From the NCBI GenBank assembly GCA_965112155.1, contig OZ218103.1: 64,000 nucleotides of DNA; one strand, 5' to 3'. Within the stretch, counting starts at the first letter, position 1, and each line of letters starts with the position of its first letter. The notes below the pieces were generated by a model. The model was not told where the DNA came from and did not search any database. It was given only the letters and a program-made list of their open reading frames with translations. This document shows, one piece after another, positions 1 through 64,000 of this stretch. Origin of the DNA: Podarcis liolepis (lineage: Eukaryota). The position numbers were made by a program, and so were the translations under genes.

Positions 1-785
1 GCTGACTATATGGATGGACTATGAGCTGCATGTAATACAAACACATCAGAGATTGTGTAGCTGAGAGAAGTGTGTTTTGTTTTGTCAAATTCTGCTGCTT
101 CACAATGCATCTGTGATCACTCTTGGCTGCGAGGTGGGGCAAAGTAAAAGGTGCAGAGGTGTCGCAGCCCGAGTGCAGGTTCAGTGAAAGAAACGATAGC
201 AGCATTGTGAAAATGCACAAAAGCTGGAGATTCAGTAATCCACCCCACATTCTCACACTCTGGTGGTTTTGTTTCATCAGTCTCAATAATCACCTCATTC
301 CATTCCATATGAGTTTGTCTGTGAATCCCTCTCAATGGTGGAGCCCCTTCTGTCTTCAGAGTTGTGGTGAGGGTACACAAGAGACAAGATCTTTTTATAT
401 GGTGCCTAGACTGTGGAACAGTGCCCCAAGAGTGGTATTCCTGCCCCATCACAGCCCTCTTTTAGGTAGGCAGTCAAGCTTACATCATTCCAGAAAATTT
501 GTAAGGAATTGTGACCTTATGTCACTGTTTCTGTCTGTTGCAGTTTTTTCTTGGAAGATATGTTTTTGTACTGTTTTATAGTTTTATGGCAAGCTTCCTC
601 GGATATCAGCTTACAGAAAAGAAGGGCATAAATTGTAGCAGCAAAGAAACACTTATTATTTATTTGTATGTTTATATTTTGCATTTCTTCCGTCATTGAG
701 CTCATGGTGGTATAGGTGGGGTTTCCAGATCCAGATCTACTTATTTCAAGTGAGATACCTTCATTATTATTTGTCTACATGCCTT

Positions 786-910
786 CAGGGGTGGAGAACT
801 TGTGGCACTCCATATGTTGCTAGAGAACATCATCCCTGACCATGCATGAAAAAGGACCAAGCTGGCTGAGTTCCAATTGCAGCTCTTGGGCTACAGGTTG
901 CCCACCCCTG
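786..910. mobile_element. ~130-bp hAT-like MITE
   Basis: Termini caggggtgg...cccacccctg; same family as several other copies in the window. Confidence 0.6.
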
Positions 911-989
911 GCCTACCACTTCCCAATCATTAGTACTTGTGTGAGAGCATAGCCTTCACCCTCTCAGTTATGTCATTTAAATACACATA

Positions 990-1306
990 CTAGGCTTGCC
1001 GATCAGAAGGTCGGCGATTTGAATCCCCGCGATGGGGTGAGCTCCCATTGCTCGGTCCCTGCTCCTGCCAACCTAGCAGTTTGAAAGCACGTCAAAGTGC
1101 AAGTAGATAAATAGGTACCGCTTCGGCGGGAAGGTAAAAGGTGTTTCCGTGCGCTGCTCTGGTTTGCCAGAAGCAGCTTAGTCATGCTGGCCACATGACC
1201 CAGAAGCTGTACGCCGGCTCCCTCAGCCAATAAAGTGAGATGAGTGCCAGAACTCCAGAGTCATCCGTGACTGGACCTAATGGTCAGGGGTCCCTTTACC
1301 TTTTAC
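990..1306 (+). mobile_element. Sauria SINE (POM/Squam1-type), 5'-truncated
   Basis: Recognisable body (ctgccaacctagcagtttgaaagcac...aagtagataaataggtaccg...gtcatgctggccacatgac) and tttacc-type tail. Confidence 0.88.
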
Positions 1307-1590
1307 TGAACTCAGAAAGCTTGGGAAAGTAATTTTTAATTAGTTTTGAGTTTTTAATAATACTAGCAACATTTTTAAAAAAAAATTGTGGAAAGCAAGC
1401 TCATCAACGATTCCATCACACACACACCACTGTATCACTGCCATTCAGGAACATAGATACCACATTCTGGAGATTTCATGCTAAATCAGGATGGCTTTGC
1501 TAGGTACACAACTGACCACGTTTACCGTAATTACATTAAAAAAGGTAAAGAATTCTTTTTCAAAAAAGCCAGATGCATTTTGAAGCCTAC

Positions 1591-1687
1591 CATGTACTTG
1601 AGATTGGTGCCAGTGGCCTCTCTGTGATGCTGTTTAGCCTGTAGTAATCCAAAAAGGTTCTGGCCACATTCCTTCCTAGTTTCATAT
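1591..1687 (-). CDS. AGBL4: AGBL4/CCP6 next coding exon (97 nt)
   Basis: T from the upstream exon + AT completes Tyr, giving YMKLGRNVARTFLDYYRLNSITERPLAPISST. This is the AGBL4 sequence that directly follows VPYTEE. Ends in phase 2 at donor ATG|gtaggc. Confidence 0.96.
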
Positions 1688-1709
1688 CTGAGTGTCTAAT
1701 TAAGGAGAA
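1688..1709 (-). promoter_or_regulatory. U12-type branch point and 3' splice site
   Basis: TTCTCCTTAAT (consensus TTCCTTRAY), branch A at about -13, then CAG. Confidence 0.9.
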
Positions 1710-2860
1710 TTGCTTAAAAGAGTTTTTTAAAATCCAAACCAGCTGCAAAGGTAAATTACAGTGATATGATGCATAAGTAAATTTGAGATTAATACTCCAA
1801 TAGATCTGACCTTAATATTTATTAACAGGTTTACAAGTGTCATAATTGGGTATCACTTTTGTTCAAACCAAGTAATATGTTGCTAAAATTGTAACGTATG
1901 CTCCCATTTAGATTACCTCATGCACACTCATGTGACTTGGCTACTCTGAAGCAGATGCTCAACTCCTGAAAGGGAATGTTACGTACAGCTTGATTATGTA
2001 TCACCTTTACATAACCTACTGAACCAAACACCCTGTCCCTCCAGCAAACACCAATGATTGTCCATGATTTTGTATGCACTTCCATTTTGTGCACACATAC
2101 ATTATATTATTAGCTTTTTGTCCATTCTGAAACTTAAATCTATTTGTGTCTTGTACAAATGCAGTTATCAGTAATTACCTGATGCAATTTCCAGTAGTGG
2201 GAAATTCCAGAAGTATAACATTTCAGGGTTTCCAGGCATCTTATGTAAAGATGCCAACTTCTAAATGAAGCATTTGTTATTACCCGCCTACTCACATTAG
2301 GGATATCAAAACAAATGAATTTAAGATGCAGAGTTCACACTCTGTGGGGGGAAATATCTCTGCTCATTATTTTTTCTTCAAATGGAGAAGATGACTAATG
2401 TGAAATCATGTAAAGTCTTAGCTCTGTGGCTGAAAGCTGGAAGTATTATACAGAGAAACTAATCCAAGAGGTTTGTAAATGAGCTACAGTCTAATTGTAG
2501 AAATGACCCTGAAGCCTATGCAGGATTATTATTCAACTGGGGCAAAGGGAGACAAAGTAGTAGAAATACCTTTATATATATATATATATTCAGAATCAAC
2601 TTTTATTAGCAAGAATGTGCCAGGTTTCACCTTGAATCAAGCTATTTCTCATAAGGAGGATAAACCCGAGTCTGGATTGTACCACTTCTGACTGTAGGTG
2701 GGGGAATCACATCATGGAAATCTGTAAGAACAAGACTTCACACTCTTGGAAATAACTGAGCTTTCATTTAAAACAAGGACACTAGTCACTTCAAGTAATG
2801 TTTGATGTCAGCTCAGAACCAACCACTGTTTGTCATGAGGGACCTAACCCAAGATCTAGG

Positions 2861-2944
2861 CAGGAGTAGAGAACCTGTGGCCCTCCAGATGTTGCAAGGC
2901 TATAGTTCCATCATCCTTGAACATGCTTGCTGGGGCTGATGGGA
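2861..2944. mobile_element. hAT-like MITE fragment
   Basis: aacctgtggccctccagatgttg...catcatcc...gctggggctgatggga, shared with the other copies. Confidence 0.55.
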
Positions 2945-5565
2945 AAGTTTTTTAAAAAGAAAGAAAACATTCATGATATCATTCAGAAGGTATTACTATT
3001 ATTATTACTCTGCTTCTTAATGTAGCACAAGTCTCAGTGACCAAAACCTTTTCTAAAGTCCTGCAGATACACTGTGCAGCACCTGTTTCATTTATTCTTT
3101 CTCCGGATTTCAGCTTAACTACATTTGATGTAGGTGCATATGAGAGGTCAATTGTTTCATCTATCATTGGCTCCAGGTGTTTAGTACTTCATAGATCTCC
3201 TGCAGAAAGCTGCATTGGTAGTCTGAAAAAGCTTGATCTTGGGATGTTTCTCAGTCACTCTTTGCAGACAATTGCATCTCTCACATGCAAAGGAGATAAA
3301 GGCTTTGCACCTTTACTATTGTAATGATTCTCTTATCTCAACTTCAGATGCGCCCCAGTGTCTCTGTCCTCTAATCAGTTGAGCTGGTAACAAATGAAAT
3401 AAGGGTGCTGAAAAAGGGCTGGTTCTTAAAATCCACTGTACAGGGACTCTTTGTCCACTATAATTGCAGCAATGTCTTCAACTGGTTCCTTTTTCTTTCT
3501 TTTGCTTGACTTTTATTTTTAGTTTTTCCTCTTACGCTATCCTGCATTTGCAATCTATAAAATTATGCCACAGGAGAGAGAGATAGAAAAAAAACCTTAC
3601 TTGACCCAATGCAGTGCTTACTTCAATGGAATTAACAATGGCTGCTTCCCTGGATTTCAATTTTCCAAATGTGTTCCCCAGAACATTGGTTCCTGCTGTC
3701 ATTACCATCCTCGTGATGGCTATTGGATTAGTATTCCTTCCTCTTTTCTGGCCCAAATGACATGGTGAAAGACCTGCTCTTGGAAAAACAAAAGTGGCAG
3801 CAGTTTCTCCTCTGCTAGTGGCTACATTTCAATACTTTTGGAAGGAATATAAGAAACCTTAGCCCCCTAGGAAAGGATATCATTTGAAGTTAATGGTGGG
3901 TGAAATTTCCTGTAACGCTATCAATTACCCATTTTTACCCATCCCAACTGGTCAGATAAAGGCACGTAAAACCTTGCTCTTTATTTAAATCCAAGTAAAA
4001 CACCATATTTCTGATTAGTTTCAGTTTCTTATTATGCAGTATCCTTTCCACTTCTATAGTCCTCTTTGCTGTCATATTGAAACACTTTGGGGAGTCATCC
4101 ATTGCCAGTTTTCACTCAAGAAGATTTGTTGCTCCTGTTTAGTGTCAGTCTGCTCACAACCATTCCCTGTAATCGCAGCTTCAAGAACTGCACACAGAGC
4201 CTTCTTCCAGCAATAAAAACCTCAATTTGGAAACCTGTTAGCGCTATGAGTCTTTAGGGGAGGTACTAAGCACTGTAGCTTTAATAGCTCACTGATCATT
4301 TAATAATGTTGCCACTGCAGAGACCAGTCGCACTATGATCCATCCTTGCGCTTGTTTTACTTCTTAAAATGTGGGGTCATTTTGCTTTCAAGAGTGTGGG
4401 TTGACTTCCCACCCCCACCCCCCGTTTTGCAAAGCAGTGGCAATTATTGGAATTAATAAGACTCCTTTCAAAGCCACAATCTCATTTTAATAAGATCTGT
4501 TGTGTCATTTCTATGCCACAGTGAGTGAGGCTTCTGCCGCGATAAGGATTTGACAAGGGCAAAGCCAGTTAGCAGCGCCGTTCAATATTTGATAAGTCCT
4601 TTGGGGGTCTCCATCAAACGGATTGGATCTTAACTTTTATGTCTCTTCTAGAGGACAGCACCTCCATCAGCCTGAAATGCTATTGGCTGGGTTATTAGTT
4701 ATGGAACTCATCCAAGTCTATCCCCCTAAGAGGATTAAGAACTATGACCTTCTAGACTGGAGGTATCATTTGACAGACCTGTGTGCTTCTTTGTTTTATG
4801 CAAGCAGTTAAATTATGAAAAAAGAGGAGGAAGAGGGAGGGAGATGCACACAGAGGAAAAAGCCAACAACAAGATACAGCTCTGCTGAGTATGCCAACTT
4901 TGCTAGAAAGTCAGTTTTCCATTACAGAAATTGCGGCATTTATCAAGCAGAGAATTTCCTCTCTTTCATGTAACTATGGCCTAGGAATATATTTTTGTCG
5001 GTTTCATTAAGAAATAGGTCCTTAGGTGTGTGGGTACTGATGTTCAAGACTATGGAAGCTTTTCCTGAGTTGAAACTCTGTCTTGTACATCTCTTTCATC
5101 ACAGTTACACTAAATGAGCATTATAAATCATCCTCTCCTCTCACACACCCCATCTAGCAAACCAAACAATTCTCCCCACTATCTGGCTGAATATTTTTTC
5201 AGCTTCAAAATGCAATCCCCCCCCCTTTAATGGTCACCTACACTTGGGAATGCATGTAGAAAATCAGAATATCAAAGAGAATGGTCCAAGCTAGTCAACT
5301 TCCTAATGTGCTAGTTTTCTATGTACATGGATTTTAAAAAACAGGATAATAGAAAGACCAGCATTCAGTTACCATAAGTCTGTTGTAGAGGGTTGCAGGT
5401 TGGACACTCCATATGAGATTTTGAGCTGAGTTGCATGCTTAAAAGAATCATGAGAATGTATATATAAATACCTCCCAACATACTTGCATGTAGAAAAGCT
5501 GCATGTTGTGAATGAGCTTAGCCTTCTCTCTGTAGTGCTAATTTTCTCTTTGCAAATAGTTGTTT

Positions 5566-5900
5566 TTAGGGATGGGGGACAAAATTGGTTGAGTTCACAT
5601 TTGAAGGTGGACCTGCCTACCGTAATTTGCTCTGCCTGAAGCAAAAAGTGAACCGGAGGACAGCTATCCTTTGAAATTTGCACTTCTCTGAATTTTGCAA
5701 TGCAGCTCTCCAGACAATGTGTACAAAAAATGCATCTATTTGAGTAAAGTGTGCATCAAAATGCATAGATTTGTGAAAACAACATCAATGCATTACATAA
5801 ATGCTACTGAATTTTCACAATGACCCTTTAAAGAAAGGAAATTTGCAACTGATACGGACAATGACAGAAGCGTCCGGATATAGCTTGTTTATTTTCAATA
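5566..5900. mobile_element. Probable non-autonomous hAT-like DNA element remnant
   Basis: tagggatggggg terminus and an internal gaaatttgcacttctctgaattttgcaatgc segment resembling squamate repeats as recalled; boundaries approximate. Confidence 0.35.
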
Positions 5901-6023
5901 GTGGACTGTGTTCAAACATGTGGTCCTGCACCTGTAGTCTGCAGTGGTGCAATCCAAGAAAGACTGTACTTTATTCTTCTTCTCAGCATATACATTAGCA
6001 AGCAGAGAAACTCAGCGACATCA

Positions 6024-6168
6024 AGTGCTTTCTCTCTTTTTTAGAAAAAAGGTGCCAGTATGCACCATGAAGTTGTTATAGGAAGAGACACACTTTTAAC
6101 ATGGGTGGGGGGGGGGTATGAAGGTGCCAGTACTGTGTACCTTTGAGGACCCCCCAGAAAAAGCACTG
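6024..6168. mobile_element. MITE (hAT/Tip100-like)
   Basis: TIR-like agtgcttt...aaaagcactg; related to 45246-45380 in the opposite orientation (tagaaaaa-aggtgccag). Confidence 0.5.
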
Positions 6169-6531
6169 CCAGCATCAATAGCTCTATATCTATGTGAAAG
6201 GAGATACAATTCACTGCCCAGTGATTTAATACAGATTCTTTCTAAAAGAATATAAGCTGTTCCCACAACGTATTTTAAAGCGTTATAAATTGTACTTCAA
6301 AAATTATGTTCTTTCAAGATGATGGCACAGACTGCTTTCCAATCAGAAATGAATCCCTTTAAAGCACATTCCTATACATACTGTACCTGTTTAGAAGACC
6401 GTCTCATTGAATTTAATAGGATTTACTCTCAGATGAGTGTGTCCACTAAGCGACTAAAATTAGCTACCACGGCCTGGTCAATGGTAATCTGGTCCAACAT
6501 GTGCAGTGGAAATCATGGAAATGGCACACTT

Positions 6532-6766
6532 AGGCTTGTATCCAGTGAGGCGTTAAGTAAGCCTCCTGTCAGCGCAAGGATTTCCACTTGCACCATGGGA
6601 CCCCCCCCATTCTGTCTCCTCTCCCCTTCCATCCCCTAAATCTGTTATGGGGTTTTCTCCAATGCTCCAGAACAGATATAGAGAGAATGCAGGTCACATG
6701 CGCATTAGGAGCCCTAATGCGCATGTGGAAATCCTTGCACTGACAGGATGAGGGACTTGGATATTG
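6532..6766. mobile_element. Palindromic MITE remnant
   Basis: Inverted arms cctgtcagcgcaaggatttccac (~6565) and gtggaaatccttgcactgacagg (~6725). Confidence 0.55.
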
Positions 6767-9319
6767 AACTCATATTGCACATGCCAGTTTGGGTGTGGCC
6801 TCATGCAACCAGACTCTGAACAGAGAAGAAACAAATACCAACAATCCATGCAAACCAAGGGAAATGTTCAAATGTCTTGCCTGGTACAATGCATCACAAA
6901 GAAACGAGAGGAATTACCTTAGTAAATGCTACTTGGCACACCAAATTGAAATGGATCAGATTTACTGGAAAAGAATAAGGAAATCTGATGTCCAAGGACC
7001 TGGGCTGAATTAAGTAGAAAGGTTTTTAGTCTTCTCGTTGGATGTTGCATATTGCTGTCATGCAATCAGAACAAGGGAAGGGCTCCCATAACTTATCCCG
7101 TTTGACCCCCTGCCAAATCAGGATTCCCAGCCTTATACTGTACAATACCTGATTAACAGCCATCCATTCTCTTCTTAGAGACCTTTTGGGAAGGCTGTTC
7201 TGCAACTTCCCTGAGGTATTTGCTCTACAGCCCACCTGTTCTTATGTCTAAAGCATTTTCTTCACCCCTAATGTTAAGAGCAGATGAAGTGGCATGGAAG
7301 CCAATTTGCTTGCACAGAACCAGCAGGCTCCATCATGATAGAGCTCCCCTGGGGGAAAGGTTGACAGCCTCTGATGCTGTACCTTTAAAAAAAGACTTGC
7401 AGTCCCTAAGTAATAGTCATGCTCCAGTGTGTTTAGTATTTTGGCTGAGCTCAGTGCAAACCACAGTGATTTAAAGCTTGGAGATCAAGTAGGATACAGC
7501 AGATTCAGAATTATTTATTTCTTTACTGCAGAAAGCCTCGCTACGGATTATTTACTGCATGTGGGGCTATTTAGGATGGGGGGTGTTGTAGATTGATTGA
7601 AATTTTTCAATTAAAACAAGCAGTCTTTTAAAAAGATTTAAGGTTTTATCAGTGAGAAGAAAATAACTCAAAGAGGCAGAAGCTCTGGTAATTCTCTGGC
7701 TGCAAATAGGGGCCAAAGGGAAGGGGGACTAAGGAAACTTTATTTTTCAAGGGAAGGTCAAAATTAAAATGGGGGAGAACCTACCAGCATTACTGTTCTC
7801 TCCTTCACAACATTCATGTTATCTCTCCTCCTTGGTTATCTATGATGTCTGCTAATATTTAATGGGAGCAAGGAATTGTTCTGGGGATTAATTACAATCA
7901 GAGAGCTGTTTCAGTCCACAGCACCATACATTGCATCTGAATGAGATCTAGTGATATTATTCATATAGCATCAATGTATGTGAGGAGGGGGATGAAAACA
8001 AGGTTTGCAGAGGTCAGGATTTTTCAGCCTAATTTAAGGTGCTGCATCTTTTATCTGAGGGAGTTCAGCGTTTTTTAGGAACATTAGTTGCATTCAGGCA
8101 TCTCAGTAATAGTGCCAGTTTAGATTTTTTAAAAACAACAACAACTGATATTGCATCTTAATCACTTACATAAATGTAGTGCTTCTGTATGCAATGGATA
8201 GCTGGAATTCAGCTGAAAGTTCTACTCAACACAGTTCCAGTGAATTAGGAAGCAAATGGGAATTTGGCAAAACCTATTTTATAGCCCCGAACAAATTTTT
8301 TAGGTGCTTATCAGGACTGCAGTAGGTTAAAACATTACTCTAGACACCTTTAAAGGTGAAGAGGGGACTAGACAGCAGTATTCATGAGATTCAAACTAGA
8401 ACGGGCAAAGGGCAAATGGAGAAATTACACGGGGTGATCTGCAAGGTTAGTCAGAGTAGAGTTATTGGGGAAAGAGGAGACGAGCAAAATGAGGAAGAGG
8501 CAATAATGGAAAAGTCAGAGGATTAAACCAAGGGGGTTTAGTCCTCTGAGGGTCTGAAGGCCACATTTTCTTGTGGGCAAGTTTATGGGACCTGAATGCC
8601 AATGGTGGGTGTAGCCAAAAGCAAAAGTAGGGGCCTGAAGGGGCACATTTGGCCTCTGGGACTGAAGCTTCCTGGCCATGAAAACTACCCTGCGCATCCC
8701 TGGGAAATTCGCCCCCCCCCCAGGTTTTTACTTTGCCCACCCCTGGAAAAATTCCTGAAGATACCCATGCACCTCATAGATCATACAGGTATTGGTATAT
8801 AAGTCTGCAGCATGATTTAGTTTTGATTAAGATCCATCTGCAAATGTTAAAGCACTGTAACCATCCCTACCAGTGGGTTCTGTGGGTTTTTGTCCTCAGG
8901 TGTGTTAGTCCCCCCCCCTTAAATGCACTGCGTTGCTAAGAAGAGAGAAAGAACCTGCTGAGGGATGCTTGCCTCATGAGTTATCGTAGATTAGAATTTC
9001 ATAGGATAAAATCCTGGTACAACAGCCCTGTTTTTTCTAAAAAGCTTTTATGTACGTAATCCATAATTTATTATAAAAATGGGGTATTAGAAGGGGCTGT
9101 AGGAAAATAATTGACTGGAGGAGGAGAAGTAACACTGTCAGCTCCAATCCCTCAAGGCCCATAGATTTCCCCAGCCTCAGCTTCCATTCCCTGCTTAGAT
9201 CCTGGGCACCTGCCAAGTAAGCAATCTGAAGAGCTACATATTGACCAAGCATAATTGCAGTTCTGATTGTGCCCAATAACAAGGAAAGATGGAGCATGGG
9301 GTTGAGAGGCAGACTATAA

Positions 9320-9323
<4 letters not shown>

Positions 9324-9360
<37 letters not shown>
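9324..9360. repeat. (GA)n microsatellite
   Basis: Directly visible. Confidence 0.98.
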
Positions 9361-9364
<4 letters not shown>

Positions 9365-9525
9365 ATACCCCCACACCACTTTTCATTTGTAGGAAAATAC
9401 CGAAATGGTTTCCAGTGTATTAAAACTATACAAAATCCTATTAAAATAAACGAGTTAAATAAAACAGTATCGAACAAAAACAAAAAAATAATCAGCACAG
9501 TAATCCGGTGTGAGGTATCAGTACT

Positions 9526-10042
9526 TGTTGTTGTAGTCGTTTAGTCGTGTCCGACTCTTTGTGACCCCATGGACCAGAGCACGCCAGGCACTCCTGTCTT
9601 CTACTGCCTCCCGCAGTTTGGTCAAATTCATGCTGGTAGCTTCAAGAACACTGTCCAACCATCTCGTCCTCTGTCGTCCCCTTCTCCTTGTGCCCTCCAT
9701 CTTTCCCAACATCAGGGTCTTTTCCAGGGAGTCTTCTCTTCTCATGAGGTGGCCAAAGTATTGGAGCCTCAGCTTCAGGATCTGTCCTTCCAGTGAGCAC
9801 TCCCGGCTGATTTCCTTAAGAATGGAGAGGTTTGATCTTCTTGCAGTCCATGGGACTCTCCGGAGTCTCCTCCAGCACCATAATTCAAAAGCATCAATTC
9901 TTCAGCGATCAGCCTTCTTTATGGTCCAGCTCACACTTCCATACATCACCACTGGGAAAACCATAGCTTTTACTATACGCACCTTTGTTGGCAAGGTGAT
10001 GTCTCTACTTTTTCAGTACTAACTGAAAACTGATGTCTCTAC
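9526..10042 (-). mobile_element. BovB (RTE clade) LINE 3' fragment
   Basis: C-terminal peptide MRREDSLEKTLMLGKMEGTRRRGRQRTRWLD...VHGVTKSRTRLND, (CAA)n tail, TSD tatcagtact at 9516-9525 and 10043-10052. Confidence 0.95.
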
Positions 10043-11479
10043 TATCAGTACTGTCAGCAAATGCAGGCTAAAGTACATTGCAGATCAGCTGCGTTCAGTT
10101 TGGTAGATCACAAGTTGTGCAAGTTGTCATGCCCTCACTCAGAATAAGCTAAACAAACCAATGCTCTGATTCAGACCCGCCCCTTATATTCCCACACCTG
10201 TCGTAACCTAAGCAGTTGTTAAATCCTCTCTCCCCCACCCCAAGTAGTTATAATTTCCTGGCCAGTAATATTTTTATAGTTCATTCTCTCCAGGAATCCT
10301 CTTGCTCCTCTCAAATTGTGTCAAGTCTCCCGAAGAACTCCTGGGCCACCATCAGCCTTAAGGAAGATGTGACTATGGACAGAGTTCAGATACAGTCAAG
10401 AGCAAATGATCAAAACAGTGTTGTCATATCCACCGGCAAGGATATTTTGAGGTCTAGGCCTAGACTGAATGAGTGAAGAAGGAAAGGAGTGCTGGAGCAA
10501 ATACATGGGCCAGAAAACATTGCCAAAATAGTGTGTTTCCTAGACCCTACTACTGGAAATCATGTCTGGACAAAAACAATTCTGAAGATGCATGGCAGGA
10601 AAGTGATTTTATGCATAATTTGCAATGGTAGATGGAAAAAACAAAACAAAACACCAGCACCACTTGCTCTGTTTTGGGGGGTAAGCTTACATTCCCAGCC
10701 CAAGATGTATAAACAAGATAGCCACTGAATCCCACTGATGAGAATTTAGTGCAAGTCCTTAATTAAAGAAGAACTAGAAGAAGAGTGCATGTCAGTTGAA
10801 CACACTCAGGAGAATGCAGGAGCTTGGTGAAATTGAACAGGGGGGAAGCAAAAAATAGAAAGTAAATGGAAATTGTTCAAAGGTAATTGAATGTATGTCT
10901 GAGCATTTATGTGTGCTAGCTAGCAATAAATACACTTTGCGGCAAAGCAAGCCAGTATGGGCAAATAAAGAAAGTGCAGAAAGCAATCAAGGGGAAGGAA
11001 GAAGCATAAGCAAGCTGAACTAAAGTACTGCTTTGAGCTGGAATGGGAGAGGAATAAAAGCCAGAGTGAGAGAGTCAGTTTGCACTCCTGCAGCTGATGC
11101 AGAATTATAGACATGGCAAGTAGGACAAAACCCACACAATTGTCTTAAAAATATAAATATACTGCCCACCACCTGTACAGATACCAGAGTGAGGTGCAGT
11201 GCATAAAATAAATAAACCATATGATATGATAGATGCGGTAGAAAGTCTAGCAAGATATCAGGCAGACGTTCCAGGTCACTAAGTTGCTCAGTGTCAGGAA
11301 ACGGAGCTTTTGCTGGGCCACGACTATAGGGAGATTTAATGGGAATTCTGGGTTGACTTTTCTAAGGTGTGTGTGTGTATGGGGTGTGCTGCTGACAGGT
11401 GAGCATCTTTCATTGCTCTATGTACAAGGAGTTAATACAGAGAGTATAATCCCTGCAGGACAAACAGCACCATTTAGAA

Positions 11480-11614
11480 CAGCCTTTTTCAACCATGGGT
11501 CCCCAGCTATTGTTGGAATACAACTCCCATCATCCTTAGCTAGTAGGACCAGTGTTCCAGGGTGATGGGAGTTGCAGTCCAACAACATATAGGGAACCAA
11601 GGTTGAAAGAGGCT
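11480..11614. mobile_element. ~130-bp hAT-like MITE
   Basis: Foldback structure: agcctttttcaacc...ggttgaaagaggct, with internal caactcccatca/tgatgggagttg arms. Confidence 0.7.
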
Positions 11615-14600
11615 TAAGTGTTTCTGGGACTCTGAATTCCTGCTGGGGAATGAAAATCCATTGCTTTGTCTCCAGTCCACTTTCCCAGCTTGATCCTCTG
11701 AAATGTTTGGTTCAGAAGCATGAAGAAGGTGGAAAATTATCTAGATAAATTTATGTTTGGCTCCCTTCAACAGGTGCATAAGAAATGGAGCTTAGTTTGC
11801 CATAGGTCCAAGTTAAACTCTGTCTTAAGAAGGGGACTGGCTTCCACCGGTCACTATTTCCCATTAACGTGATGAATAGTCACATGGTTAATAGTTCTCC
11901 TTTGGGAATCACATACACTGAAACCCAAGACTCTACTCAGGCCCGAAGGGAAGTGTTGAGATATCCTAGCAGCTGGATTCATTTTCTCAATTTTCTATTG
12001 GCAAAATCAGGAACTGCAAGTTTCTAAAAAAATTTGGAGGAATTATTAGAGCCTTCTGCTGCCACCTGCTGGACCAGGATCGATTGCAGCACTCCAAATG
12101 TTTCCATTTTCCAATGCTCTTGATTCCCACCCACCCCCATTCTACACTCTCAATTTTTGCATATTGGCAGAGCAAGCAAGGGACTCCAACTCCATGAGAC
12201 GGGCCAAAGGAAAGAGACTTTCAGCTGTGCATTTAGACCTTGGGAGGAAATGGCAAGTTTTGAAGTTCAGAATATCTATGTATCTACAATCTTCTGGCTG
12301 CTAATACTTCTGGGTTTTTAAAGAACTTTTTAAAAATATGGTTGTTTGGCCATCTCTCAGGTGTGTGTGAGAGGATGCAGAAGCAGCTATCTAGACATGC
12401 AGATTGGGGTTCCAGGTGTGTGTGATTGTTTTTTTTTTGGGGGGGGGGTTCTTCAAGCTAGAACCAAATATAAAAGAAGAAAATTTCTAAACCCAAAACC
12501 TGTCCCTGGTCTCTGACCCATGGGTTTTATTTACGGGGGTTTGCCCATAATCTTATTTAAATTGCTGAGATAAATCTGTGTAGCTATTGCTCAAATCCTG
12601 AACTGGTGAATTAGCATTTCAAACATTTTATAATATGTATTAAAAGTAACAATGGAGGGTGTGTCAGGTAGTAGTAGTAGAAGAATGAATGAATGAATAA
12701 TGTATGATGTTGAACAAAGCCATTATGATACGTTTACATCTGCACAGCAAAGCAACACATATGGAGGGAATATGTACAGAACTTCTTCTAGATCTGAAAT
12801 GCCCCTCCCACATTATCTTTCTTAGGTAATGCCTACTTTTGGGGCCGAATTGCTACTGATGTGTAGTCGCTGTTCTCATGATCAACATCGGGCAAATTTC
12901 ACTACTGCGTGATTAACTTCCAGTCGCATGGCTACCACAGCCAACGCTGCTAGACAGCTCAATGATTTTAGCAAGGAACAAAGAGTCTTTTCACCTTTCT
13001 TGCACCTTCAACAACTCACTTAAAAGGCAGGCAGTGAATTTGACCTGCAAGGATAACCCCTATGGGACCCGGATATCACTTATCGAGTCTAAAGATTGTG
13101 CCCTAGTCTAGGCTGATGTGAAGTGCAGCACCCTTGGCTTGAGTTCTTTCCCCTTCCTTGCTTCAACCCCAGCACAAAAAAACCTGTCACCTTGGCTAGG
13201 AAACATACTACCTCAATCACAATCACACTTCAATCACCAGACTGTCTCTTTCTCAGCTCCTGTCCTTGGTTCTGAGTATTTACAGCCCATCTGTCAGTCT
13301 CAAACACACTTCTCATTCAAGAGGGGAATTAATCTCTCTCCTCCTCCACCTCCACCACACATTGCCATTTGCCATGAACTGCTTCCCTTTATCTCATCAA
13401 ACATTTTCTTTGACTTGGAAAATGCTTTGCACCCACCACATCTGGGCAGGTAACTGACTGCACTGTTACTTAGTTACCCCCTATATGGCTTTCCCAGCTA
13501 ACAGACATATTCACTGCAATTTTTAAAGTAGGTACAGAATTCAGATGCCACATGAGTGCCGTCTCTATGTCTGCACATTAAATAAGAGCCAAATTCTTGT
13601 AGAACATATCAGCAATGTGCCATTAATGTAGAGTACCCCATTCCAGATTCCCTAGCATTTTTGCTTGGGAAAGAAGGGTGTGTGTGACAAGGGTGGCAGT
13701 GACAAAGATATACTTCTGCAGAACTGACCCTCTCATTACTTTAATATCAACCCAGTGCAGGATTTAAGGTGGTGTGAGCTGTTCTGCCATACAGGGAGCT
13801 GAGCCATGGGGGCACACAATTGAGATGATCCATAATGGTGAAGATTTTGGGGTGCCAGATGTTGGCCTTGCAAAGGGTGCCATAGTTTGAAAGATTACCA
13901 AAGTCTGCCTCCAATCAACCTATGCTAACACTATGGTAACAGGAATTTCAGATTTCCTAAAGAGTGAAATATACTCCAATCCTATAATTGCCATTGGCAG
14001 TTCTTTTCAGATAGCTGAGAATAAAATGATAGAGGTGTTGTATGTGTTTTCCCAATACAACCCCATTGTCATTCTCAGATTTGTGCAGTACTTATTTTAT
14101 TGTTGTTGTTTTTAAAAAACCTTCATAAGCCAGTTGACTGTATGTTCCACAGGAAATAGCACCTGTATTAAACCACCTTCAACACTCTTATCTAAAAAAG
14201 CTTGCATCCTAAATGCTTATACTGCAACAGACATATGCACTTATAAGATAGATAGAGTGATCTTTATTACATTCCTCTAATTGTGCTACATGTTTTATTT
14301 AAATGTAATAAGTAAAGCCCAATGTGGAAATGATAAAAAAACCAAAGGATGTTAAACTGTGCACGCAGGCTTGCTGTCATTTACTGGTGTTTATATTAAA
14401 CACTGCCTCTTCCTGTCTTGTTCTTCTGCCAACATTAATGCCTGGCTAATGATGCAGATTGCAACTCCTGTGACAGAAGATAATTGTGCAGGCATGGTTC
14501 CTTCACACTTGAATTTACAGTGTCTGTTAGCATGGTAAAAGGAAGAGCAGAAGGGACTGCAAACAAACTTGGCTTGAAGTGAACCAAAAAAATTAATCTG

Positions 14601-14869
14601 CCTAACATTCACCCGCATATGTGGTTTCATATGCAGTTGCTAATGTGTGCAGTGTTCATCCACTAGCCCTCCTAGGCTAGATCAGTTTAAAACAGGTGAG
14701 AAGGCACTCATTCTTCACGTGGTGGATGTACAGGAAGTCAGTCTGGTTCTTTCCAGCTATTGTTGGACATCAGCCCCAGGCAGCATGGTCAGTGGTCAAG
14801 GATGCTGGGGCTGAAGGCAAACAATATCAGAGGGCACTGCATTGGCTACACGTGGATGAATACTGGGTT

Positions 14870-15045
14870 AGAAGATTTGGATTTAGGAGCCCTATGGTCA
14901 AAACCCCACGTGGACCATGAAGATCACTGGCTTGCTTTGAGCCAAACACTGTTTTTTAGCCTAGGGTTGTTGTAATGAAGACAAAGTGAGATAACTCCTT
15001 CCATGTACACTGTTCTGAACTCCTTGGACAAGGGATGAGATATAA
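14870..15045 (+). mobile_element. Old CORE/MIR-Squam3-like SINE remnant
   Basis: Decayed similarity to the SINE at 58234-58491 (...gagccaaacactg...agggttgttgt...). Confidence 0.4.
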
Positions 15046-15309
15046 TTGCAAGGGGCATATTTTATATTAGAAGTATATCCAAATTGTGAAAGTGTCTCTT
15101 GATTACCTAGATGGAGAATGCAAAGATATTTGTGTATGTGTGTGTAGAAACCTCTGTTTTTTATATGGCTGGTCTTTTCCACATCTGTTTATTCACCCAC
15201 CTTTGCCTCTGACTACACTCACTGGCTGCATCTAGCTGTGCTTGTCACTGGTGTGTAGCCAAGAGAAAACGTGGACTTTGGGATGAAAACGTTTCCTTCC
15301 CTGCCTGAT

Positions 15310-16140
15310 TTTGATTTTATTTCATAAAATTTATACACTGTAAAAAAAATAATCCCTCAAAGCAGTTTACAAAAAAAGATAAAACAATAAAATTTCCATC
15401 ATAAAAATTAACAACAATTTAAAACTTTCAAAAAGTTGAAATAACAATAAACTAAAAACTGATTAAAACTCACACCAACTTTCTAAACATCTGGGTAGGC
15501 TTGTCTAAATAAGAAGTTTTTAACAGGCATGGAAGGTGCTTGCCTGGTGTCAATAGGCACAGGGCTTTCCCAAATGTAGGTGCTGCCACACTAAAAGATC
15601 AAGTTCTTGTAGGTGATTGACTACATGGAATTGGCAGAAATGACTGGCAGAATCCGAGAACAGGGAGAAGAGTCGGTGAAAGAAGACTGGAAGAAATTCA
15701 AAGACTACTTACAGAAACATTGTAAAATTAATGAATGTTAGAAGGATGTTGGATAGAAACTAAGCGGTTTCCAGCTGTAATGTTTTAAGAGATATGGACA
15801 AAAAAAGGTTTCACAAATGGGTAAAAGTTTAATGGTAAGGATTTGCTGAACTAACAAATTGAACTGGAATACAAAGAAGGGAGGTACGAGGAGGTCCGAG
15901 GAAATAAGTGTATGGAAGTTATGTTATTGAAAATTAATGTGTGTTTTTAACTGTTTTTTTTAATTTGGTATGTTTATTCTTTTTTTTGTTATATCTTAAA
16001 AACTTTCAATAAATATCTTTTTTTTTAAAAAAAAAAAGATCAAGTTCTTGCAATGGGTATTATGGAACACCTGTAACAGTGCCAGTTCCGCCAGAAGCAG
16101 TTGTGTGGGCATGTATGGGGTAAGGCAGACTCATAGGTAA
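15310..16140 (-). mobile_element. L2-like LINE 3' fragment, interrupted by an L1 insertion
   Basis: L2-type 3' sequence (caaagcagtttac; ttcccaaatgtaggtgctgccacactaaaa) continues on the far side of the L1 TSD. Confidence 0.55.
15610..16033 (+). mobile_element. 5'-truncated L1-like LINE
   Basis: ORF2-like C-terminus VIDYMELAEMTGRIREQGEESVKEDWKKFKDYLQKHCKINEC* (15613-15741), AATAAA at 16008, A tail, 17-bp TSD aaaagatcaagttcttg (15593-15609 and 16034-16050). Confidence 0.85.
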
Positions 16141-17006
16141 ACAGAGCAAATGAGAATACAGTTGTGCGTAGAAGAGCTTTTGCGTTGCAGTTCAGCCATT
16201 ATATGAACAATGTGGAATTATTAATTGAGGACAGCGGAGCTGGGTGTTTAGTAATGCATCATCTAATGGACAGTATATGTGCCTGTTCTGTAGCAAGCAT
16301 CCTTCTTTTATGCTTTCAAAAAAATAAAAATGTAGCAGTAGCCCGAGGGAAAGAGGGGAGGGAAGAGAAACAATTTACCTTAATGACATGGTTTGCTTAA
16401 GAATTAAGTGTTGATGAAAGTTGAAAGCTAAAGCTTACTTTTTAATTCACAGACCAGCTGCAACACAGCATGAGGAGAGAGTGGGGGGTTGGCCGTTTCA
16501 TTTGCTAAAACACCTTTCTCCTGGTACGATGATGACTATACTCTTCAGTAATTCAATTTAATTGAAATGCCACGCTTGTTAAATCTAAGTCCTATATTGA
16601 TCAACATATGTCAACTGTGGAAAATTGCACTAAATTGTGTTACATTTCCTGGGATGAGTCAACTGTCCACTGGTGTCTGAAGCAAGCTTAGGCTACCGAG
16701 GTAAGATTGGACCAGGACTGATATTGCATCTAGAATTGGATTTTCTTATCAAGTCCTTTCTTTTCTTTTTAAAGAACAAATGAAAGAAAAGAGACATACC
16801 CAGAAAAACTGCAGGATCTCATAAGCGTTGGTAATCAGGCTATGCCAGCCCAGCACTCTTTAAGAGCAAATATTGCAGCAGCTAAACGTAGTGATGGCAA
16901 TGGGAAGATTAATATCAGACTGTACTTAAGCAGCAGAGTAGTTGTAACTACTTAGACCTGAGGTCTAAGGGCTGTAGGGCCAGTTCACATGTGATTCATT
17001 TCCTAC

Positions 17007-17286
17007 AAGAACATAAGTGCTCTGCTGCATCACACACAACACCAACCAGTCCAGCATCCTGCTCCCACAGTGGCTAACCAGATAACTGTGTGATAGTGCT
17101 CCCTCCTCATGATCCCAAGAAACTGGAATCCAGAGGCATTCTGCCCCTGATAGCGTAGATAATAGGTAGCCATTAGTAGCCAATGATAGCCTTAGCTTTG
17201 AATTTATCTAAGCCCATTTTAAAGCCATCCAAGTTAGTGGCCATCACTATATCTTCTTGTAGCAGATTCTATGGCTTAGCTATGCT
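17007..17286 (-). mobile_element. CR1 LINE 3' end
   Basis: aagaacataag tail and the ttttaaagccatccaagttagtggccatcac segment typical of reptile CR1 ORF2 end/3' UTR. Confidence 0.7.
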
Positions 17287-17374
17287 TTAGAATGCACAGA
17301 GTCAGTTGCCTGATCCACTAGGTTGCAGTAATGAAACAGAAACCCCAAACCACTTTCATTTTTTAAAGCCGAAA

Positions 17375-17513
17375 CATGGTGTTGAGGCTTTGGGCATCCA
17401 GATGTTGCTGGACTACAACTCACAGCATCCTTAAGAATAGGCCAAGCTGGCTGGAGCTGATAGGAGAAGGAATCCAACAACATCTGGAGAGTCCGAGGTT
17501 CTCCTCCCTGCCT
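17375..17513. mobile_element. ~130-bp hAT-like MITE
   Basis: tccagatgttgctgga...tccaacaacatctgga inverted arms. Confidence 0.65.
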
Positions 17514-18125
17514 TGGTTTAAATATGGCAGCAAGCCACACACCAGATTGTGTTCAGATCACTTCTCAACTTGGACAGACTAACCACATGGAGTTGAAGAG
17601 ATCAGCACCTGGCAGTTTCTCCTTTTCAAGTGAAGATTCTCAGTAGCAACTGATTACACTGCACTTTCAGTGTGTTGCTTCACCTGTTAAGTGCCTCTTG
17701 CGTAACACTTTGAATGATAGGTGCTTTTACTTTCAAAAGCATTCAGAAGCCATATTCAGGCACACACATGCACATGGCTTAATTGACGCTGTTTTCACAA
17801 GTCCTTCATGTCACCTGCAATATCAAGTCATTTAAGTGATATTTTCACAACCTATTTACTGAGGTACCTGCCAATCAATCCGCCCACACGGTAAAACAGA
17901 AAGTGTTTGGAGGATGGGAAGAGCTTGGAAAATGGCAGAGAAACTGTCACTTTCCTCCAATGGCAGTCATCATGGTAGCTTTGCTGGATTACATTGCTTG
18001 ACACTTCGCTGGAAATAAAATTTACAGGCTAAAGCCTCCACAATCTTGACAGCAAAAAAAGCCCTGCTCTGCAAATCAATAAAATTCCACCGAGAAGAGT
18101 GTGCCACACATGTGCACAAACACAT

Positions 18126-18206
18126 AGTGAAATTCTATATAGATCTACTCGGATATAAGCCCATTGAATTGATGGTCCCCAGGTAAGCTGGTTTAGGGCT
18201 GCAGCC
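18126..18206. mobile_element. ~85-bp palindromic MITE
   Basis: Family also present at 20326, 24081 and 24189 (tactc...taagcccattgaa...ggtaag...gctgcagcc). Confidence 0.5.
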
Positions 18207-18569
18207 AAAATAGATGCATTTTAGAAACACCCACCACTTTACTGCTTCTTTTCCTTTTAAATGTATAAAGGGAAATGCAACTGAACAGGACAAAAAGCTG
18301 TAGCCCTTTGACTGTCATTATATATAAGTAACATATAGTGTATCAGAATAATCTGTAATTTCAGACCTACTTTTATTTCACTATTTGTTTTATGCCTTTG
18401 TTTTCCTCTGTTTCTATCCCAGCAAACAATGAGTGCTTGAGGGCATGGCCAAGGGTTTGGGGCTTTGTCTGGTTACCTAGTCTGTAGCAAGCAGCACAGG
18501 AAAAGATTCGTTCAAGAACGCTGAAATGCCACTCAGTGTCCTTACTGCTTCTCTTTGCACAAGAGAGTT

Positions 18570-19080
18570 CAAGCGACAAGATATTTTGCAGTGTCCTCCA
18601 TGGAGGCAGACTTGTGGACACTAGTGTCATCAGTGAAGAATAGGAGCTGCACATTTTGCCATGTATCTCTGATTCTCCAAGGGCACAAGGACTCCAGGCT
18701 AATGAATGGTAGAAACAGGCAGTGGGTGGCATGGATAGAATCAGGGTGAAACCTGTGAATCCACTTGAGAGTATTGCCGTCTAGCCCACATTTAACTCGT
18801 TTGCTAACCAAAAAACATGGACAACTTTGTCAAATGCTTTGCTGAAATCAAGATAAATTACATGTGCAGCATTCCCACAACCCATTAAGCTAGTCACCGA
18901 AGTAAAAGATGGAGAGATAAAATTAGCCTGGCAGGATTTATTCTTGACAAAGTCATGCTGGCTCTTACTAATCATTGCATTTTAAATAAAACACAAATGA
19001 ACTCTTTTTATAATCTGTTGTAGTGTCTCCCCTTGTATCAAATATAAACTTGACCTGCAGTTTCCCAGAACTTCCTTTTC
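18570..19080 (-). mobile_element. Degenerate CR1 reverse-transcriptase fragment
   Basis: Peptides SQHDFVKNKSCQANFIS, VIYLDFSKAFDKV, KCGLDGNTLKWIH and FTDDT, spread over frameshifts. Confidence 0.9.
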
Positions 19081-20325
19081 CCTGTCTCCTTTCCACCTCA
19101 CCCACGGGCAAATTCAGAGTGGAGAAAGGCAAAAGGAGCAATAAAAGGTGGAGCTGGAATATAGGAGGTCCACAAAATATGGAGTAGTTGCCTATTTAAG
19201 TGACCCCCACATGTTGATATTGTGAAGTGTGCGCAGCACAGGGCAAAACAACAGCAAGCACATTCCCTCCTAGCAACTGTTTACAAAAGCAGATAGCTAC
19301 CTACCATTTATCTCGCAGAGCCGGACACCACCTATAAGCTGGAATGCCAAAGGTCATGTGTCCATGAGACCACTTCCCCCTGCTTGCTTTAGTGTGATAA
19401 AACCGAGAGCCTGCCCTGTTCTGATGAGTTGGCGCATCATGACTTCAGAACCATTATCTCAATTCTGAGTCACCTGCTGTGTGGCTATAGCAGCAACTTT
19501 GGCAGCTAAATGGTTTAAAGCACGTATCCTTTCATCTGCCAGACCCCCCTACAATACAAATGATGTTGGCATGGCTGCATTTTGTCTACAGCAATTCAAT
19601 AATTTGGAGACAACAATGTCTCACAGATCTCTGCTGGAAAGCATATTCAAACATGTACCATTGACTCCTGTGTTGATTACTCACACAGGGGGCTTAAAAA
19701 AGAATGCAGTCATCAGCAAACACAACAGTGCACACAGAAAACAGGAAGATGGAAGCATTCAAAAGTACTAAAGAAAACCCTCCCCGTGCTCTTGCCAAAC
19801 TCCTAATAATTTTGGCTTTCCAAAAAATAAAAAATAAAGTTGGATTATTCTGCTCTTCATGTATCAAAACAACCAATTAACACAGCTAATTAACGTCATG
19901 AACAGCAGTCAAAAGAATGGTAATTTAAATTCAGGATTTCAAAGCTTTGCTGATCGTGGGCCAATGCAGCTAAGCACAGGGAGGCTGAAAGTGTTTGCTT
20001 ATTGCAATACAATTTTATAGTGTACCATCAATTAGCAGCATCACAGGGAATGCTCACTCGCATGATTCATTTGTCTAATCAGAACAAAAAAAGGGACAAA
20101 AAAGAGGGGGAGAAATAACACTCCTTAATGTATGCAGTATCAATTTTTCCAAATAATTTATACCGTAGCTGGAAATGATTGTGAAGAACAAATTGTCCTT
20201 CTTTAAAGTGTACTGGCATACAGAGTTTGTTTTTCTTCCCTCTAGGGTGTTCAGAATATGAAATATGGCACAACAGGGTCAAAGAGTCATAGGACATTTT
20301 TGAAATCATTCCTTAAGAAGTTTGC

Positions 20326-20411
20326 AGCACAGCCCCAGACATGTCTGCTCAGATGTAAATCCCACTGAGTTCAATGGAACTTACTCCCAAGTAGGTGTGT
20401 ACAGGATTGCA
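20326..20411. mobile_element. ~85-bp palindromic MITE
   Basis: ctcagatgtaaatcccactgagttcaatggaacttactcccaagtagg...aggattgca. Confidence 0.6.
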
Positions 20412-20912
20412 AATTACTAGCAAAATAAAGACTGTCAGAGGATATCATGTTTTGCCCCTAGCATCTTGGTATCTTTTGGACACAAAATGCCTGTAGTGAA
20501 CATGGCCAAGAATATCCAGGAAAGGATATCGTAACTTCTGTTATGAAATTCTCTCTTGCCATTGCTTTCAACACTGCACACATCCTCATCATCCAGACGC
20601 TCTGCCTCTTGCTTCTTCCATGTGCACAGTGCACTGGTGCTGCCATCTTGCTTATAAACAGCCATTTCTTGTGTTTTCTGTCACATCTGCCCACTCTTTA
20701 GATTTTGAAGATTCTACCAGCAACCCATCCCTATCCTCAACACTTGAGAAGTTTACTCCTCTCTTCCAGTAAACTATTCTCCTAGATCATCTTTTCTTTC
20801 TTTCTTTCCTTCCTTCCTCCCTTCCTTCTTTCTTTTTTTGAAGTGGACTTTGCTGAGTTTCTAAAATTTCCTTCTAAGTTTGAGGTTGGAGAACTTTTAC
20901 CAGTTTCTTATA

Positions 20913-21153
20913 CAGTCGTACCTTGGACCTCAAACGCCTTGGCTCCCAAACAAATTGGCTCCCAAACTATCGAAACCCAGAAGTGAGTGTTCTAGTTTTT
21001 GAACAGTTTTCAGAAGCCAAACATCCAGCGTGGCTTCCGATTGGCTGCAGGAGCTTCCTGCAGCCAATCAGAAGCTGTGCTTTGGTTTCCGAACGTTTTG
21101 GAAGTCAAACGGACTTCCAGAACAGATTCCGTTTGGCTTCCAAGGTACGACTG
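20913..21153. mobile_element. Tc1/mariner (pogo/Tigger-like) MITE
   Basis: Perfect 14-bp TIR cagtcgtaccttgg/ccaaggtacgactg, TA on the left and CA on the right, internal 14-bp hairpin at 21039-21069. Confidence 0.85.
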
Positions 21154-23709
21154 CACTCTGCTTAACCAAACTGTAGCCTGGTTGCCAGTGGCAGCCAGTC
21201 TGGTGGGGGCAGAGCTACAGAATTGCTTTGCCAATGCTGGCACTGTTATAGCTTATCAAGATGGAAATGGGGCTGCATGGAAACTTCCACCACGGCCCTT
21301 TGCCATTACTGCCAGTGGGCCCCCACAACCTTGTCACCACGACTGCCCTGCTCTTCTCCAATCCCATCCAAGTAAACTGTAGAGACATGGCTCTCTTCCA
21401 CCATACTGGTTGCTCAACTGAATGAATTGTCTCCTTGATACTGGTGTCCTTGCTTCCCTCCTTCCAATTTTAGATAATAAGCTCCTCAGTCAGGAAACTG
21501 GTTTTTCATTCACTAGGTTGTAAAGTGCAAAGTACATGGATGATACTATATTATTAACAGACAGCAACAGCAACAATAATCATGGTTCTATTTCTATTAT
21601 ACAGAGAAACAGTGGTGAAAAAAGTTAACATGCAGCTCAGAGTGGTTTTCTGTAAATCCTTGGGACTATTACCACTTTTTAAGGCATAAAGCTCTAATGA
21701 AGATCTATAGACTCAATCTCCCGAAGTCACGGTTTGAATCCCTGCCTCCTTTTTATTAAGCTCTGGCCGCTCTTGCCCACTCAATCATCCTTAGCATAAA
21801 GGAGTGCATTAGCTGCTTCTTTCATCTTATATAGAAAGAGATTTTCATATCATGTTGCAGATTTTTGATAAAATGCCTAAATAATGGGCATTTATTAAAA
21901 GTCATGTGCTTTATGTGGATGTGCTATCAATTCTGGTAGTGAAAGACAGAGGCAGATGTAAAGGTCAGATCGTAATCAACAAGATGAAGCTGAAGGCCCA
22001 ACAATCATCCTATTTATTATGTATCTGATGTAGCTCATCTCCCACCTCCCAGAACATGAGATTCAACACAATGTACTTGTTTAGCCAACTTAGGGACTCA
22101 AAGCCACATCTTACAGCATGAAGACTGCTGTGTTTTGCCCTGTTTATCCTTTAGTTCTAAAAGTATTTCTGTGCAAAATCTGCCAGTCAGACAAGTCAGG
22201 AGGATGCTGTCTGAGTCATCCATAGTTATTTACTTATTGTTCACTTACTTAGAGTCATTAACCATAGAAAATAGTGCTGTTCTGTTCTAGTGGTTTCAGC
22301 TAGCACTGTAAAGAACATCTTTGGGTAGATCAAACCATAGGTTTTGGCTCCAACTATGTTTTATTCTGGAGAGCTTATCTCTGTGAGAATGAAGATAAAT
22401 TGCAATCTCTTAAGTTTTAGTTTCACATCAGGCATTGCAGCCTTCACCCAAGTTCCACAAAGTCTACCTTTTGTGAATTTACACCAATGACTAAACTTAA
22501 TCTGAACTTCATTTGTGTGCATTTTAATTGTGACTTAATGGATATGCAAAATGCTATACGTTACAATTAATAAGCCCAGCTAGCAGGGGGGAAAGGAAGT
22601 CTCATAATGCACCTTGTAGAGTCAGGCCATTATCAATCACCATTTTAATGAAGCATAATTACATCTGTTTATGGTTCCCACCAGGTAAGGCAATAATGGT
22701 AGGTGCAACCAAATAAACAGAGAAAACGAGTTGCTTCTTAGAGCTAATATTAATTGAACAACAGTAACTGGGCAGGCCAAAGCTGCCCCCCTACAAAGCC
22801 ATAAAAATAACAGTACTGGTTAAAATCCAAAAGAATATAAGTAATGTGAACTGGAAGTAGTTAATTAACAGTGCAGAAACCACTTTAGGTGAAGTAAAGC
22901 CACACACTATTGGGTCAGTTAAATTAAGAAGTCATTTCGGCACAGCCAGTATCTTCAGACCACATAATAGCTCATGAATTTTCCACTTAAAAAAATGTTG
23001 CTCTTTAGATGAATGTTGAAACAGGGGTTTCACTTTAGTTCAGATGTTCAAATGCATCATTTCCAGTAGTGGATGGCTTGGTGGGGCACCACCAGTCACT
23101 CAACCTCTGGTTGGCCATGATACTACTGCTTTCTGAGAGGCAGAGCTAGGAGATGAGGCAGTGGGCAGATTAGCATGGTGCAAATACATGGGCTGGAGAG
23201 CTAGATTTGCTCTGCCAGTGTGTTCACACCACCCTCTACTCCCTCAAACTTCTCAACTGAGCAGAGACATGGGCAATTTGAATTTCCACTGCCTTATTCA
23301 CATTTCTGATAGACAACTGGAGGTCAGGAGCGAGATCAGCAGGCACTATCCCAGTCCCTGTCCATTCATGCATTGAAAGAACATGTGAAAAACACATGAT
23401 ACAATTCTGCTGATGAAGTTAAGCAGGTCTGGCCTGGCCATGTAAGCTGCATCACTGAGAAACAGCATGGGAACCATATTTAAGCAGCTCCAAGCTCTTT
23501 GGGGGAAGAAGCAGATATACTGTATGAGTTCCCTGAGCTCCTGCTATCTATAGTAAGAGATGAAAGAACTCTTTCAAATCTATGCCTCAGTGCCTCATGC
23601 ATGTAAGTAGCAGGAGGCAAATATGTATAGAAGCACAAGTTCAGAAGAAACAGTGTTTGTTTGGGAATGTGTTGGGCTAAAGAAATAAGCTTTGATACAC
23701 AGACTAGAA

Positions 23710-25589
23710 GAGTGACTGCCAACCTTTTTGGGCCCAGGGGCACATTTGAAATGTTGAGAGTATGTTGTGGGCTCCAGTCACAAAATGGCTGCCACAAGGG
23801 AGTGTTACTTGAAAGAAAATTGATAATGCTTATATTCCTATATAAAAAGCCACAAGTGATTGGTTGACCTGAAAAACCAGAGTACAAATCCCTACACATT
23901 CACGAAAATGACTGGCCAATTTTGCATCAGTCACTGTCACACAGTTTAACTTATCTCACAGGATATATTTCAGCTGCCTGAAAGATAAAACAACTGCAAC
24001 AGCCAGCCCCAAATGTTTAGTCTATCTAATTTAATTTCTCCACATTATGTTCCAAGGGATAGCATAACTACAACCTCTATCTGGACTCCTAGACATGCCT
24101 ACTCAGAAACAAGCCCTATTTAGTTTAGTGGGTCTTAGTCCCTGGTAATTGGGTAAAGGATTGGAGCCTAAAAGGTATTGTCTCCAATGACTGAAATCCT
24201 AGACACACCTTCTTGGGAGTAAGCATCACTAAATACAGTGGGACTTGCTTTTGTATAAACATGCATAGGCTCACACTGTGAAGCCATTCCTTCTGGATTG
24301 CTGACTCCACACCAAGTAGTGTTGCTGTCTCTTAAGATACATTCTTAATGAAGCCACTTTAATGATTATACATATATAACTGAACTTACCCAACCTGGCT
24401 AATGTAGCCACCTACATCCCTGCCACCCACCGTGATGTCCATTTGCATTAAGTCCTGTGTTATTTGGATCTTGTTGACTAAGAAAGAGCATCTCAACCTG
24501 CTGCAGTGGCCACAACATCGAAAGGATTTGAATATACAGCCATGAATATACAGCAGGCATTTTCCACTACAGAGGCAAATAGGTTACTTTCCTCCCCTAT
24601 ACGACACAAAACATATTGCAGCCAGCAAATAAAAGGATGGGAGGAGGAACCCAATCTGCAGAAAGAGCTCAAGCTACCAGTTGAACCGTATTCCATTTGT
24701 TGCTACAGAGATTGAAAGTGGGAGGAGAATTTCACTAGAAAGAAAGAGCTAGCCAAACAAACGGCAGAAAGGGGACAGAAAAGGAACTCAAGTGCTCTGC
24801 AGCTCATGTACCCAGAGTGACTCACCTTGGGTAGCTGACTGTGGACTGCTTTGAATGGGTACATGATGCACCTGACACCAATGGCATAAAGCCCCAAATA
24901 GAAATGTCATTCAGGGCAGGGAAAAGCAAAGAGACAAGACTCAAGGCAAGGGTGGGGGGGGCATCCCACCTGCCGCTCCCTCCCCCACTCTAAATCAAAA
25001 TGCATAAAAGAGCAGGAAGGCAGTCTATGAAGCAAGGGAGGGGAAGGCATCTATAAATGGCTAATACAGCACTCCTAAAAATCAACAGGTTTTACTGTCA
25101 CTTTCTGGGACCCTTAGAAAGCTCACCGATTCTAAGATGAAGCAAGCTGGGCAGACATCCCCATTGCCTCTTCTCTCTACCCCCCCCCATCAAAATGGCC
25201 TCCAGGTCTAAAAAAAGAGGAAAGGTAGACCCCTCCCTGCTTCTCTACCTTCATCAAAATGCCCTCTGGGGCAATAAAAGGGGGAAGACAGTCCCCTCAC
25301 CACTACCCCACAAATAAAAATGCCTTCCTATGCTAGAAAAGTAGGAAGGCAAACTATGAGGGGAGTTAGGAGTTCTTACCTGCTTCTTATCTGTCCCCCA
25401 AAGGAGGAGAGCTGTTGACTGCCCAACCAATTGGAATAAAAGGGGGTGGATTCTTCCAAGGCCAGGAATTGCTCTGAGACAATATGAACCTCATAAAGGG
25501 TACTTGCACATTTTGCTGCATAACTTTTTTCTAGGAAGTTTTGGGACCCTATCTACACAGGCATCATGGCACCAGTTTGGCAACCCCTG
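23710..25589. mobile_element. Putative ~1.9-kb non-autonomous hAT element carrying nested MITEs
   Basis: Degenerate TIRs gagtgactgccaacc and gtttggcaacccctg, 8-bp flanks gactagaa/aactaaaa (6/8 match), recurrent caaaatgg/gc motifs near both ends. Confidence 0.45.
24081..24272. mobile_element. Two adjacent ~85-bp palindromic MITEs
   Basis: Two units at 24081-24168 and 24189-24272, each starting ...tcctagaca...; same family as 18126 and 20326. Confidence 0.55.
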
Positions 25590-25835
25590 AACTAAAAGTT
25601 CAGTATGCTAGACTGAGATGTAAAGATTGGCCCAAAGTTAACAACAAATTTCAGGCCGAGCAGGAATTTGAATCCAGATAACTTTGGTCTAGGTCCAGCA
25701 CTTTAGCCACTATATTACACTGTCTTGGGAAAGGACAGTGCCAAGACAGACTCAAATGCTCAATAATAATGCATATACTTTATCGAAATGCTTGCTAAAA
25801 GCAAAGCCTGTGATTAGCTCATGGTGTCGTTCAGA

Positions 25836-25975
25836 TATAGAATCACAGAATTGTAAAGTTGAAAGGGCCCATGAGGGCCATCTGGTCCAATCCCCTGCAA
25901 TGCAGGAATCTTTTGACCAACATGAGGCTTGAACCCACAAACCTGAGGGTAAGAGTCTTGTGCTGTACTGAGCTA
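25836..25975 (-). mobile_element. tRNA(Lys)-derived SINE with CR1-type 3' tail
   Basis: Minus strand reads tagctcag...agactctta.cctcagg...gtgggttcaagcctcatgttgg (tRNA-Lys-CTT-like), then gggccctttcaactttacaattctgtgattctat, matching the CR1 end at 46750-46887. Confidence 0.7.
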
Positions 25976-26025
25976 TACCTGATAATATTTCTCCATGGGG
26001 TTATTAGCAGTGGACCAAAGCAGTA

Positions 26026-26254
26026 CAGTGGTACTCCGGGTTACTAACTTAATTCGTTCTGGAGGTCCGTTCTTAACCTGAAATTGTTCTTAACCTGAGG
26101 TACCACTTTAGCTAATGGGGCCTCCCACTGGCGCCACGCAATTTCTGTTCTCATCCTGAAGTAAAGTTCTTAACCTGAGCTACTATTTCTGGGTTCTGAG
26201 TCTGTAACCCGAAGTGTCTGTAACCTGAAGCGTCTGTAACCCAAGGTACCACTG
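26026..26254. mobile_element. Tc1/mariner (pogo/Tigger-like) MITE
   Basis: TIR cagtggtac...gggttac / gtaaccc...gtaccactg, TA duplication on both sides, internal taacctga subrepeats. Confidence 0.88.
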
Positions 26255-26297
26255 TAGTTATTGGAACATGAAGTCTCCCCTAACCCTGAGGAAATAA

Positions 26298-26515
26298 GTA
26301 GTAGATAGGTAGCCGTGTTGGTCTGCCATAGTCAAAATAAAAAATTCCTTCCAGTAGCACCTTAAAGACCAACTAAGTTAGTTCTTGGTATGAGCTTTCG
26401 TGTGCATGCACACTTCTTCAGAAGTGAAGAAGAAGTGTGCATGCACACGAAAGCTCATACCAAGAACTAACTTAGTTGGTCTTTAAGGTGCTACTGGAAG
26501 GAATTTTTTATTTTG
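26298..26515. mobile_element. Penelope-like element remnant (inverted pLTR foldback)
   Basis: Perfect 87-bp inverted repeat (26333-26419 / 26429-26515), hammerhead-like core, 13-bp TSD cctgaggaaataa (26285-26297 and 26516-26528). Confidence 0.85.
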
Positions 26516-28007
26516 CCTGAGGAAATAAACCACTGACACCCCCCCCCCCACACACATGGTTTTTCGCTGAGACCAATCCTGTGGAAATGAAATCTGAATG
26601 TGTGGTTTCCAGTGAAGAGAAATTGAGTCAATCTTGTTTTTCCTTTGACTGTGCTGAACTCCTTCTCCTACTGACCTCCTCCCCCTTTTGCTGCAGCTTG
26701 CAGGAGGAGCCAAGACGCCATGGGACATAATGTAACATCACAGCCAGAAAGTTGGAGCTCTTTTATGATTTCCTTGCCTGGAACCATTGGAGGAGGAATA
26801 CCTCCTAGTTGGTTGGGCATGATCAATATTACACCCAGGATTTTCTTTTTTTCACGGGAGAGATTCATATGAAGGTGGCTGACTTTCAGCCACCTCAGAC
26901 CCCACCCCCCCTCAGGGCCTTCTGAAGCAATAACTATTAATACATTACTTGCCATTTGTCTGATGCAATTCCTTGCTCCACATCCATCTTTGGAGAGCTG
27001 ACTTTCATTAACACTTCAAAAATAATTTAAGGTTTTCGCTGTGAAGGTTAGAAACTTTTCACAGCTCAGAGCTAATAGCTCTGCTGTTTATATGCTATAA
27101 TGTCTTGATAACCTTTTCAAACCCACAGTGGCCAGCAGCTGGGACCTGCTCTTGCTATTTTTGTTCCCGGAAAGTAGCAGCAGAAATGCTGTGACTTTCT
27201 GCCCTTCGAATGGGCATTTCTTCTCTTTAGGCTTTTCTTTCATATTCACGCTAACAGAAAAGACCTCACCTTTTCTCCTGTACTGAAAGGCAACCAAACC
27301 TGCCTTTCCCAGGAGAAATGAACTAGTCAAACTGAATCGCAGAAACCCAGCTCCAAATCAAAGCTTTAATTTGGGTGAAGCATTGGGGAAAACAGTGGAG
27401 GAGTGGGGGAGAAAAAAATCTCAGGACTTCTCCCTAAAACATAGAAGCATTTGTATATGTGTTCGTGCACACATACATAATCTATGGCAGAGATCTTTCT
27501 GATATTTGACAGAGGTGACTGTCAAAGCTTATGTAATGGCACAAGACCTATCCAGGAGGTATCAGCAAGCTTGTGTGTACCCCTGGGTTTGCAGAAATAG
27601 CAAAAACAAAAACAAAAAAACTCTACACAAACAAACCCAAGGGCTAGGGGAGGCAGAGATTAGTATCCAGCATGCATACACACCCACCCATACCCCCACT
27701 TGATGTTTGGTTTGCAATAAGACAATGTATAAGTTTTTAAAAGAGAAAATATAAATAAATCTAAGAGAAACAGTCATATTTGCTGCTGGAAATGGGGGAG
27801 AGAGAGAAATGGGAGTTACTAACAAGAGTGATTCCAAACTGTTACTATTTTCAGGTGGGATTCAGTCACATACTGGAAAATTAAGGCTGTGCAATTAAAA
27901 TGGATATGGGGGAGAGCAACCTACACATCTAAAAAAAAATCAGACTTTTTGTGATAAGAAAGGTGATGCACTGGAAAGTGTGGAATAACATTTGCTTGAC
28001 ATAATAT

Positions 28008-28110
28008 CATCTACCCTCCCTGAAAACAAATCAGAATGAATTCTTAGTAAGTAACCAGTGTCATCTAATCTTCCTGAAAACAAATCATGATGAATGATCC
28101 GTAACCAAGG
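28008..28110. repeat. Imperfect ~54-bp tandem duplication
   Basis: tcatcta...cctgaaaacaaatca...gtaacca occurs twice. Confidence 0.75.
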
Positions 28111-28569
28111 TGCTTGGAGGAAGCACAAAGCTGGAGGGGTGTCCTGATCCTCTCTGGGACAGGATCTCTCACTTGCCTCTTTGCCTCCCTTTATCTACTT
28201 GTAGATTTGTAAATAAAGCAAATATTCTAGAAATTCTGTTAAGTCTCTGTTCCTTCTATCCCATTTAAACTGCTAAAGTACTATTTGCCCTTATAGCAAC
28301 CCAGCCAGGTTTTGTAGGCAGCTTAGCTAAATTCCCCAGAGAAAGTGACAAATTTAGTGGAAAGCAGCAGTGAGAATGGCTACAGATCAGGCAGTGGAAC
28401 AGAAAGGAGATGAAATGGCCGAAGTAGCTAAATTAGGTCAGTGCATATGACTTTCCCGCTGCCGTTTTTAGGTTATGCAAATGACTTGGGGAGACAGAAT
28501 TTTTAGGCTTCCCAAATTCACTGGCAGGGCTGAGAAAACACAGCCAAAAAGCAACCCACGATTTACAGC

Positions 28570-28886
28570 TACTCCGGAACTGGGTCAACATACGGCAATG
28601 TGAAAATTAAAGTCAACAAATGCAAAGTAATGTTTGTTGCTGTGCGATTCTGGGAGCCCCTGCTAGGCCTAATTTATATAAATGGCTCTGAGAAGCTGAC
28701 TGAAAACTGGTTAAGTCTGCTGACAACATGGAATTGGGCATCCGAGTGGATGCAGCAGGAGGGGGGAGACCAGAAGAAGAAAGAAAAGCCAGCATAGAAA
28801 TGTTAGTCTCCTTCTCCCAGCCATGTTGCTTGGCTGATGCGCAGCAAATGAGGCTTAATGTTGACAAATGCAAAAGCAATGCATTT
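28570..28886 (+). mobile_element. Two short decayed CR1 RT fragments
   Basis: KIKVNKCKVM (~28600-28632) and QQMRLNVDKCK (~28842-28875), both resembling the CR1 WQMxFNxxKCKVM motif. Confidence 0.5.
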
Positions 28887-31800
28887 TATTTCTTAACAAA
28901 AGCAGATGACAGAATAGGACTTTCCTGGGATCTCAGCAGCAGTAAGTTTGCAACATCCAGAGCAGATAAAGGGGGAAGGAGGGGAAGAGGCTCTTTCTTC
29001 ACATAGCACAACCAAAAGATGCATTTTCACATAAGGAATAAAGCAGAACTGCAGAAATAACTTTCACCTGCTCAACTTTTCTTCTAAGTAAAAAGGAATG
29101 AATTGAAAAATATATTTGCAAATAGATGTATTTGAATAGTAAAAACTCCATTACTATCCTGCTCAAAACTGGCCCCTCCTGTAAACAGACAAATGTCACA
29201 CAAATTTTAAAAAGCAGACAGCACCCCCAAACAAGCAACAATAAGAAGCCCATAAGCCTCAACTAAAAGGGGGAGGAAGTGACAGGATGCCTTGGTGGGT
29301 GTCAAGGAGAATGTCTGAGGGTGTTACGGTGCCCATGGGTTCCACACTGGGGACCCTTAAATGAAATGGCAGGAATAGCCAGAGATTAGCTGGAGACCAG
29401 GTTGAGGGGTTTTCATTCCCACCATGAGATTGCTGATGGATGGATATACATTGAAAGTATCCTTTCAGTATGGGTATGCCTACATTTATGGGCCTTTGTC
29501 TTAATTTATGCTTCTGGGTTCATTTAGAATGTATCTACATGGCTTAGAGGTGGGAAAGGGAAAGTATAACCTACAGGTCTGCCAGTTAATTGGGTCTCCT
29601 TAGCTGGGCCATGTGTAGATGTCATTTCCCCTGAACTCTGATGCTTTTCATATTCCATACATTCCAGAGTGATCTTTCCCGTTCAGAATGCAAAACAAGA
29701 ATCACTGCCATTAGGCTGAGTGAGAGAGCCATGTCAGACACCTGATTTCAGGCATCATGAAAGGGCAATAAATGGTTTGCTATTTAATTTGTTTCTATTT
29801 TACTTTTACTACCAGGGAGGGAAGGAGGTGCTTGCGGGATTTTCTGACTCGGGTACTAAATAACTTGGATGGCCTTGGTTATTACACACTTTGGCTTTCA
29901 TTCATTCATTGGTTTGTCTATATGCCACTGTTTGGCTCAAAGGTCCCCCAAGCAGTGAACAGATTAATACAAAAGCAAATATAATACAAAATAGCAAACA
30001 TTAGGTACCCCATCATCCACACTTTGTGCACTAGTGAGCTACATTCATGCTCTCACCACAAAGGCAGTTCCCCAGCATCTACCCTCTCACTTAGAAGTCA
30101 GGTTGACTCACCTCTCCATCTTTGACCTAGGAGCAAGCCCATTCACAAACAATTGTCAATTGGGAGTTTCCTCACCCTCATCCTAAGCCAAAGGACCAAC
30201 CCAAAGAGTAACCTTCACCTTTAGCATCAGCTCCCTCTTTAGTGCTGCCTCAATCATCCCACAGACACCTCCAAATAAACAGGCTTCTCCTTAGAAACAG
30301 GTAAGGTGTGGCCAAGTTCTCACTTTTGCTCTCCACAGGTAAGGCTAGATGGCTCCACCTTCTGGCTCCTCAACAGGCTGTTCTCCACAGGTGCAGAAGC
30401 AGATGCAGTAAAGAAGAGTTGGGGAAGCTAAATTTGGCATTCGCCTTCCTATTATTGTTACCCGCTGTCTCCATTTGTTTGTGTGAATGGAGGGGACAGG
30501 GGCACCATCTGCTTCCACTCTAAACGGTGAATGCCTTGGGCTGGCCCTGCTTCCTAGCCATTGGCTCCATTAGGAAACACCTGTCAGACGTTCGGCACAT
30601 TAGCAAGCAATGTCAAGCAAAAGAGGTTTGAGCAGACAGCATCCATAACAGCATGGTATAGAAAAGGAGTGGGGATGTTTTTCAGCCCAAGACCCGTTTT
30701 TCTTTCTGAGGATCCTTCCAGAAGCTAAATGCCAAGGGTGGGTAGAGCCAAAGGCAAAGGTGGGCAGAGGAATGAATATGAATGTTACCTGTGTTCTGTA
30801 GGCTAGATTCTACACACACACACAGCCACACCCTCTCCATCCATTCAGGAAAGCATAAACACTCGAGAAGAATGGAAAGCAAGGTGGGGGAGGGGTTTGT
30901 GTCCTGGGAGTACAAAGGGCTGGATAGAGAAGCCCTGCAGGCCTGTGGTTTTTCATCCCTGGTCTAGGTTAATGATACAGACATTGGGAAGCACAACGCA
31001 CACCAGAATTACCATAGAAGGCACAAGGAATAGTTGCAACTACAATAGGAGAAAAAGCAATGTCTAAACTGAGTAAAAAAATAGGACATTGAGGATAAAA
31101 TACAAGGTCCTACCTTGACCACCAACTTTATAGCACAATTAAAGGGTGTCTCCATTTAAAACAACATTTATTCTGTAAGTTCCAGTGAAGCAAGAAGCAT
31201 CTGTTGACACCAGCATTAGAGTGACTAAATGAATAAAAAGTCCTAAGCCACTGTAAAGAAGACCTGTGAGAGGAAAGGTAATATAAAGGGCTAGACACAG
31301 ATGTACTGTATCAAATAAAATCCCAGTGCGTGACCCCTTTAAAAACAAATCAACTCAAGCTTTCAGACCTTCTCTGTGCATTAAACCACTTGAAGCACAA
31401 GTCAAATAGTACAGAAATCTCTGCAAGACCACTGTTAACTCAGTGTTGAATCCGAATTCCCACCCCCAGTAATCCTACTAATCCAAGGGCAGGTGGCCAT
31501 TGGCAGATTTCAAGAGACTTGCTTAACACCTTTATAAAGAAAGAAACAATGGAAAGTACACCTAGAGAGCAGGTCATAAATTGCTAACCTAGAGAGCAGG
31601 TGGTAAATAGCACAAGTGGTTTCTGTACTAGCGTAGGGGAAAAAAAACTATCTTCAGTTTTGTCCGAATTATACAATGAAATTTTAAGGTATTTAAAATC
31701 AGGGATGTATGAAACATACCCATTTAGTTCTATGGATATATCCACATGTATATTGCAAATACTCCAAGTATATATTGCATGCCCAGGGTGATTATGTTCA

Positions 31801-32391
31801 TTAGAGTAATATGTCATACCATTGCTGCAAAGGTCATTTGCATTCTGGTTTAACTACTCTGTAATCAGAACATATTCTTCCCCATCATCATGCCTCATTC
31901 CATGCAATTGGTTTAACTGTCAATACTTTGGACAAGTCATCACTTCTTTTGCGTATTTGAATCAGCAATAACTGCTTGGAAACTTATTACAGGAACACCC
32001 TGTTTTATTGTATTTCACCTACATTGCTGCTTAGGAGGAGGTTGTGGGTGCAGCTGCAGGCAGCCCAGCTGCTTCCAGGAGAAGGAAGCCTCTTCTTGCC
32101 ACAGGAGTGGAGCTGGTTAGGGTTGGAGGAGGGTTTTCCCTTCCCATTCCTGCAGCCAGCGGGTCATGGCTTAATAAGCAACTCTATAGTGTCAACATAA
32201 CTAAATGCACTGGGAAACCATTGTAACTCACTTTAGTACAATATTCACTTTATTGTGCTGGTCTGGAACTGAACCTGTAATATCTATGAGTCTATTTATA
32301 ACTAATAAGAAGGTATTTAGGAAATTATTGCCTAATTATTAAAATTTGATTGCTACTGATAGTGGACCCCTCTGGTGGAGTTCATAGGAAA

Positions 32392-32396
<5 letters not shown>

Positions 32397-32441
<45 letters not shown>
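32397..32441. repeat. (GA)n microsatellite
   Basis: Directly visible. Confidence 0.98.
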
Positions 32442-32448
<7 letters not shown>

Positions 32449-33189
32449 AGTCACATTGAAAGTCACCTCTTAAATCATTACAATATTAATTGTATACATC
32501 GTATTTAACTTTTGGGACCAAATTCATGACACGCGCAAGATCAAAATCATGACAAGATTCAAGCAAACACTTGTGCTACTAGATTTGCTCATGTTCCTAT
32601 ACATACATACAACTCACAAACCTGTATCTTATCCATGTTGTCACAGAAGCTACTCAAACTCACATTGCCCAAACCATAAGTGCAAACTTTTCCTGTTACA
32701 AAGCTAAAAAGAAGCAGATAAACTGCCTTATATCGGGTAAAGATGGGCAGGGAAAAGGTACTATGGGGAAAAGCTCAAATGCAAATCACAGGACTTTAGA
32801 GCAGCAAGATTATGGGAATGAGCAAGATAGAGGTAGTAGGAAGACATTAATAATTACCTGTCCCAAGGAAGGGGGAGTAAAGAGTTTTATTGCTTTCAGA
32901 GTTTTACTGTGACCTGCGGGTGCAAGGTCAGGGCTGGGTCTTGGACTCTCGGCAAAAACTAAGCACAAATTATTTGAGGCTAATCCGCCTGGACATCATT
33001 AACAGCAAGCTTGTGAGCTTTCAGTAAACAAGCAGAAAATATTTTCTAGTCTCAAGTGTTGATGGGGTGGCTCAAGGTAGGCTAGGTTTCATAAATTCCC
33101 ACTGAGATAAATCCTCTCCCTACCCTAGGTTCCATGAAAAGGCTTCCTTTCAGGGTAACACTGGCTTGTGCTTCCTGCAGGGGTCTTGA

Positions 33190-33720
33190 CTAATGTAAGA
33201 GGAGGAAATGGGCATGGCTAAGAAGCAGGGAGGCAGAAAGGATGCAAGATTTGTGATCCAGGTAAGCTGAAGAAGTAGTCTGACTCCCAATGGCATCCAT
33301 GGTGTCAGAGAGTTGGATGATGTGGAAGAGCGTCCTGGAGGATTTCAAAAAGCTGAATGAATAGGAGAGAGACATGGGACAGCTTCAGTGGAGAAAGATT
33401 GGTCATAGTGGAGAATGAGAGGTGACCAGTTAGTTGTAAGAAAGAAACTTCTTGATGGGCATAGCTGTAACACAAAGAGTGATCTCATTAAGGACAGGGC
33501 TGGAAGGAAGGGGCATTGAATGCCAAGGATATAGCTGTCAATAAACATCACAATACAATTTTCCTGCCAGAGAGAGGCAGGGAGGTCATGAGAGAGCTCT
33601 GGTTAATCAAAACTCACAGCCCAGGTGACTGAGATGTCCCTCATTGGGAAAGGTGGGGATGTTTCCAAAGGAATATAATCCAATTAGTGGGAGAAGATGC
33701 TTGCTGGAGGATGCCCTATT
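33190..33720 (-). mobile_element. Possible ancient L2 fragment
   Basis: Purine-rich plus strand; minus-strand peptide AYLDHKSCILSASLLLSH weakly resembles L2 SxLDYCNxLLxGLP. Confidence 0.3.
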
Positions 33721-36700
33721 GTTACTTTCCTAGAGTTAATTGATAATTGAATAAGAGTTTAGTGGCAAAAGTTCCAGCAACTAATTAGGCTTGAGCATAT
33801 GTCTTCAGACCCTTGCACAGTTCAATCTCAAGTACTGTTGTTGTCGGGGACTTTCTTTAGCTTACTGCTAAACTGGGATGTGCTTAAATCTGAACAATAA
33901 TCACTTTCTCTGATTCACCACAATGGCACCAGGTGCACTGCTCAGAGCAGAGCTAAAATGCACACACAGTATCCGGGCAAGTGCAGAGTTTCAGTTTAAC
34001 TGAGTTCTCCGCAATACTAGATAACAAAAGATACAACTACGTTCGCTTTCAACAATTTGGAAGCTCAAAATGCAGTGGTTGACAATTAGCAACATCTTGA
34101 TGAATGTCTATATTTCTGGTTTTGACCAGCAACCAAACTTTTGGTGGTTCAAAATGCCTGGAATCCTACTCTCCCCTTAACTCTGGGGCACAGATGCAGC
34201 TTCTCATTAATATGAGGTAGTGTAGCAGACTAGCAATTGTGGAGAACATGATGAAGGCTGGACCACTACTGTGGGTGAGGCAGAGGATACCAGATGAAGC
34301 CACAGGCTGTTAAGGGCTGAGCTTCCTGATTCATTTGAGTCATTGTGCTTAACAAACACTGTGATAATTTCCTAGTGCACTACAGGGAAGAAAGACAGAT
34401 TGATAGTTACTTCTCCTTTCCTGGTCTAAGAGTAAGCAGTAGAACATTGTGCCCTTGAAATCTGTAGAAGAGAGTGTTGGTTTCACTGTTGCAGCTGAGT
34501 GACAGAAGACTGCATATTGGCAATGAAATGTTCAAAGAGGTATGAGCTGAAATCCGCTAAAACAATGAAAGGTTCACCAATGCAAGTGAGGCTGCAACCA
34601 GCTCTGTCAGAAATGCATAAACATAATGCTGAGGCAGGCCACATATTGACCTGGAAGATTGATTTCACGGCCTCCTAGAAGGAACATTAACTGTCTATGG
34701 CTGGAGTCTGAAGGTGTACTTCGCTCTGGGCTTTCACTGCTCTTTAGATCTGGAGTCTTTGCATCAAAGGTCATCAAGATCAGCCAGTATATGATCCAAG
34801 TTAGGGGCCTGTCAGAAGGAAATCTCAGAAACAAATCACCCTGTAGCAGCAGCATTAGTTCCAGGTAGTTTAATGGGCCCGGGGTGCTTTGAAACAAGAG
34901 CTGCTCTTTATGTTTTAGGGAGATATGATGGAATGCCACCTAAGAGTATGAGTTTTCTGGAAGCCCTGGTTGCAGGCCTATGATTACTTGTGCTATAGAT
35001 TAACAGGAAAAATACTAACAGAATATTAGGGACCAGGTTCATTATATTCTTTAAACACAGTGAAACACAGTAGTACGTCTTGGGGCTTTTAATGTTAAAT
35101 CTGTACATTAGCCCTTGCCCATTTCACACATGCTTGTGGCTGCATCTGATATACTTCATACAGGCTAGAGATGCATGCCCTTGTAAACGTCAAGGTCAAA
35201 CACAAATATCTTGTATAGCACTTCCCCTGCGGTTCCCATGGACTCCCCATAGGCCCTGATGGACCCAGTTCCATATTAAGGGGAAATCAAAGCACAAGTT
35301 CTCTCACGCAACAAACCCACTGTACTACATGCCAACAAATAAGCATGCATGCCCTGATGCCATTCACATACTTCTGTGATGGGAAGTGGTAATACGTTAA
35401 ACACTTTGTGGTATGGAGCTAGAAGCAACACCAGTTAGAAACAAGGTAATTCCAGAAAGAAACGAGTACTAGAATGAGGAGGGAAGAGGATGCACAAATC
35501 TTTTTTGCAGGTTGCGATAAGGAAGAGCAGGGGTTTTGCTTACATCCTGACCCCACTTGAGTAGCACCGACACACAGATCCTTAGTTTCTTATAAACATG
35601 CCACATAAATCCACGTGGCTCTTAAGAAACAAACACAGCATCCATATAAAATACAATCAGATTCCATCAGGGGCTGTTCTGTATTTGTGTCTCCCCCCCC
35701 CCCCAGCAGTTTCCAAAGTGTAGAAGAGTTTGCAAATTGTATCATGCTGTTCCTGTTAATGCAGCTCAGGTTGTTGAGGGTCCTCATCCCCAGTCAGAGC
35801 AGGAGTCAAGTAGATTTGCTAGGAAACTGTTCTGACTTCTGCAATGTTTTCCCTCCTCCCCTAGCTCATTTTCCATTGACACCTCTAGCCTGGTTTTCTG
35901 GTTCCTGGCAGGGTTAACTGGCAGACCCAGCAGGGGGGAAAGGAACGTCTCTGCCCCCTAACCGATTTCCTTTTATCACTGCTTGCTGTCCAGTTTGCAA
36001 TGAACAGTTGGCTCCTGAAAGGGTTACATTGCCAGCTCAACATGCAGGAGATTTATTACAATTCCACGATGAGGCCTAGTTTATACCACACAGTCACAAA
36101 AGTGTGACCTGCAGCTGTAGAAAAGTTGTTGCCACCATGAAAGAGCACAGGTAATTCATTGAAGCGACACTATTTAGACTCTTGCCGAGCAGAGCAAGAT
36201 GGTCCAGAGATCTCAGCAGATCAGGACATCTTGATCTCGTCAGCCCAGCTAAGGCAACCATAAATAAAAACAGCCCTAGGGATTGTTCTCAGTTTCACCA
36301 ACAGAGAGCACTTTGTTCCCTGCAGTGGGTTGAGGTGTGTGTGGGGGGGCTGTTTTGTTTTTAACAGGCCAAATGACTAGATCATGTCAAGAAATACAAC
36401 CGGCCATTAAGTGAGTTTGTATGAGGAAGCCTCAGCTCACTGCCGTTATCTATGAAGTTGTAATTCTTAAACTGCTTCAGAACAGAACATAAAGCATAAA
36501 AGTGATTGCATTAAACAGAAGCTGGGACTTTTAGGAAACAGTTTAAGATGGACAAAGCACTGTGCAGCTCAGGATGGAAACCTGGTGTCTGTTAACTTCA
36601 TTATTCAGCATGACACACCCCCCCTCCTTTAAACCTATTAGATATGATTGCATTTGCCCCCAGGAGCACATAACCATTTACCCTCCTACTCAATGAAGAA

Positions 36701-39700
36701 ATCAAAAATAACTCAGTTTGAAAATGATGATGGGACCACTTTTTTCTGAAAAGGACATCTATTTGCTTAAATTTAGCAGGATACTTTTAAGAGAATGTCA
36801 GAAAGAAGTTTTGCCAATTTTTGATGGAGGGGAAGGGGAAGAAACCTTTATTTTGGCAGAAGGTGTTGTGCGACCTTCTGTCTCAACAGGCTCAGATCAG
36901 CCTCCAAGCCTATAGGAATATGTGTCATTATAAATTTATTTTAAACAATTTACATCCCATCTTCTTTCCATGCGAGAAGCAGAGGCAGCAAGATTTCACA
37001 CCATACCCTGGAACCACAATTGAGGAATGACCCTGCTAATCCACTAGTTACAGCATGCATGGATATCAATTTAGGCATCATTTGAGGTGGGTGGGCAACT
37101 GCACCAGCAATGATAAAGGTCTGTCCCCACAGGGTACAAATGTGTTATGTATGAACCCCAACCTAATTTTCTTCATCAAAATTTTAATATAGATTTAACA
37201 TGTACCAGGCACTAGTGATTGGCTTCATGGGATTCCAAGAGCAGACTATCTGAAAAGTAGCCTACTGCTTGATCACATCCCCCTGTTACCTTCTTTGGCT
37301 GGAGCTTACCATGCACTGCTTTATATCAGTATTTACTCAGCCCTTTTTATGGAACACATACTGTTTTAGATATAAGTGGTGCTATTACAGGCTCACAAAA
37401 ACAACATGCGCTCAGCATTCTTAAAACATTGGCCTGAGCTCTGGTTTTTGGTGGGTTTTTAAAAATATCATTATTGCTACATTTCTACAGCATTCTCTGG
37501 TTTTACTCTTTCGGGAAACAACACATCTAAACTGCGTGCCTGCTTTTGGTTTCCTGACGCTGGGTGGCTGCATTTTGTTTCTATTCATTTTTAATTTACA
37601 AGCAGGTGTTTGAAAAGAGCCATCCCAGTAAGAGGCCCATTGATTTATGTTCTATTCCAGTAAGTTTCCTTTATTAAAAATGGCACCAGCAGGAGTAGCT
37701 TCTAAAAATGAAGGACTCCTATTGGTTTGACAATATGCTTGCATCGTTCACCTGCTCACATCTCACCCAACCAGTTTTTTTTATTTATTCACACCTTATG
37801 TATGCATTGTGGGGATACAGGGTATGTAAGCAACTCAGCTCTGGTTCATACATTTGCATGAAATAGTGGGGCATAGGGTCCCTCTTTGCAAATAACCTCC
37901 CATCTGAGCCAGACCTTATGGGGGAATGCCTGGAAGATACAGAGGCCTGCTTCACTTGATTCTTTCGGGGAAGGCGGTCTGTGAACTGGACTGGCATGAG
38001 ACTGAGCTCACACAGGCAAGAGTTTTCTACGTGGAAGAAGGGAGAGGTTTGTGTCCTGTTTCACCAGTGCTTCTGTGGTACTGATGCTGACTGCCAAAGG
38101 GCTGTTTAACACTTTGCACAGCCAACATGATTTCAGCATGTCTATCACAATAAACACCATACCAAATGAAAGGGAGACTCATCCCAGTGAATGCGCTGAA
38201 AGCACAATGGGTATGTAACAGATGAGGTGTGGCCCTAAGCAGAAAAGACTAAACAAGAGGTAGAAGGCAGTTGAAATGAATTTGCCCATTAACCTACAGC
38301 AGGGCAGTAGCGGGGGGGGGGGGCTACTTTTCCACTGAACTGTTATCTAGAAATGAAATGACATGATTTTAATTATGCTGATCTCGTGTTGTACTCTGGC
38401 TAATTAAAATTGCCCCATTGGTAGAAAAGCAACCACAACAGACAGCAGAACCAATCCCAGGTGAATTAGCCTATTTAACTGTAGCAGTTCTTTGTTGGCC
38501 TATCAGCTCTGTGAAAGAATACTGTATAACCTTTCCCTCTACTACAGTGTAAAGACCATAGCCAAGAATAAGCATTCCCTCAATGCCTTTCTTAGGTTTC
38601 TTTTGCACCCTATTTTCAAAGCAGTTGGCAAAATATCCTATTTTATTTAACCACTCAACCTTGTTAGACTGAGGGACAAATGTCTTGCCTAAGAATGACT
38701 TGGAGGGATCAGTTCTTCAGTATTCCATGCTCAACTATTTTATGCTCTACAATGTTGCTTTTTTCTTTCTTTCTTTTTTTGTTTTGTTCTGCAGTGTTTC
38801 AGAAATGCCCCTGCAACACGATCATCTATCGACATAGCTCCTGGCACCTAACGATCGTGAGACCCACCACTGGCACCTCAGTTACACTTCCACACAAAAT
38901 CCTGAACAACTCCTGCAATGTTAGAAGGAGGCCCAAAGAACACCTATGGATGAATAGATGACATCAGTGAACATTTTGGAGTGATTTACAACAGCTTTGG
39001 TATCAAACAAATGTGATGCCTGGAAACTATCCTAAAGGGACGCCAAGAGAGCTTTTGAGCTGGTTTTAAAACTCTGTTGATTGCTGTTTTGACAATAAAT
39101 AATCCCAGAAGGGAGTTACGGAACAGATTGCAGCACTGGAGGATTTTGAAACAGAGAATACAAAAAAAGGGCGGACCATTTCTCCAAGGACTGACAGACA
39201 GTATGTCCATTACACGTGTGCTGCACTGGGTGATGACGAACATATATTCCCTATAGGATACAAGGAAACATATATGCATGCTGCATAAAGACTCAATGCC
39301 TGTTTACAGCATTAAGATTTAGAGGTTGCCATGCCCAGGTTTCATCCTAAGACTGTTAATCTTTAATGATGATTTTCCAGTTTAAAATCCCTAGACCAGT
39401 CACAGATCCTTGTATTTCTCTGTGAAATCTCTAGTCTGATGGGAACTCTGTCAGCAACTCCACGCCAGAATGTTGTTGGTTCAGATCTACCTCTGCCCTT
39501 GCTTCCTCCAAGGTTGTGACCTAGTGCTGGTGGCTTGTTTCCATATGCTACACCTGCTCACAAGCCACAGGCAGATGAAAGAGAAGTTAAGACTCCCTGA
39601 TCTGGTCATGGACTTGTTAAAATGTAAACAAGTCTGAGTGGCAAACAGGTCATTTGTAAACATGATCCTATTATAGCAATCTAAAGAATGTTCCTGGAAT

Positions 39701-42436
39701 GTGAACTAATGCAATATACAACGATGTTGTTGGGAATCACGCTTCCCAACTATACAAGGTGGAGAGACATTTGGTATGGTATACTCTGTTTCCCTAAAAC
39801 AGACTCTAATAGGAACCTGGCTGCAATGCAAAAGCTGAGGACAAAAACACCTGCCTGAGTTGAGTCACCATCCAGTTTTCCCTCAACATGCTGGCTGGGA
39901 AGCAACAGCAGTTTTTTTTTATTTATTTTGATGTGACAAGAGCTAGGCTGGCTTTGGAGTTGATTAACATCATCTGTTGCTGCCTATGCACTTGTCCCTG
40001 CACCCTCATATGTACAGGTGGTGGTTCATGATACACATTTATAAACAAATGGGTTGTTGTTGTTTTCTTTAAAAATACCCTATAACCCTTGTACCTCCTA
40101 TGGCAGAAACACCCCCCCCCCGTAAAGATTGTTCCTGAACTTCCCACTATAATGAGATGATGACACTGAAAGAAAGATTGCATCAGGTTTGCAGAACAAC
40201 TTTGTAGTATGAAGTTATCTTTTAAGAATGCCCTTCGATACAACAAAAACCTAAATGTAAACCAAGCTTTGCCTCCTATAACAACAACAAAGTAAATGTC
40301 CAGATCAACTGATCCCTAACTTGACTCACAAACTTCAGCTACAATCAATGGCAGTGTGAAACGTTCCATAAATATTGTGAGAATGCGAAAACACCTGCAA
40401 CAGCAAGCAATTAACTCCTTCCTTTTATTAAAGCCTCATTTAAATCCAGCTACATACTTCTACAGTGACTGCTAACCTTGAATTCACATTGGCAAGTGTG
40501 TCCGCAACTGGCTTTCTGTGTGGATCACTTTTGAGAACGTTTAAGACAAATGCCTGCCTGTTCTTCAGTCACCTCTTTTCTAACCAATAAGCCGTGAAGC
40601 TACTGAAATCATTGGCAAAATTACTCTTGATGTTAACGGGGGATGGTTTGGCATAGCACACTGCAGTAAGGGGATGAATTGAGGCTGATGCACATACTAG
40701 GCTGATCCTGGCATGGTCTGACAGGCTAGTGCTCCAATTTATGCCTGATGAGGATATAACCCAAAGAGAAGAATGGAGCAGAGACAAATGTCTTTCATCT
40801 ATTTACAGCAGCATCTGTAACCCTAAATATGATTATTTACTGTCTTCTGTATGTAAGAAAAGGATGAATCTCAACCTATTATAGCTACAATGTGGATAAT
40901 TTCTTTCCCCCAGCTATTACAGAAATGCTTGAATCACCATGATGATAACTACTGGCCACCATCGCTGCCTGCCAAGTGAAACTGAAGCTATAAAGATTTT
41001 AAAAGCAGGGGCAGTGGCTTGACTTTATTTCACAGCAACAAAGAAAACATCCAAATATTTCTCCTGTAAGGACATTTGGAGGAAGGAGGAAAATCTCATT
41101 TGTGCCACAAGAGGGCACTTTAACTACAGACAAATGCAATCTATGCTGTTTAGGAATCACCCAGGAAAGAAGGTGATGGAGGAAGAGGAAAACTGCTTAG
41201 TTATCTCCTGGGTTATAGGATGATTGCATTTGACTGCAGAGATACAGAAAGATGCACCAAGCCAGTAGTTTGCAACAGAATTCCCTATTTGCCTGCTGCT
41301 GCTGCTGCTGTTGTTGTTTTCTTTTTCTTTTTTTAAAGTCATATGGGCTGGCCCATATATACTGCAAAAGGGGCAAACTTAAGGAAAAACGAAGATTGTA
41401 TTGACCAGATGCAGGACACATGGCATTGCTTTTCAAATGAAAAGCCACAAGAACGCCAAAGCCCATGGGTCCAAATCAGTCTCTTAGATCGGACACGCAT
41501 GACCCACCAACCCAAGTGCAGATCACCAGCCATGCAGGACAGGACTGTTCATCGGGGCTTGAGAAACCTATGGGGATCATTTCTTTTGCACTTTGCCTGG
41601 AACTGCCAAACAGAAGGCAGAGATTGCTATGCATATATATGGGAGGCCACAATACAGGGATGGGAAGCTAAATCTGGCTCGGTGGTCACAAGTTGGGCTG
41701 GCCTGTCACTATAGGTGCTCCTTAACCCCCCATACTATTTCTGATGCCCTTTCTAGGTATCTTTCTCTTTACTTGCACTCTGTGTGGAGAGGGAAACCTT
41801 TAGGGCACCTTTGCAGATATATCCACAAACTTTACTAGCAGAACACATTTTTATATGGTGAAATCATGCCCATTTGAGGCTTGAAAGCCAACCCCTCCCA
41901 AATAAACTCCCCATTTGCAGCCCCTTACCTGCACAACTACCTGATTTCACAGAGCTCCATGTGAACATGAGTCTTTCTGTGTGCACTGGAGCTGCAGAAA
42001 TCTTGTGACTGGTATCTGCCTCACACACGACGGCGATTAAGGTTTTGGAATAACTCAGAAGGTTGCTTTAAGTTTGTCTGGTGTAAGTGTTTAAAGTTAG
42101 CAGGCACATAAGTAAGCCAGGCACGGACAAACTGGGGATGAAGGTGTGTTTCTCAGACAGAGCTGGCAGCTGCCTTCGTTTATCGGCAGGCCATTTATCA
42201 TCTCAAGAAAAATATTGACGGTTCACAAGATTCACACTTGCCCTGGCCCTGGGCTGAAGAAATGCTGTCTTCCAGGAAGGCTTTGAAAATGGAACCAAAT
42301 CAAGGAACTGTGCCTCAAAAAGAAAGGGAGGGCATTGTATTAAGCAAGCAGAGGAAAGCGGGAAGACTCCTTGTGTGAAAAGCTGGCTACAAAAGGATAA
42401 CACTGGTGCCAGCCACTGGGAATACATTTCTAGTAG

Positions 42437-43527
42437 ATTCCATCTTTCTACCCCAACAAAAGTAGGCCTAAAAAGACTGATGTGGGCATTTTCAGGATAT
42501 TGCCAGAGAGAACAGCTGGCTGTGAATTACAAGAAAACCCAAGTCATGGTTTTCTCAAGAAACTATAGAGCCCATAGATGGAGCATGGACAACCAGCTCA
42601 TTGAACAGGTCAAAGTTTTCAAATATCTCAGCCTTATTTTCCAGTCTACAGGGTCATGGGGAGCACAACAGAAGTGTGCAAAAGAAAAAGCTTCCCAGAG
42701 TATCAAAATTCTGACACGCTTTTTCTACAGAAAAGGTGGTAAACATACACTATCAGCCCTAGAAGTGTTCCAAGCTAAACCCCTGGCACAGTTATTATAT
42801 GGGGCTCAGATCTGGACAGGCACTCAGCTTGGATCTATGGAAGCTGTCCAATCAAAGTTCTTAAGGCAAATTTTCTCTGTACCACCTCATTGCACCTAAT
42901 CTTCCCTTGGCAGAATTACGGGTATGGCATAGGACACTTAACTATTGGCTTCGCCTAAACTGAAATCCCCCTGGTCTAATATCCCTAGTGCTGCAAGATC
43001 GTCACAAGAGCACCTGGACTAAAATTGTCTATCAAAAACTTCACTCTTGTGGTTTATCACCACAACAGCTACTCACACTGGATTTTAGTAAAGCAAACAG
43101 TCTAATTAGTCAGTGCCTAAATGATATTAAGCGAGAGGACAACTTGGCCATAATAAGGAAATTTTGTCCATGGTACGACTATTTCCCACCTACCCATTTC
43201 AACTTGGTGGCGCATGCCCTTCTGGCTTGCACTCTTTATAAAGACTTGAGGAATGAGGTTATCATCCCTCTTTTATTGTCCATTCCGGGTCACCCAGCCA
43301 CTGTCACAGTGTCCTTTCTTTTGGCAGATCAAAATGAGCAGGTGACAGCAAAGATTGCAGGTTTTTAGCTGGGGCAATTAGAATAAGATCCTCTATTTGA
43401 CTATTGATTCAAAACCCAAAAATGTATTTTATATAATTGACTTTTTATCTTTATTCTTTGTATATTGTATTGTTGTTTTATTGCTATGGTCGGTGGCTGA
43501 TGCAAATAAAGATTCATCCATTCATTT
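42437..43527 (+). mobile_element. 5'-truncated non-LTR retrotransposon, RTE-X-like
   Basis: RT C-terminal motifs GLKRLM..F..YC...LAVNYKKTQVMVF, EQVKVFKYL and LLYGAQIW; HALLACTLYKDLR zinc-knuckle remnant; aataaa followed by an (attc)-type tail; TSD at(t/c)tctagtag at 42426-42436 and 43528-43538. Confidence 0.8.
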
Positions 43528-44403
43528 ATCTCTAGTAGCTGCATACTGCAGAAGTTGTTTCGGACAATAGCTGAACCATTATGTCTTTGCTCCTGTAAAT
43601 GTAGATATGTGGACAACGCACACCTGTGCCACAACTAAACTAATGTCATTCCAGGATGGCGGGCTCGGAAATAAGCTGTATGTCTCAGAAAAGGATTTTA
43701 GCACACTGTTTGTCTAGCCTTCCTTAAACCAATAACTTAAGGGCAAGGGCCAAGAATGGAGCATTATGAGTGCTGTGTTCCTGGTTTGTGTGGCCACTGT
43801 CAGTGGCAAGGAGTTTTGAGCAGGGCTCCTGCTAAGGTGACACATCAAGCTGGGTTTAAGGTCTCACCCTTGGCATAAGAGGGCAAGTGGGTGAGGATGC
43901 ATTTGGGTTCCCTAGCACTTTCCTGTGCCCTTCCCTATTGCCTCTGGATGGTGCCGGCTTACCCATGATGAGGGGTGGAAAGCGAGAACTAGCCATGCCC
44001 AGCTGAGAAGGACTAAGTCACTTTGAATGGAGAAACATATATGCTAGTTATAGGTAGTAGTTAGTAGTTAAATTTGTGGGGAAGTGTATCCACAACTGTT
44101 TCTTTGCTGACTTCCTTAAGTATGGCAGAGTGGATTGTATGTGAAGGAGAAGAAAAGCAAGAACTGTAGTTAGTCTAGGATTTGTTATTCTGCTGAAAGG
44201 CAAGGATTTCTAAGGAGCCTGAGAGATCTAGTTGTATCTCCATGGGGATTTAGACACCTTACTGCTGCTTGTTCTCTGGGTCAACTTCTAAATCTCATGT
44301 CCAGGGGATTAAGGTGCAAGTCAGAAAAATATACAATCACAATGATACCATGAGTTCTGGTTGGTGACAAGTATGAGATGGAGCAATGATAGACATATCC
44401 TGC

Positions 44404-44411
44404 ACTACTAC

Positions 44412-44443
<32 letters not shown>

Positions 44444-44474
44444 CTTCTTCTTCTTCTTCTTCTTCTTCTTCTTC
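44404..44474. repeat. (CTA)n(CTT)n compound microsatellite
   Basis: Directly visible; explains the poly-Phe ORF. Confidence 0.98.
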
Positions 44475-45245
44475 AGCATCTCACATTCATCTTTGGATAT
44501 ACCCCTCTCCAGTGTTCTCGGTTGTTTGCTTCCTGCACCCACATAAGGCTTACTGTTAATCTTAAATCATGCTCTCATCACATAGGTGGCTGTCTCCTTA
44601 GTCTTTTAAAATGGTAGGGTCCCACACAAGCATATTCCATTGGCCTGAGTCATCTCTTGCCACATATCCCGCACATGCCCATTTTAACTCTGCAGACATA
44701 TGCAGGACACCTGGCAAGCGATGGAATAAAGTAACGCTAGTGTGGAGATCTCTTACATGTGAAGAAATGATCAACCCCGGAAGATAGTTCCACTTAAATT
44801 ATTGGTAAAGCGAGCTGAGAAATAGCACAGAATTTGTTAATATAAAAGCAGCAGCAACACAAATGAATATGGATAGCTGACACCGCAGTTGCAATGCAGA
44901 ATGGGGTCATCTAAAGTAACAGTGTTAAAAAACAACAACACCTCTTGGAAAAATAGCTCATTTCTAAGTCCATTCCAAATTTTAAGCTTCAACATGGTCC
45001 TGCAGACATCAACAGGAATGAGACTGCTTGTAAGACAACACACGCACAGCCTCTTTCCTGTTCCCAAAACATATTTGGCAGCAGCACTACCACCACACGG
45101 AGAACTCTTGAGAAAGGCTGGTACTGTTCTCCTAATTATGCCTGAGGATGCTGCCACAACAATGTCCCAGGTACAAGGACCAGGGAATTCTAAACAACGG
45201 GCATTCATTTCCATACACACACCCAAATCCAAGACCTGTCACTGC

Positions 45246-45380
45246 CAGGGCTTTTTTTAAAGCCAGAACTCACTGGAACTCAGTTTCAGCACCTCTCAGG
45301 TGGGTACCATTGCCATTGTAAGAGAACAAGGGAGGTGTTCGTGGTGAGTTCTGGCACCTCTTTTTCTAGAAAAAATAGCT
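45246..45380. mobile_element. MITE (hAT/Tip100-like)
   Basis: cagggctttttt...aaaaaatagc termini, internal gccagaactcac/gtgagttctggc inverted pair. Confidence 0.6.
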
Positions 45381-46069
45381 TTTGAGTAGTAGTGGTGGTG
45401 GTGACCTGTGCTATCTTAGAAACTGCTTAAATAAGATTTGAAGAGTGGGTGTTCATTGTTTATGAGGAGGGCTAGATTTTACTCCTTCGGACAAATCATG
45501 CCATTTTGTACATGGCAGCCAAAGTAAAAAAACAAACTACATTTAACACAGAAACAAAGATGCCTGTAATAAAGGTCCTGCTCTTAGGGCTGTTCAGCAA
45601 CAGGAAAGTATGCCAGGTTTGCGGAATTCACTGGAACTTTGTTTGCTATACTAAAGGTGGATTCAATTTGTTTCTTAGCTTCTCCAGACACTTTTTAAAA
45701 ATGTAGGGCAGGGAGAGAAAAAATCCGTACCTAGCAGGATGCTGTGCATTGTCATTAATTAAAGTCTCTAGAGAGTACAAAGGCAAAAGCAAAAATGAGA
45801 GTATTATTGCTAAATTAAATCAATATTGCCAGCATTCTCTTGTGACATAAATACAAAATAGGCATGCAGGCTTCCCATGGTCTCTGGAATTTGAATGGCA
45901 TAAATAATATGCTGCCTTCCTAGAGCAGATTACCAAGCATTCAAAAAGGTGAGATGTCGTAGTCTATGAGAGATTTTATTTCTGTAGGGGATGCCATAGG
46001 GTCAGTAGTTTTGACCAATCAGTGGTCACTTCGGCAGCTGCTGGTTGCCATTATTACTACTACTACAGG

Positions 46070-46305
46070 GAATCAGACAGGGGGCCTTCTTGGTAGTGAC
46101 ACCCACCCTGCGAAATGCCCTCTCATCCAATATTAAGGAGATGAGTAATTATGTAACATTTAGGAAACATCTGAAGGCAATCCTGTATAGGGAAGTGTTT
46201 AAGGTTTAAGGATTTATTATGTTTTTATATATGCTGGAAGCTGGGTCAACCCAGTCAGCAGGGCAAGGTGAAAATTCTTATAATTAATAATTATTAATTA
46301 TTATA
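46070..46305 (+). mobile_element. L2-like LINE 3' end
   Basis: gggccttcttggtagtgacacccaccctg.gaaatgccct...tttaggaaacatctgaagg resembles the L2 RAFSVxAPxLWNxLP...FxxxLK C-terminus; (taa)-rich tail. Confidence 0.7.
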
Positions 46306-46749
46306 TTCCACTCAGCTTTGCGCCAATATGGTGGCATCTAATGTTGTTCTTGTTTTGTTCATGCTCCAAGCTGCCAGGTCCCAGAATTTATCTTCCCTTT
46401 GCTCAGACACCGCCAGCCCTAGTTCTTGCCACTGTCATCTCACAACATTCGCTATTTTACAAAATTCGCTATTTTATTCTTAAGGATTTTCTTATATGTT
46501 ACTCTAATCCTACTTATATCCCCCTTATTAATTACAGAGGGTACCCCCCTCAAAAAAAAATCCTAATAACTCTTAGAAGATCTTTCTTTGCCTCCTTGCA
46601 TTGCCCATCAAAACAATTTCTCTGGCTTCCCTGTATACCGTTTGTGGCATTGGGATATATGAGATAGGGTCTGATGACTGTATTACACACACACACACAC
46701 AAACACAAACACATATTGTGCCTTGGTCAGACCACACCAGGAGTACTGT

Positions 46750-46887
46750 GTGGACTCTCCTTTCTTGGAAGTTTTTAAGTAGAGGTTGGATGGTAATCTA
46801 TCATGTATGATTTAGTTGCAATTCCTATATTGCCAGGGGTTGGACCAGCTGATCCTCAGGGTCCCTTCCAACTCTACAATTCTATGA
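46750..46887 (+). mobile_element. CR1 LINE 3' end
   Basis: ttggaagtttttaagtagaggttggatgg...ggggttggac...ggtcccttccaactctacaattctatga. Confidence 0.85.
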
Positions 46888-47545
46888 AACGTAGAAGCTC
46901 CGCTGCTATTGTAAAGAGCCCCATTGAATCTCTGGCTAGAAAAGGAATTTCCCAGAGACACTCCTGCAAGAAGTCTAGAAGCACAATACAGCACAGTGAA
47001 CTTGTAAGCTTATTGCAGGCAAACAGGAACTTATATGGAGTGAGGAAGTATGTGTGCAATAATTGAAAATAGCTTTTGTTTTAGTGTGGCGATAAAGCAG
47101 CATTTCACAGATGGTACAGAGGACCAGGATCTTACTAATGGCTTGCTAGGCTGATACTATTATAAACTTGGCAAATGGTGCATGTGGAAGCTAGTAGTGT
47201 ACTGTAGCATTTGCTTTGGCTGCAATTAATTGATAACTTAGATTCCTGCTGACACTTACTTTTTTCCAGAAGAGAACTGGCAGAAGATATGCAACTAGCA
47301 TTTCATTTTCTCATTATAAAGGAGCATACTTTTTTTTTTTAAAAAAAAAAAAATCTACCTCTTGATACCAAGCACATTGGAATGTGAAGAAAAAGAACTT
47401 GGGAGGAGGCAGGGGCCAGGGAGCTGAGTTCTGAGTTAAAACAAATGTCGCTAATGGAGAAGGCAAGGGAAAAGGGTATGGCAGTGCATGGTGGAACAGC
47501 AGAAACCTGTCTTCACATATTGCTGAAAAGGAGGATGTGCATCAC

Positions 47546-47660
47546 CACATCCAGTGCTAGTCTAACTCAGAGTAGACTCACTGAAGGGAACAGGCTTGAC
47601 TAACTTAGGCTCATTAATTTCAGTGAGTCATCTCTGAGTGGTCTTAGTTGAATACTACTC
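47546..47660. mobile_element. ~120-bp palindromic MITE
   Basis: actcagagtagactcactgaa / ttcagtgagtcatctctgagt inverted arms. Confidence 0.6.
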
Positions 47661-47854
47661 TTAGACTGGACACATCTTCAAACAGAGGGCTGTCTTCCGA
47701 TAGCCTTTCAAACAGAAGACTGTAAAATCAGGAACATGGTCACCTTCTGCCTTGCTCTGCATAATCTGTAAGTGGCACATGTGTGTATACAGGGCTGTAC
47801 CCAGCAGTGTTAGAATAGAACCACTAAAATCACTGAAATGAACTTAAACTAGTT

Positions 47855-48051
47855 ACAGGTAGGTAGGCGTGTTGGTCTGCTGTAGTCGAAACAAAATAAA
47901 AAAATTCCTTCCAGTAGCACCTTAGAGACCAACTAAGTTTGTTATTGGTACGAGCTTTCGCGTGCATGCACACTTCTTCAGATACCTACGCATGCACACG
48001 AAAGCTCATACCAATAACTAACTTAGTTGGTCTCTAAGGTGCTACTGGAAG
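47855..48051. mobile_element. Penelope-like element remnant (inverted pLTR foldback)
   Basis: 65-bp inverted repeat with 3 mismatches (47905-47969 / 47990-48054), same family as the 26.3-kb copy, 15-bp TSD gaacttaaactagtt (47840-47854 and 48052-48066). Confidence 0.85.
47948..47985 (-). ncRNA. Minimal type I hammerhead ribozyme motif
   Basis: GUAU-CUGAAGA-A-GUGUG(CAUG)CACGC-GAAA-GC-UC-GUAC: conserved core, stem II, 4-bp stem I and a palindromic AGCU in place of stem III. Confidence 0.7.
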
Positions 48052-48480
48052 GAACTTAAACTAGTTGCTTTCATTTATTTCAGTGGGTTTGCTCTGAGCA
48101 TGACTTAGTTGGATTCAACCCATAAAGTCCAGCCCAATAATATGCAATAATTATCCCATACAATTGGGTAGGAAAGATCAGGGATGTGTGGATGTTAGGT
48201 CAATTTTGTGGAGGCAAGGCCAACCAAGGAGGAAGCAAATGTATGAGGTCCAACATGTTTAGCACATTCATTGTGCCATACGCACATATAAGATTCGACA
48301 TCAAGGTGGGATGTGAAGTTAAAAATGCATTCAGTTTGAAGACTAGCAACATGGCAGCTCTAGAGAAGACATTCTCAGAACTTCTATTCAGGTAATAGAA
48401 ATAAATCTTATTTTAAATTTAGCAATATGCACCATACATGCATTTGTTTGTACCTATATTATCCTTTAATCTGAGCAGTC

Positions 48481-48483
<3 letters not shown>

Positions 48484-48519
<36 letters not shown>
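48484..48519. repeat. (CA)n microsatellite
   Basis: Directly visible. Confidence 0.98.
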
Positions 48520-48521
<2 letters not shown>

Positions 48522-49835
48522 TGTATTAATACCTTCTGTTTAGAAGCCATACTCACAAACATGAAACATGGCAGAACATCTCAAAAAACCCCAGTGATAC
48601 ACAGATTTTTGTAATTAATCTATGCCCCAGGGGTCATTCAAAGTGTTCATTGCCCCGTCTTATTTGTACTTCAGACAGATGCAAACACACAGGTACCAAG
48701 TCAGTTGCCAAGCTAAATCTCCAATCTGACATGGTTGTTATCAACTTTACTCTCTTCAGGTAATTTTTGTAGACTGTTCATAGTTTTTAAGCCCTTCATT
48801 GCCTCCACTGCCTTTCAGCTTAGTATTGCCCTTTCTGTTGCACCTAAGTTTTGCAAGTATAACTAATAGGAATTTAACATTTACCAAAGAATTATTTCAA
48901 CTATAGGTTTAATAGCATTTTTATGGTTCTCTGAACAGCCAAGAGTTTAGCTATCAGTTCCATCTGCTTCGCTTCCTTCCAATTTGCTTATATGTAAGAG
49001 AAAGGAATAAGGACAAGCTTAAAGAAGGAAAAGAAATTGTGGTGCTCCCATTTAAATATGTTTCCCATTTAAACACTTTTCTCCTTGTAATTTTTTTGTT
49101 TCTCTGTACAAGCACCATAAATCATAACCATTGTCCATTTCTGTTTAAATAACCAAACTAAGAAGTTGAAAGCAGTGAACTGGGGGGGGGGGGCGCACAC
49201 AGAGTTGGTTTATTCTGTGCTCTTATTGAAATGTAAAGCATAGGAGACATTTTCAGCTCCTGTTTTGCATGCAGATTCCTCTCCTCCTCCTCCCCCCCCC
49301 AACCCCCCAACCTGGGCTGAACTTCCACCCTGACACTAGTGAAACCCCATTGAAATTTATGAGCACATCACATGGGTGGCACAAGGGTTATACATGCATC
49401 AGAGGTGAGGCATTTTTGCAACGTTTCCAGCAGCACCAAAAGCTACCCTTTTAGCACTTTGAGAGGACAACATAAAAGGGAGTGTAAAAATGCTTGCCCA
49501 TACAGAGCGAGGGCAATGAATGATACAACTGGTTGGAATTCTTCACGTGCCTAATGCAGCAAGCTCTGTTAGTTGGCTTTGTTTCCTTTAAGTGATGTCA
49601 TCACACAATCAAATCTGATTGGCTACATTGCACCTGGATGTCATCCCACTTGCTACATGACTTTTGACTGATAGATCTCTCTTAAGAAAGTGAAGAAAAC
49701 CCTAAACAGGAAAAAAATACGCTGAAATAGTATCAGACAGAGGAAAGCTATTTTCAGCCTCAATGGTGAAATGCAGAAATGTACACCACAGCCTTAATAA
49801 ATATTGTGGTCCTGTTTTGTAGCCCATAGTCAGTA

Positions 49836-49969
49836 CATGTGTAGTCACTGTGGTACTTTCCAGATGTTGCTGGACTACAACTCCCATCATTCCTAATAAT
49901 TGGAGATGCTGGGGCTGATGGGAATTCTAGTCCAACAACACATGGAGGGTATCACATTGGCTATCCCTG
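49836..49969. mobile_element. ~130-bp hAT-like MITE
   Basis: ccagatgttgctggactacaactcccatca / tgatgggaattctagtccaacaacacatgg arms. Confidence 0.7.
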
Positions 49970-50033
49970 TTCACTGCTACCAGAAATAGTTACTGCTTCC
50001 TCTTCCAGCATCTTCAGGAGAATACATGCTATT

Positions 50034-50165
50034 GGGTTGGATCCAGCCCAGGTTTGACCAGCTTAGGTCTTATTGAAATTAATTGGACATCCATTAGTTG
50101 TAACTAATATTTCATATTACTTTCAATCGAACCTAAGTGCTACCAACTTGTTCTGGATCCAATCC
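50034..50165. mobile_element. Palindromic MITE
   Basis: TIR ggttggatccag / ctggatccaatcc with internal cttaggt..attgaaa / tttcaat..acctaag arms. Confidence 0.65.
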
Positions 50166-52228
50166 ACAGATTTCACTGTGGGCCATATAAATAAAATTAA
50201 CATATTGTTTGAATTAACATAATCAAATTACACTTTTAAATTCTCCTCTTAAAAAGTACAATTAGCTACAGAAGGGTTCATCTCAACACAGTTCAGTAGA
50301 AAAAAATGTTTTCCCTGCAGTCATTAATGAACTCCAAGGTCATTAAAAAAAACCTCAACCATGTTATTTAATTACCAATTTGCAAACATGCCCATAAAGA
50401 GCTGCTGCAACCTAACTAGCATGGTTTCATTTTAGCTGCAAGTACGTCGGTTACCAGGACACATCTTGACATTAAAGAGGGTGATTTTCAACGCTGACGT
50501 GTTGTCTTCTTAAGCTTGATCATTTATAAATTAGAAAAACAGTGCTCCACACAATACATTAAAGAACTCTGCTTTGTCTTCTACTTAAGAAATGCAGCTA
50601 ACTAGAAATCACAATCACCGAGTCTCTCTGGTAAATTAGGATGATTTGACAAGAGTGATTTCTTAGATAAAAAGCTGGTGTTTTGAGTACAATCCCTGGC
50701 AGAGACAGGAACTCTTATCCCTATTCCCATGATAAGGCTGTCTTTTTATGCTTTCCTAACATGCCTCAATAGCTCCACAACATAATCTTCAACAAATTTC
50801 TTTATATCCAAGCTTGGGCACTCTAAAGGATCGTGGAATTTATAATGAAACAGTATTTCAATTATAATGAAATAGTATTCAATTAATCATTCTTGTGCCA
50901 ATTAATTTAGCTTCTGCAGTGATGATTTTCAAGAAGCTTGCTAGCCCTGCTTCTAACTTCCCAACCACAGTCATTCTTGGCCAGGGTCACAGAAAGTGAA
51001 ATGTAACATCAGAAGGTGGCAGGGAATGAGTGCAATGGAATTCAGGGCAAGGTAGGGCTTCTCCTCTTTGAGAGATCTAACATCCGCAAAGGAGGAAGGA
51101 GAGGAAGTTACATCCAAGCAGGGTAAGATTTTCCACATTAATACACAGGTTATGCTAACATTTTCCATGTTTGCCTGTTCAAACCAGCTTGTGCTACTTT
51201 TAGCACAGCAGGGTCAGCCATGCTTATGGAAATCAAACTGCAGTCTCAGCTTTTCTGTACCTCATCACCAAAGATAATCACTGCTATCTACAACTTATTT
51301 TCTGCTCTGGCTGGCTGATGGCAATGATGTATGAAGCAAGAGTGATATAGCTCCATCTGCATAAGACAAGTTGATCCTGCAGAGATATAAAGAGCCCCAA
51401 CCCCCCCCCCCATTCCCCAAAAAGGGAAATAAAAAGGAAGGATGACTTTTAGCAGGGAGCTGAGGAAGTGGGAGATGTAAATCATGGAGGGAATGCATAA
51501 TCAAGGACAGCACAGTCTTTTTTGAATAGTGACTGGCATTTTCTCACAGGGGCTAAAATTGCTTTTGACAGTTTAGACCAGGATTCAGAAGAGGTTGACG
51601 ACAGAACAAATTTAACACTTGCCACTGGATATAGAAGCTAATAGAAACTTCTGGCAAACCTTTGGAATATTATAGAATAGTATGAATAAACAGAAAAGGT
51701 GCACATTAATGAGGTTATACAATATACAGCCCTAAAAGAGGGGGGAGAAGACAGGTATATAGACATAGTCTTTGTTTCTACGGTTATTTTACTTGAAGAA
51801 GTTCTTGGAAGGAAAGCTTGCTATTGCCTCCTCCATCCTGCAGCCACCTGCACCCCTCATAAAACCTCAAGAGTATAGAAGGGCCCCCAGAACAACATGT
51901 GATGGGGAACAAAAGACTGATGGCGAAATGGGGGGGTTCAACCCCAGATTAGGCAGAAAGCTACCCAATTTAGCCTGGTTCTCTTCTGACCCAACAGCTC
52001 CCTCATGTCCCATCCCACATTCCCAGATACTCTGGCAAATGTGACACAAATGCTGCAGGGAGAATGAGGGGATGAGAAACATTCCGCCCATGAATTTTCT
52101 GATACTAAATTACTTCAGGATCCAAGCCATATCCTAACAGAAACTTCTGAGAAACCTTGAAAAGATGATATAACAGTGTGGTTGAGCAAAGAAGGTATTT
52201 TTTTGAGCTGCTGTTATTCCAAGTCTTT

Positions 52229-52237
52229 GCTTACCTT
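52229..52237 (-). promoter_or_regulatory. Alternative U2-type 5' splice site 58 nt inside the U12 intron
   Basis: AAG|GTAAGC, a near-consensus U2 donor (GT at 52234-52233). Usage is not demonstrated. Confidence 0.5.
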
Positions 52238-52282
52238 AGATTCCCAGGTCGTGGTAGAGCGAAAACAAAAACTAAAGCATCA

Positions 52283-52292
52283 CAAAGGATAC
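52283..52292 (-). promoter_or_regulatory. U12-type 5' splice site (U11/U6atac recognition)
   Basis: GTATCCTTTG, an exact match to the RTATCCTTT consensus at the exon boundary. Confidence 0.95.
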
Positions 52293-52455
52293 ACGTTTCT
52301 TCTGTGTACGGGACTGTAGAAGTAGTCCCTCCAACTATGTAACTGTAGAAGGAAACTTCCAGGGTGTAGCAGTAAGAGGTGTCATCAAGTAGCCCGCCAA
52401 GGAACCGACGGCCTGTCCCTGCCTTAACAGCATCTCGGTTGAAGGAGGTGCTTGA
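52293..52455 (-). CDS. AGBL4: AGBL4/CCP6 internal coding exon (163 nt), M14 carboxypeptidase domain with catalytic Glu
   Basis: Minus-strand translation SSTSFNRDAVKAGTGRRFLGGLLDDTSYCYTLEVSFYSYIVGGTTSTVPYTEET+T closely matches vertebrate AGBL4 as recalled. U2-type acceptor cttctctttcttacag, phase 0 start, phase 1 end, followed by GTATCCTTTG. Glu codon of YTLEVSF at 52359-52357. Confidence 0.97.
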
Positions 52456-52788
52456 CTGTAAGAAAGAGAAGGTGAGAAATCAACTGGAGCAGGGCTGAGG
52501 CCATACTACTGAAACACAACTGGAAAGGTATTTCCCAGAAAAAGTCCATGCACATGCAAACCACATATTTGAGTCCAAACTCCTGCATCTAAAGAGAACA
52601 CCAGTGCCAGTTGTTCTCGTGTATATGCACGTTACCTCAGTAGAATGAAGAAGCTGCTGTTTGTAAGTTTCCCATAATATGGCAGCTATCAACTAGAGGG
52701 CGGAAGCTTTGCCTTGAGAATTCAGCACTTGAGGAAAGGGTTAAGTTCCTCTACCCCAGCACTTCAGTCTCAATCCAAACCGAATGAT

Positions 52789-52924
52789 GCAGTCTGCCTC
52801 TGGATACCAGTTGCTGGGGAGAAAATTACTGTGGGCTCCTGCCTTGCTTGGTTGGCTACTGTGAAAACAGGATACAGATCTAAATGGGCCTTTGGTTTGA
52901 TCCAGAAGGGCTCTGCTTACATCT
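52789..52924 (+). mobile_element. CR1 3' UTR fragment
   Basis: tggttggctactgtgaaaacaggat...atgggcctttggtttgatccag, related to 17007-17286 in the opposite orientation. Confidence 0.6.
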
Positions 52925-53156
52925 AAATCTCTCCCCTGCCCCAAACATCTGCTCTTCCCTAAATTTTAAAGAAACAGGAGATGTAATCAGAGATCTCTGT
53001 CATCTTATCTAGTTAGGTCTGGTTCTAAAGAGAGAATTCACTAAAACACAGTCTATTCAAAACACAATTTTATTCACACGTTCACATATATAGGCGTTCC
53101 CATAGTTCTTGGAATGTTCAGATCCCCTCACCCCAATGTACGTATATGTAGACAGG

Positions 53157-53220
53157 AAGTCCAAGCACACCTCACTGGGATACTGCAAGTCCAAGCACAC
53201 CTCACTGGGATACTGCAAGT
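53157..53220. repeat. Perfect 30-bp tandem duplication
   Basis: aagtccaagcacacctcactgggatactgc x2 + aagt. Confidence 0.97.
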
Positions 53221-54454
53221 TCACATCTCACTTCTGCTTTAATGCTCAGCATCACCATATAAATTTTAAATAAATTTTATTTTCTCTATGCAGAGAAGAA
53301 CTCTGGGGGGCTGTAGGATGTTCCTACGCATCTGGCTCTCTGGATGGGCTCCACTACCCTGAGAGATTGCAAAGATAATTTCTTTATCCCTGTCCCAGTG
53401 CTGCCAGAATCTTCTTTCCCACCCCACTCCTCTCTTATTTTCATGCAGTGCTCTGTGTTCTGCAGGGTGGGACAACATCTTATTTTACAGCTAGAACTAT
53501 TTCCACTGAGTAGCCATTTTAATTTACTGCAGCAGCAAAGTCTCTTTGTCGGTCAACAAATGTGTGCAACATCTAACCCTTCTTTTCTGCGCTCAACCTT
53601 GGGCAATTCAGTGTTCTGTCACAAAATCCAGAATGAATTTGTATCCTACCGTGAAAGTGTAACAGCCACTAGGTGGAGCAAACTCTTTGCCTAGACTGCA
53701 GGTGAGCTACTGACAAAGCAATAAAAGACCCCATGCCCACCACAAGCCCCTGAAGCCAGCTGTCTTGTCAGCCTAGAACATATGCTCGTTCACTCCATGC
53801 AATACCAGGACTGCCAGGAACCAGTACCTGAGAAAATGGGAGTATAAAAATGATTTTTAAACACACACACACACACACCCCGCTGCTTGATTTCCTTAGC
53901 TCCTTGTAACTAGGACTTGAGAGCTAACAGATATGTAGGAATTCATGGCAACTCTTGATAAATGAGGTGTACAGGGAGACTGCAGTTCAAAAAATACCTG
54001 CTGCTCTATCAGCATTTGATATGTTTTAAAGCTTCTCATGTTATAAAAAGGCAAGTCTTGCGGCTAATTAGAAGTAGATGGAACCCAGTTTCCTATTAGC
54101 ATTAAATGTAGGAAGCTTTAGCTGTTTCACTAATGTTTTATGATAGTAACATTCCCACTGTTGACTGTTTTGTGCCAAGCAGTACTCCAATGCATCCTCT
54201 CTAATGAGATCCAAAGTACTGATTTTCAGTCTCTGTAGCAGCAGAGTGGACCATCTTATTATGAAAGAAGGGTTGACAAGTGGAACCTTAAAGAAGAGAA
54301 AAGTAGGGCAGGGCTGTAGAAATGGTGAAGGAGCAGAAATAGGAACTATTGGAGAAGAAGGCTTCATTTTAGAAAGGCTTTCACTAGCAACTTATGAGGT
54401 ACACTTAACTGTAGCAGCTAGGCATTCAGATCACATTATACTTATCTGGTGACA

Positions 54455-54600
54455 ATCTGTTTCCAGGCCCAATTTAATGGACTGATTATTAACCTTTAAA
54501 GCAGAAAATGGTTTTGGATCAGACTCTCAGAGCAACTACCTGCACCCATATGAACCTGAAGTTGGAGGTCCTGCAGTGTCAACTGGTTAGAACTGGCAAT
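54455..54600 (+). mobile_element. L2 ORF2 fragment
   Basis: FQAQFNGLIxxTFKAENGFG...YLHPYEP resembles the L2 motif FRxQFKVLVLTFKALNGLGPxYL. Confidence 0.55.
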
Positions 54601-55008
54601 GGGCCACATATCACATTCACTGCAGCAATGGCAACTGCAGGTTTGCTCCGCTGGCCATGTATGGCTGGAATCAGTAGAGTCGCCACATCTTCTGCCTTCT
54701 GTGGCTGCTAATGGTGAAACTCACCATTTGGAAATCCAAGCCTTAGAGATTTCCAAGTCCAGAGACGATGCATCATATGCATTTATGCTCTTAAAATGTT
54801 CATAAGGAAGGAATGCAGATAGAAGAATGTCTACATACAGATATAACTGTGAAATTATCACAAATTTGGCATGGAGTGGTGCTTCCTTAAAGTAGAGATA
54901 CAAATCCATAGTCTCCTGAGAATACTTATCTATAAAAGGCAAGTTCTTAGTCCTTAAGATTGCAGGTGAAATCTCAAAAATAATGTGGCAAATGCTTTCA
55001 CCCTAAGC

Positions 55009-55141
55009 CAGGGATAGGAAAAACTGTGGTCTTCCAAAATGATGTTGGATTCCAACTCCCATTAGTTTTAGCCAGCATTGTCAATTGTCAGGGATGATGG
55101 ATGTTGTAGTTCCATTGTAATCTGGATGTTCCTCACCACTG
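55009..55141. mobile_element. ~130-bp hAT MITE with 8-bp TSD
   Basis: cag...ctg termini; flanks ccctaagc (55001-55008) and ccctaagt (55142-55149). Confidence 0.75.
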
Positions 55142-55258
55142 CCCTAAGTAATACTTCAGTAATGAAATGGCTGCAGTGTCATATGAGAAGCTCCACATTT
55201 TATCTTCAACAGAAAACTCTCTCCTATCATCCTAGTTTGATACGACTACCACCAGCAG

Positions 55259-55260
<2 letters not shown>

Positions 55261-55289
<29 letters not shown>
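55261..55289. repeat. (CA)n microsatellite
   Basis: Directly visible. Confidence 0.97.
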
Positions 55290-55290
<1 letters not shown>

Positions 55291-55301
55291 CCACATCCTG
55301 G

Positions 55302-55767
55302 TGTCAGGAGGACACAGGAGCTCCAGCTGCCTCCCACAACATTCCTATCCTGGCTCACTCAAATGAAAACACAGGTGAGCCAGGGGAGAGACAGCTGGAG
55401 GTCAGCAGCTGCAGAACATTAATCAGATACCCAGGGTAGCTGCATAAAAGGCAAGGTTTGGGAGTGTTTGGATAGAGGTCCCAGGAAATTTATTAATGGT
55501 GGAGAACAGACACTGGAAGAGGGAAAAGGGCAAGACCAAGGAAGATAGAAATAAATTGAAGTGGCTTCAGTTAGAGTGAGAAAGGAGGGAAATTAAGTCA
55601 GGGGTGGGGAGTAACTCCAGTACAGAACAAGTAAGTGAAAATTGCAGAATAGCAAAGGCAGGTAAAGGGAACTGCTACACTATAGGCAATCAGACATGGG
55701 TATAGGAAACAAAGTTCTACATGTTGGAAATAAAAAATAGTTCAAGCTGTAGTCAGACTGCTTGACA
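55302..55767 (+). mobile_element. Possible solo LTR (Gypsy/ERV-like)
   Basis: TGTCA...TGACA termini, TATA-like cataaaa at 55443, AATAAA at 55729. No TSD recognisable. Confidence 0.4.
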
Positions 55768-58233
55768 GAACACAGCTTAGTTTAAAACCTGAGTTGCAGG
55801 ACCTTGGAGAGCTCCAAGCAAGACAATTGCACACTTGCTCCAACAAGGCCTAAAAATCCAAATGAGACCTATCTTACTTCTCAGTTCAGACTACTCCTCT
55901 CAGGCTCAGGCTCTGTCTTGGAAATGGATGAGCTGAAAGTGACCAAGACTGCAGGCTGCATGCAACCCTCCAGGTCTCTCTATTTGGCCTTCAGGACTCT
56001 CACCAGGCCACACACCCTACTGGATCTATTCTGTGCCCTCCTTAAGTGTCTTTGCTGTGGTGGAATGTATCACTGAAGTGCTTGCCTGGATGGAGAGGTG
56101 GATGTGGAGGCTGCTGTATGGCTGGAGTGTAGCCTGCTCTTTTAAGAGCAACATATTACCCATGTTACCCAGCCTGGGAAGGTTGCCCATGATGGAAAGT
56201 GGTCCTTGGGCTGAAAAGGGGTTTGACTCCTGCTTTGAGGGATTTTGCCAGTTGTATGTAACAGACACAGGCCAAACTATTCTCATGTTATGAAGGATTA
56301 TGCACAAACAAAAACATCTCAAAGATATAGCAAGAAAACCTAAGGGTAGAAGCCAATATACACCATTTCCATCTATAGTTCACTACATTTTTATGTTCCC
56401 TAAGCAGAACAGAAAATAGAGGATTAGGAAAAATTAAACCTGTTATACATCCTATCAGCCTTACCAATGCAGGCAAGCAACAGTTAAACCTATGAATTTC
56501 CATTACTCCTTTCTTTTGTATTGAGTCTTTTAAGTAGATGGCTCTGAATCATATGTGCAGGAACATGTAGGAGAGCTAATTTTAAGAGGATTTCCATTTC
56601 AGGCTCGAGGTACAAACAAACACCAATAAAAGCCACAGGCACACAGATCTAATTGCCCAATGGATCATAGGCAAAACTCACCACATGCAATCTCACTTAA
56701 TCTTCTGATGAAAGAAGAAGTCTTATTCGCATTCCATACAGTGTAACTGGAGAATGGAGACCCATATGAGATGAAAAACTCACGTAGGTCAAGCTACTGT
56801 TTTGCCACATTTCCAACAGCCGTGATAAGTGGCAGAAGCCTTCTGAAGGAGGCACAGTAGAGCTCAGAACACCCTGAAATGGCCACACCATAAGATATCT
56901 AGTTTCCTGCATCAGATTTGATTAAGAGTAAAATCTAACAACCAGACCTACATCGATGACCTTGGACTTTGAGGCATGGAAGTAGAGACAGGTCAGGAAG
57001 GCCTCAGACCCCATTGCAATACCCTTTTCATCTCTTCCAATGCCTCCTACCCAGACATACACAAAAAGAGATTATAGGTGGGTGCTACATCACCACACAA
57101 TTAATGCTGTTTTTGCACTGGGTGAAGCAAGATATTCTGCAGCAGTCATTCATCAGGAAATGGAACTGGTTTCCAGGTTGGAAGGTGATAAACTTGGTGG
57201 TCATTTCCAGTATTATTTAACCATAGTTTTCTATAGGTCCCTGTTACCTTGGGGGGTGAGAAGCAAGAAGTTGAGTATCAGGATCAATAGGATACATATA
57301 TTTGCACTGAGATAACACTTTCCATGTTAGGTGCCTTTCAAGAGGTGCTTTGTTTTTGTTTACTGAGCTAGAGAAGAACTAAAATACTACAACAACAAGC
57401 CCAAACTCTTCTGTATAGTCCACCCTTGCAGGTTCTGGGGGCAAAAGTACTTTCATCATTCCTCTCATATCAGTAGAACTGCCAAGTTCTCCAGAAACCT
57501 CCTCCTATATAAATATAACAAAAACTAGGCCCTTGCTGGTGGTTTTTATGAGTGTAACTTTTACTGGTATGTTTGCTTAGAAAATTGGTTTCATCCCTAA
57601 GCACATGGGATTTCTTCCCCCTGGGCCTTTAAAACAATGTATGTGGACAAGAAGTGGCAAGAAGAAAACAAGAAAGAGTTGTGTGGATATTTCTTCCTTT
57701 CTGTTATTTTTGGGGGCTATAAATTAATTTGAAGATGGCCCTGTGGCTAACACGAGCAGATTGGTTTAACATCATGTGACAGATTGGTTTCATTTAGCCA
57801 GGAATATCCAGAGGGTCCTCGTTCCTGAGCAACCAGCATTTGCAGTCTTAAAACACATACAGTTCCCATCCTATTTTTTTGTTTGCCTCCAAAATGAACA
57901 CCAAAATTCCTATGGCATGTCCAATGTACAGAAATGTATTCCAAAGGAACAAAAATAAAATAATAGTTCCATTTGTCTTCTTAGAAAAAAGGGGGAATAG
58001 GAGAGCTTCTATAGCAGAGCTACTGCAATAAATTTATCTGTTATTTTACATGCAAGCAGAATCCAGTTTTGTGATGATGAGGAAAACGTAGCTGGTTTTA
58101 ATCCCAGCTATCTCAATTTTAAGTGTCGCTATCAAATTTGCTATGGCAGTGTCAGGGTCAGAGCCAGTACATTGAGAGGAGCCAATGAACTCCAGGAAAA
58201 CCAGTATTCAAGACTAAAGGATTATTTGAGGCC

Positions 58234-58491
58234 AAAGAAGAAGAAGAAGAAGAAGAGTTTGGATTTGATATCCCGCCTTTCACTCCCCTTCAGGAGTCTC
58301 AAAGCGGCTAACATTCTCCTTTCCCTTCCTCCCCCACAACAAACACTCTGTGAGGTGAGTGGGGCTGAGAGACTTCACAGAAGTGTGACTGGCCCAAGGT
58401 CACCCAGCAGCTGCATGTGGAGGAGCGGAGACGCGAACCCGGCTTCCCAGATTACGTGACTACCGCTCTTAACCACTACACCACACTGGCT
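58234..58491 (-). mobile_element. tRNA-derived CORE-type SINE (Squam3-like), full length
   Basis: Minus strand has A box tggtgtagtgg, B box gggttcgcgtc, core gctgggtgaccttgggccagtcac and a (TTC)n tail; CpGs are retained, suggesting a young copy. Confidence 0.88.
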
Positions 58492-59213
58492 GAAACATAA
58501 AGAATTTTATACTCCTTCTTCCACATGAAGACCCAGTGGTCAGTTTGAGAATCTAAACCTGTGAATACGGATGAATGGATTCCAAGAGCCTAAGTCCCAT
58601 TATTTCAAAGGAGGGATATTTAATTATGTACTTAACTTTCTCTCCCATTGAAATCAATTACAGAGATTGCTTTGGGCTAATTCCATGGCTAATTTGAAGA
58701 CATGGCAATTCTCTGAAATTTAGGTAGGAGTATGGGAAGTTGTCATATACTGAGGCAGACTTAACTGACTTATCCATCTAACGCAGCACTGTTTATTATA
58801 CAGTACTGGTGGGCAGTGGCTCTCTCAAATTTCAGATATGGACCTTTCCCAGCCCTGCTTACATATGCTAGGGATTTCTGATAAGAAATTATGTAAATAC
58901 CTAGATTAGAAAGTGGTGGTATTTCAAACCGAGTGACATTTTCTCAGAAAGAATAAGTGTCCATAATTGTTAGGGATTCAGAGGATTAATGTAAGTAGCC
59001 AGAAATAGTTTCCCAACAGATCATCTATGTCAAAGTCTTTCAAGCCTTTGCAAAGTTTTATTCTGCATGGTTTCCATGCAGAATTTCAAGGAATGCAGCA
59101 CAATACGCAAAGAGAAGACATTTAGGAGAGTGACTATCCAAGATCCATGACTGGGCAGTAGCAGTTCTAGGCAGCACGATTCTGAGAAAGTACCAGTCAG
59201 CTAACCTGGACAA

Positions 59214-59652
59214 CCAGTAGTGATGTATGGAAGTATGGAAGTGAGAGCTGGACCATAAAGAAGGCTGATCGCCGAAAAATTGATGCTTTTGAATTATGGT
59301 GCTGGAGGAGACTCTTGAGAGTCCCATGGACTGCAAGAAGATCAAACCTATCCATTCTTAAGGATATCAGCCCTGAGTGCTCACTGGAAGGACAGATCGT
59401 GAAGCTGAGGCTCCAATACTTTGGTCACCTCATGAGAAGAGAAGACTCCCTAGAAAAGACCCTGATGTTGGGAAAGATTGAGGGCACAAGGAGAAGGGGA
59501 CGACAGAGGACGAGATGGTTGGACAGTGTTCTCGAAGCTACAAACATGAGTTTGACCAAGCTGTGGGAGGCAGTGGAAGACAGGAGTGCCTGGTGTGCTC
59601 TGGTCCATGGGGTCATGAAGAGTCGGATACGACTAAATGACTAAACAACAAC
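59214..59652 (+). mobile_element. BovB (RTE clade) LINE 3' fragment
   Basis: RVPWTARRSNLSILKDISPECSLEGQIVKLRLQYFGHLMRREDSLEKTLMLGK...RLND*, (CAA)n tail, 11-bp TSD aacctggacaa (59203-59213 and 59653-59663). Confidence 0.95.
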
Positions 59653-62600
59653 AACCTGGACAAAAGGAAGGTGAGAAAATGCCTGTGGCACAGTTCTGCT
59701 CTGCCCAACCTGTCCCTTTAAGATTGCTACCCTTGGCAGAAGGAACGATGCCCAGGAGCTGGTTGTTGACTGACTGCTTCTGTCATCTGAACTTGGTTGA
59801 AAAACTGCAGGAGTCAACACTTGGCCCACTTTGGGTGAAAAGAGTAAAAGGAAGGGGTCACCAATATGGGGCCTAATCAAGACATCTCAATGATTACAGC
59901 TAGACCTAGCATCTGCCTGAGGTGGGTGGATGGATGGGGAATGAAGCCCTCTCTGACTGACTTTGTCCATTTCCTTTTCCTGGAAAAAGAAGAGCAAATG
60001 GGCCTCTCTGATCCCATTGCAAAGAGCACAATTAGTCATCCCCAAGCTCTAATGGCTTCTTGAAATGCTCAGCTGCTTTTGATGACTAATCTGCTAAGTA
60101 AAATAAGTGATGCCTAGCAAGGCAGCACACTCCAAATCCAGCTTTAGCTTTATATTATGAATGACATCAGATGCACTGGTAATTAAATCAGCAGATACTC
60201 ATAAAATCTGGTGACTCAGCCTTTGTACTAGTGACTTTTAACTTTTGTCCATGAAAATATAAATAAGTAAGGTATGATCATTTACTGAAAAATGTTTGCA
60301 GGTAAAACTTTGAGTTTCAAATTCCTCCCTCAGATAGAATGGATGAGAACCATTCTGGTTATAAAGAAAGTAAGGCTATGTCCAAATTAGCAAACACGTC
60401 ATATGTCATTTGTTTTGTCCTTCATTTAATTGACTGCTACTATGGTCCCCCTCACAAAAATGCCCGGGGTGATCTTGAGATAGAGAATCTAAAGGATGTA
60501 ATGATGATCACTAACCTGGATGGCTTTGAAAAGGGGATTATGTGTCCTTATGTAGGATGGATCCTGAATTCATCAGACTTAGTTTGTGGTAGAAAAAAAT
60601 AGCAGATGAAATTAGCAAAAGAACAGTTCAGGGATTTACAAAGTTGTTCTAAAACTTCCCTGGAGACCCAGCTGTTTGGAGGGAGCAGCTTCTGACCAAG
60701 CACATCCCTAGACAGAACAGCCATTTTTCCACTGATAGAAGAATGCCCCATTTTATTTATAAGAATCACCCAGGGCAGCAATAGCGGTATCTGGGGACTC
60801 ACCATATCAAACATGTAGATGGAGCATTTGCACAACCAGATATTTAGAGTATCACTCACCAATGGGAATAAGCTCCTTATGCATGAAATACACTCCACAA
60901 TATAGTAATGCAAATTTTTCCCAGCCTAATTAAAGTAAACCATTCAAGTGACCATCTTCAGGATGTTGTTTTTGAAGCGGAAGACCAGGATTTGCCTGAG
61001 CTTCAGTCATGCAGAGTGCTGAAAGAAATCCCTTTGAGTGTAGACTCACAGATAGCATGTAAAATCCAGACAAATGATTGCTTTGCCAGTGATTCCCATT
61101 TTGCAGCAAACAGGTTATTAGTGTGGGACTCTGTACAAGGAGCCTGCATTCAAAAAGCCTGTTCATTATTAATGGAATATGAGCTTTTGACATCAAAGGG
61201 GATCCATTATGTATGCTAAACGGTGGTGTGAGAGAAAAGAAGGACCTGCATTTCAAGTCCTCTCGGTGCTTTTGTCCCTTGTAAATCAATCAAGCTTGAC
61301 AGATACTTTAAGGAGAGTAATCTTTTCAATGATACTGTCAATGGATAACATAATGGAACATTGTCTTGATGCTGTGTGAAGACATGAAGCTAGTCAATTA
61401 CAGACAACACTTCATGCAGCCGCCAGCTTTCACTTGAAGCAATTCTAGGGAAGTATTCTAATCCTTACAAATGTCTGCTGTAGCATACAATGTAAATGAG
61501 ACCTCCTGAAGCTTCAGAAAAATAATTAGCTACAACAGTGGCCCATTCCCACACTTCTCAAACATGGGCATGATAACGTTTACTGTGCAGTTTTCCGTCC
61601 TTCTGGAGCGTTCGGTGCCTGCTGTGTATTTATATACACAGCTTTCTAATTGTCACCGCTTTGTTCCTCACACCCACAAAGGCTTATACCGAGAGTGTCA
61701 TATCTGCACATATCTCTTAACAAAGAAATCCTGGTAGCCTGGCCAACTGTATTCCCTGCTGTTCTTACTACTATAGCTCAAGACACTACTAGGGCTTGTT
61801 TATTTAGAAAGAGTCGAGAGTTTTGCAACCATGTGGGACGATCACAGGATTGTACAGACCTCAACATGACAAGGGTTTCTGACACTAAGGCAGAGATTTG
61901 CAACAGGAGCATCCCTGTTACATGTTGGGAAGTGACCAAAGATTTGCTCATGTCATCCAAATTATAGTAGCCTGTCAAGCAATAGAGAACAGTAACGGCC
62001 ACCAGTAGTACCTGGTGGAGAAGGGGTATCCATAATAAAGCATGTCACGGATCTTGCATCCCCCTGGTTAAACATTTGCAGATCTTTATTTTAAAACAAG
62101 ATTTCTTTAAAAAAAAAAAACACATCCAAGTACAACAGAAGGAATGTGAGCTGCCAGTTTAAACATGTGGATCAACAAGACAATGAGGCTATTAGTTTGG
62201 GGCCTGCTATTTTGTCCAGCGATAACTGGCATTTGAGTCTTGTTCCAAGTGAATTCCTCCCTGTACAAGGTCACACACCAAAACTGCTGAGTCAGTGTGA
62301 GAAGCTGTGAGCCAGCAGCTCCCAGAATAATCTCAAATACGCTGGCTGCCAGCATGTGCTGAAGCCTGCCAGTTGCCTCTGGAAGTGACCTGGAGCAGGA
62401 GGCAAACAATGTTTATTTGATTGTTGGCACCTACTTTCTCTCTTCCTAAAAGGCTTCTCTTCCTCTAAAAACAACAACAACAACCATCACTACCAAATGA
62501 CAAGGATATGCACCCTTCCTTCCAAACAGAATTAATTTAGTTTGTATTTTATCCAATATGAGAAGATACATAGTAGCAGCAGTTTAACAATTCAAGCCTG

Positions 62601-64000
62601 GCATATAATAACAGTCTTAAAGGGTCGAGTAAGTTGTCCCAGCTAGTTCTGAACCAAATGGTGATCTAGGCAAGGAAAATGTCTGGCTCCCACTCCATTT
62701 GTTCAAGTTTTTAAAAACTTGCATTCCCCCCCCCCCATTTTTTACATTTGTAGCCTAGTTCATTATTTCAATGCACAATCTGCAAGCCTGTTTTATCTTT
62801 GTCATATAAGACAATATGTTTGCCTGCACTGATTTGATCACAATCAGTCATATGCACATAATTTGGCAAATTTCCACAAGGATATAATATAGCAATCTTG
62901 TTAATGCAATATTGGCCACACAGACTGGCAGCTTTACAAGTAAATATGAAAGCACAGGATTAGAACGGCAGAACACGGGTAGCCTTTTTGTAAAACCCAC
63001 CATCTCCCTTGGGCTAAGTTCATGATGAAAACCTCCCTCTCTAGAGCTGCTATTTGCCCCACGATGCATCGTTATTTAAGTGTCCATTGTTCAAACTCCC
63101 ACCCTCAATGGCACCATCTTGCTTCTATCCCCAAAGGCACCGTAGGTGCTATTTAAAAGTTTAAAACCAGACACAATAATTGCAATCACTCTACCAACTT
63201 CACATCTATTTGGACCCCTAAAAAGACCAAGATGCTTTTTTTTCCTGTTTGGGACTGGGCACACTGTTTCCCAATCAAAACTATACCAGAATCCTGGATT
63301 CCTCCATCATTTTCTAAGATTCTGACTCAGGGTAGGCCATCAAAAGAATCAAAGAAGTTTGATCCCTGGACAATTAAATTACGGCTTTAATGTGCACACA
63401 TCCCTACCCACCCAAAAGACTCCAGTTTTTATACTAACTGAGAAGAAAAATGACCTAGCTGCATCTTAAGCCAGTAATGTCAATCACAGACACAACTTCC
63501 TGCATTGAATAAAAGGTGGGAGCACTACATGGCAGGGCATAACGCTGGCTGCATCTTTTGCCTCATATTTCCTAGAGACTTAGAAAAATGGAATTGGAAT
63601 TTGGGCCGGGTAATGATCCAGAATTCATGGAAAATCCACCCCAGTGGGCCTTATGGCAACCTTACCACTGTAGTGAAAGCATTTCTCAGCAGCAGGACCT
63701 TAAGCTATTAGTAACATACTGAAGATCTTGACCTCAAAAGTGGCTTTGACACTTTTGACCCTTGGCCTACACTTTCTGCAGATAGATACCCAAGCACTGT
63801 CACCAAATCCAAGTGCATGTCTTACCTTAGTTTGTTTATCAGCTCTGCACTACAAAGTTTTTCCTTTTTTTTTATTAAGTGAAACCATGAGATGCAAACA
63901 ATTTCTATACAGTACTGTGAGGTGGGGAAAACCCTTCAGGCTAGCATTATTGCTAGTAGACAAATTGGACTCTCTGTTGATTGCTTTGTTTCCAATATGC

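Follow-up and report, generated by a model that had tools for sequence, protein, structure and literature searches.

A 50,605-nt intron of AGBL4 in Podarcis liolepis as the probable orthologue of a known mammalian minor intron

Two coding exons of AGBL4, the gene of the tubulin deglutamylase cytosolic carboxypeptidase 6 (CCP6), lie far apart on the minus strand of a stretch of 64,000 nucleotides from Podarcis liolepis (contig OZ218103.1, here called the window). Which spliceosome removes the long intron between them, and is this intron a feature of the lizard or of the gene? Based on its terminal motifs and on its counterparts in other animals, the intron is very probably the orthologue of a known U12-type GT-AG intron of AGBL4.

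Coding exons on either side of the intron

Exon A (52455-52293, minus strand, 163 nt) was delimited from the sequence and from homologue matches. Its translation is SSTSFNRDAVKAGTGRRFLGG...TLEVSFYSYIVGGTTSTVPYTEET plus T, stopping one base into a tyrosine codon. Exon B (1687-1591, minus strand, 97 nt, with a predicted 3' end) completes this codon (T|AT, Tyr) and continues as MKLGRNVARTFLDYYRLNSITERPLAPISST. The intron in between occupies positions 1688-52292 of the minus strand and is a phase 1 GT-AG intron of 50,605 nt. The initial annotation had placed two in-frame AGBL4 exons at this distance, and every coordinate was found as claimed.

Exons A and B were searched singly against homologues. 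Phmmer returned 145 homologues with up to 100% identity to exon A, and tblastn placed the matches to this exon at 52294-52470. The ‘Cytosolic carboxypeptidase 6’ of Varanus komodoensis is 96% identical to exon A. Other named matches are AGBL4 of Zosterops and Stegastes, ‘AGBL carboxypeptidase 4’ of Callorhinchus and the ‘CCP6-like’ proteins of Ascaphus and Ciona. The assignment of the gene as an AGBL4/CCP6 orthologue is thus upheld, the exon peptides being closest to proteins that their sources name CCP6 or AGBL4.

Neither exon peptide alone had a match in Pfam or PDB, because the peptides are too short. Full-length homologues carry PF00246 (Peptidase_M14) and PF18027 (the CCP N-terminal domain); the window contains two C-terminal exons only. 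The zinc-ligand motifs HPGE and DIHAH are encoded in upstream exons, outside the window, and alignment to CCP5 structures ends where the equivalent of exon A begins. From knowledge of the M14 family, the glutamate in TLEVSF of exon A is presumably the general base (Glu270 of carboxypeptidase A). The description of exon A as the catalytic exon is therefore a loose one, apt for the presumed general base but not for the zinc ligands.

In 16 homologues, ranging from a lizard to Ciona, a flatworm and a mollusc, the protein is contiguous from exon A to exon B. Only these two exons were matched in the window by tblastn, at consecutive query coordinates. A constitutive exon in between, which the initial annotation had named as one of the observations that would speak against the intron, was not found; nothing significant was detected between exons A and B by tblastn with eleven homologues. 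Six ORFs of at least 130 amino acids are present in the window, five of them inside the intron, and none was assigned to a Pfam family. In the entire window, Rfam gave no matches at the gathering score.

It could be argued that exons A and B are not directly joined in Podarcis, either through a lineage-specific exon within the 50 kb or because the locus is a decaying pseudogene. From this donor, the mammalian gene models P0011, P0014, P0016, P0017 and P0028 indeed proceed to a different sequence, and alternative acceptors may therefore be present at other places. However, the reading frame is open in both exons, and their peptides share 96-100% identity with proteins of lizards and other sauropsids; the lizard model P0003 is contiguous across the junction, every splice signal is intact and the tblastn search between the exons gave no significant match, all of which makes this reading highly improbable. 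Two contig runs and two raw RNA-seq runs of a related organism, compared with 50800-54300, produced only 32-nt repeat matches, at 52789-52922. Read mapping of the kind used drops conserved-gene reads, and the zero coverage of exon A is uninformative either way.

Splice signals and intron class

The intron starts with GTATCCTTTG at position 52292, right at the coding end of exon A. Its 5' splice site GTATCCTTT (52284-52292, minus strand) has a T at -1 and matches the U12-type pattern /RTATCCTT at +1 to +8. At the other end, the motif TCCTTAAT (1699-1706, minus strand) fits the U12-type branch-site consensus TCCTTRAY. The presumed branch A is the second A of this motif, at position 1700, and from there it is 12 nt to G1688 and 13 nt to the first base of exon B. 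In U12-type introns the distance from branch point to 3' splice site is about 10-15 nt, and the spacing of 12 nt lies inside this range. The AG of the 3' splice site is at 1689-1688 (minus strand), the next base, 1687, being the first of exon B. An earlier AG at 1697-1696 is not usable because it is too close to the branch A (4 nt). The intron can be written as T|GTATCCTTT at the start and TCCTTAAT-N10-AG at the end, with TAGACACTC between branch motif and AG.

The U12-type donor motif and the branch point at -13 had both been noted before, and both are present at these positions. The lack of a pyrimidine tract, also noted, roughly holds in that there is no separate polypyrimidine tract; within the 40 nt that precede the AG, pyrimidines run for 8 nt at most, and this stretch is the branch site itself. 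GT-AG U12 introns are reported to be biased towards T at -1 and a non-zero phase (PMC7367187), and the Podarcis intron has both.

The introns on either side of the 50,605-nt intron have ordinary U2-type sites. The acceptor of exon A (52456-52480, minus strand) consists of a pyrimidine tract followed by CAG, with a run of 13 pyrimidines and 90% pyrimidines in -3 to -22, and exon B is flanked at its 3' end by the U2-type donor ATG|GTAGGC.

Within the window, neither motif is rare by itself. GTATCCTTT is found four times on the two strands together versus 0.65 expected, once on the minus (gene) strand, and TCCTTAAY six times versus 5.8 expected. The presence of both motifs exactly at the ends of coding exons, with the correct spacing, exceeds chance.

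The donor can be followed in homologues at the protein level. In 50 further homologue fragments, which are phylogenetically non-independent, it is read through as Cys-Ile followed by Leu, Phe or Pro, as expected because T|GTATCCTT (T|GTATCC) translates in this way. The set includes ‘Cytosolic carboxypeptidase 6’ of Varanus, ‘ATP/GTP binding protein like 4’ of Zosterops and Stegastes, and an unnamed protein of the teleost Pampus. Mammal-like fragments read EEA|CILG, consistent with the mouse-type GCC T|GTATCCTTG. The donor motif is present at the same codon position in other vertebrate classes and, judging from the fragments, probably in some invertebrates as well.

These observations bear on whether the major (U2-type) spliceosome cuts the same GT-AG junction, with the U12-like motifs being incidental. 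GT-AG termini are shared with U2-type introns, and the branch motif itself makes up a pyrimidine run of 8 nt, located 14-21 nt before the AG. Yet CGT|GTATCC fits the U1-pairing consensus CAG|GTAAGT at only four of nine positions and is without the G at -1 and the G at +5. GTATCC is retained in the 50 fragments across several vertebrate classes, which is not required of a U2-type donor, and the orthologous intron of human and mouse is curated as minor. Removal by the major spliceosome is considered very unlikely on these grounds, and U12-type splicing is the preferred reading.

Within the intron, donor-like and branch-site-like decoys are present on the sense strand. A donor-like AAG|GTAAGC (52229-52237, minus strand), 58 nt into the intron and in phase 2, is a near-perfect U2 consensus and is probably a cryptic site, as far as its sequence tells. 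A sizeable share of transcripts might use this donor, cut at 52235|52234, and bypass U11 recognition. The read-through frame is open to that point, the site is also found in the close relative behind P0001, and cryptic U2-type sites near minor introns are used when minor splicing is weak. Against such use, the acceptor offers no separate pyrimidine tract for U2AF, the read-through tails differ in more distant species, so that the site is not widely conserved, and no homologue protein contains the insertion. Use by a sizeable share of transcripts is accordingly regarded as unlikely. An in-frame bypass from 52235 to 1687 was rejected, since the extension of 58 nt is not a multiple of three and shifts the frame.

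Removal of the intron by the minor spliceosome would then proceed as generally understood for this machinery. The U11/U12 di-snRNP would pair with the pre-mRNA, U11 on the donor and U12 on the branch site. U4atac/U6atac.U5 would join next, with U6atac replacing U11 at the donor, and the AG would be selected through its short distance to the branch A. Given the sense-strand decoys, choice of the true sites is probably aided by exon definition across exons A and B, through the U2-type sites of the flanking introns; this is plausible, but such a mode applies to any long intron.

Comparison with the mammalian minor intron

AGBL4/Agbl4 is listed as a minor-intron gene in MIDB, with status ‘Both’ for human and mouse (Olthof et al. 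2019, Tables S1/S2), as the initial annotation had guessed. The human minor intron (chr1:48539739-48587003, ENST00000371839) measures 47,265 nt, with donor CCT|GTATCCTTA and branch site TGCTCCTTAATG. The mouse minor intron (chr4:111617283-111656325) measures 39,043 nt, with donor CCT|GTATCCTTG and branch site TGCTTCTTAACA. The AGBL4/Agbl4 scores are 98.7 and 96.5 for the 5' splice site and 76.2 and 81.4 for the branch site; for a comparison by eye, MIDB scores TGTGTATCCTTT of Tmem150c at 95.6 and TTCTCCTTAACC at 93.6 (Olthof et al. 2019).

The human intron interrupts the same gene at the same codon position, where the CC-T before the donor fits an alanine and a split tyrosine, as in EEA|CIL. 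It belongs to the same GT-AG subtype and has the identical donor core GTATCCTT. Its branch site TGCTCCTTAATG has nine bases (CTCCTTAAT) in common with the Podarcis intron, and its length of 47,265 nt is similar to the 50,605 nt in Podarcis. The two differ in the codon before the donor, Thr (ACG) in Podarcis and Ala (GCC) in human, and in the base after GTATCCTT, T in Podarcis and A in human. The orthologous mouse intron, also classed as minor, shares the donor core; its branch site is TTCTTAAC compared to TCCTTAAT in Podarcis and it is about 11 kb shorter. In human and mouse the AGBL4 minor intron is thus already known, and the Podarcis copy is an ordinary orthologue.

Set against U12-type GT-AG introns generally (IAOD/intronIC, Moyer et al. 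2020), the consensus donor, the branch site, the distance from branch to AG, the U at -1 and the non-zero phase of the Podarcis intron all fit, and its length falls in the far upper tail. Among about 165 sampled human minor introns most are shorter than 5 kb and one exceeds 47 kb, a lncRNA intron of 68 kb, so it was fair to call the intron long for its class. The suggestion that it could be rate-limiting for CCP6 expression is without support. Retention is higher for short minor introns, and AGBL4 is absent from the retention and alternative-splicing tables (Olthof 2019).

One might go further and propose that the extreme length of 39-50 kb in mouse, human and Podarcis is kept by selection, making CCP6 output unusually sensitive to minor-spliceosome dosage in ciliated and germ cells and contributing to the ciliary defects of minor-spliceosome disorders. 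This proposal is unlikely to hold. A weaker version would have an ancient bilaterian U12 intron that was converted to U2 type in some lineages, as the C-K read-throughs may indicate.

Implications for AGBL4 annotation and minor splicing

As a discovery the Podarcis intron carries little weight, since MIDB already lists the AGBL4 minor intron of human and mouse, whose motifs and size are almost the same. It does expose an annotation pitfall. Because gene predictors fail on the U12 donor of this gene, many of the public AGBL4 gene models and ORF calls close with a spurious Cys-Ile-Leu tail.

The minor-intron gene Agbl4 is enriched in testis and annotated for centriole and cilium (Olthof et al. 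2019). In the literature searched, AGBL4/CCP6 and the minor spliceosome were not discussed together in any main text found. For the current work that ties minor splicing to cilia, this enzyme of centriole and cilium is thus a candidate as yet unexamined.

Anatomy and identity of the AGBL4 intron

The intron lies on the minus strand between two coding exons of AGBL4 (CCP6), here called exon A and exon B. Exon A (52455-52293) is bordered upstream by a pyrimidine-rich CAG acceptor and translates to SSTSFNRDAVKAGTGRRFLGGLLDDTSYCYTLEVSFYSYIVGGTTSTVPYTEET, plus one extra base, T. Read directly on the minus strand, the intron starts with GTATCCTTTG (52292-52283) and its border with exon B is ...AATTCTCCTTAATTAGACACTCAG/ATATGAAA, with the branch-site motif TCCTTAAT at 1706-1699 and the 3' splice-site AG at 1689-1688. 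The distance from the motif's second A to the G of this AG is 12 nt; a nearer AG, 4 nt from the branch A, is too close to be usable. Exon B runs from 1687 to about 1591, followed by GTAGGC, and with the T carried over from exon A the frame is kept and reads Y-MKLGRNVARTFLDYYRLNSITERPLAPISST. The positions at both ends thus define an intron of 50,605 nt, phase 1, with GT-AG termini. The U12-like intron placed at 1688-52292 by the initial annotation was confirmed in both ends, length and terminus, and its assignment to the U12 class is well supported and very probably correct. The 3' end of exon B (1585-1598, minus strand) is provisionally placed: ATG/GTAGGC at 1591/1590 is the better donor and would yield a TG/N split codon, the next exon lies outside the window, and in several homologues the residue that follows the aligned Thr is Arg.

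Searched against Pfam and the PDB, the short peptides of the two exons gave no match, and exon A alone was therefore used in an exhaustive phmmer search; exons were queried one at a time, never as a joined two-exon model. This returned 145 matches (the homologues with P-numbers below), the best named ones from squamates, which makes a squamate or a different sauropsid the probable source of the window. Exon A is 96% identical to 'Cytosolic carboxypeptidase 6' of Varanus komodoensis (source name of the cluster member), and other matches are named 'ATP/GTP binding protein like 4' (Zosterops, Stegastes), 'AGBL carboxypeptidase 4' (Callorhinchus) and 'cytosolic carboxypeptidase 6-like' (Ascaphus, Ciona). 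Full-length homologues contain the Peptidase_M14 and CCP N-terminal domains. An AGBL4-like model from Monopterus albus (P0041) has an extra BEN domain (PF10523) that spans residues 206-253 and overlaps the beginning of its M14 match; the model may be fused or mis-joined. The description of exon A as the catalytic exon is loosely right: it carries TLEVSF, in which the Glu presumably serves as the general base of this M14 enzyme, but in alignment to CCP5 structures the zinc-ligand motifs HPGE and DIHAH fall upstream of the part equivalent to exon A and therefore outside the window.

Exon adjacency and conservation of the donor

Sixteen homologues, among them lizard P0003, frog P0018, elephant shark P0015, Ciona P0052, Schistosoma P0061 and the mollusc Nucella P0109, pass straight from ...PYTEE[x] into Y[M/T/A/L/R]..G... 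When eleven homologues were compared with the window by tblastn, only exons A and B were matched, with consecutive query coordinates (P0018: residues 398-454, then 456-486), and nothing significant was found between the exons or in 52.6-64 kb. A constitutive exon in the gap, which would have contradicted the initial annotation, is therefore absent.

Another 50 exon A matches are unspliced at the junction and continue as Cys-Ile-Leu/Phe/Pro; translation of T/GT ATC CTT in phase 1 gives exactly C-I-L, and the window itself would read CILCDALVFVFALPRPGNLR up to a stop. Tails of this kind are present in named proteins of lizard, bird and teleost, the annelid Ridgeia has C-I-F, and mammal-like fragments show EEA/CILG, in keeping with the mouse-type GCC T/GTATCCTTG. 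Conservation of the donor is inferred here at the protein level, from read-through fragments of non-independent lineages. With GTAAG or GTGAG, as in ordinary U2-type donors, the translation would be C-K or C-E. C-K was seen in six short, distant fragments only (P0080, P0083, P0084, P0099, P0119 and P0124), all PYTEE[x]/C-K, as T/GTAAR at the same codon position would give; they could reflect either a paralogue or the conversion of the intron from U12 to U2 type in some lineage. The Cys-Ile-Leu/Phe/Pro tails in the 50 public AGBL4-like records or ORF calls (among P0001-P0131; for example Varanus KAF7244336.1 and the Zosterops and Stegastes UniRef entries) are a recurrent annotation error, caused by the U12 donor being left unspliced.

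The ENA gene model P0096 reads PYTEEA-CIPLHTHTHTHTHTIKLCMATHVLDFLID-LKLGKNVARTF, an insert that resembles a complete intron, about 90 nt long, translated through at the same position. Judged from this model, the AGBL4 intron may vary in length between about 0.1 and 50 kb among animals.

Motif frequency and surroundings

The U12 motifs are individually not rare in the window. The donor GTATCCTTT has four copies on both strands against 0.65 expected, only one of them on the gene strand, and TCCTTAAY has six against 5.8 expected. The sense strand of the intron contains seven donor-like RTATCCTY decoys and four branch-like sites with U12-like spacing to an AG. What exceeds chance is the presence of donor and branch motifs exactly at both coding-exon ends, in the correct orientation and spacing.

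A near-consensus U2-type donor, AAG/GTAAGC (52229-52237, minus strand), lies in the intron 58 nt downstream of the U12 donor and is also present in a close relative, behind P0001. The frame is open up to this site, where a stop TAA overlaps the GTAA. An in-frame bypass was rejected because the 58-nt extension joined to 1687 shifts the frame, and the site looks like a cryptic one.

No run recorded as RNA was listed as containing this stretch. Across 50800-54300, neither the two contig runs nor the two raw RNA-seq runs from a related organism covered exon A; the mapping discards reads of conserved genes, so this zero coverage is no sign of silence. The only matches lay at 52789-52922, where many unrelated RNA contigs and reads match for about 32 nt and then diverge, probably a short dispersed repeat. 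Rfam at gathering score over the whole 64 kb and Pfam on six ORFs of at least 130 aa detected no family.

Splicing, length and mammalian orthologues

Beyond the anatomy, exon adjacency and conservation observed here, established knowledge of the minor spliceosome predicts that the U11/U12 di-snRNP would bind donor and branch site jointly, that U4atac/U6atac.U5 would enter with U6atac replacing U11, and that the choice of AG would depend on how far it lies from the branch A. Exon definition of the intron ends is a reasonable, generic expectation, given that the intron contains decoys and that each exon has an ordinary U2-type site at its other border.

Calling the intron long for its class was fair, as far as a sample of about 165 human rows of Table S1 of Olthof et al. 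2019 (PMC6717393) goes: most introns in it are below 5 kb, and the sole one above 47 kb is a 68-kb lncRNA intron. The proposal that it is rate-limiting is unsupported. In the same study minor introns showing retention had a significantly smaller length and long ones were more often alternatively spliced, and AGBL4 is absent from its retention and alternative-splicing tables, where low expression could mask it.

In the literature searched, AGBL4 was not found with 'minor intron' or 'minor spliceosome', and together with 'U12' only in papers on unrelated topics. The suggestion that the intron may already be catalogued in mammals proved correct in the tables of Olthof et al. 2019 (PMC6717393), from which other AGBL genes and AGTPBP1 are absent. 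Table S1 lists one minor intron each for human AGBL4 (chr1:48539739-48587003, 47,265 nt) and mouse Agbl4 (chr4:111617283-111656325, 39,043 nt), and Table S2 classes AGBL4 as a minor-intron gene in 'Both' species, with 5'SS CCT/GTATCCTTA and BPS TGCTCCTTAATG in human and CCT/GTATCCTTG and TGCTTCTTAACA in mouse. The window has CGT/GTATCCTTT and TTCTCCTTAATT, and has the entire donor core and nine bases of the branch site in common with human. Its -1 T and phase 1 agree with the bias of GT-AG U12 introns to -1 T and non-zero phase (Moyer et al. 2020). The window intron is therefore the orthologue of the catalogued AGBL4 minor intron, already known from mammals, and its great length is conserved.

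Follow-up and report, generated by a model that had tools for sequence, protein, structure and literature searches.

Splice sites of the major (U2) and the minor (U12) spliceosome have been described in competition in several systems. Among the closest are the vertebrate twintrons of the shifted type (Janice et al., 2013, PMC3564746), CENATAC/CCDC84 with its competing U2 and U12 donors (PMC8329584; bioRxiv 2020.08.06.239418), and the U2-in-U12 switches of SRSF10 and prospero (reviewed in PMC8329584). Splicing events around minor introns, including those of the categories CAT4 and CAT6, were reported by Olthof et al. (2019, PMC6717393; 2021, PMC8034651), and events observed when the minor spliceosome is inhibited are also available (PMC8034651, PMC6717393, PMC3728624). 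The supplement of PMC6717393, in the portion available, counts AGBL4, which encodes the tubulin deglutamylase CCP6, among the minor-intron genes of human and mouse, with introns of 47,265 nt and 39,043 nt, respectively, and expression mainly in the cerebrum and testis. The present analysis concerns this gene in the lizard Podarcis liolepis, in a window of 64,000 nucleotides (the whole stretch of DNA analysed, from contig OZ218103.1), where a U2-type donor is found at the head of the minor intron.

As in the shifted twintrons (PMC3564746), the U12 intron of AGBL4 is overlapped by a possible U2 intron, both of whose splice sites are placed downstream of their U12 counterparts, and of the two the U12 intron is the older. 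Unlike them, AGBL4 is not among the 18 genes of that paper in the part available, the U2 route would here skip a whole exon, and the two routes come from different species, the U12 route from RNA contigs and the U2 route from predicted isoforms. Like CENATAC/CCDC84 (PMC8329584, available part), the locus has apparently conserved competing donors, one productive and one probably unproductive. However, CENATAC/CCDC84 has a shared acceptor, a productive major route and a spliceosome gene, whereas in AGBL4 the minor route is productive and the gene encodes a tubulin deglutamylase. SRSF10 and prospero share with AGBL4 a minor route to the full-length protein and a major route to a truncated or altered one, as far as the available part of the review (PMC8329584) goes. 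In contrast to AGBL4, whose intron is of the GT-AG type, both cases involve AT-AC introns within which U2 introns are nested, and their regulation has been measured. Finally, an alternative 5′ site in a minor intron and the skipping of the downstream exon are both defined categories (CAT4/CAT6). AGBL4 is listed as a minor-intron gene but presents no event above the 10% threshold in the available tables.

AGBL4 is missing from the twintron table (PMC3564746) and from the 2019 event table (PMC6717393) as available, and the accessible parts of PMC10853781 and PMC9867282 do not describe an AGBL4 event. Our literature search on AGBL4 with U12-type or minor introns found no report of a competing major donor. 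The minor intron itself was already known, and a competing major donor in AGBL4 is probably new to print within the literature searched. We consider it probably a real competing donor of the twintron kind, with membership in that class shown in part.

The minor intron and its second donor

AGBL4 spans the window, its best full-length relatives being Podarcis proteins, and the features of the gene lie on the minus strand. The coding exon before the minor intron (52293..52455, 163 nt, ending in phase 1) is covered by a spliced RNA contig and encodes the catalytic-type Glu (E411 of P0121). The U12-type GT-AG intron itself (1688..52292) measures 50,605 nt. It presents a GTATCCTT donor together with a TCCTTAAY-type branch site near the acceptor: the donor, GTATCCTTT (52284..52292), starts at 52292, and the branch site, TCCTTAAT (1699..1706), lies 11 nt before the acceptor, without a polypyrimidine tract. 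Both ends of the intron are confirmed by two RNA contigs of a close relative, in which this donor is used and its exon is joined to the exon at 1687. The exon behind the U12 acceptor (1591..1687, 97 nt, ending in phase 2) encodes most of the terminal helix of the M14 fold (residues 433-454) and a linker, and is followed by the weak U2 donor of the last intron, TG|GTAGGC (1585..1590). The last coding exon is located outside the window, 4,625 nt beyond 1591, at L002:6965 (G000:C6:54742965), and has an ordinary acceptor of the U2 type. A second AG lies 4 nt past this acceptor (L002:6966-6961, minus strand) and would shift the frame if used.

The competing U2-type donor, AAG|GTAAGC (52229..52237, minus strand, GT at 52234), lies 58 nt past the U12 donor. 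The extension between the two donors (52235..52292, minus strand) is free of stops and ends in phase 2, as does the 97-nt exon. All these numbers had been given correctly by a previous reading of the sequence only, which also proposed an in-frame join to the exon after 1591. The exon after 1591 is the last coding one, with a U2-type acceptor, and the join would be in frame, with a net change of -13 aa. The U2-type pair formed by the donor at 52234 and the acceptor at L002:6966 overlaps the U12 intron in the manner of twintrons. Three AG|GTAAG motifs are present in the 50,605-nt intron, including the site itself, and the chance rate is about 0.7% per 120 nt, or 1.4-5% with looser definitions of a donor. 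As a genome contains several hundred minor introns, a few such sites are expected by chance, so that the case from a single genome is suggestive only; the support for the donor comes from other species and not from the single lizard genome.

Other elements of the intron were also noted. Two more CAG|GTAAG motifs occur deep inside it, at window positions 41928 and 25379 (minus strand). A second copy of TCCTTAAT is present at 33494-33465 (minus strand), with a pyrimidine tract and a CAG about 28 nt later, which makes a possible internal acceptor. There are five further matches to RTATCCTTT, at 3880(-), 4039(+), 19524(+), 20529(-) and 29457(+), for a total of 6 against 1.27 expected; the flanks of these extra matches are unrelated and no adjoining exon was found. 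A hairpin between the U-rich stretch and the U2 donor was rejected (z-scores of -0.04, 0.64 and -0.03), and recursive splicing via a 58-nt first intron was rejected by reasoning, as these 58 nt have no U12 branch site.

A metagenome scan gave 12 loci, none of them recognisably amniote. In 4 or 5 of these the U12 donor occurs at the same position; one is fish-like and several are invertebrate-like. At locus L020:448, from an AT-rich organism, a short intron at the same position has a GTAAGA donor, possibly a U12-to-U2 conversion.

The second donor in other species

For the comparison between species we used predicted proteins whose sequence continues into the intron, as is the case for 118 of the first 317, and not DNA or reads. 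The possible codons at the end of a Darwin's finch protein, selected for comparison after its end looked alike, fit the lizard donor at 16 of 18 bases. An equally good fit is found at 3 of the 127,966 positions of the window, and the likeness weakens upstream of the donor (11 of 33 over ten codons). Two finch models carry on where the Ensembl finch model ends. In the tinkerbird, six RefSeq models have a 55-nt extension in common, followed by Arg or Ser, consistent with AG| in phase 2, and then by six different tails and acceptors. Among primates, the exact bypass is present in two gibbon models (siamang and silvery gibbon, P0059 and P0134), in which a 91-nt extension leads into the last exon. 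In two other gibbon models the extension is joined to another exon, and one macaque model is spliced at the corresponding position, in phase 0. An Arg at a donor-like site of this kind is also the last residue of read-through proteins from human, orangutan, cattle and rhinoceros. The mammalian ends have 6-8 mismatches in 18 to the lizard site, and the best fits are only in the top 3-4% of positions, too poor a fit to show a common origin with the sauropsid donor. The alternative tails of birds and primates gave no convincing match in the window or in the 80 kb beyond it (best E 0.009).

RefSeq 'X' models are supported by RNA evidence, and the predicted bird and primate isoforms presumably reflect real RNA. 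With the bird match and the exact join of extension to last exon annotated in two gibbon species, the donor that had been noticed in the lizard is probably real and old, and these comparisons suggest that it has likely been kept since the ancestor of lizards and birds.

Separate observations were made in carnivores. Models of dog and badger proteins (P0024, P0444-P0456) use a second donor located 51 nt into the AGBL4 minor intron, from which they reach the U12-acceptor exon in frame; judging by the read-through peptide of the dog, this donor may have a second GTATCC-like motif. Other dog models contain an 82-nt extension joined to the U12-acceptor exon out of frame.

The site could alternatively be a neutral cryptic one, retained only through slow change near exons, with no more than noise-level use in a long intron that is spliced slowly, the 'isoforms' coming from annotation pipelines. 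Several data fit with this explanation: the dog uses different donors and has a Trp-stop at the matching place, the tinkerbird tails have nothing in common, no U2 donor was seen in the single fish-like locus observed (L010), no AGBL4 event exceeds 10% in the human and mouse tables, and alternative splicing is more frequent for longer minor introns (PMC8034651/PMC6717393, available parts). It accounts less well for a lizard-finch likeness that is centred on the donor and fades upstream, for the low chance rate of such a site, and for donor-like ends that recur in apes, monkeys, cattle and rhinoceros. We regard a neutral site as unlikely.

Reading frame and protein product

A stop precedes the donor in 24 of the 29 named non-lacertid sauropsid species, protein ends being taken as stops and unnamed proteins except P0208, as well as the second tinamou model, being excluded from the 29. 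The frame is open in three species, all birds, and two models are unreadable. By group, the protein ends before the donor in all 7 squamates, all 6 turtles, the crocodile and 10 of the 15 birds. Most of these sauropsid read-throughs end 12-16 residues in, apparently at one codon, for which the open birds have Trp. In the lizard the corresponding position is a CGA codon 14 nt before the U2 donor (52249..52251, minus strand); the ends of skink, turtles, crocodile and most birds apparently fall on it, with homology inferred from the peptides. Across birds, turtles, skink and crocodile, the read-through lengths (12, 13, 14, 15 and 16 residues) differ by whole codons. An ancestral TGA at this codon would simply explain the peptides. 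It seems that this stop disappeared separately in lacertids, in the tinkerbird and in Darwin's finches (CGA in the lizard, Trp in the birds), so that the in-frame state would be a by-product and is likely a lineage accident.

The sequence-only reading had proposed, as a hypothesis, a U2/U12 switch towards a bypass isoform of CCP6, 13 aa shorter, in which a hydrophobic peptide takes the place of a conserved segment; in its full form this would be a regulated switch that makes a second functional CCP6. The frame and phase fit in the lizard and in the near-identical protein P0208, and the same join is annotated in the siamang and silvery gibbon, but the exact bypass was found in at least 2 of the 652 proteins sampled, with no others among the matches listed. 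The ape, cattle and rhinoceros ends are in phase 2, although an end of this kind can be recognised only if the case is an open one in phase 2. The donor is in phase 0 in three monkeys. All visible length differences among sauropsids are multiples of three, which could reflect some selection on the frame, although shifted lineages would be hard to see in proteins. Against this, the 7 other named squamates all end before the donor, none of the six tinkerbird models reaches the last exon, and the ten lacertid cluster members are all canonical. Moreover, apart from three initial residues that correspond to the U12 donor itself, the lizard, bird and ape extension peptides are unrelated. The comparison of the frame in related species, which had been suggested as a check, went against the proposal: neither the alternative frame nor the peptide is conserved.

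The part of the protein concerned also argues against a second working form. Segment 433-448 has an occupancy of 97-99% and Gly437 is present in 75 of 79 diverse relatives. In the predicted structure (mean pLDDT 88.4), residues 430-454 form one helix (pLDDT 95-99), followed by disorder after 455. The model aligns to CCP5 through residue 450 (Z 44.9, rmsd 1.7, 387 residues) and to carboxypeptidase A up to its C-terminal end. A first model built from 25 close sequences (pLDDT 28) was discarded, and sequence searches of the PDB gave no match reaching the terminal helix. The confident model (mean pLDDT 88.4) assigns to the skipped exon the last helix of the carboxypeptidase fold, and with it a structural role. 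The bypass would retain the zinc ligands and the Glu, remove the terminal helix and replace the near-invariant Gly with Asp, and its product is predicted to be inactive. The conserved segment would indeed be exchanged, as had been proposed, but what is swapped is the terminal helix of the catalytic fold. Taken with the frame data, this makes a functional switch very improbable.

A donor kept while frame and spacing vary (52-58 nt in sauropsids, 91-118 nt in mammals) would also be expected from a landing pad for U1, guarding a minor intron of 40-50 kb from premature polyadenylation or aiding exon definition, with splicing as a by-product. The protection of transcripts by U1 from premature cleavage is established, and the U11-bound donor may not do such a job. 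The sense strand of the lizard intron contains 46 AATAAA, the first at intron position 3,079, and proteins derived from human cDNA, as well as several from RefSeq, terminate within the intron (P0136, P0370, P0625, P0161). Nevertheless, models splice at the donor in four lineages, and a literature search on minor introns, telescripting and intronic polyadenylation gave nothing related. We find this explanation rather doubtful.

Use in RNA and significance

RNA-type contigs of the close relative (organism A) were obtained from two of four runs, one contig each, both with the U12 junction into exon 1687. Neither contains the extension, at depths of 4.5 and 5.3, which are too low to reveal a minor form. 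The U2 route is present in predicted isoforms of birds and primates, whereas the lizard contigs (depth of about 5) present the U12 route only; the lizard may use the U2 donor as well. In the available tables of events above 10%, which cover 11 mouse and 8 human tissues, AGBL4 is absent, being either below 10% or removed by the read filter. These tables include the category of the donor, which mouse may or may not carry, and mouse testis expresses AGBL4 at 66 TPM (PMC6717393, available supplement). The main text of a 2026 study of a U11 testis knockout (PMC12956336) does not mention Agbl4, and the supplement of PMC8034651, possibly incomplete as available, has AGBL4 in the expression table only. 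Use of the donor is probably low.

The explanation that we prefer, with a probability of roughly one half, is that the U2 donor in the 50-kb AGBL4 minor intron, likely kept since the lizard-bird ancestor, is a low-use abort route that gives a helix-less and predicted-inactive CCP6. As long as the minor spliceosome has not committed to the intron, U1 would take the U2 donor, which would then be joined to any usable major acceptor, either that of the last exon or cryptic ones in the intron. Without a polypyrimidine tract at the U12 acceptor and with a weak donor after it, the 97-nt exon would be bypassed by the major spliceosome. Use of the donor would rise when the minor spliceosome is limiting. 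The resulting CCP6 without its last core helix would be in frame in a few sauropsids and truncated in most of them, since a stop before the donor gives a truncated product whatever the acceptor. The 50-nt rule of nonsense-mediated decay is established, and a transcript joined to the last exon would escape this decay with the stop either present or lost. An abort route is likely, rather than a new working form of the enzyme.

As a source of such a form, the donor is unlikely to matter. We also consider, with much reserve, that amniotes might keep a U1 site at the head of a very long minor intron as a dedicated control, by which minor-spliceosome activity would turn CCP6 off or guard the intron from premature polyadenylation. 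Tubulin deglutamylation in neurons and sperm would then be tied to the levels of U11 and U6atac. If the donor is used under regulation, it would provide a simple readout in U11 or U4atac mutants, and a brain- and testis-enriched tubulin enzyme would be added to the few genes in which U2/U12 competition is conserved.
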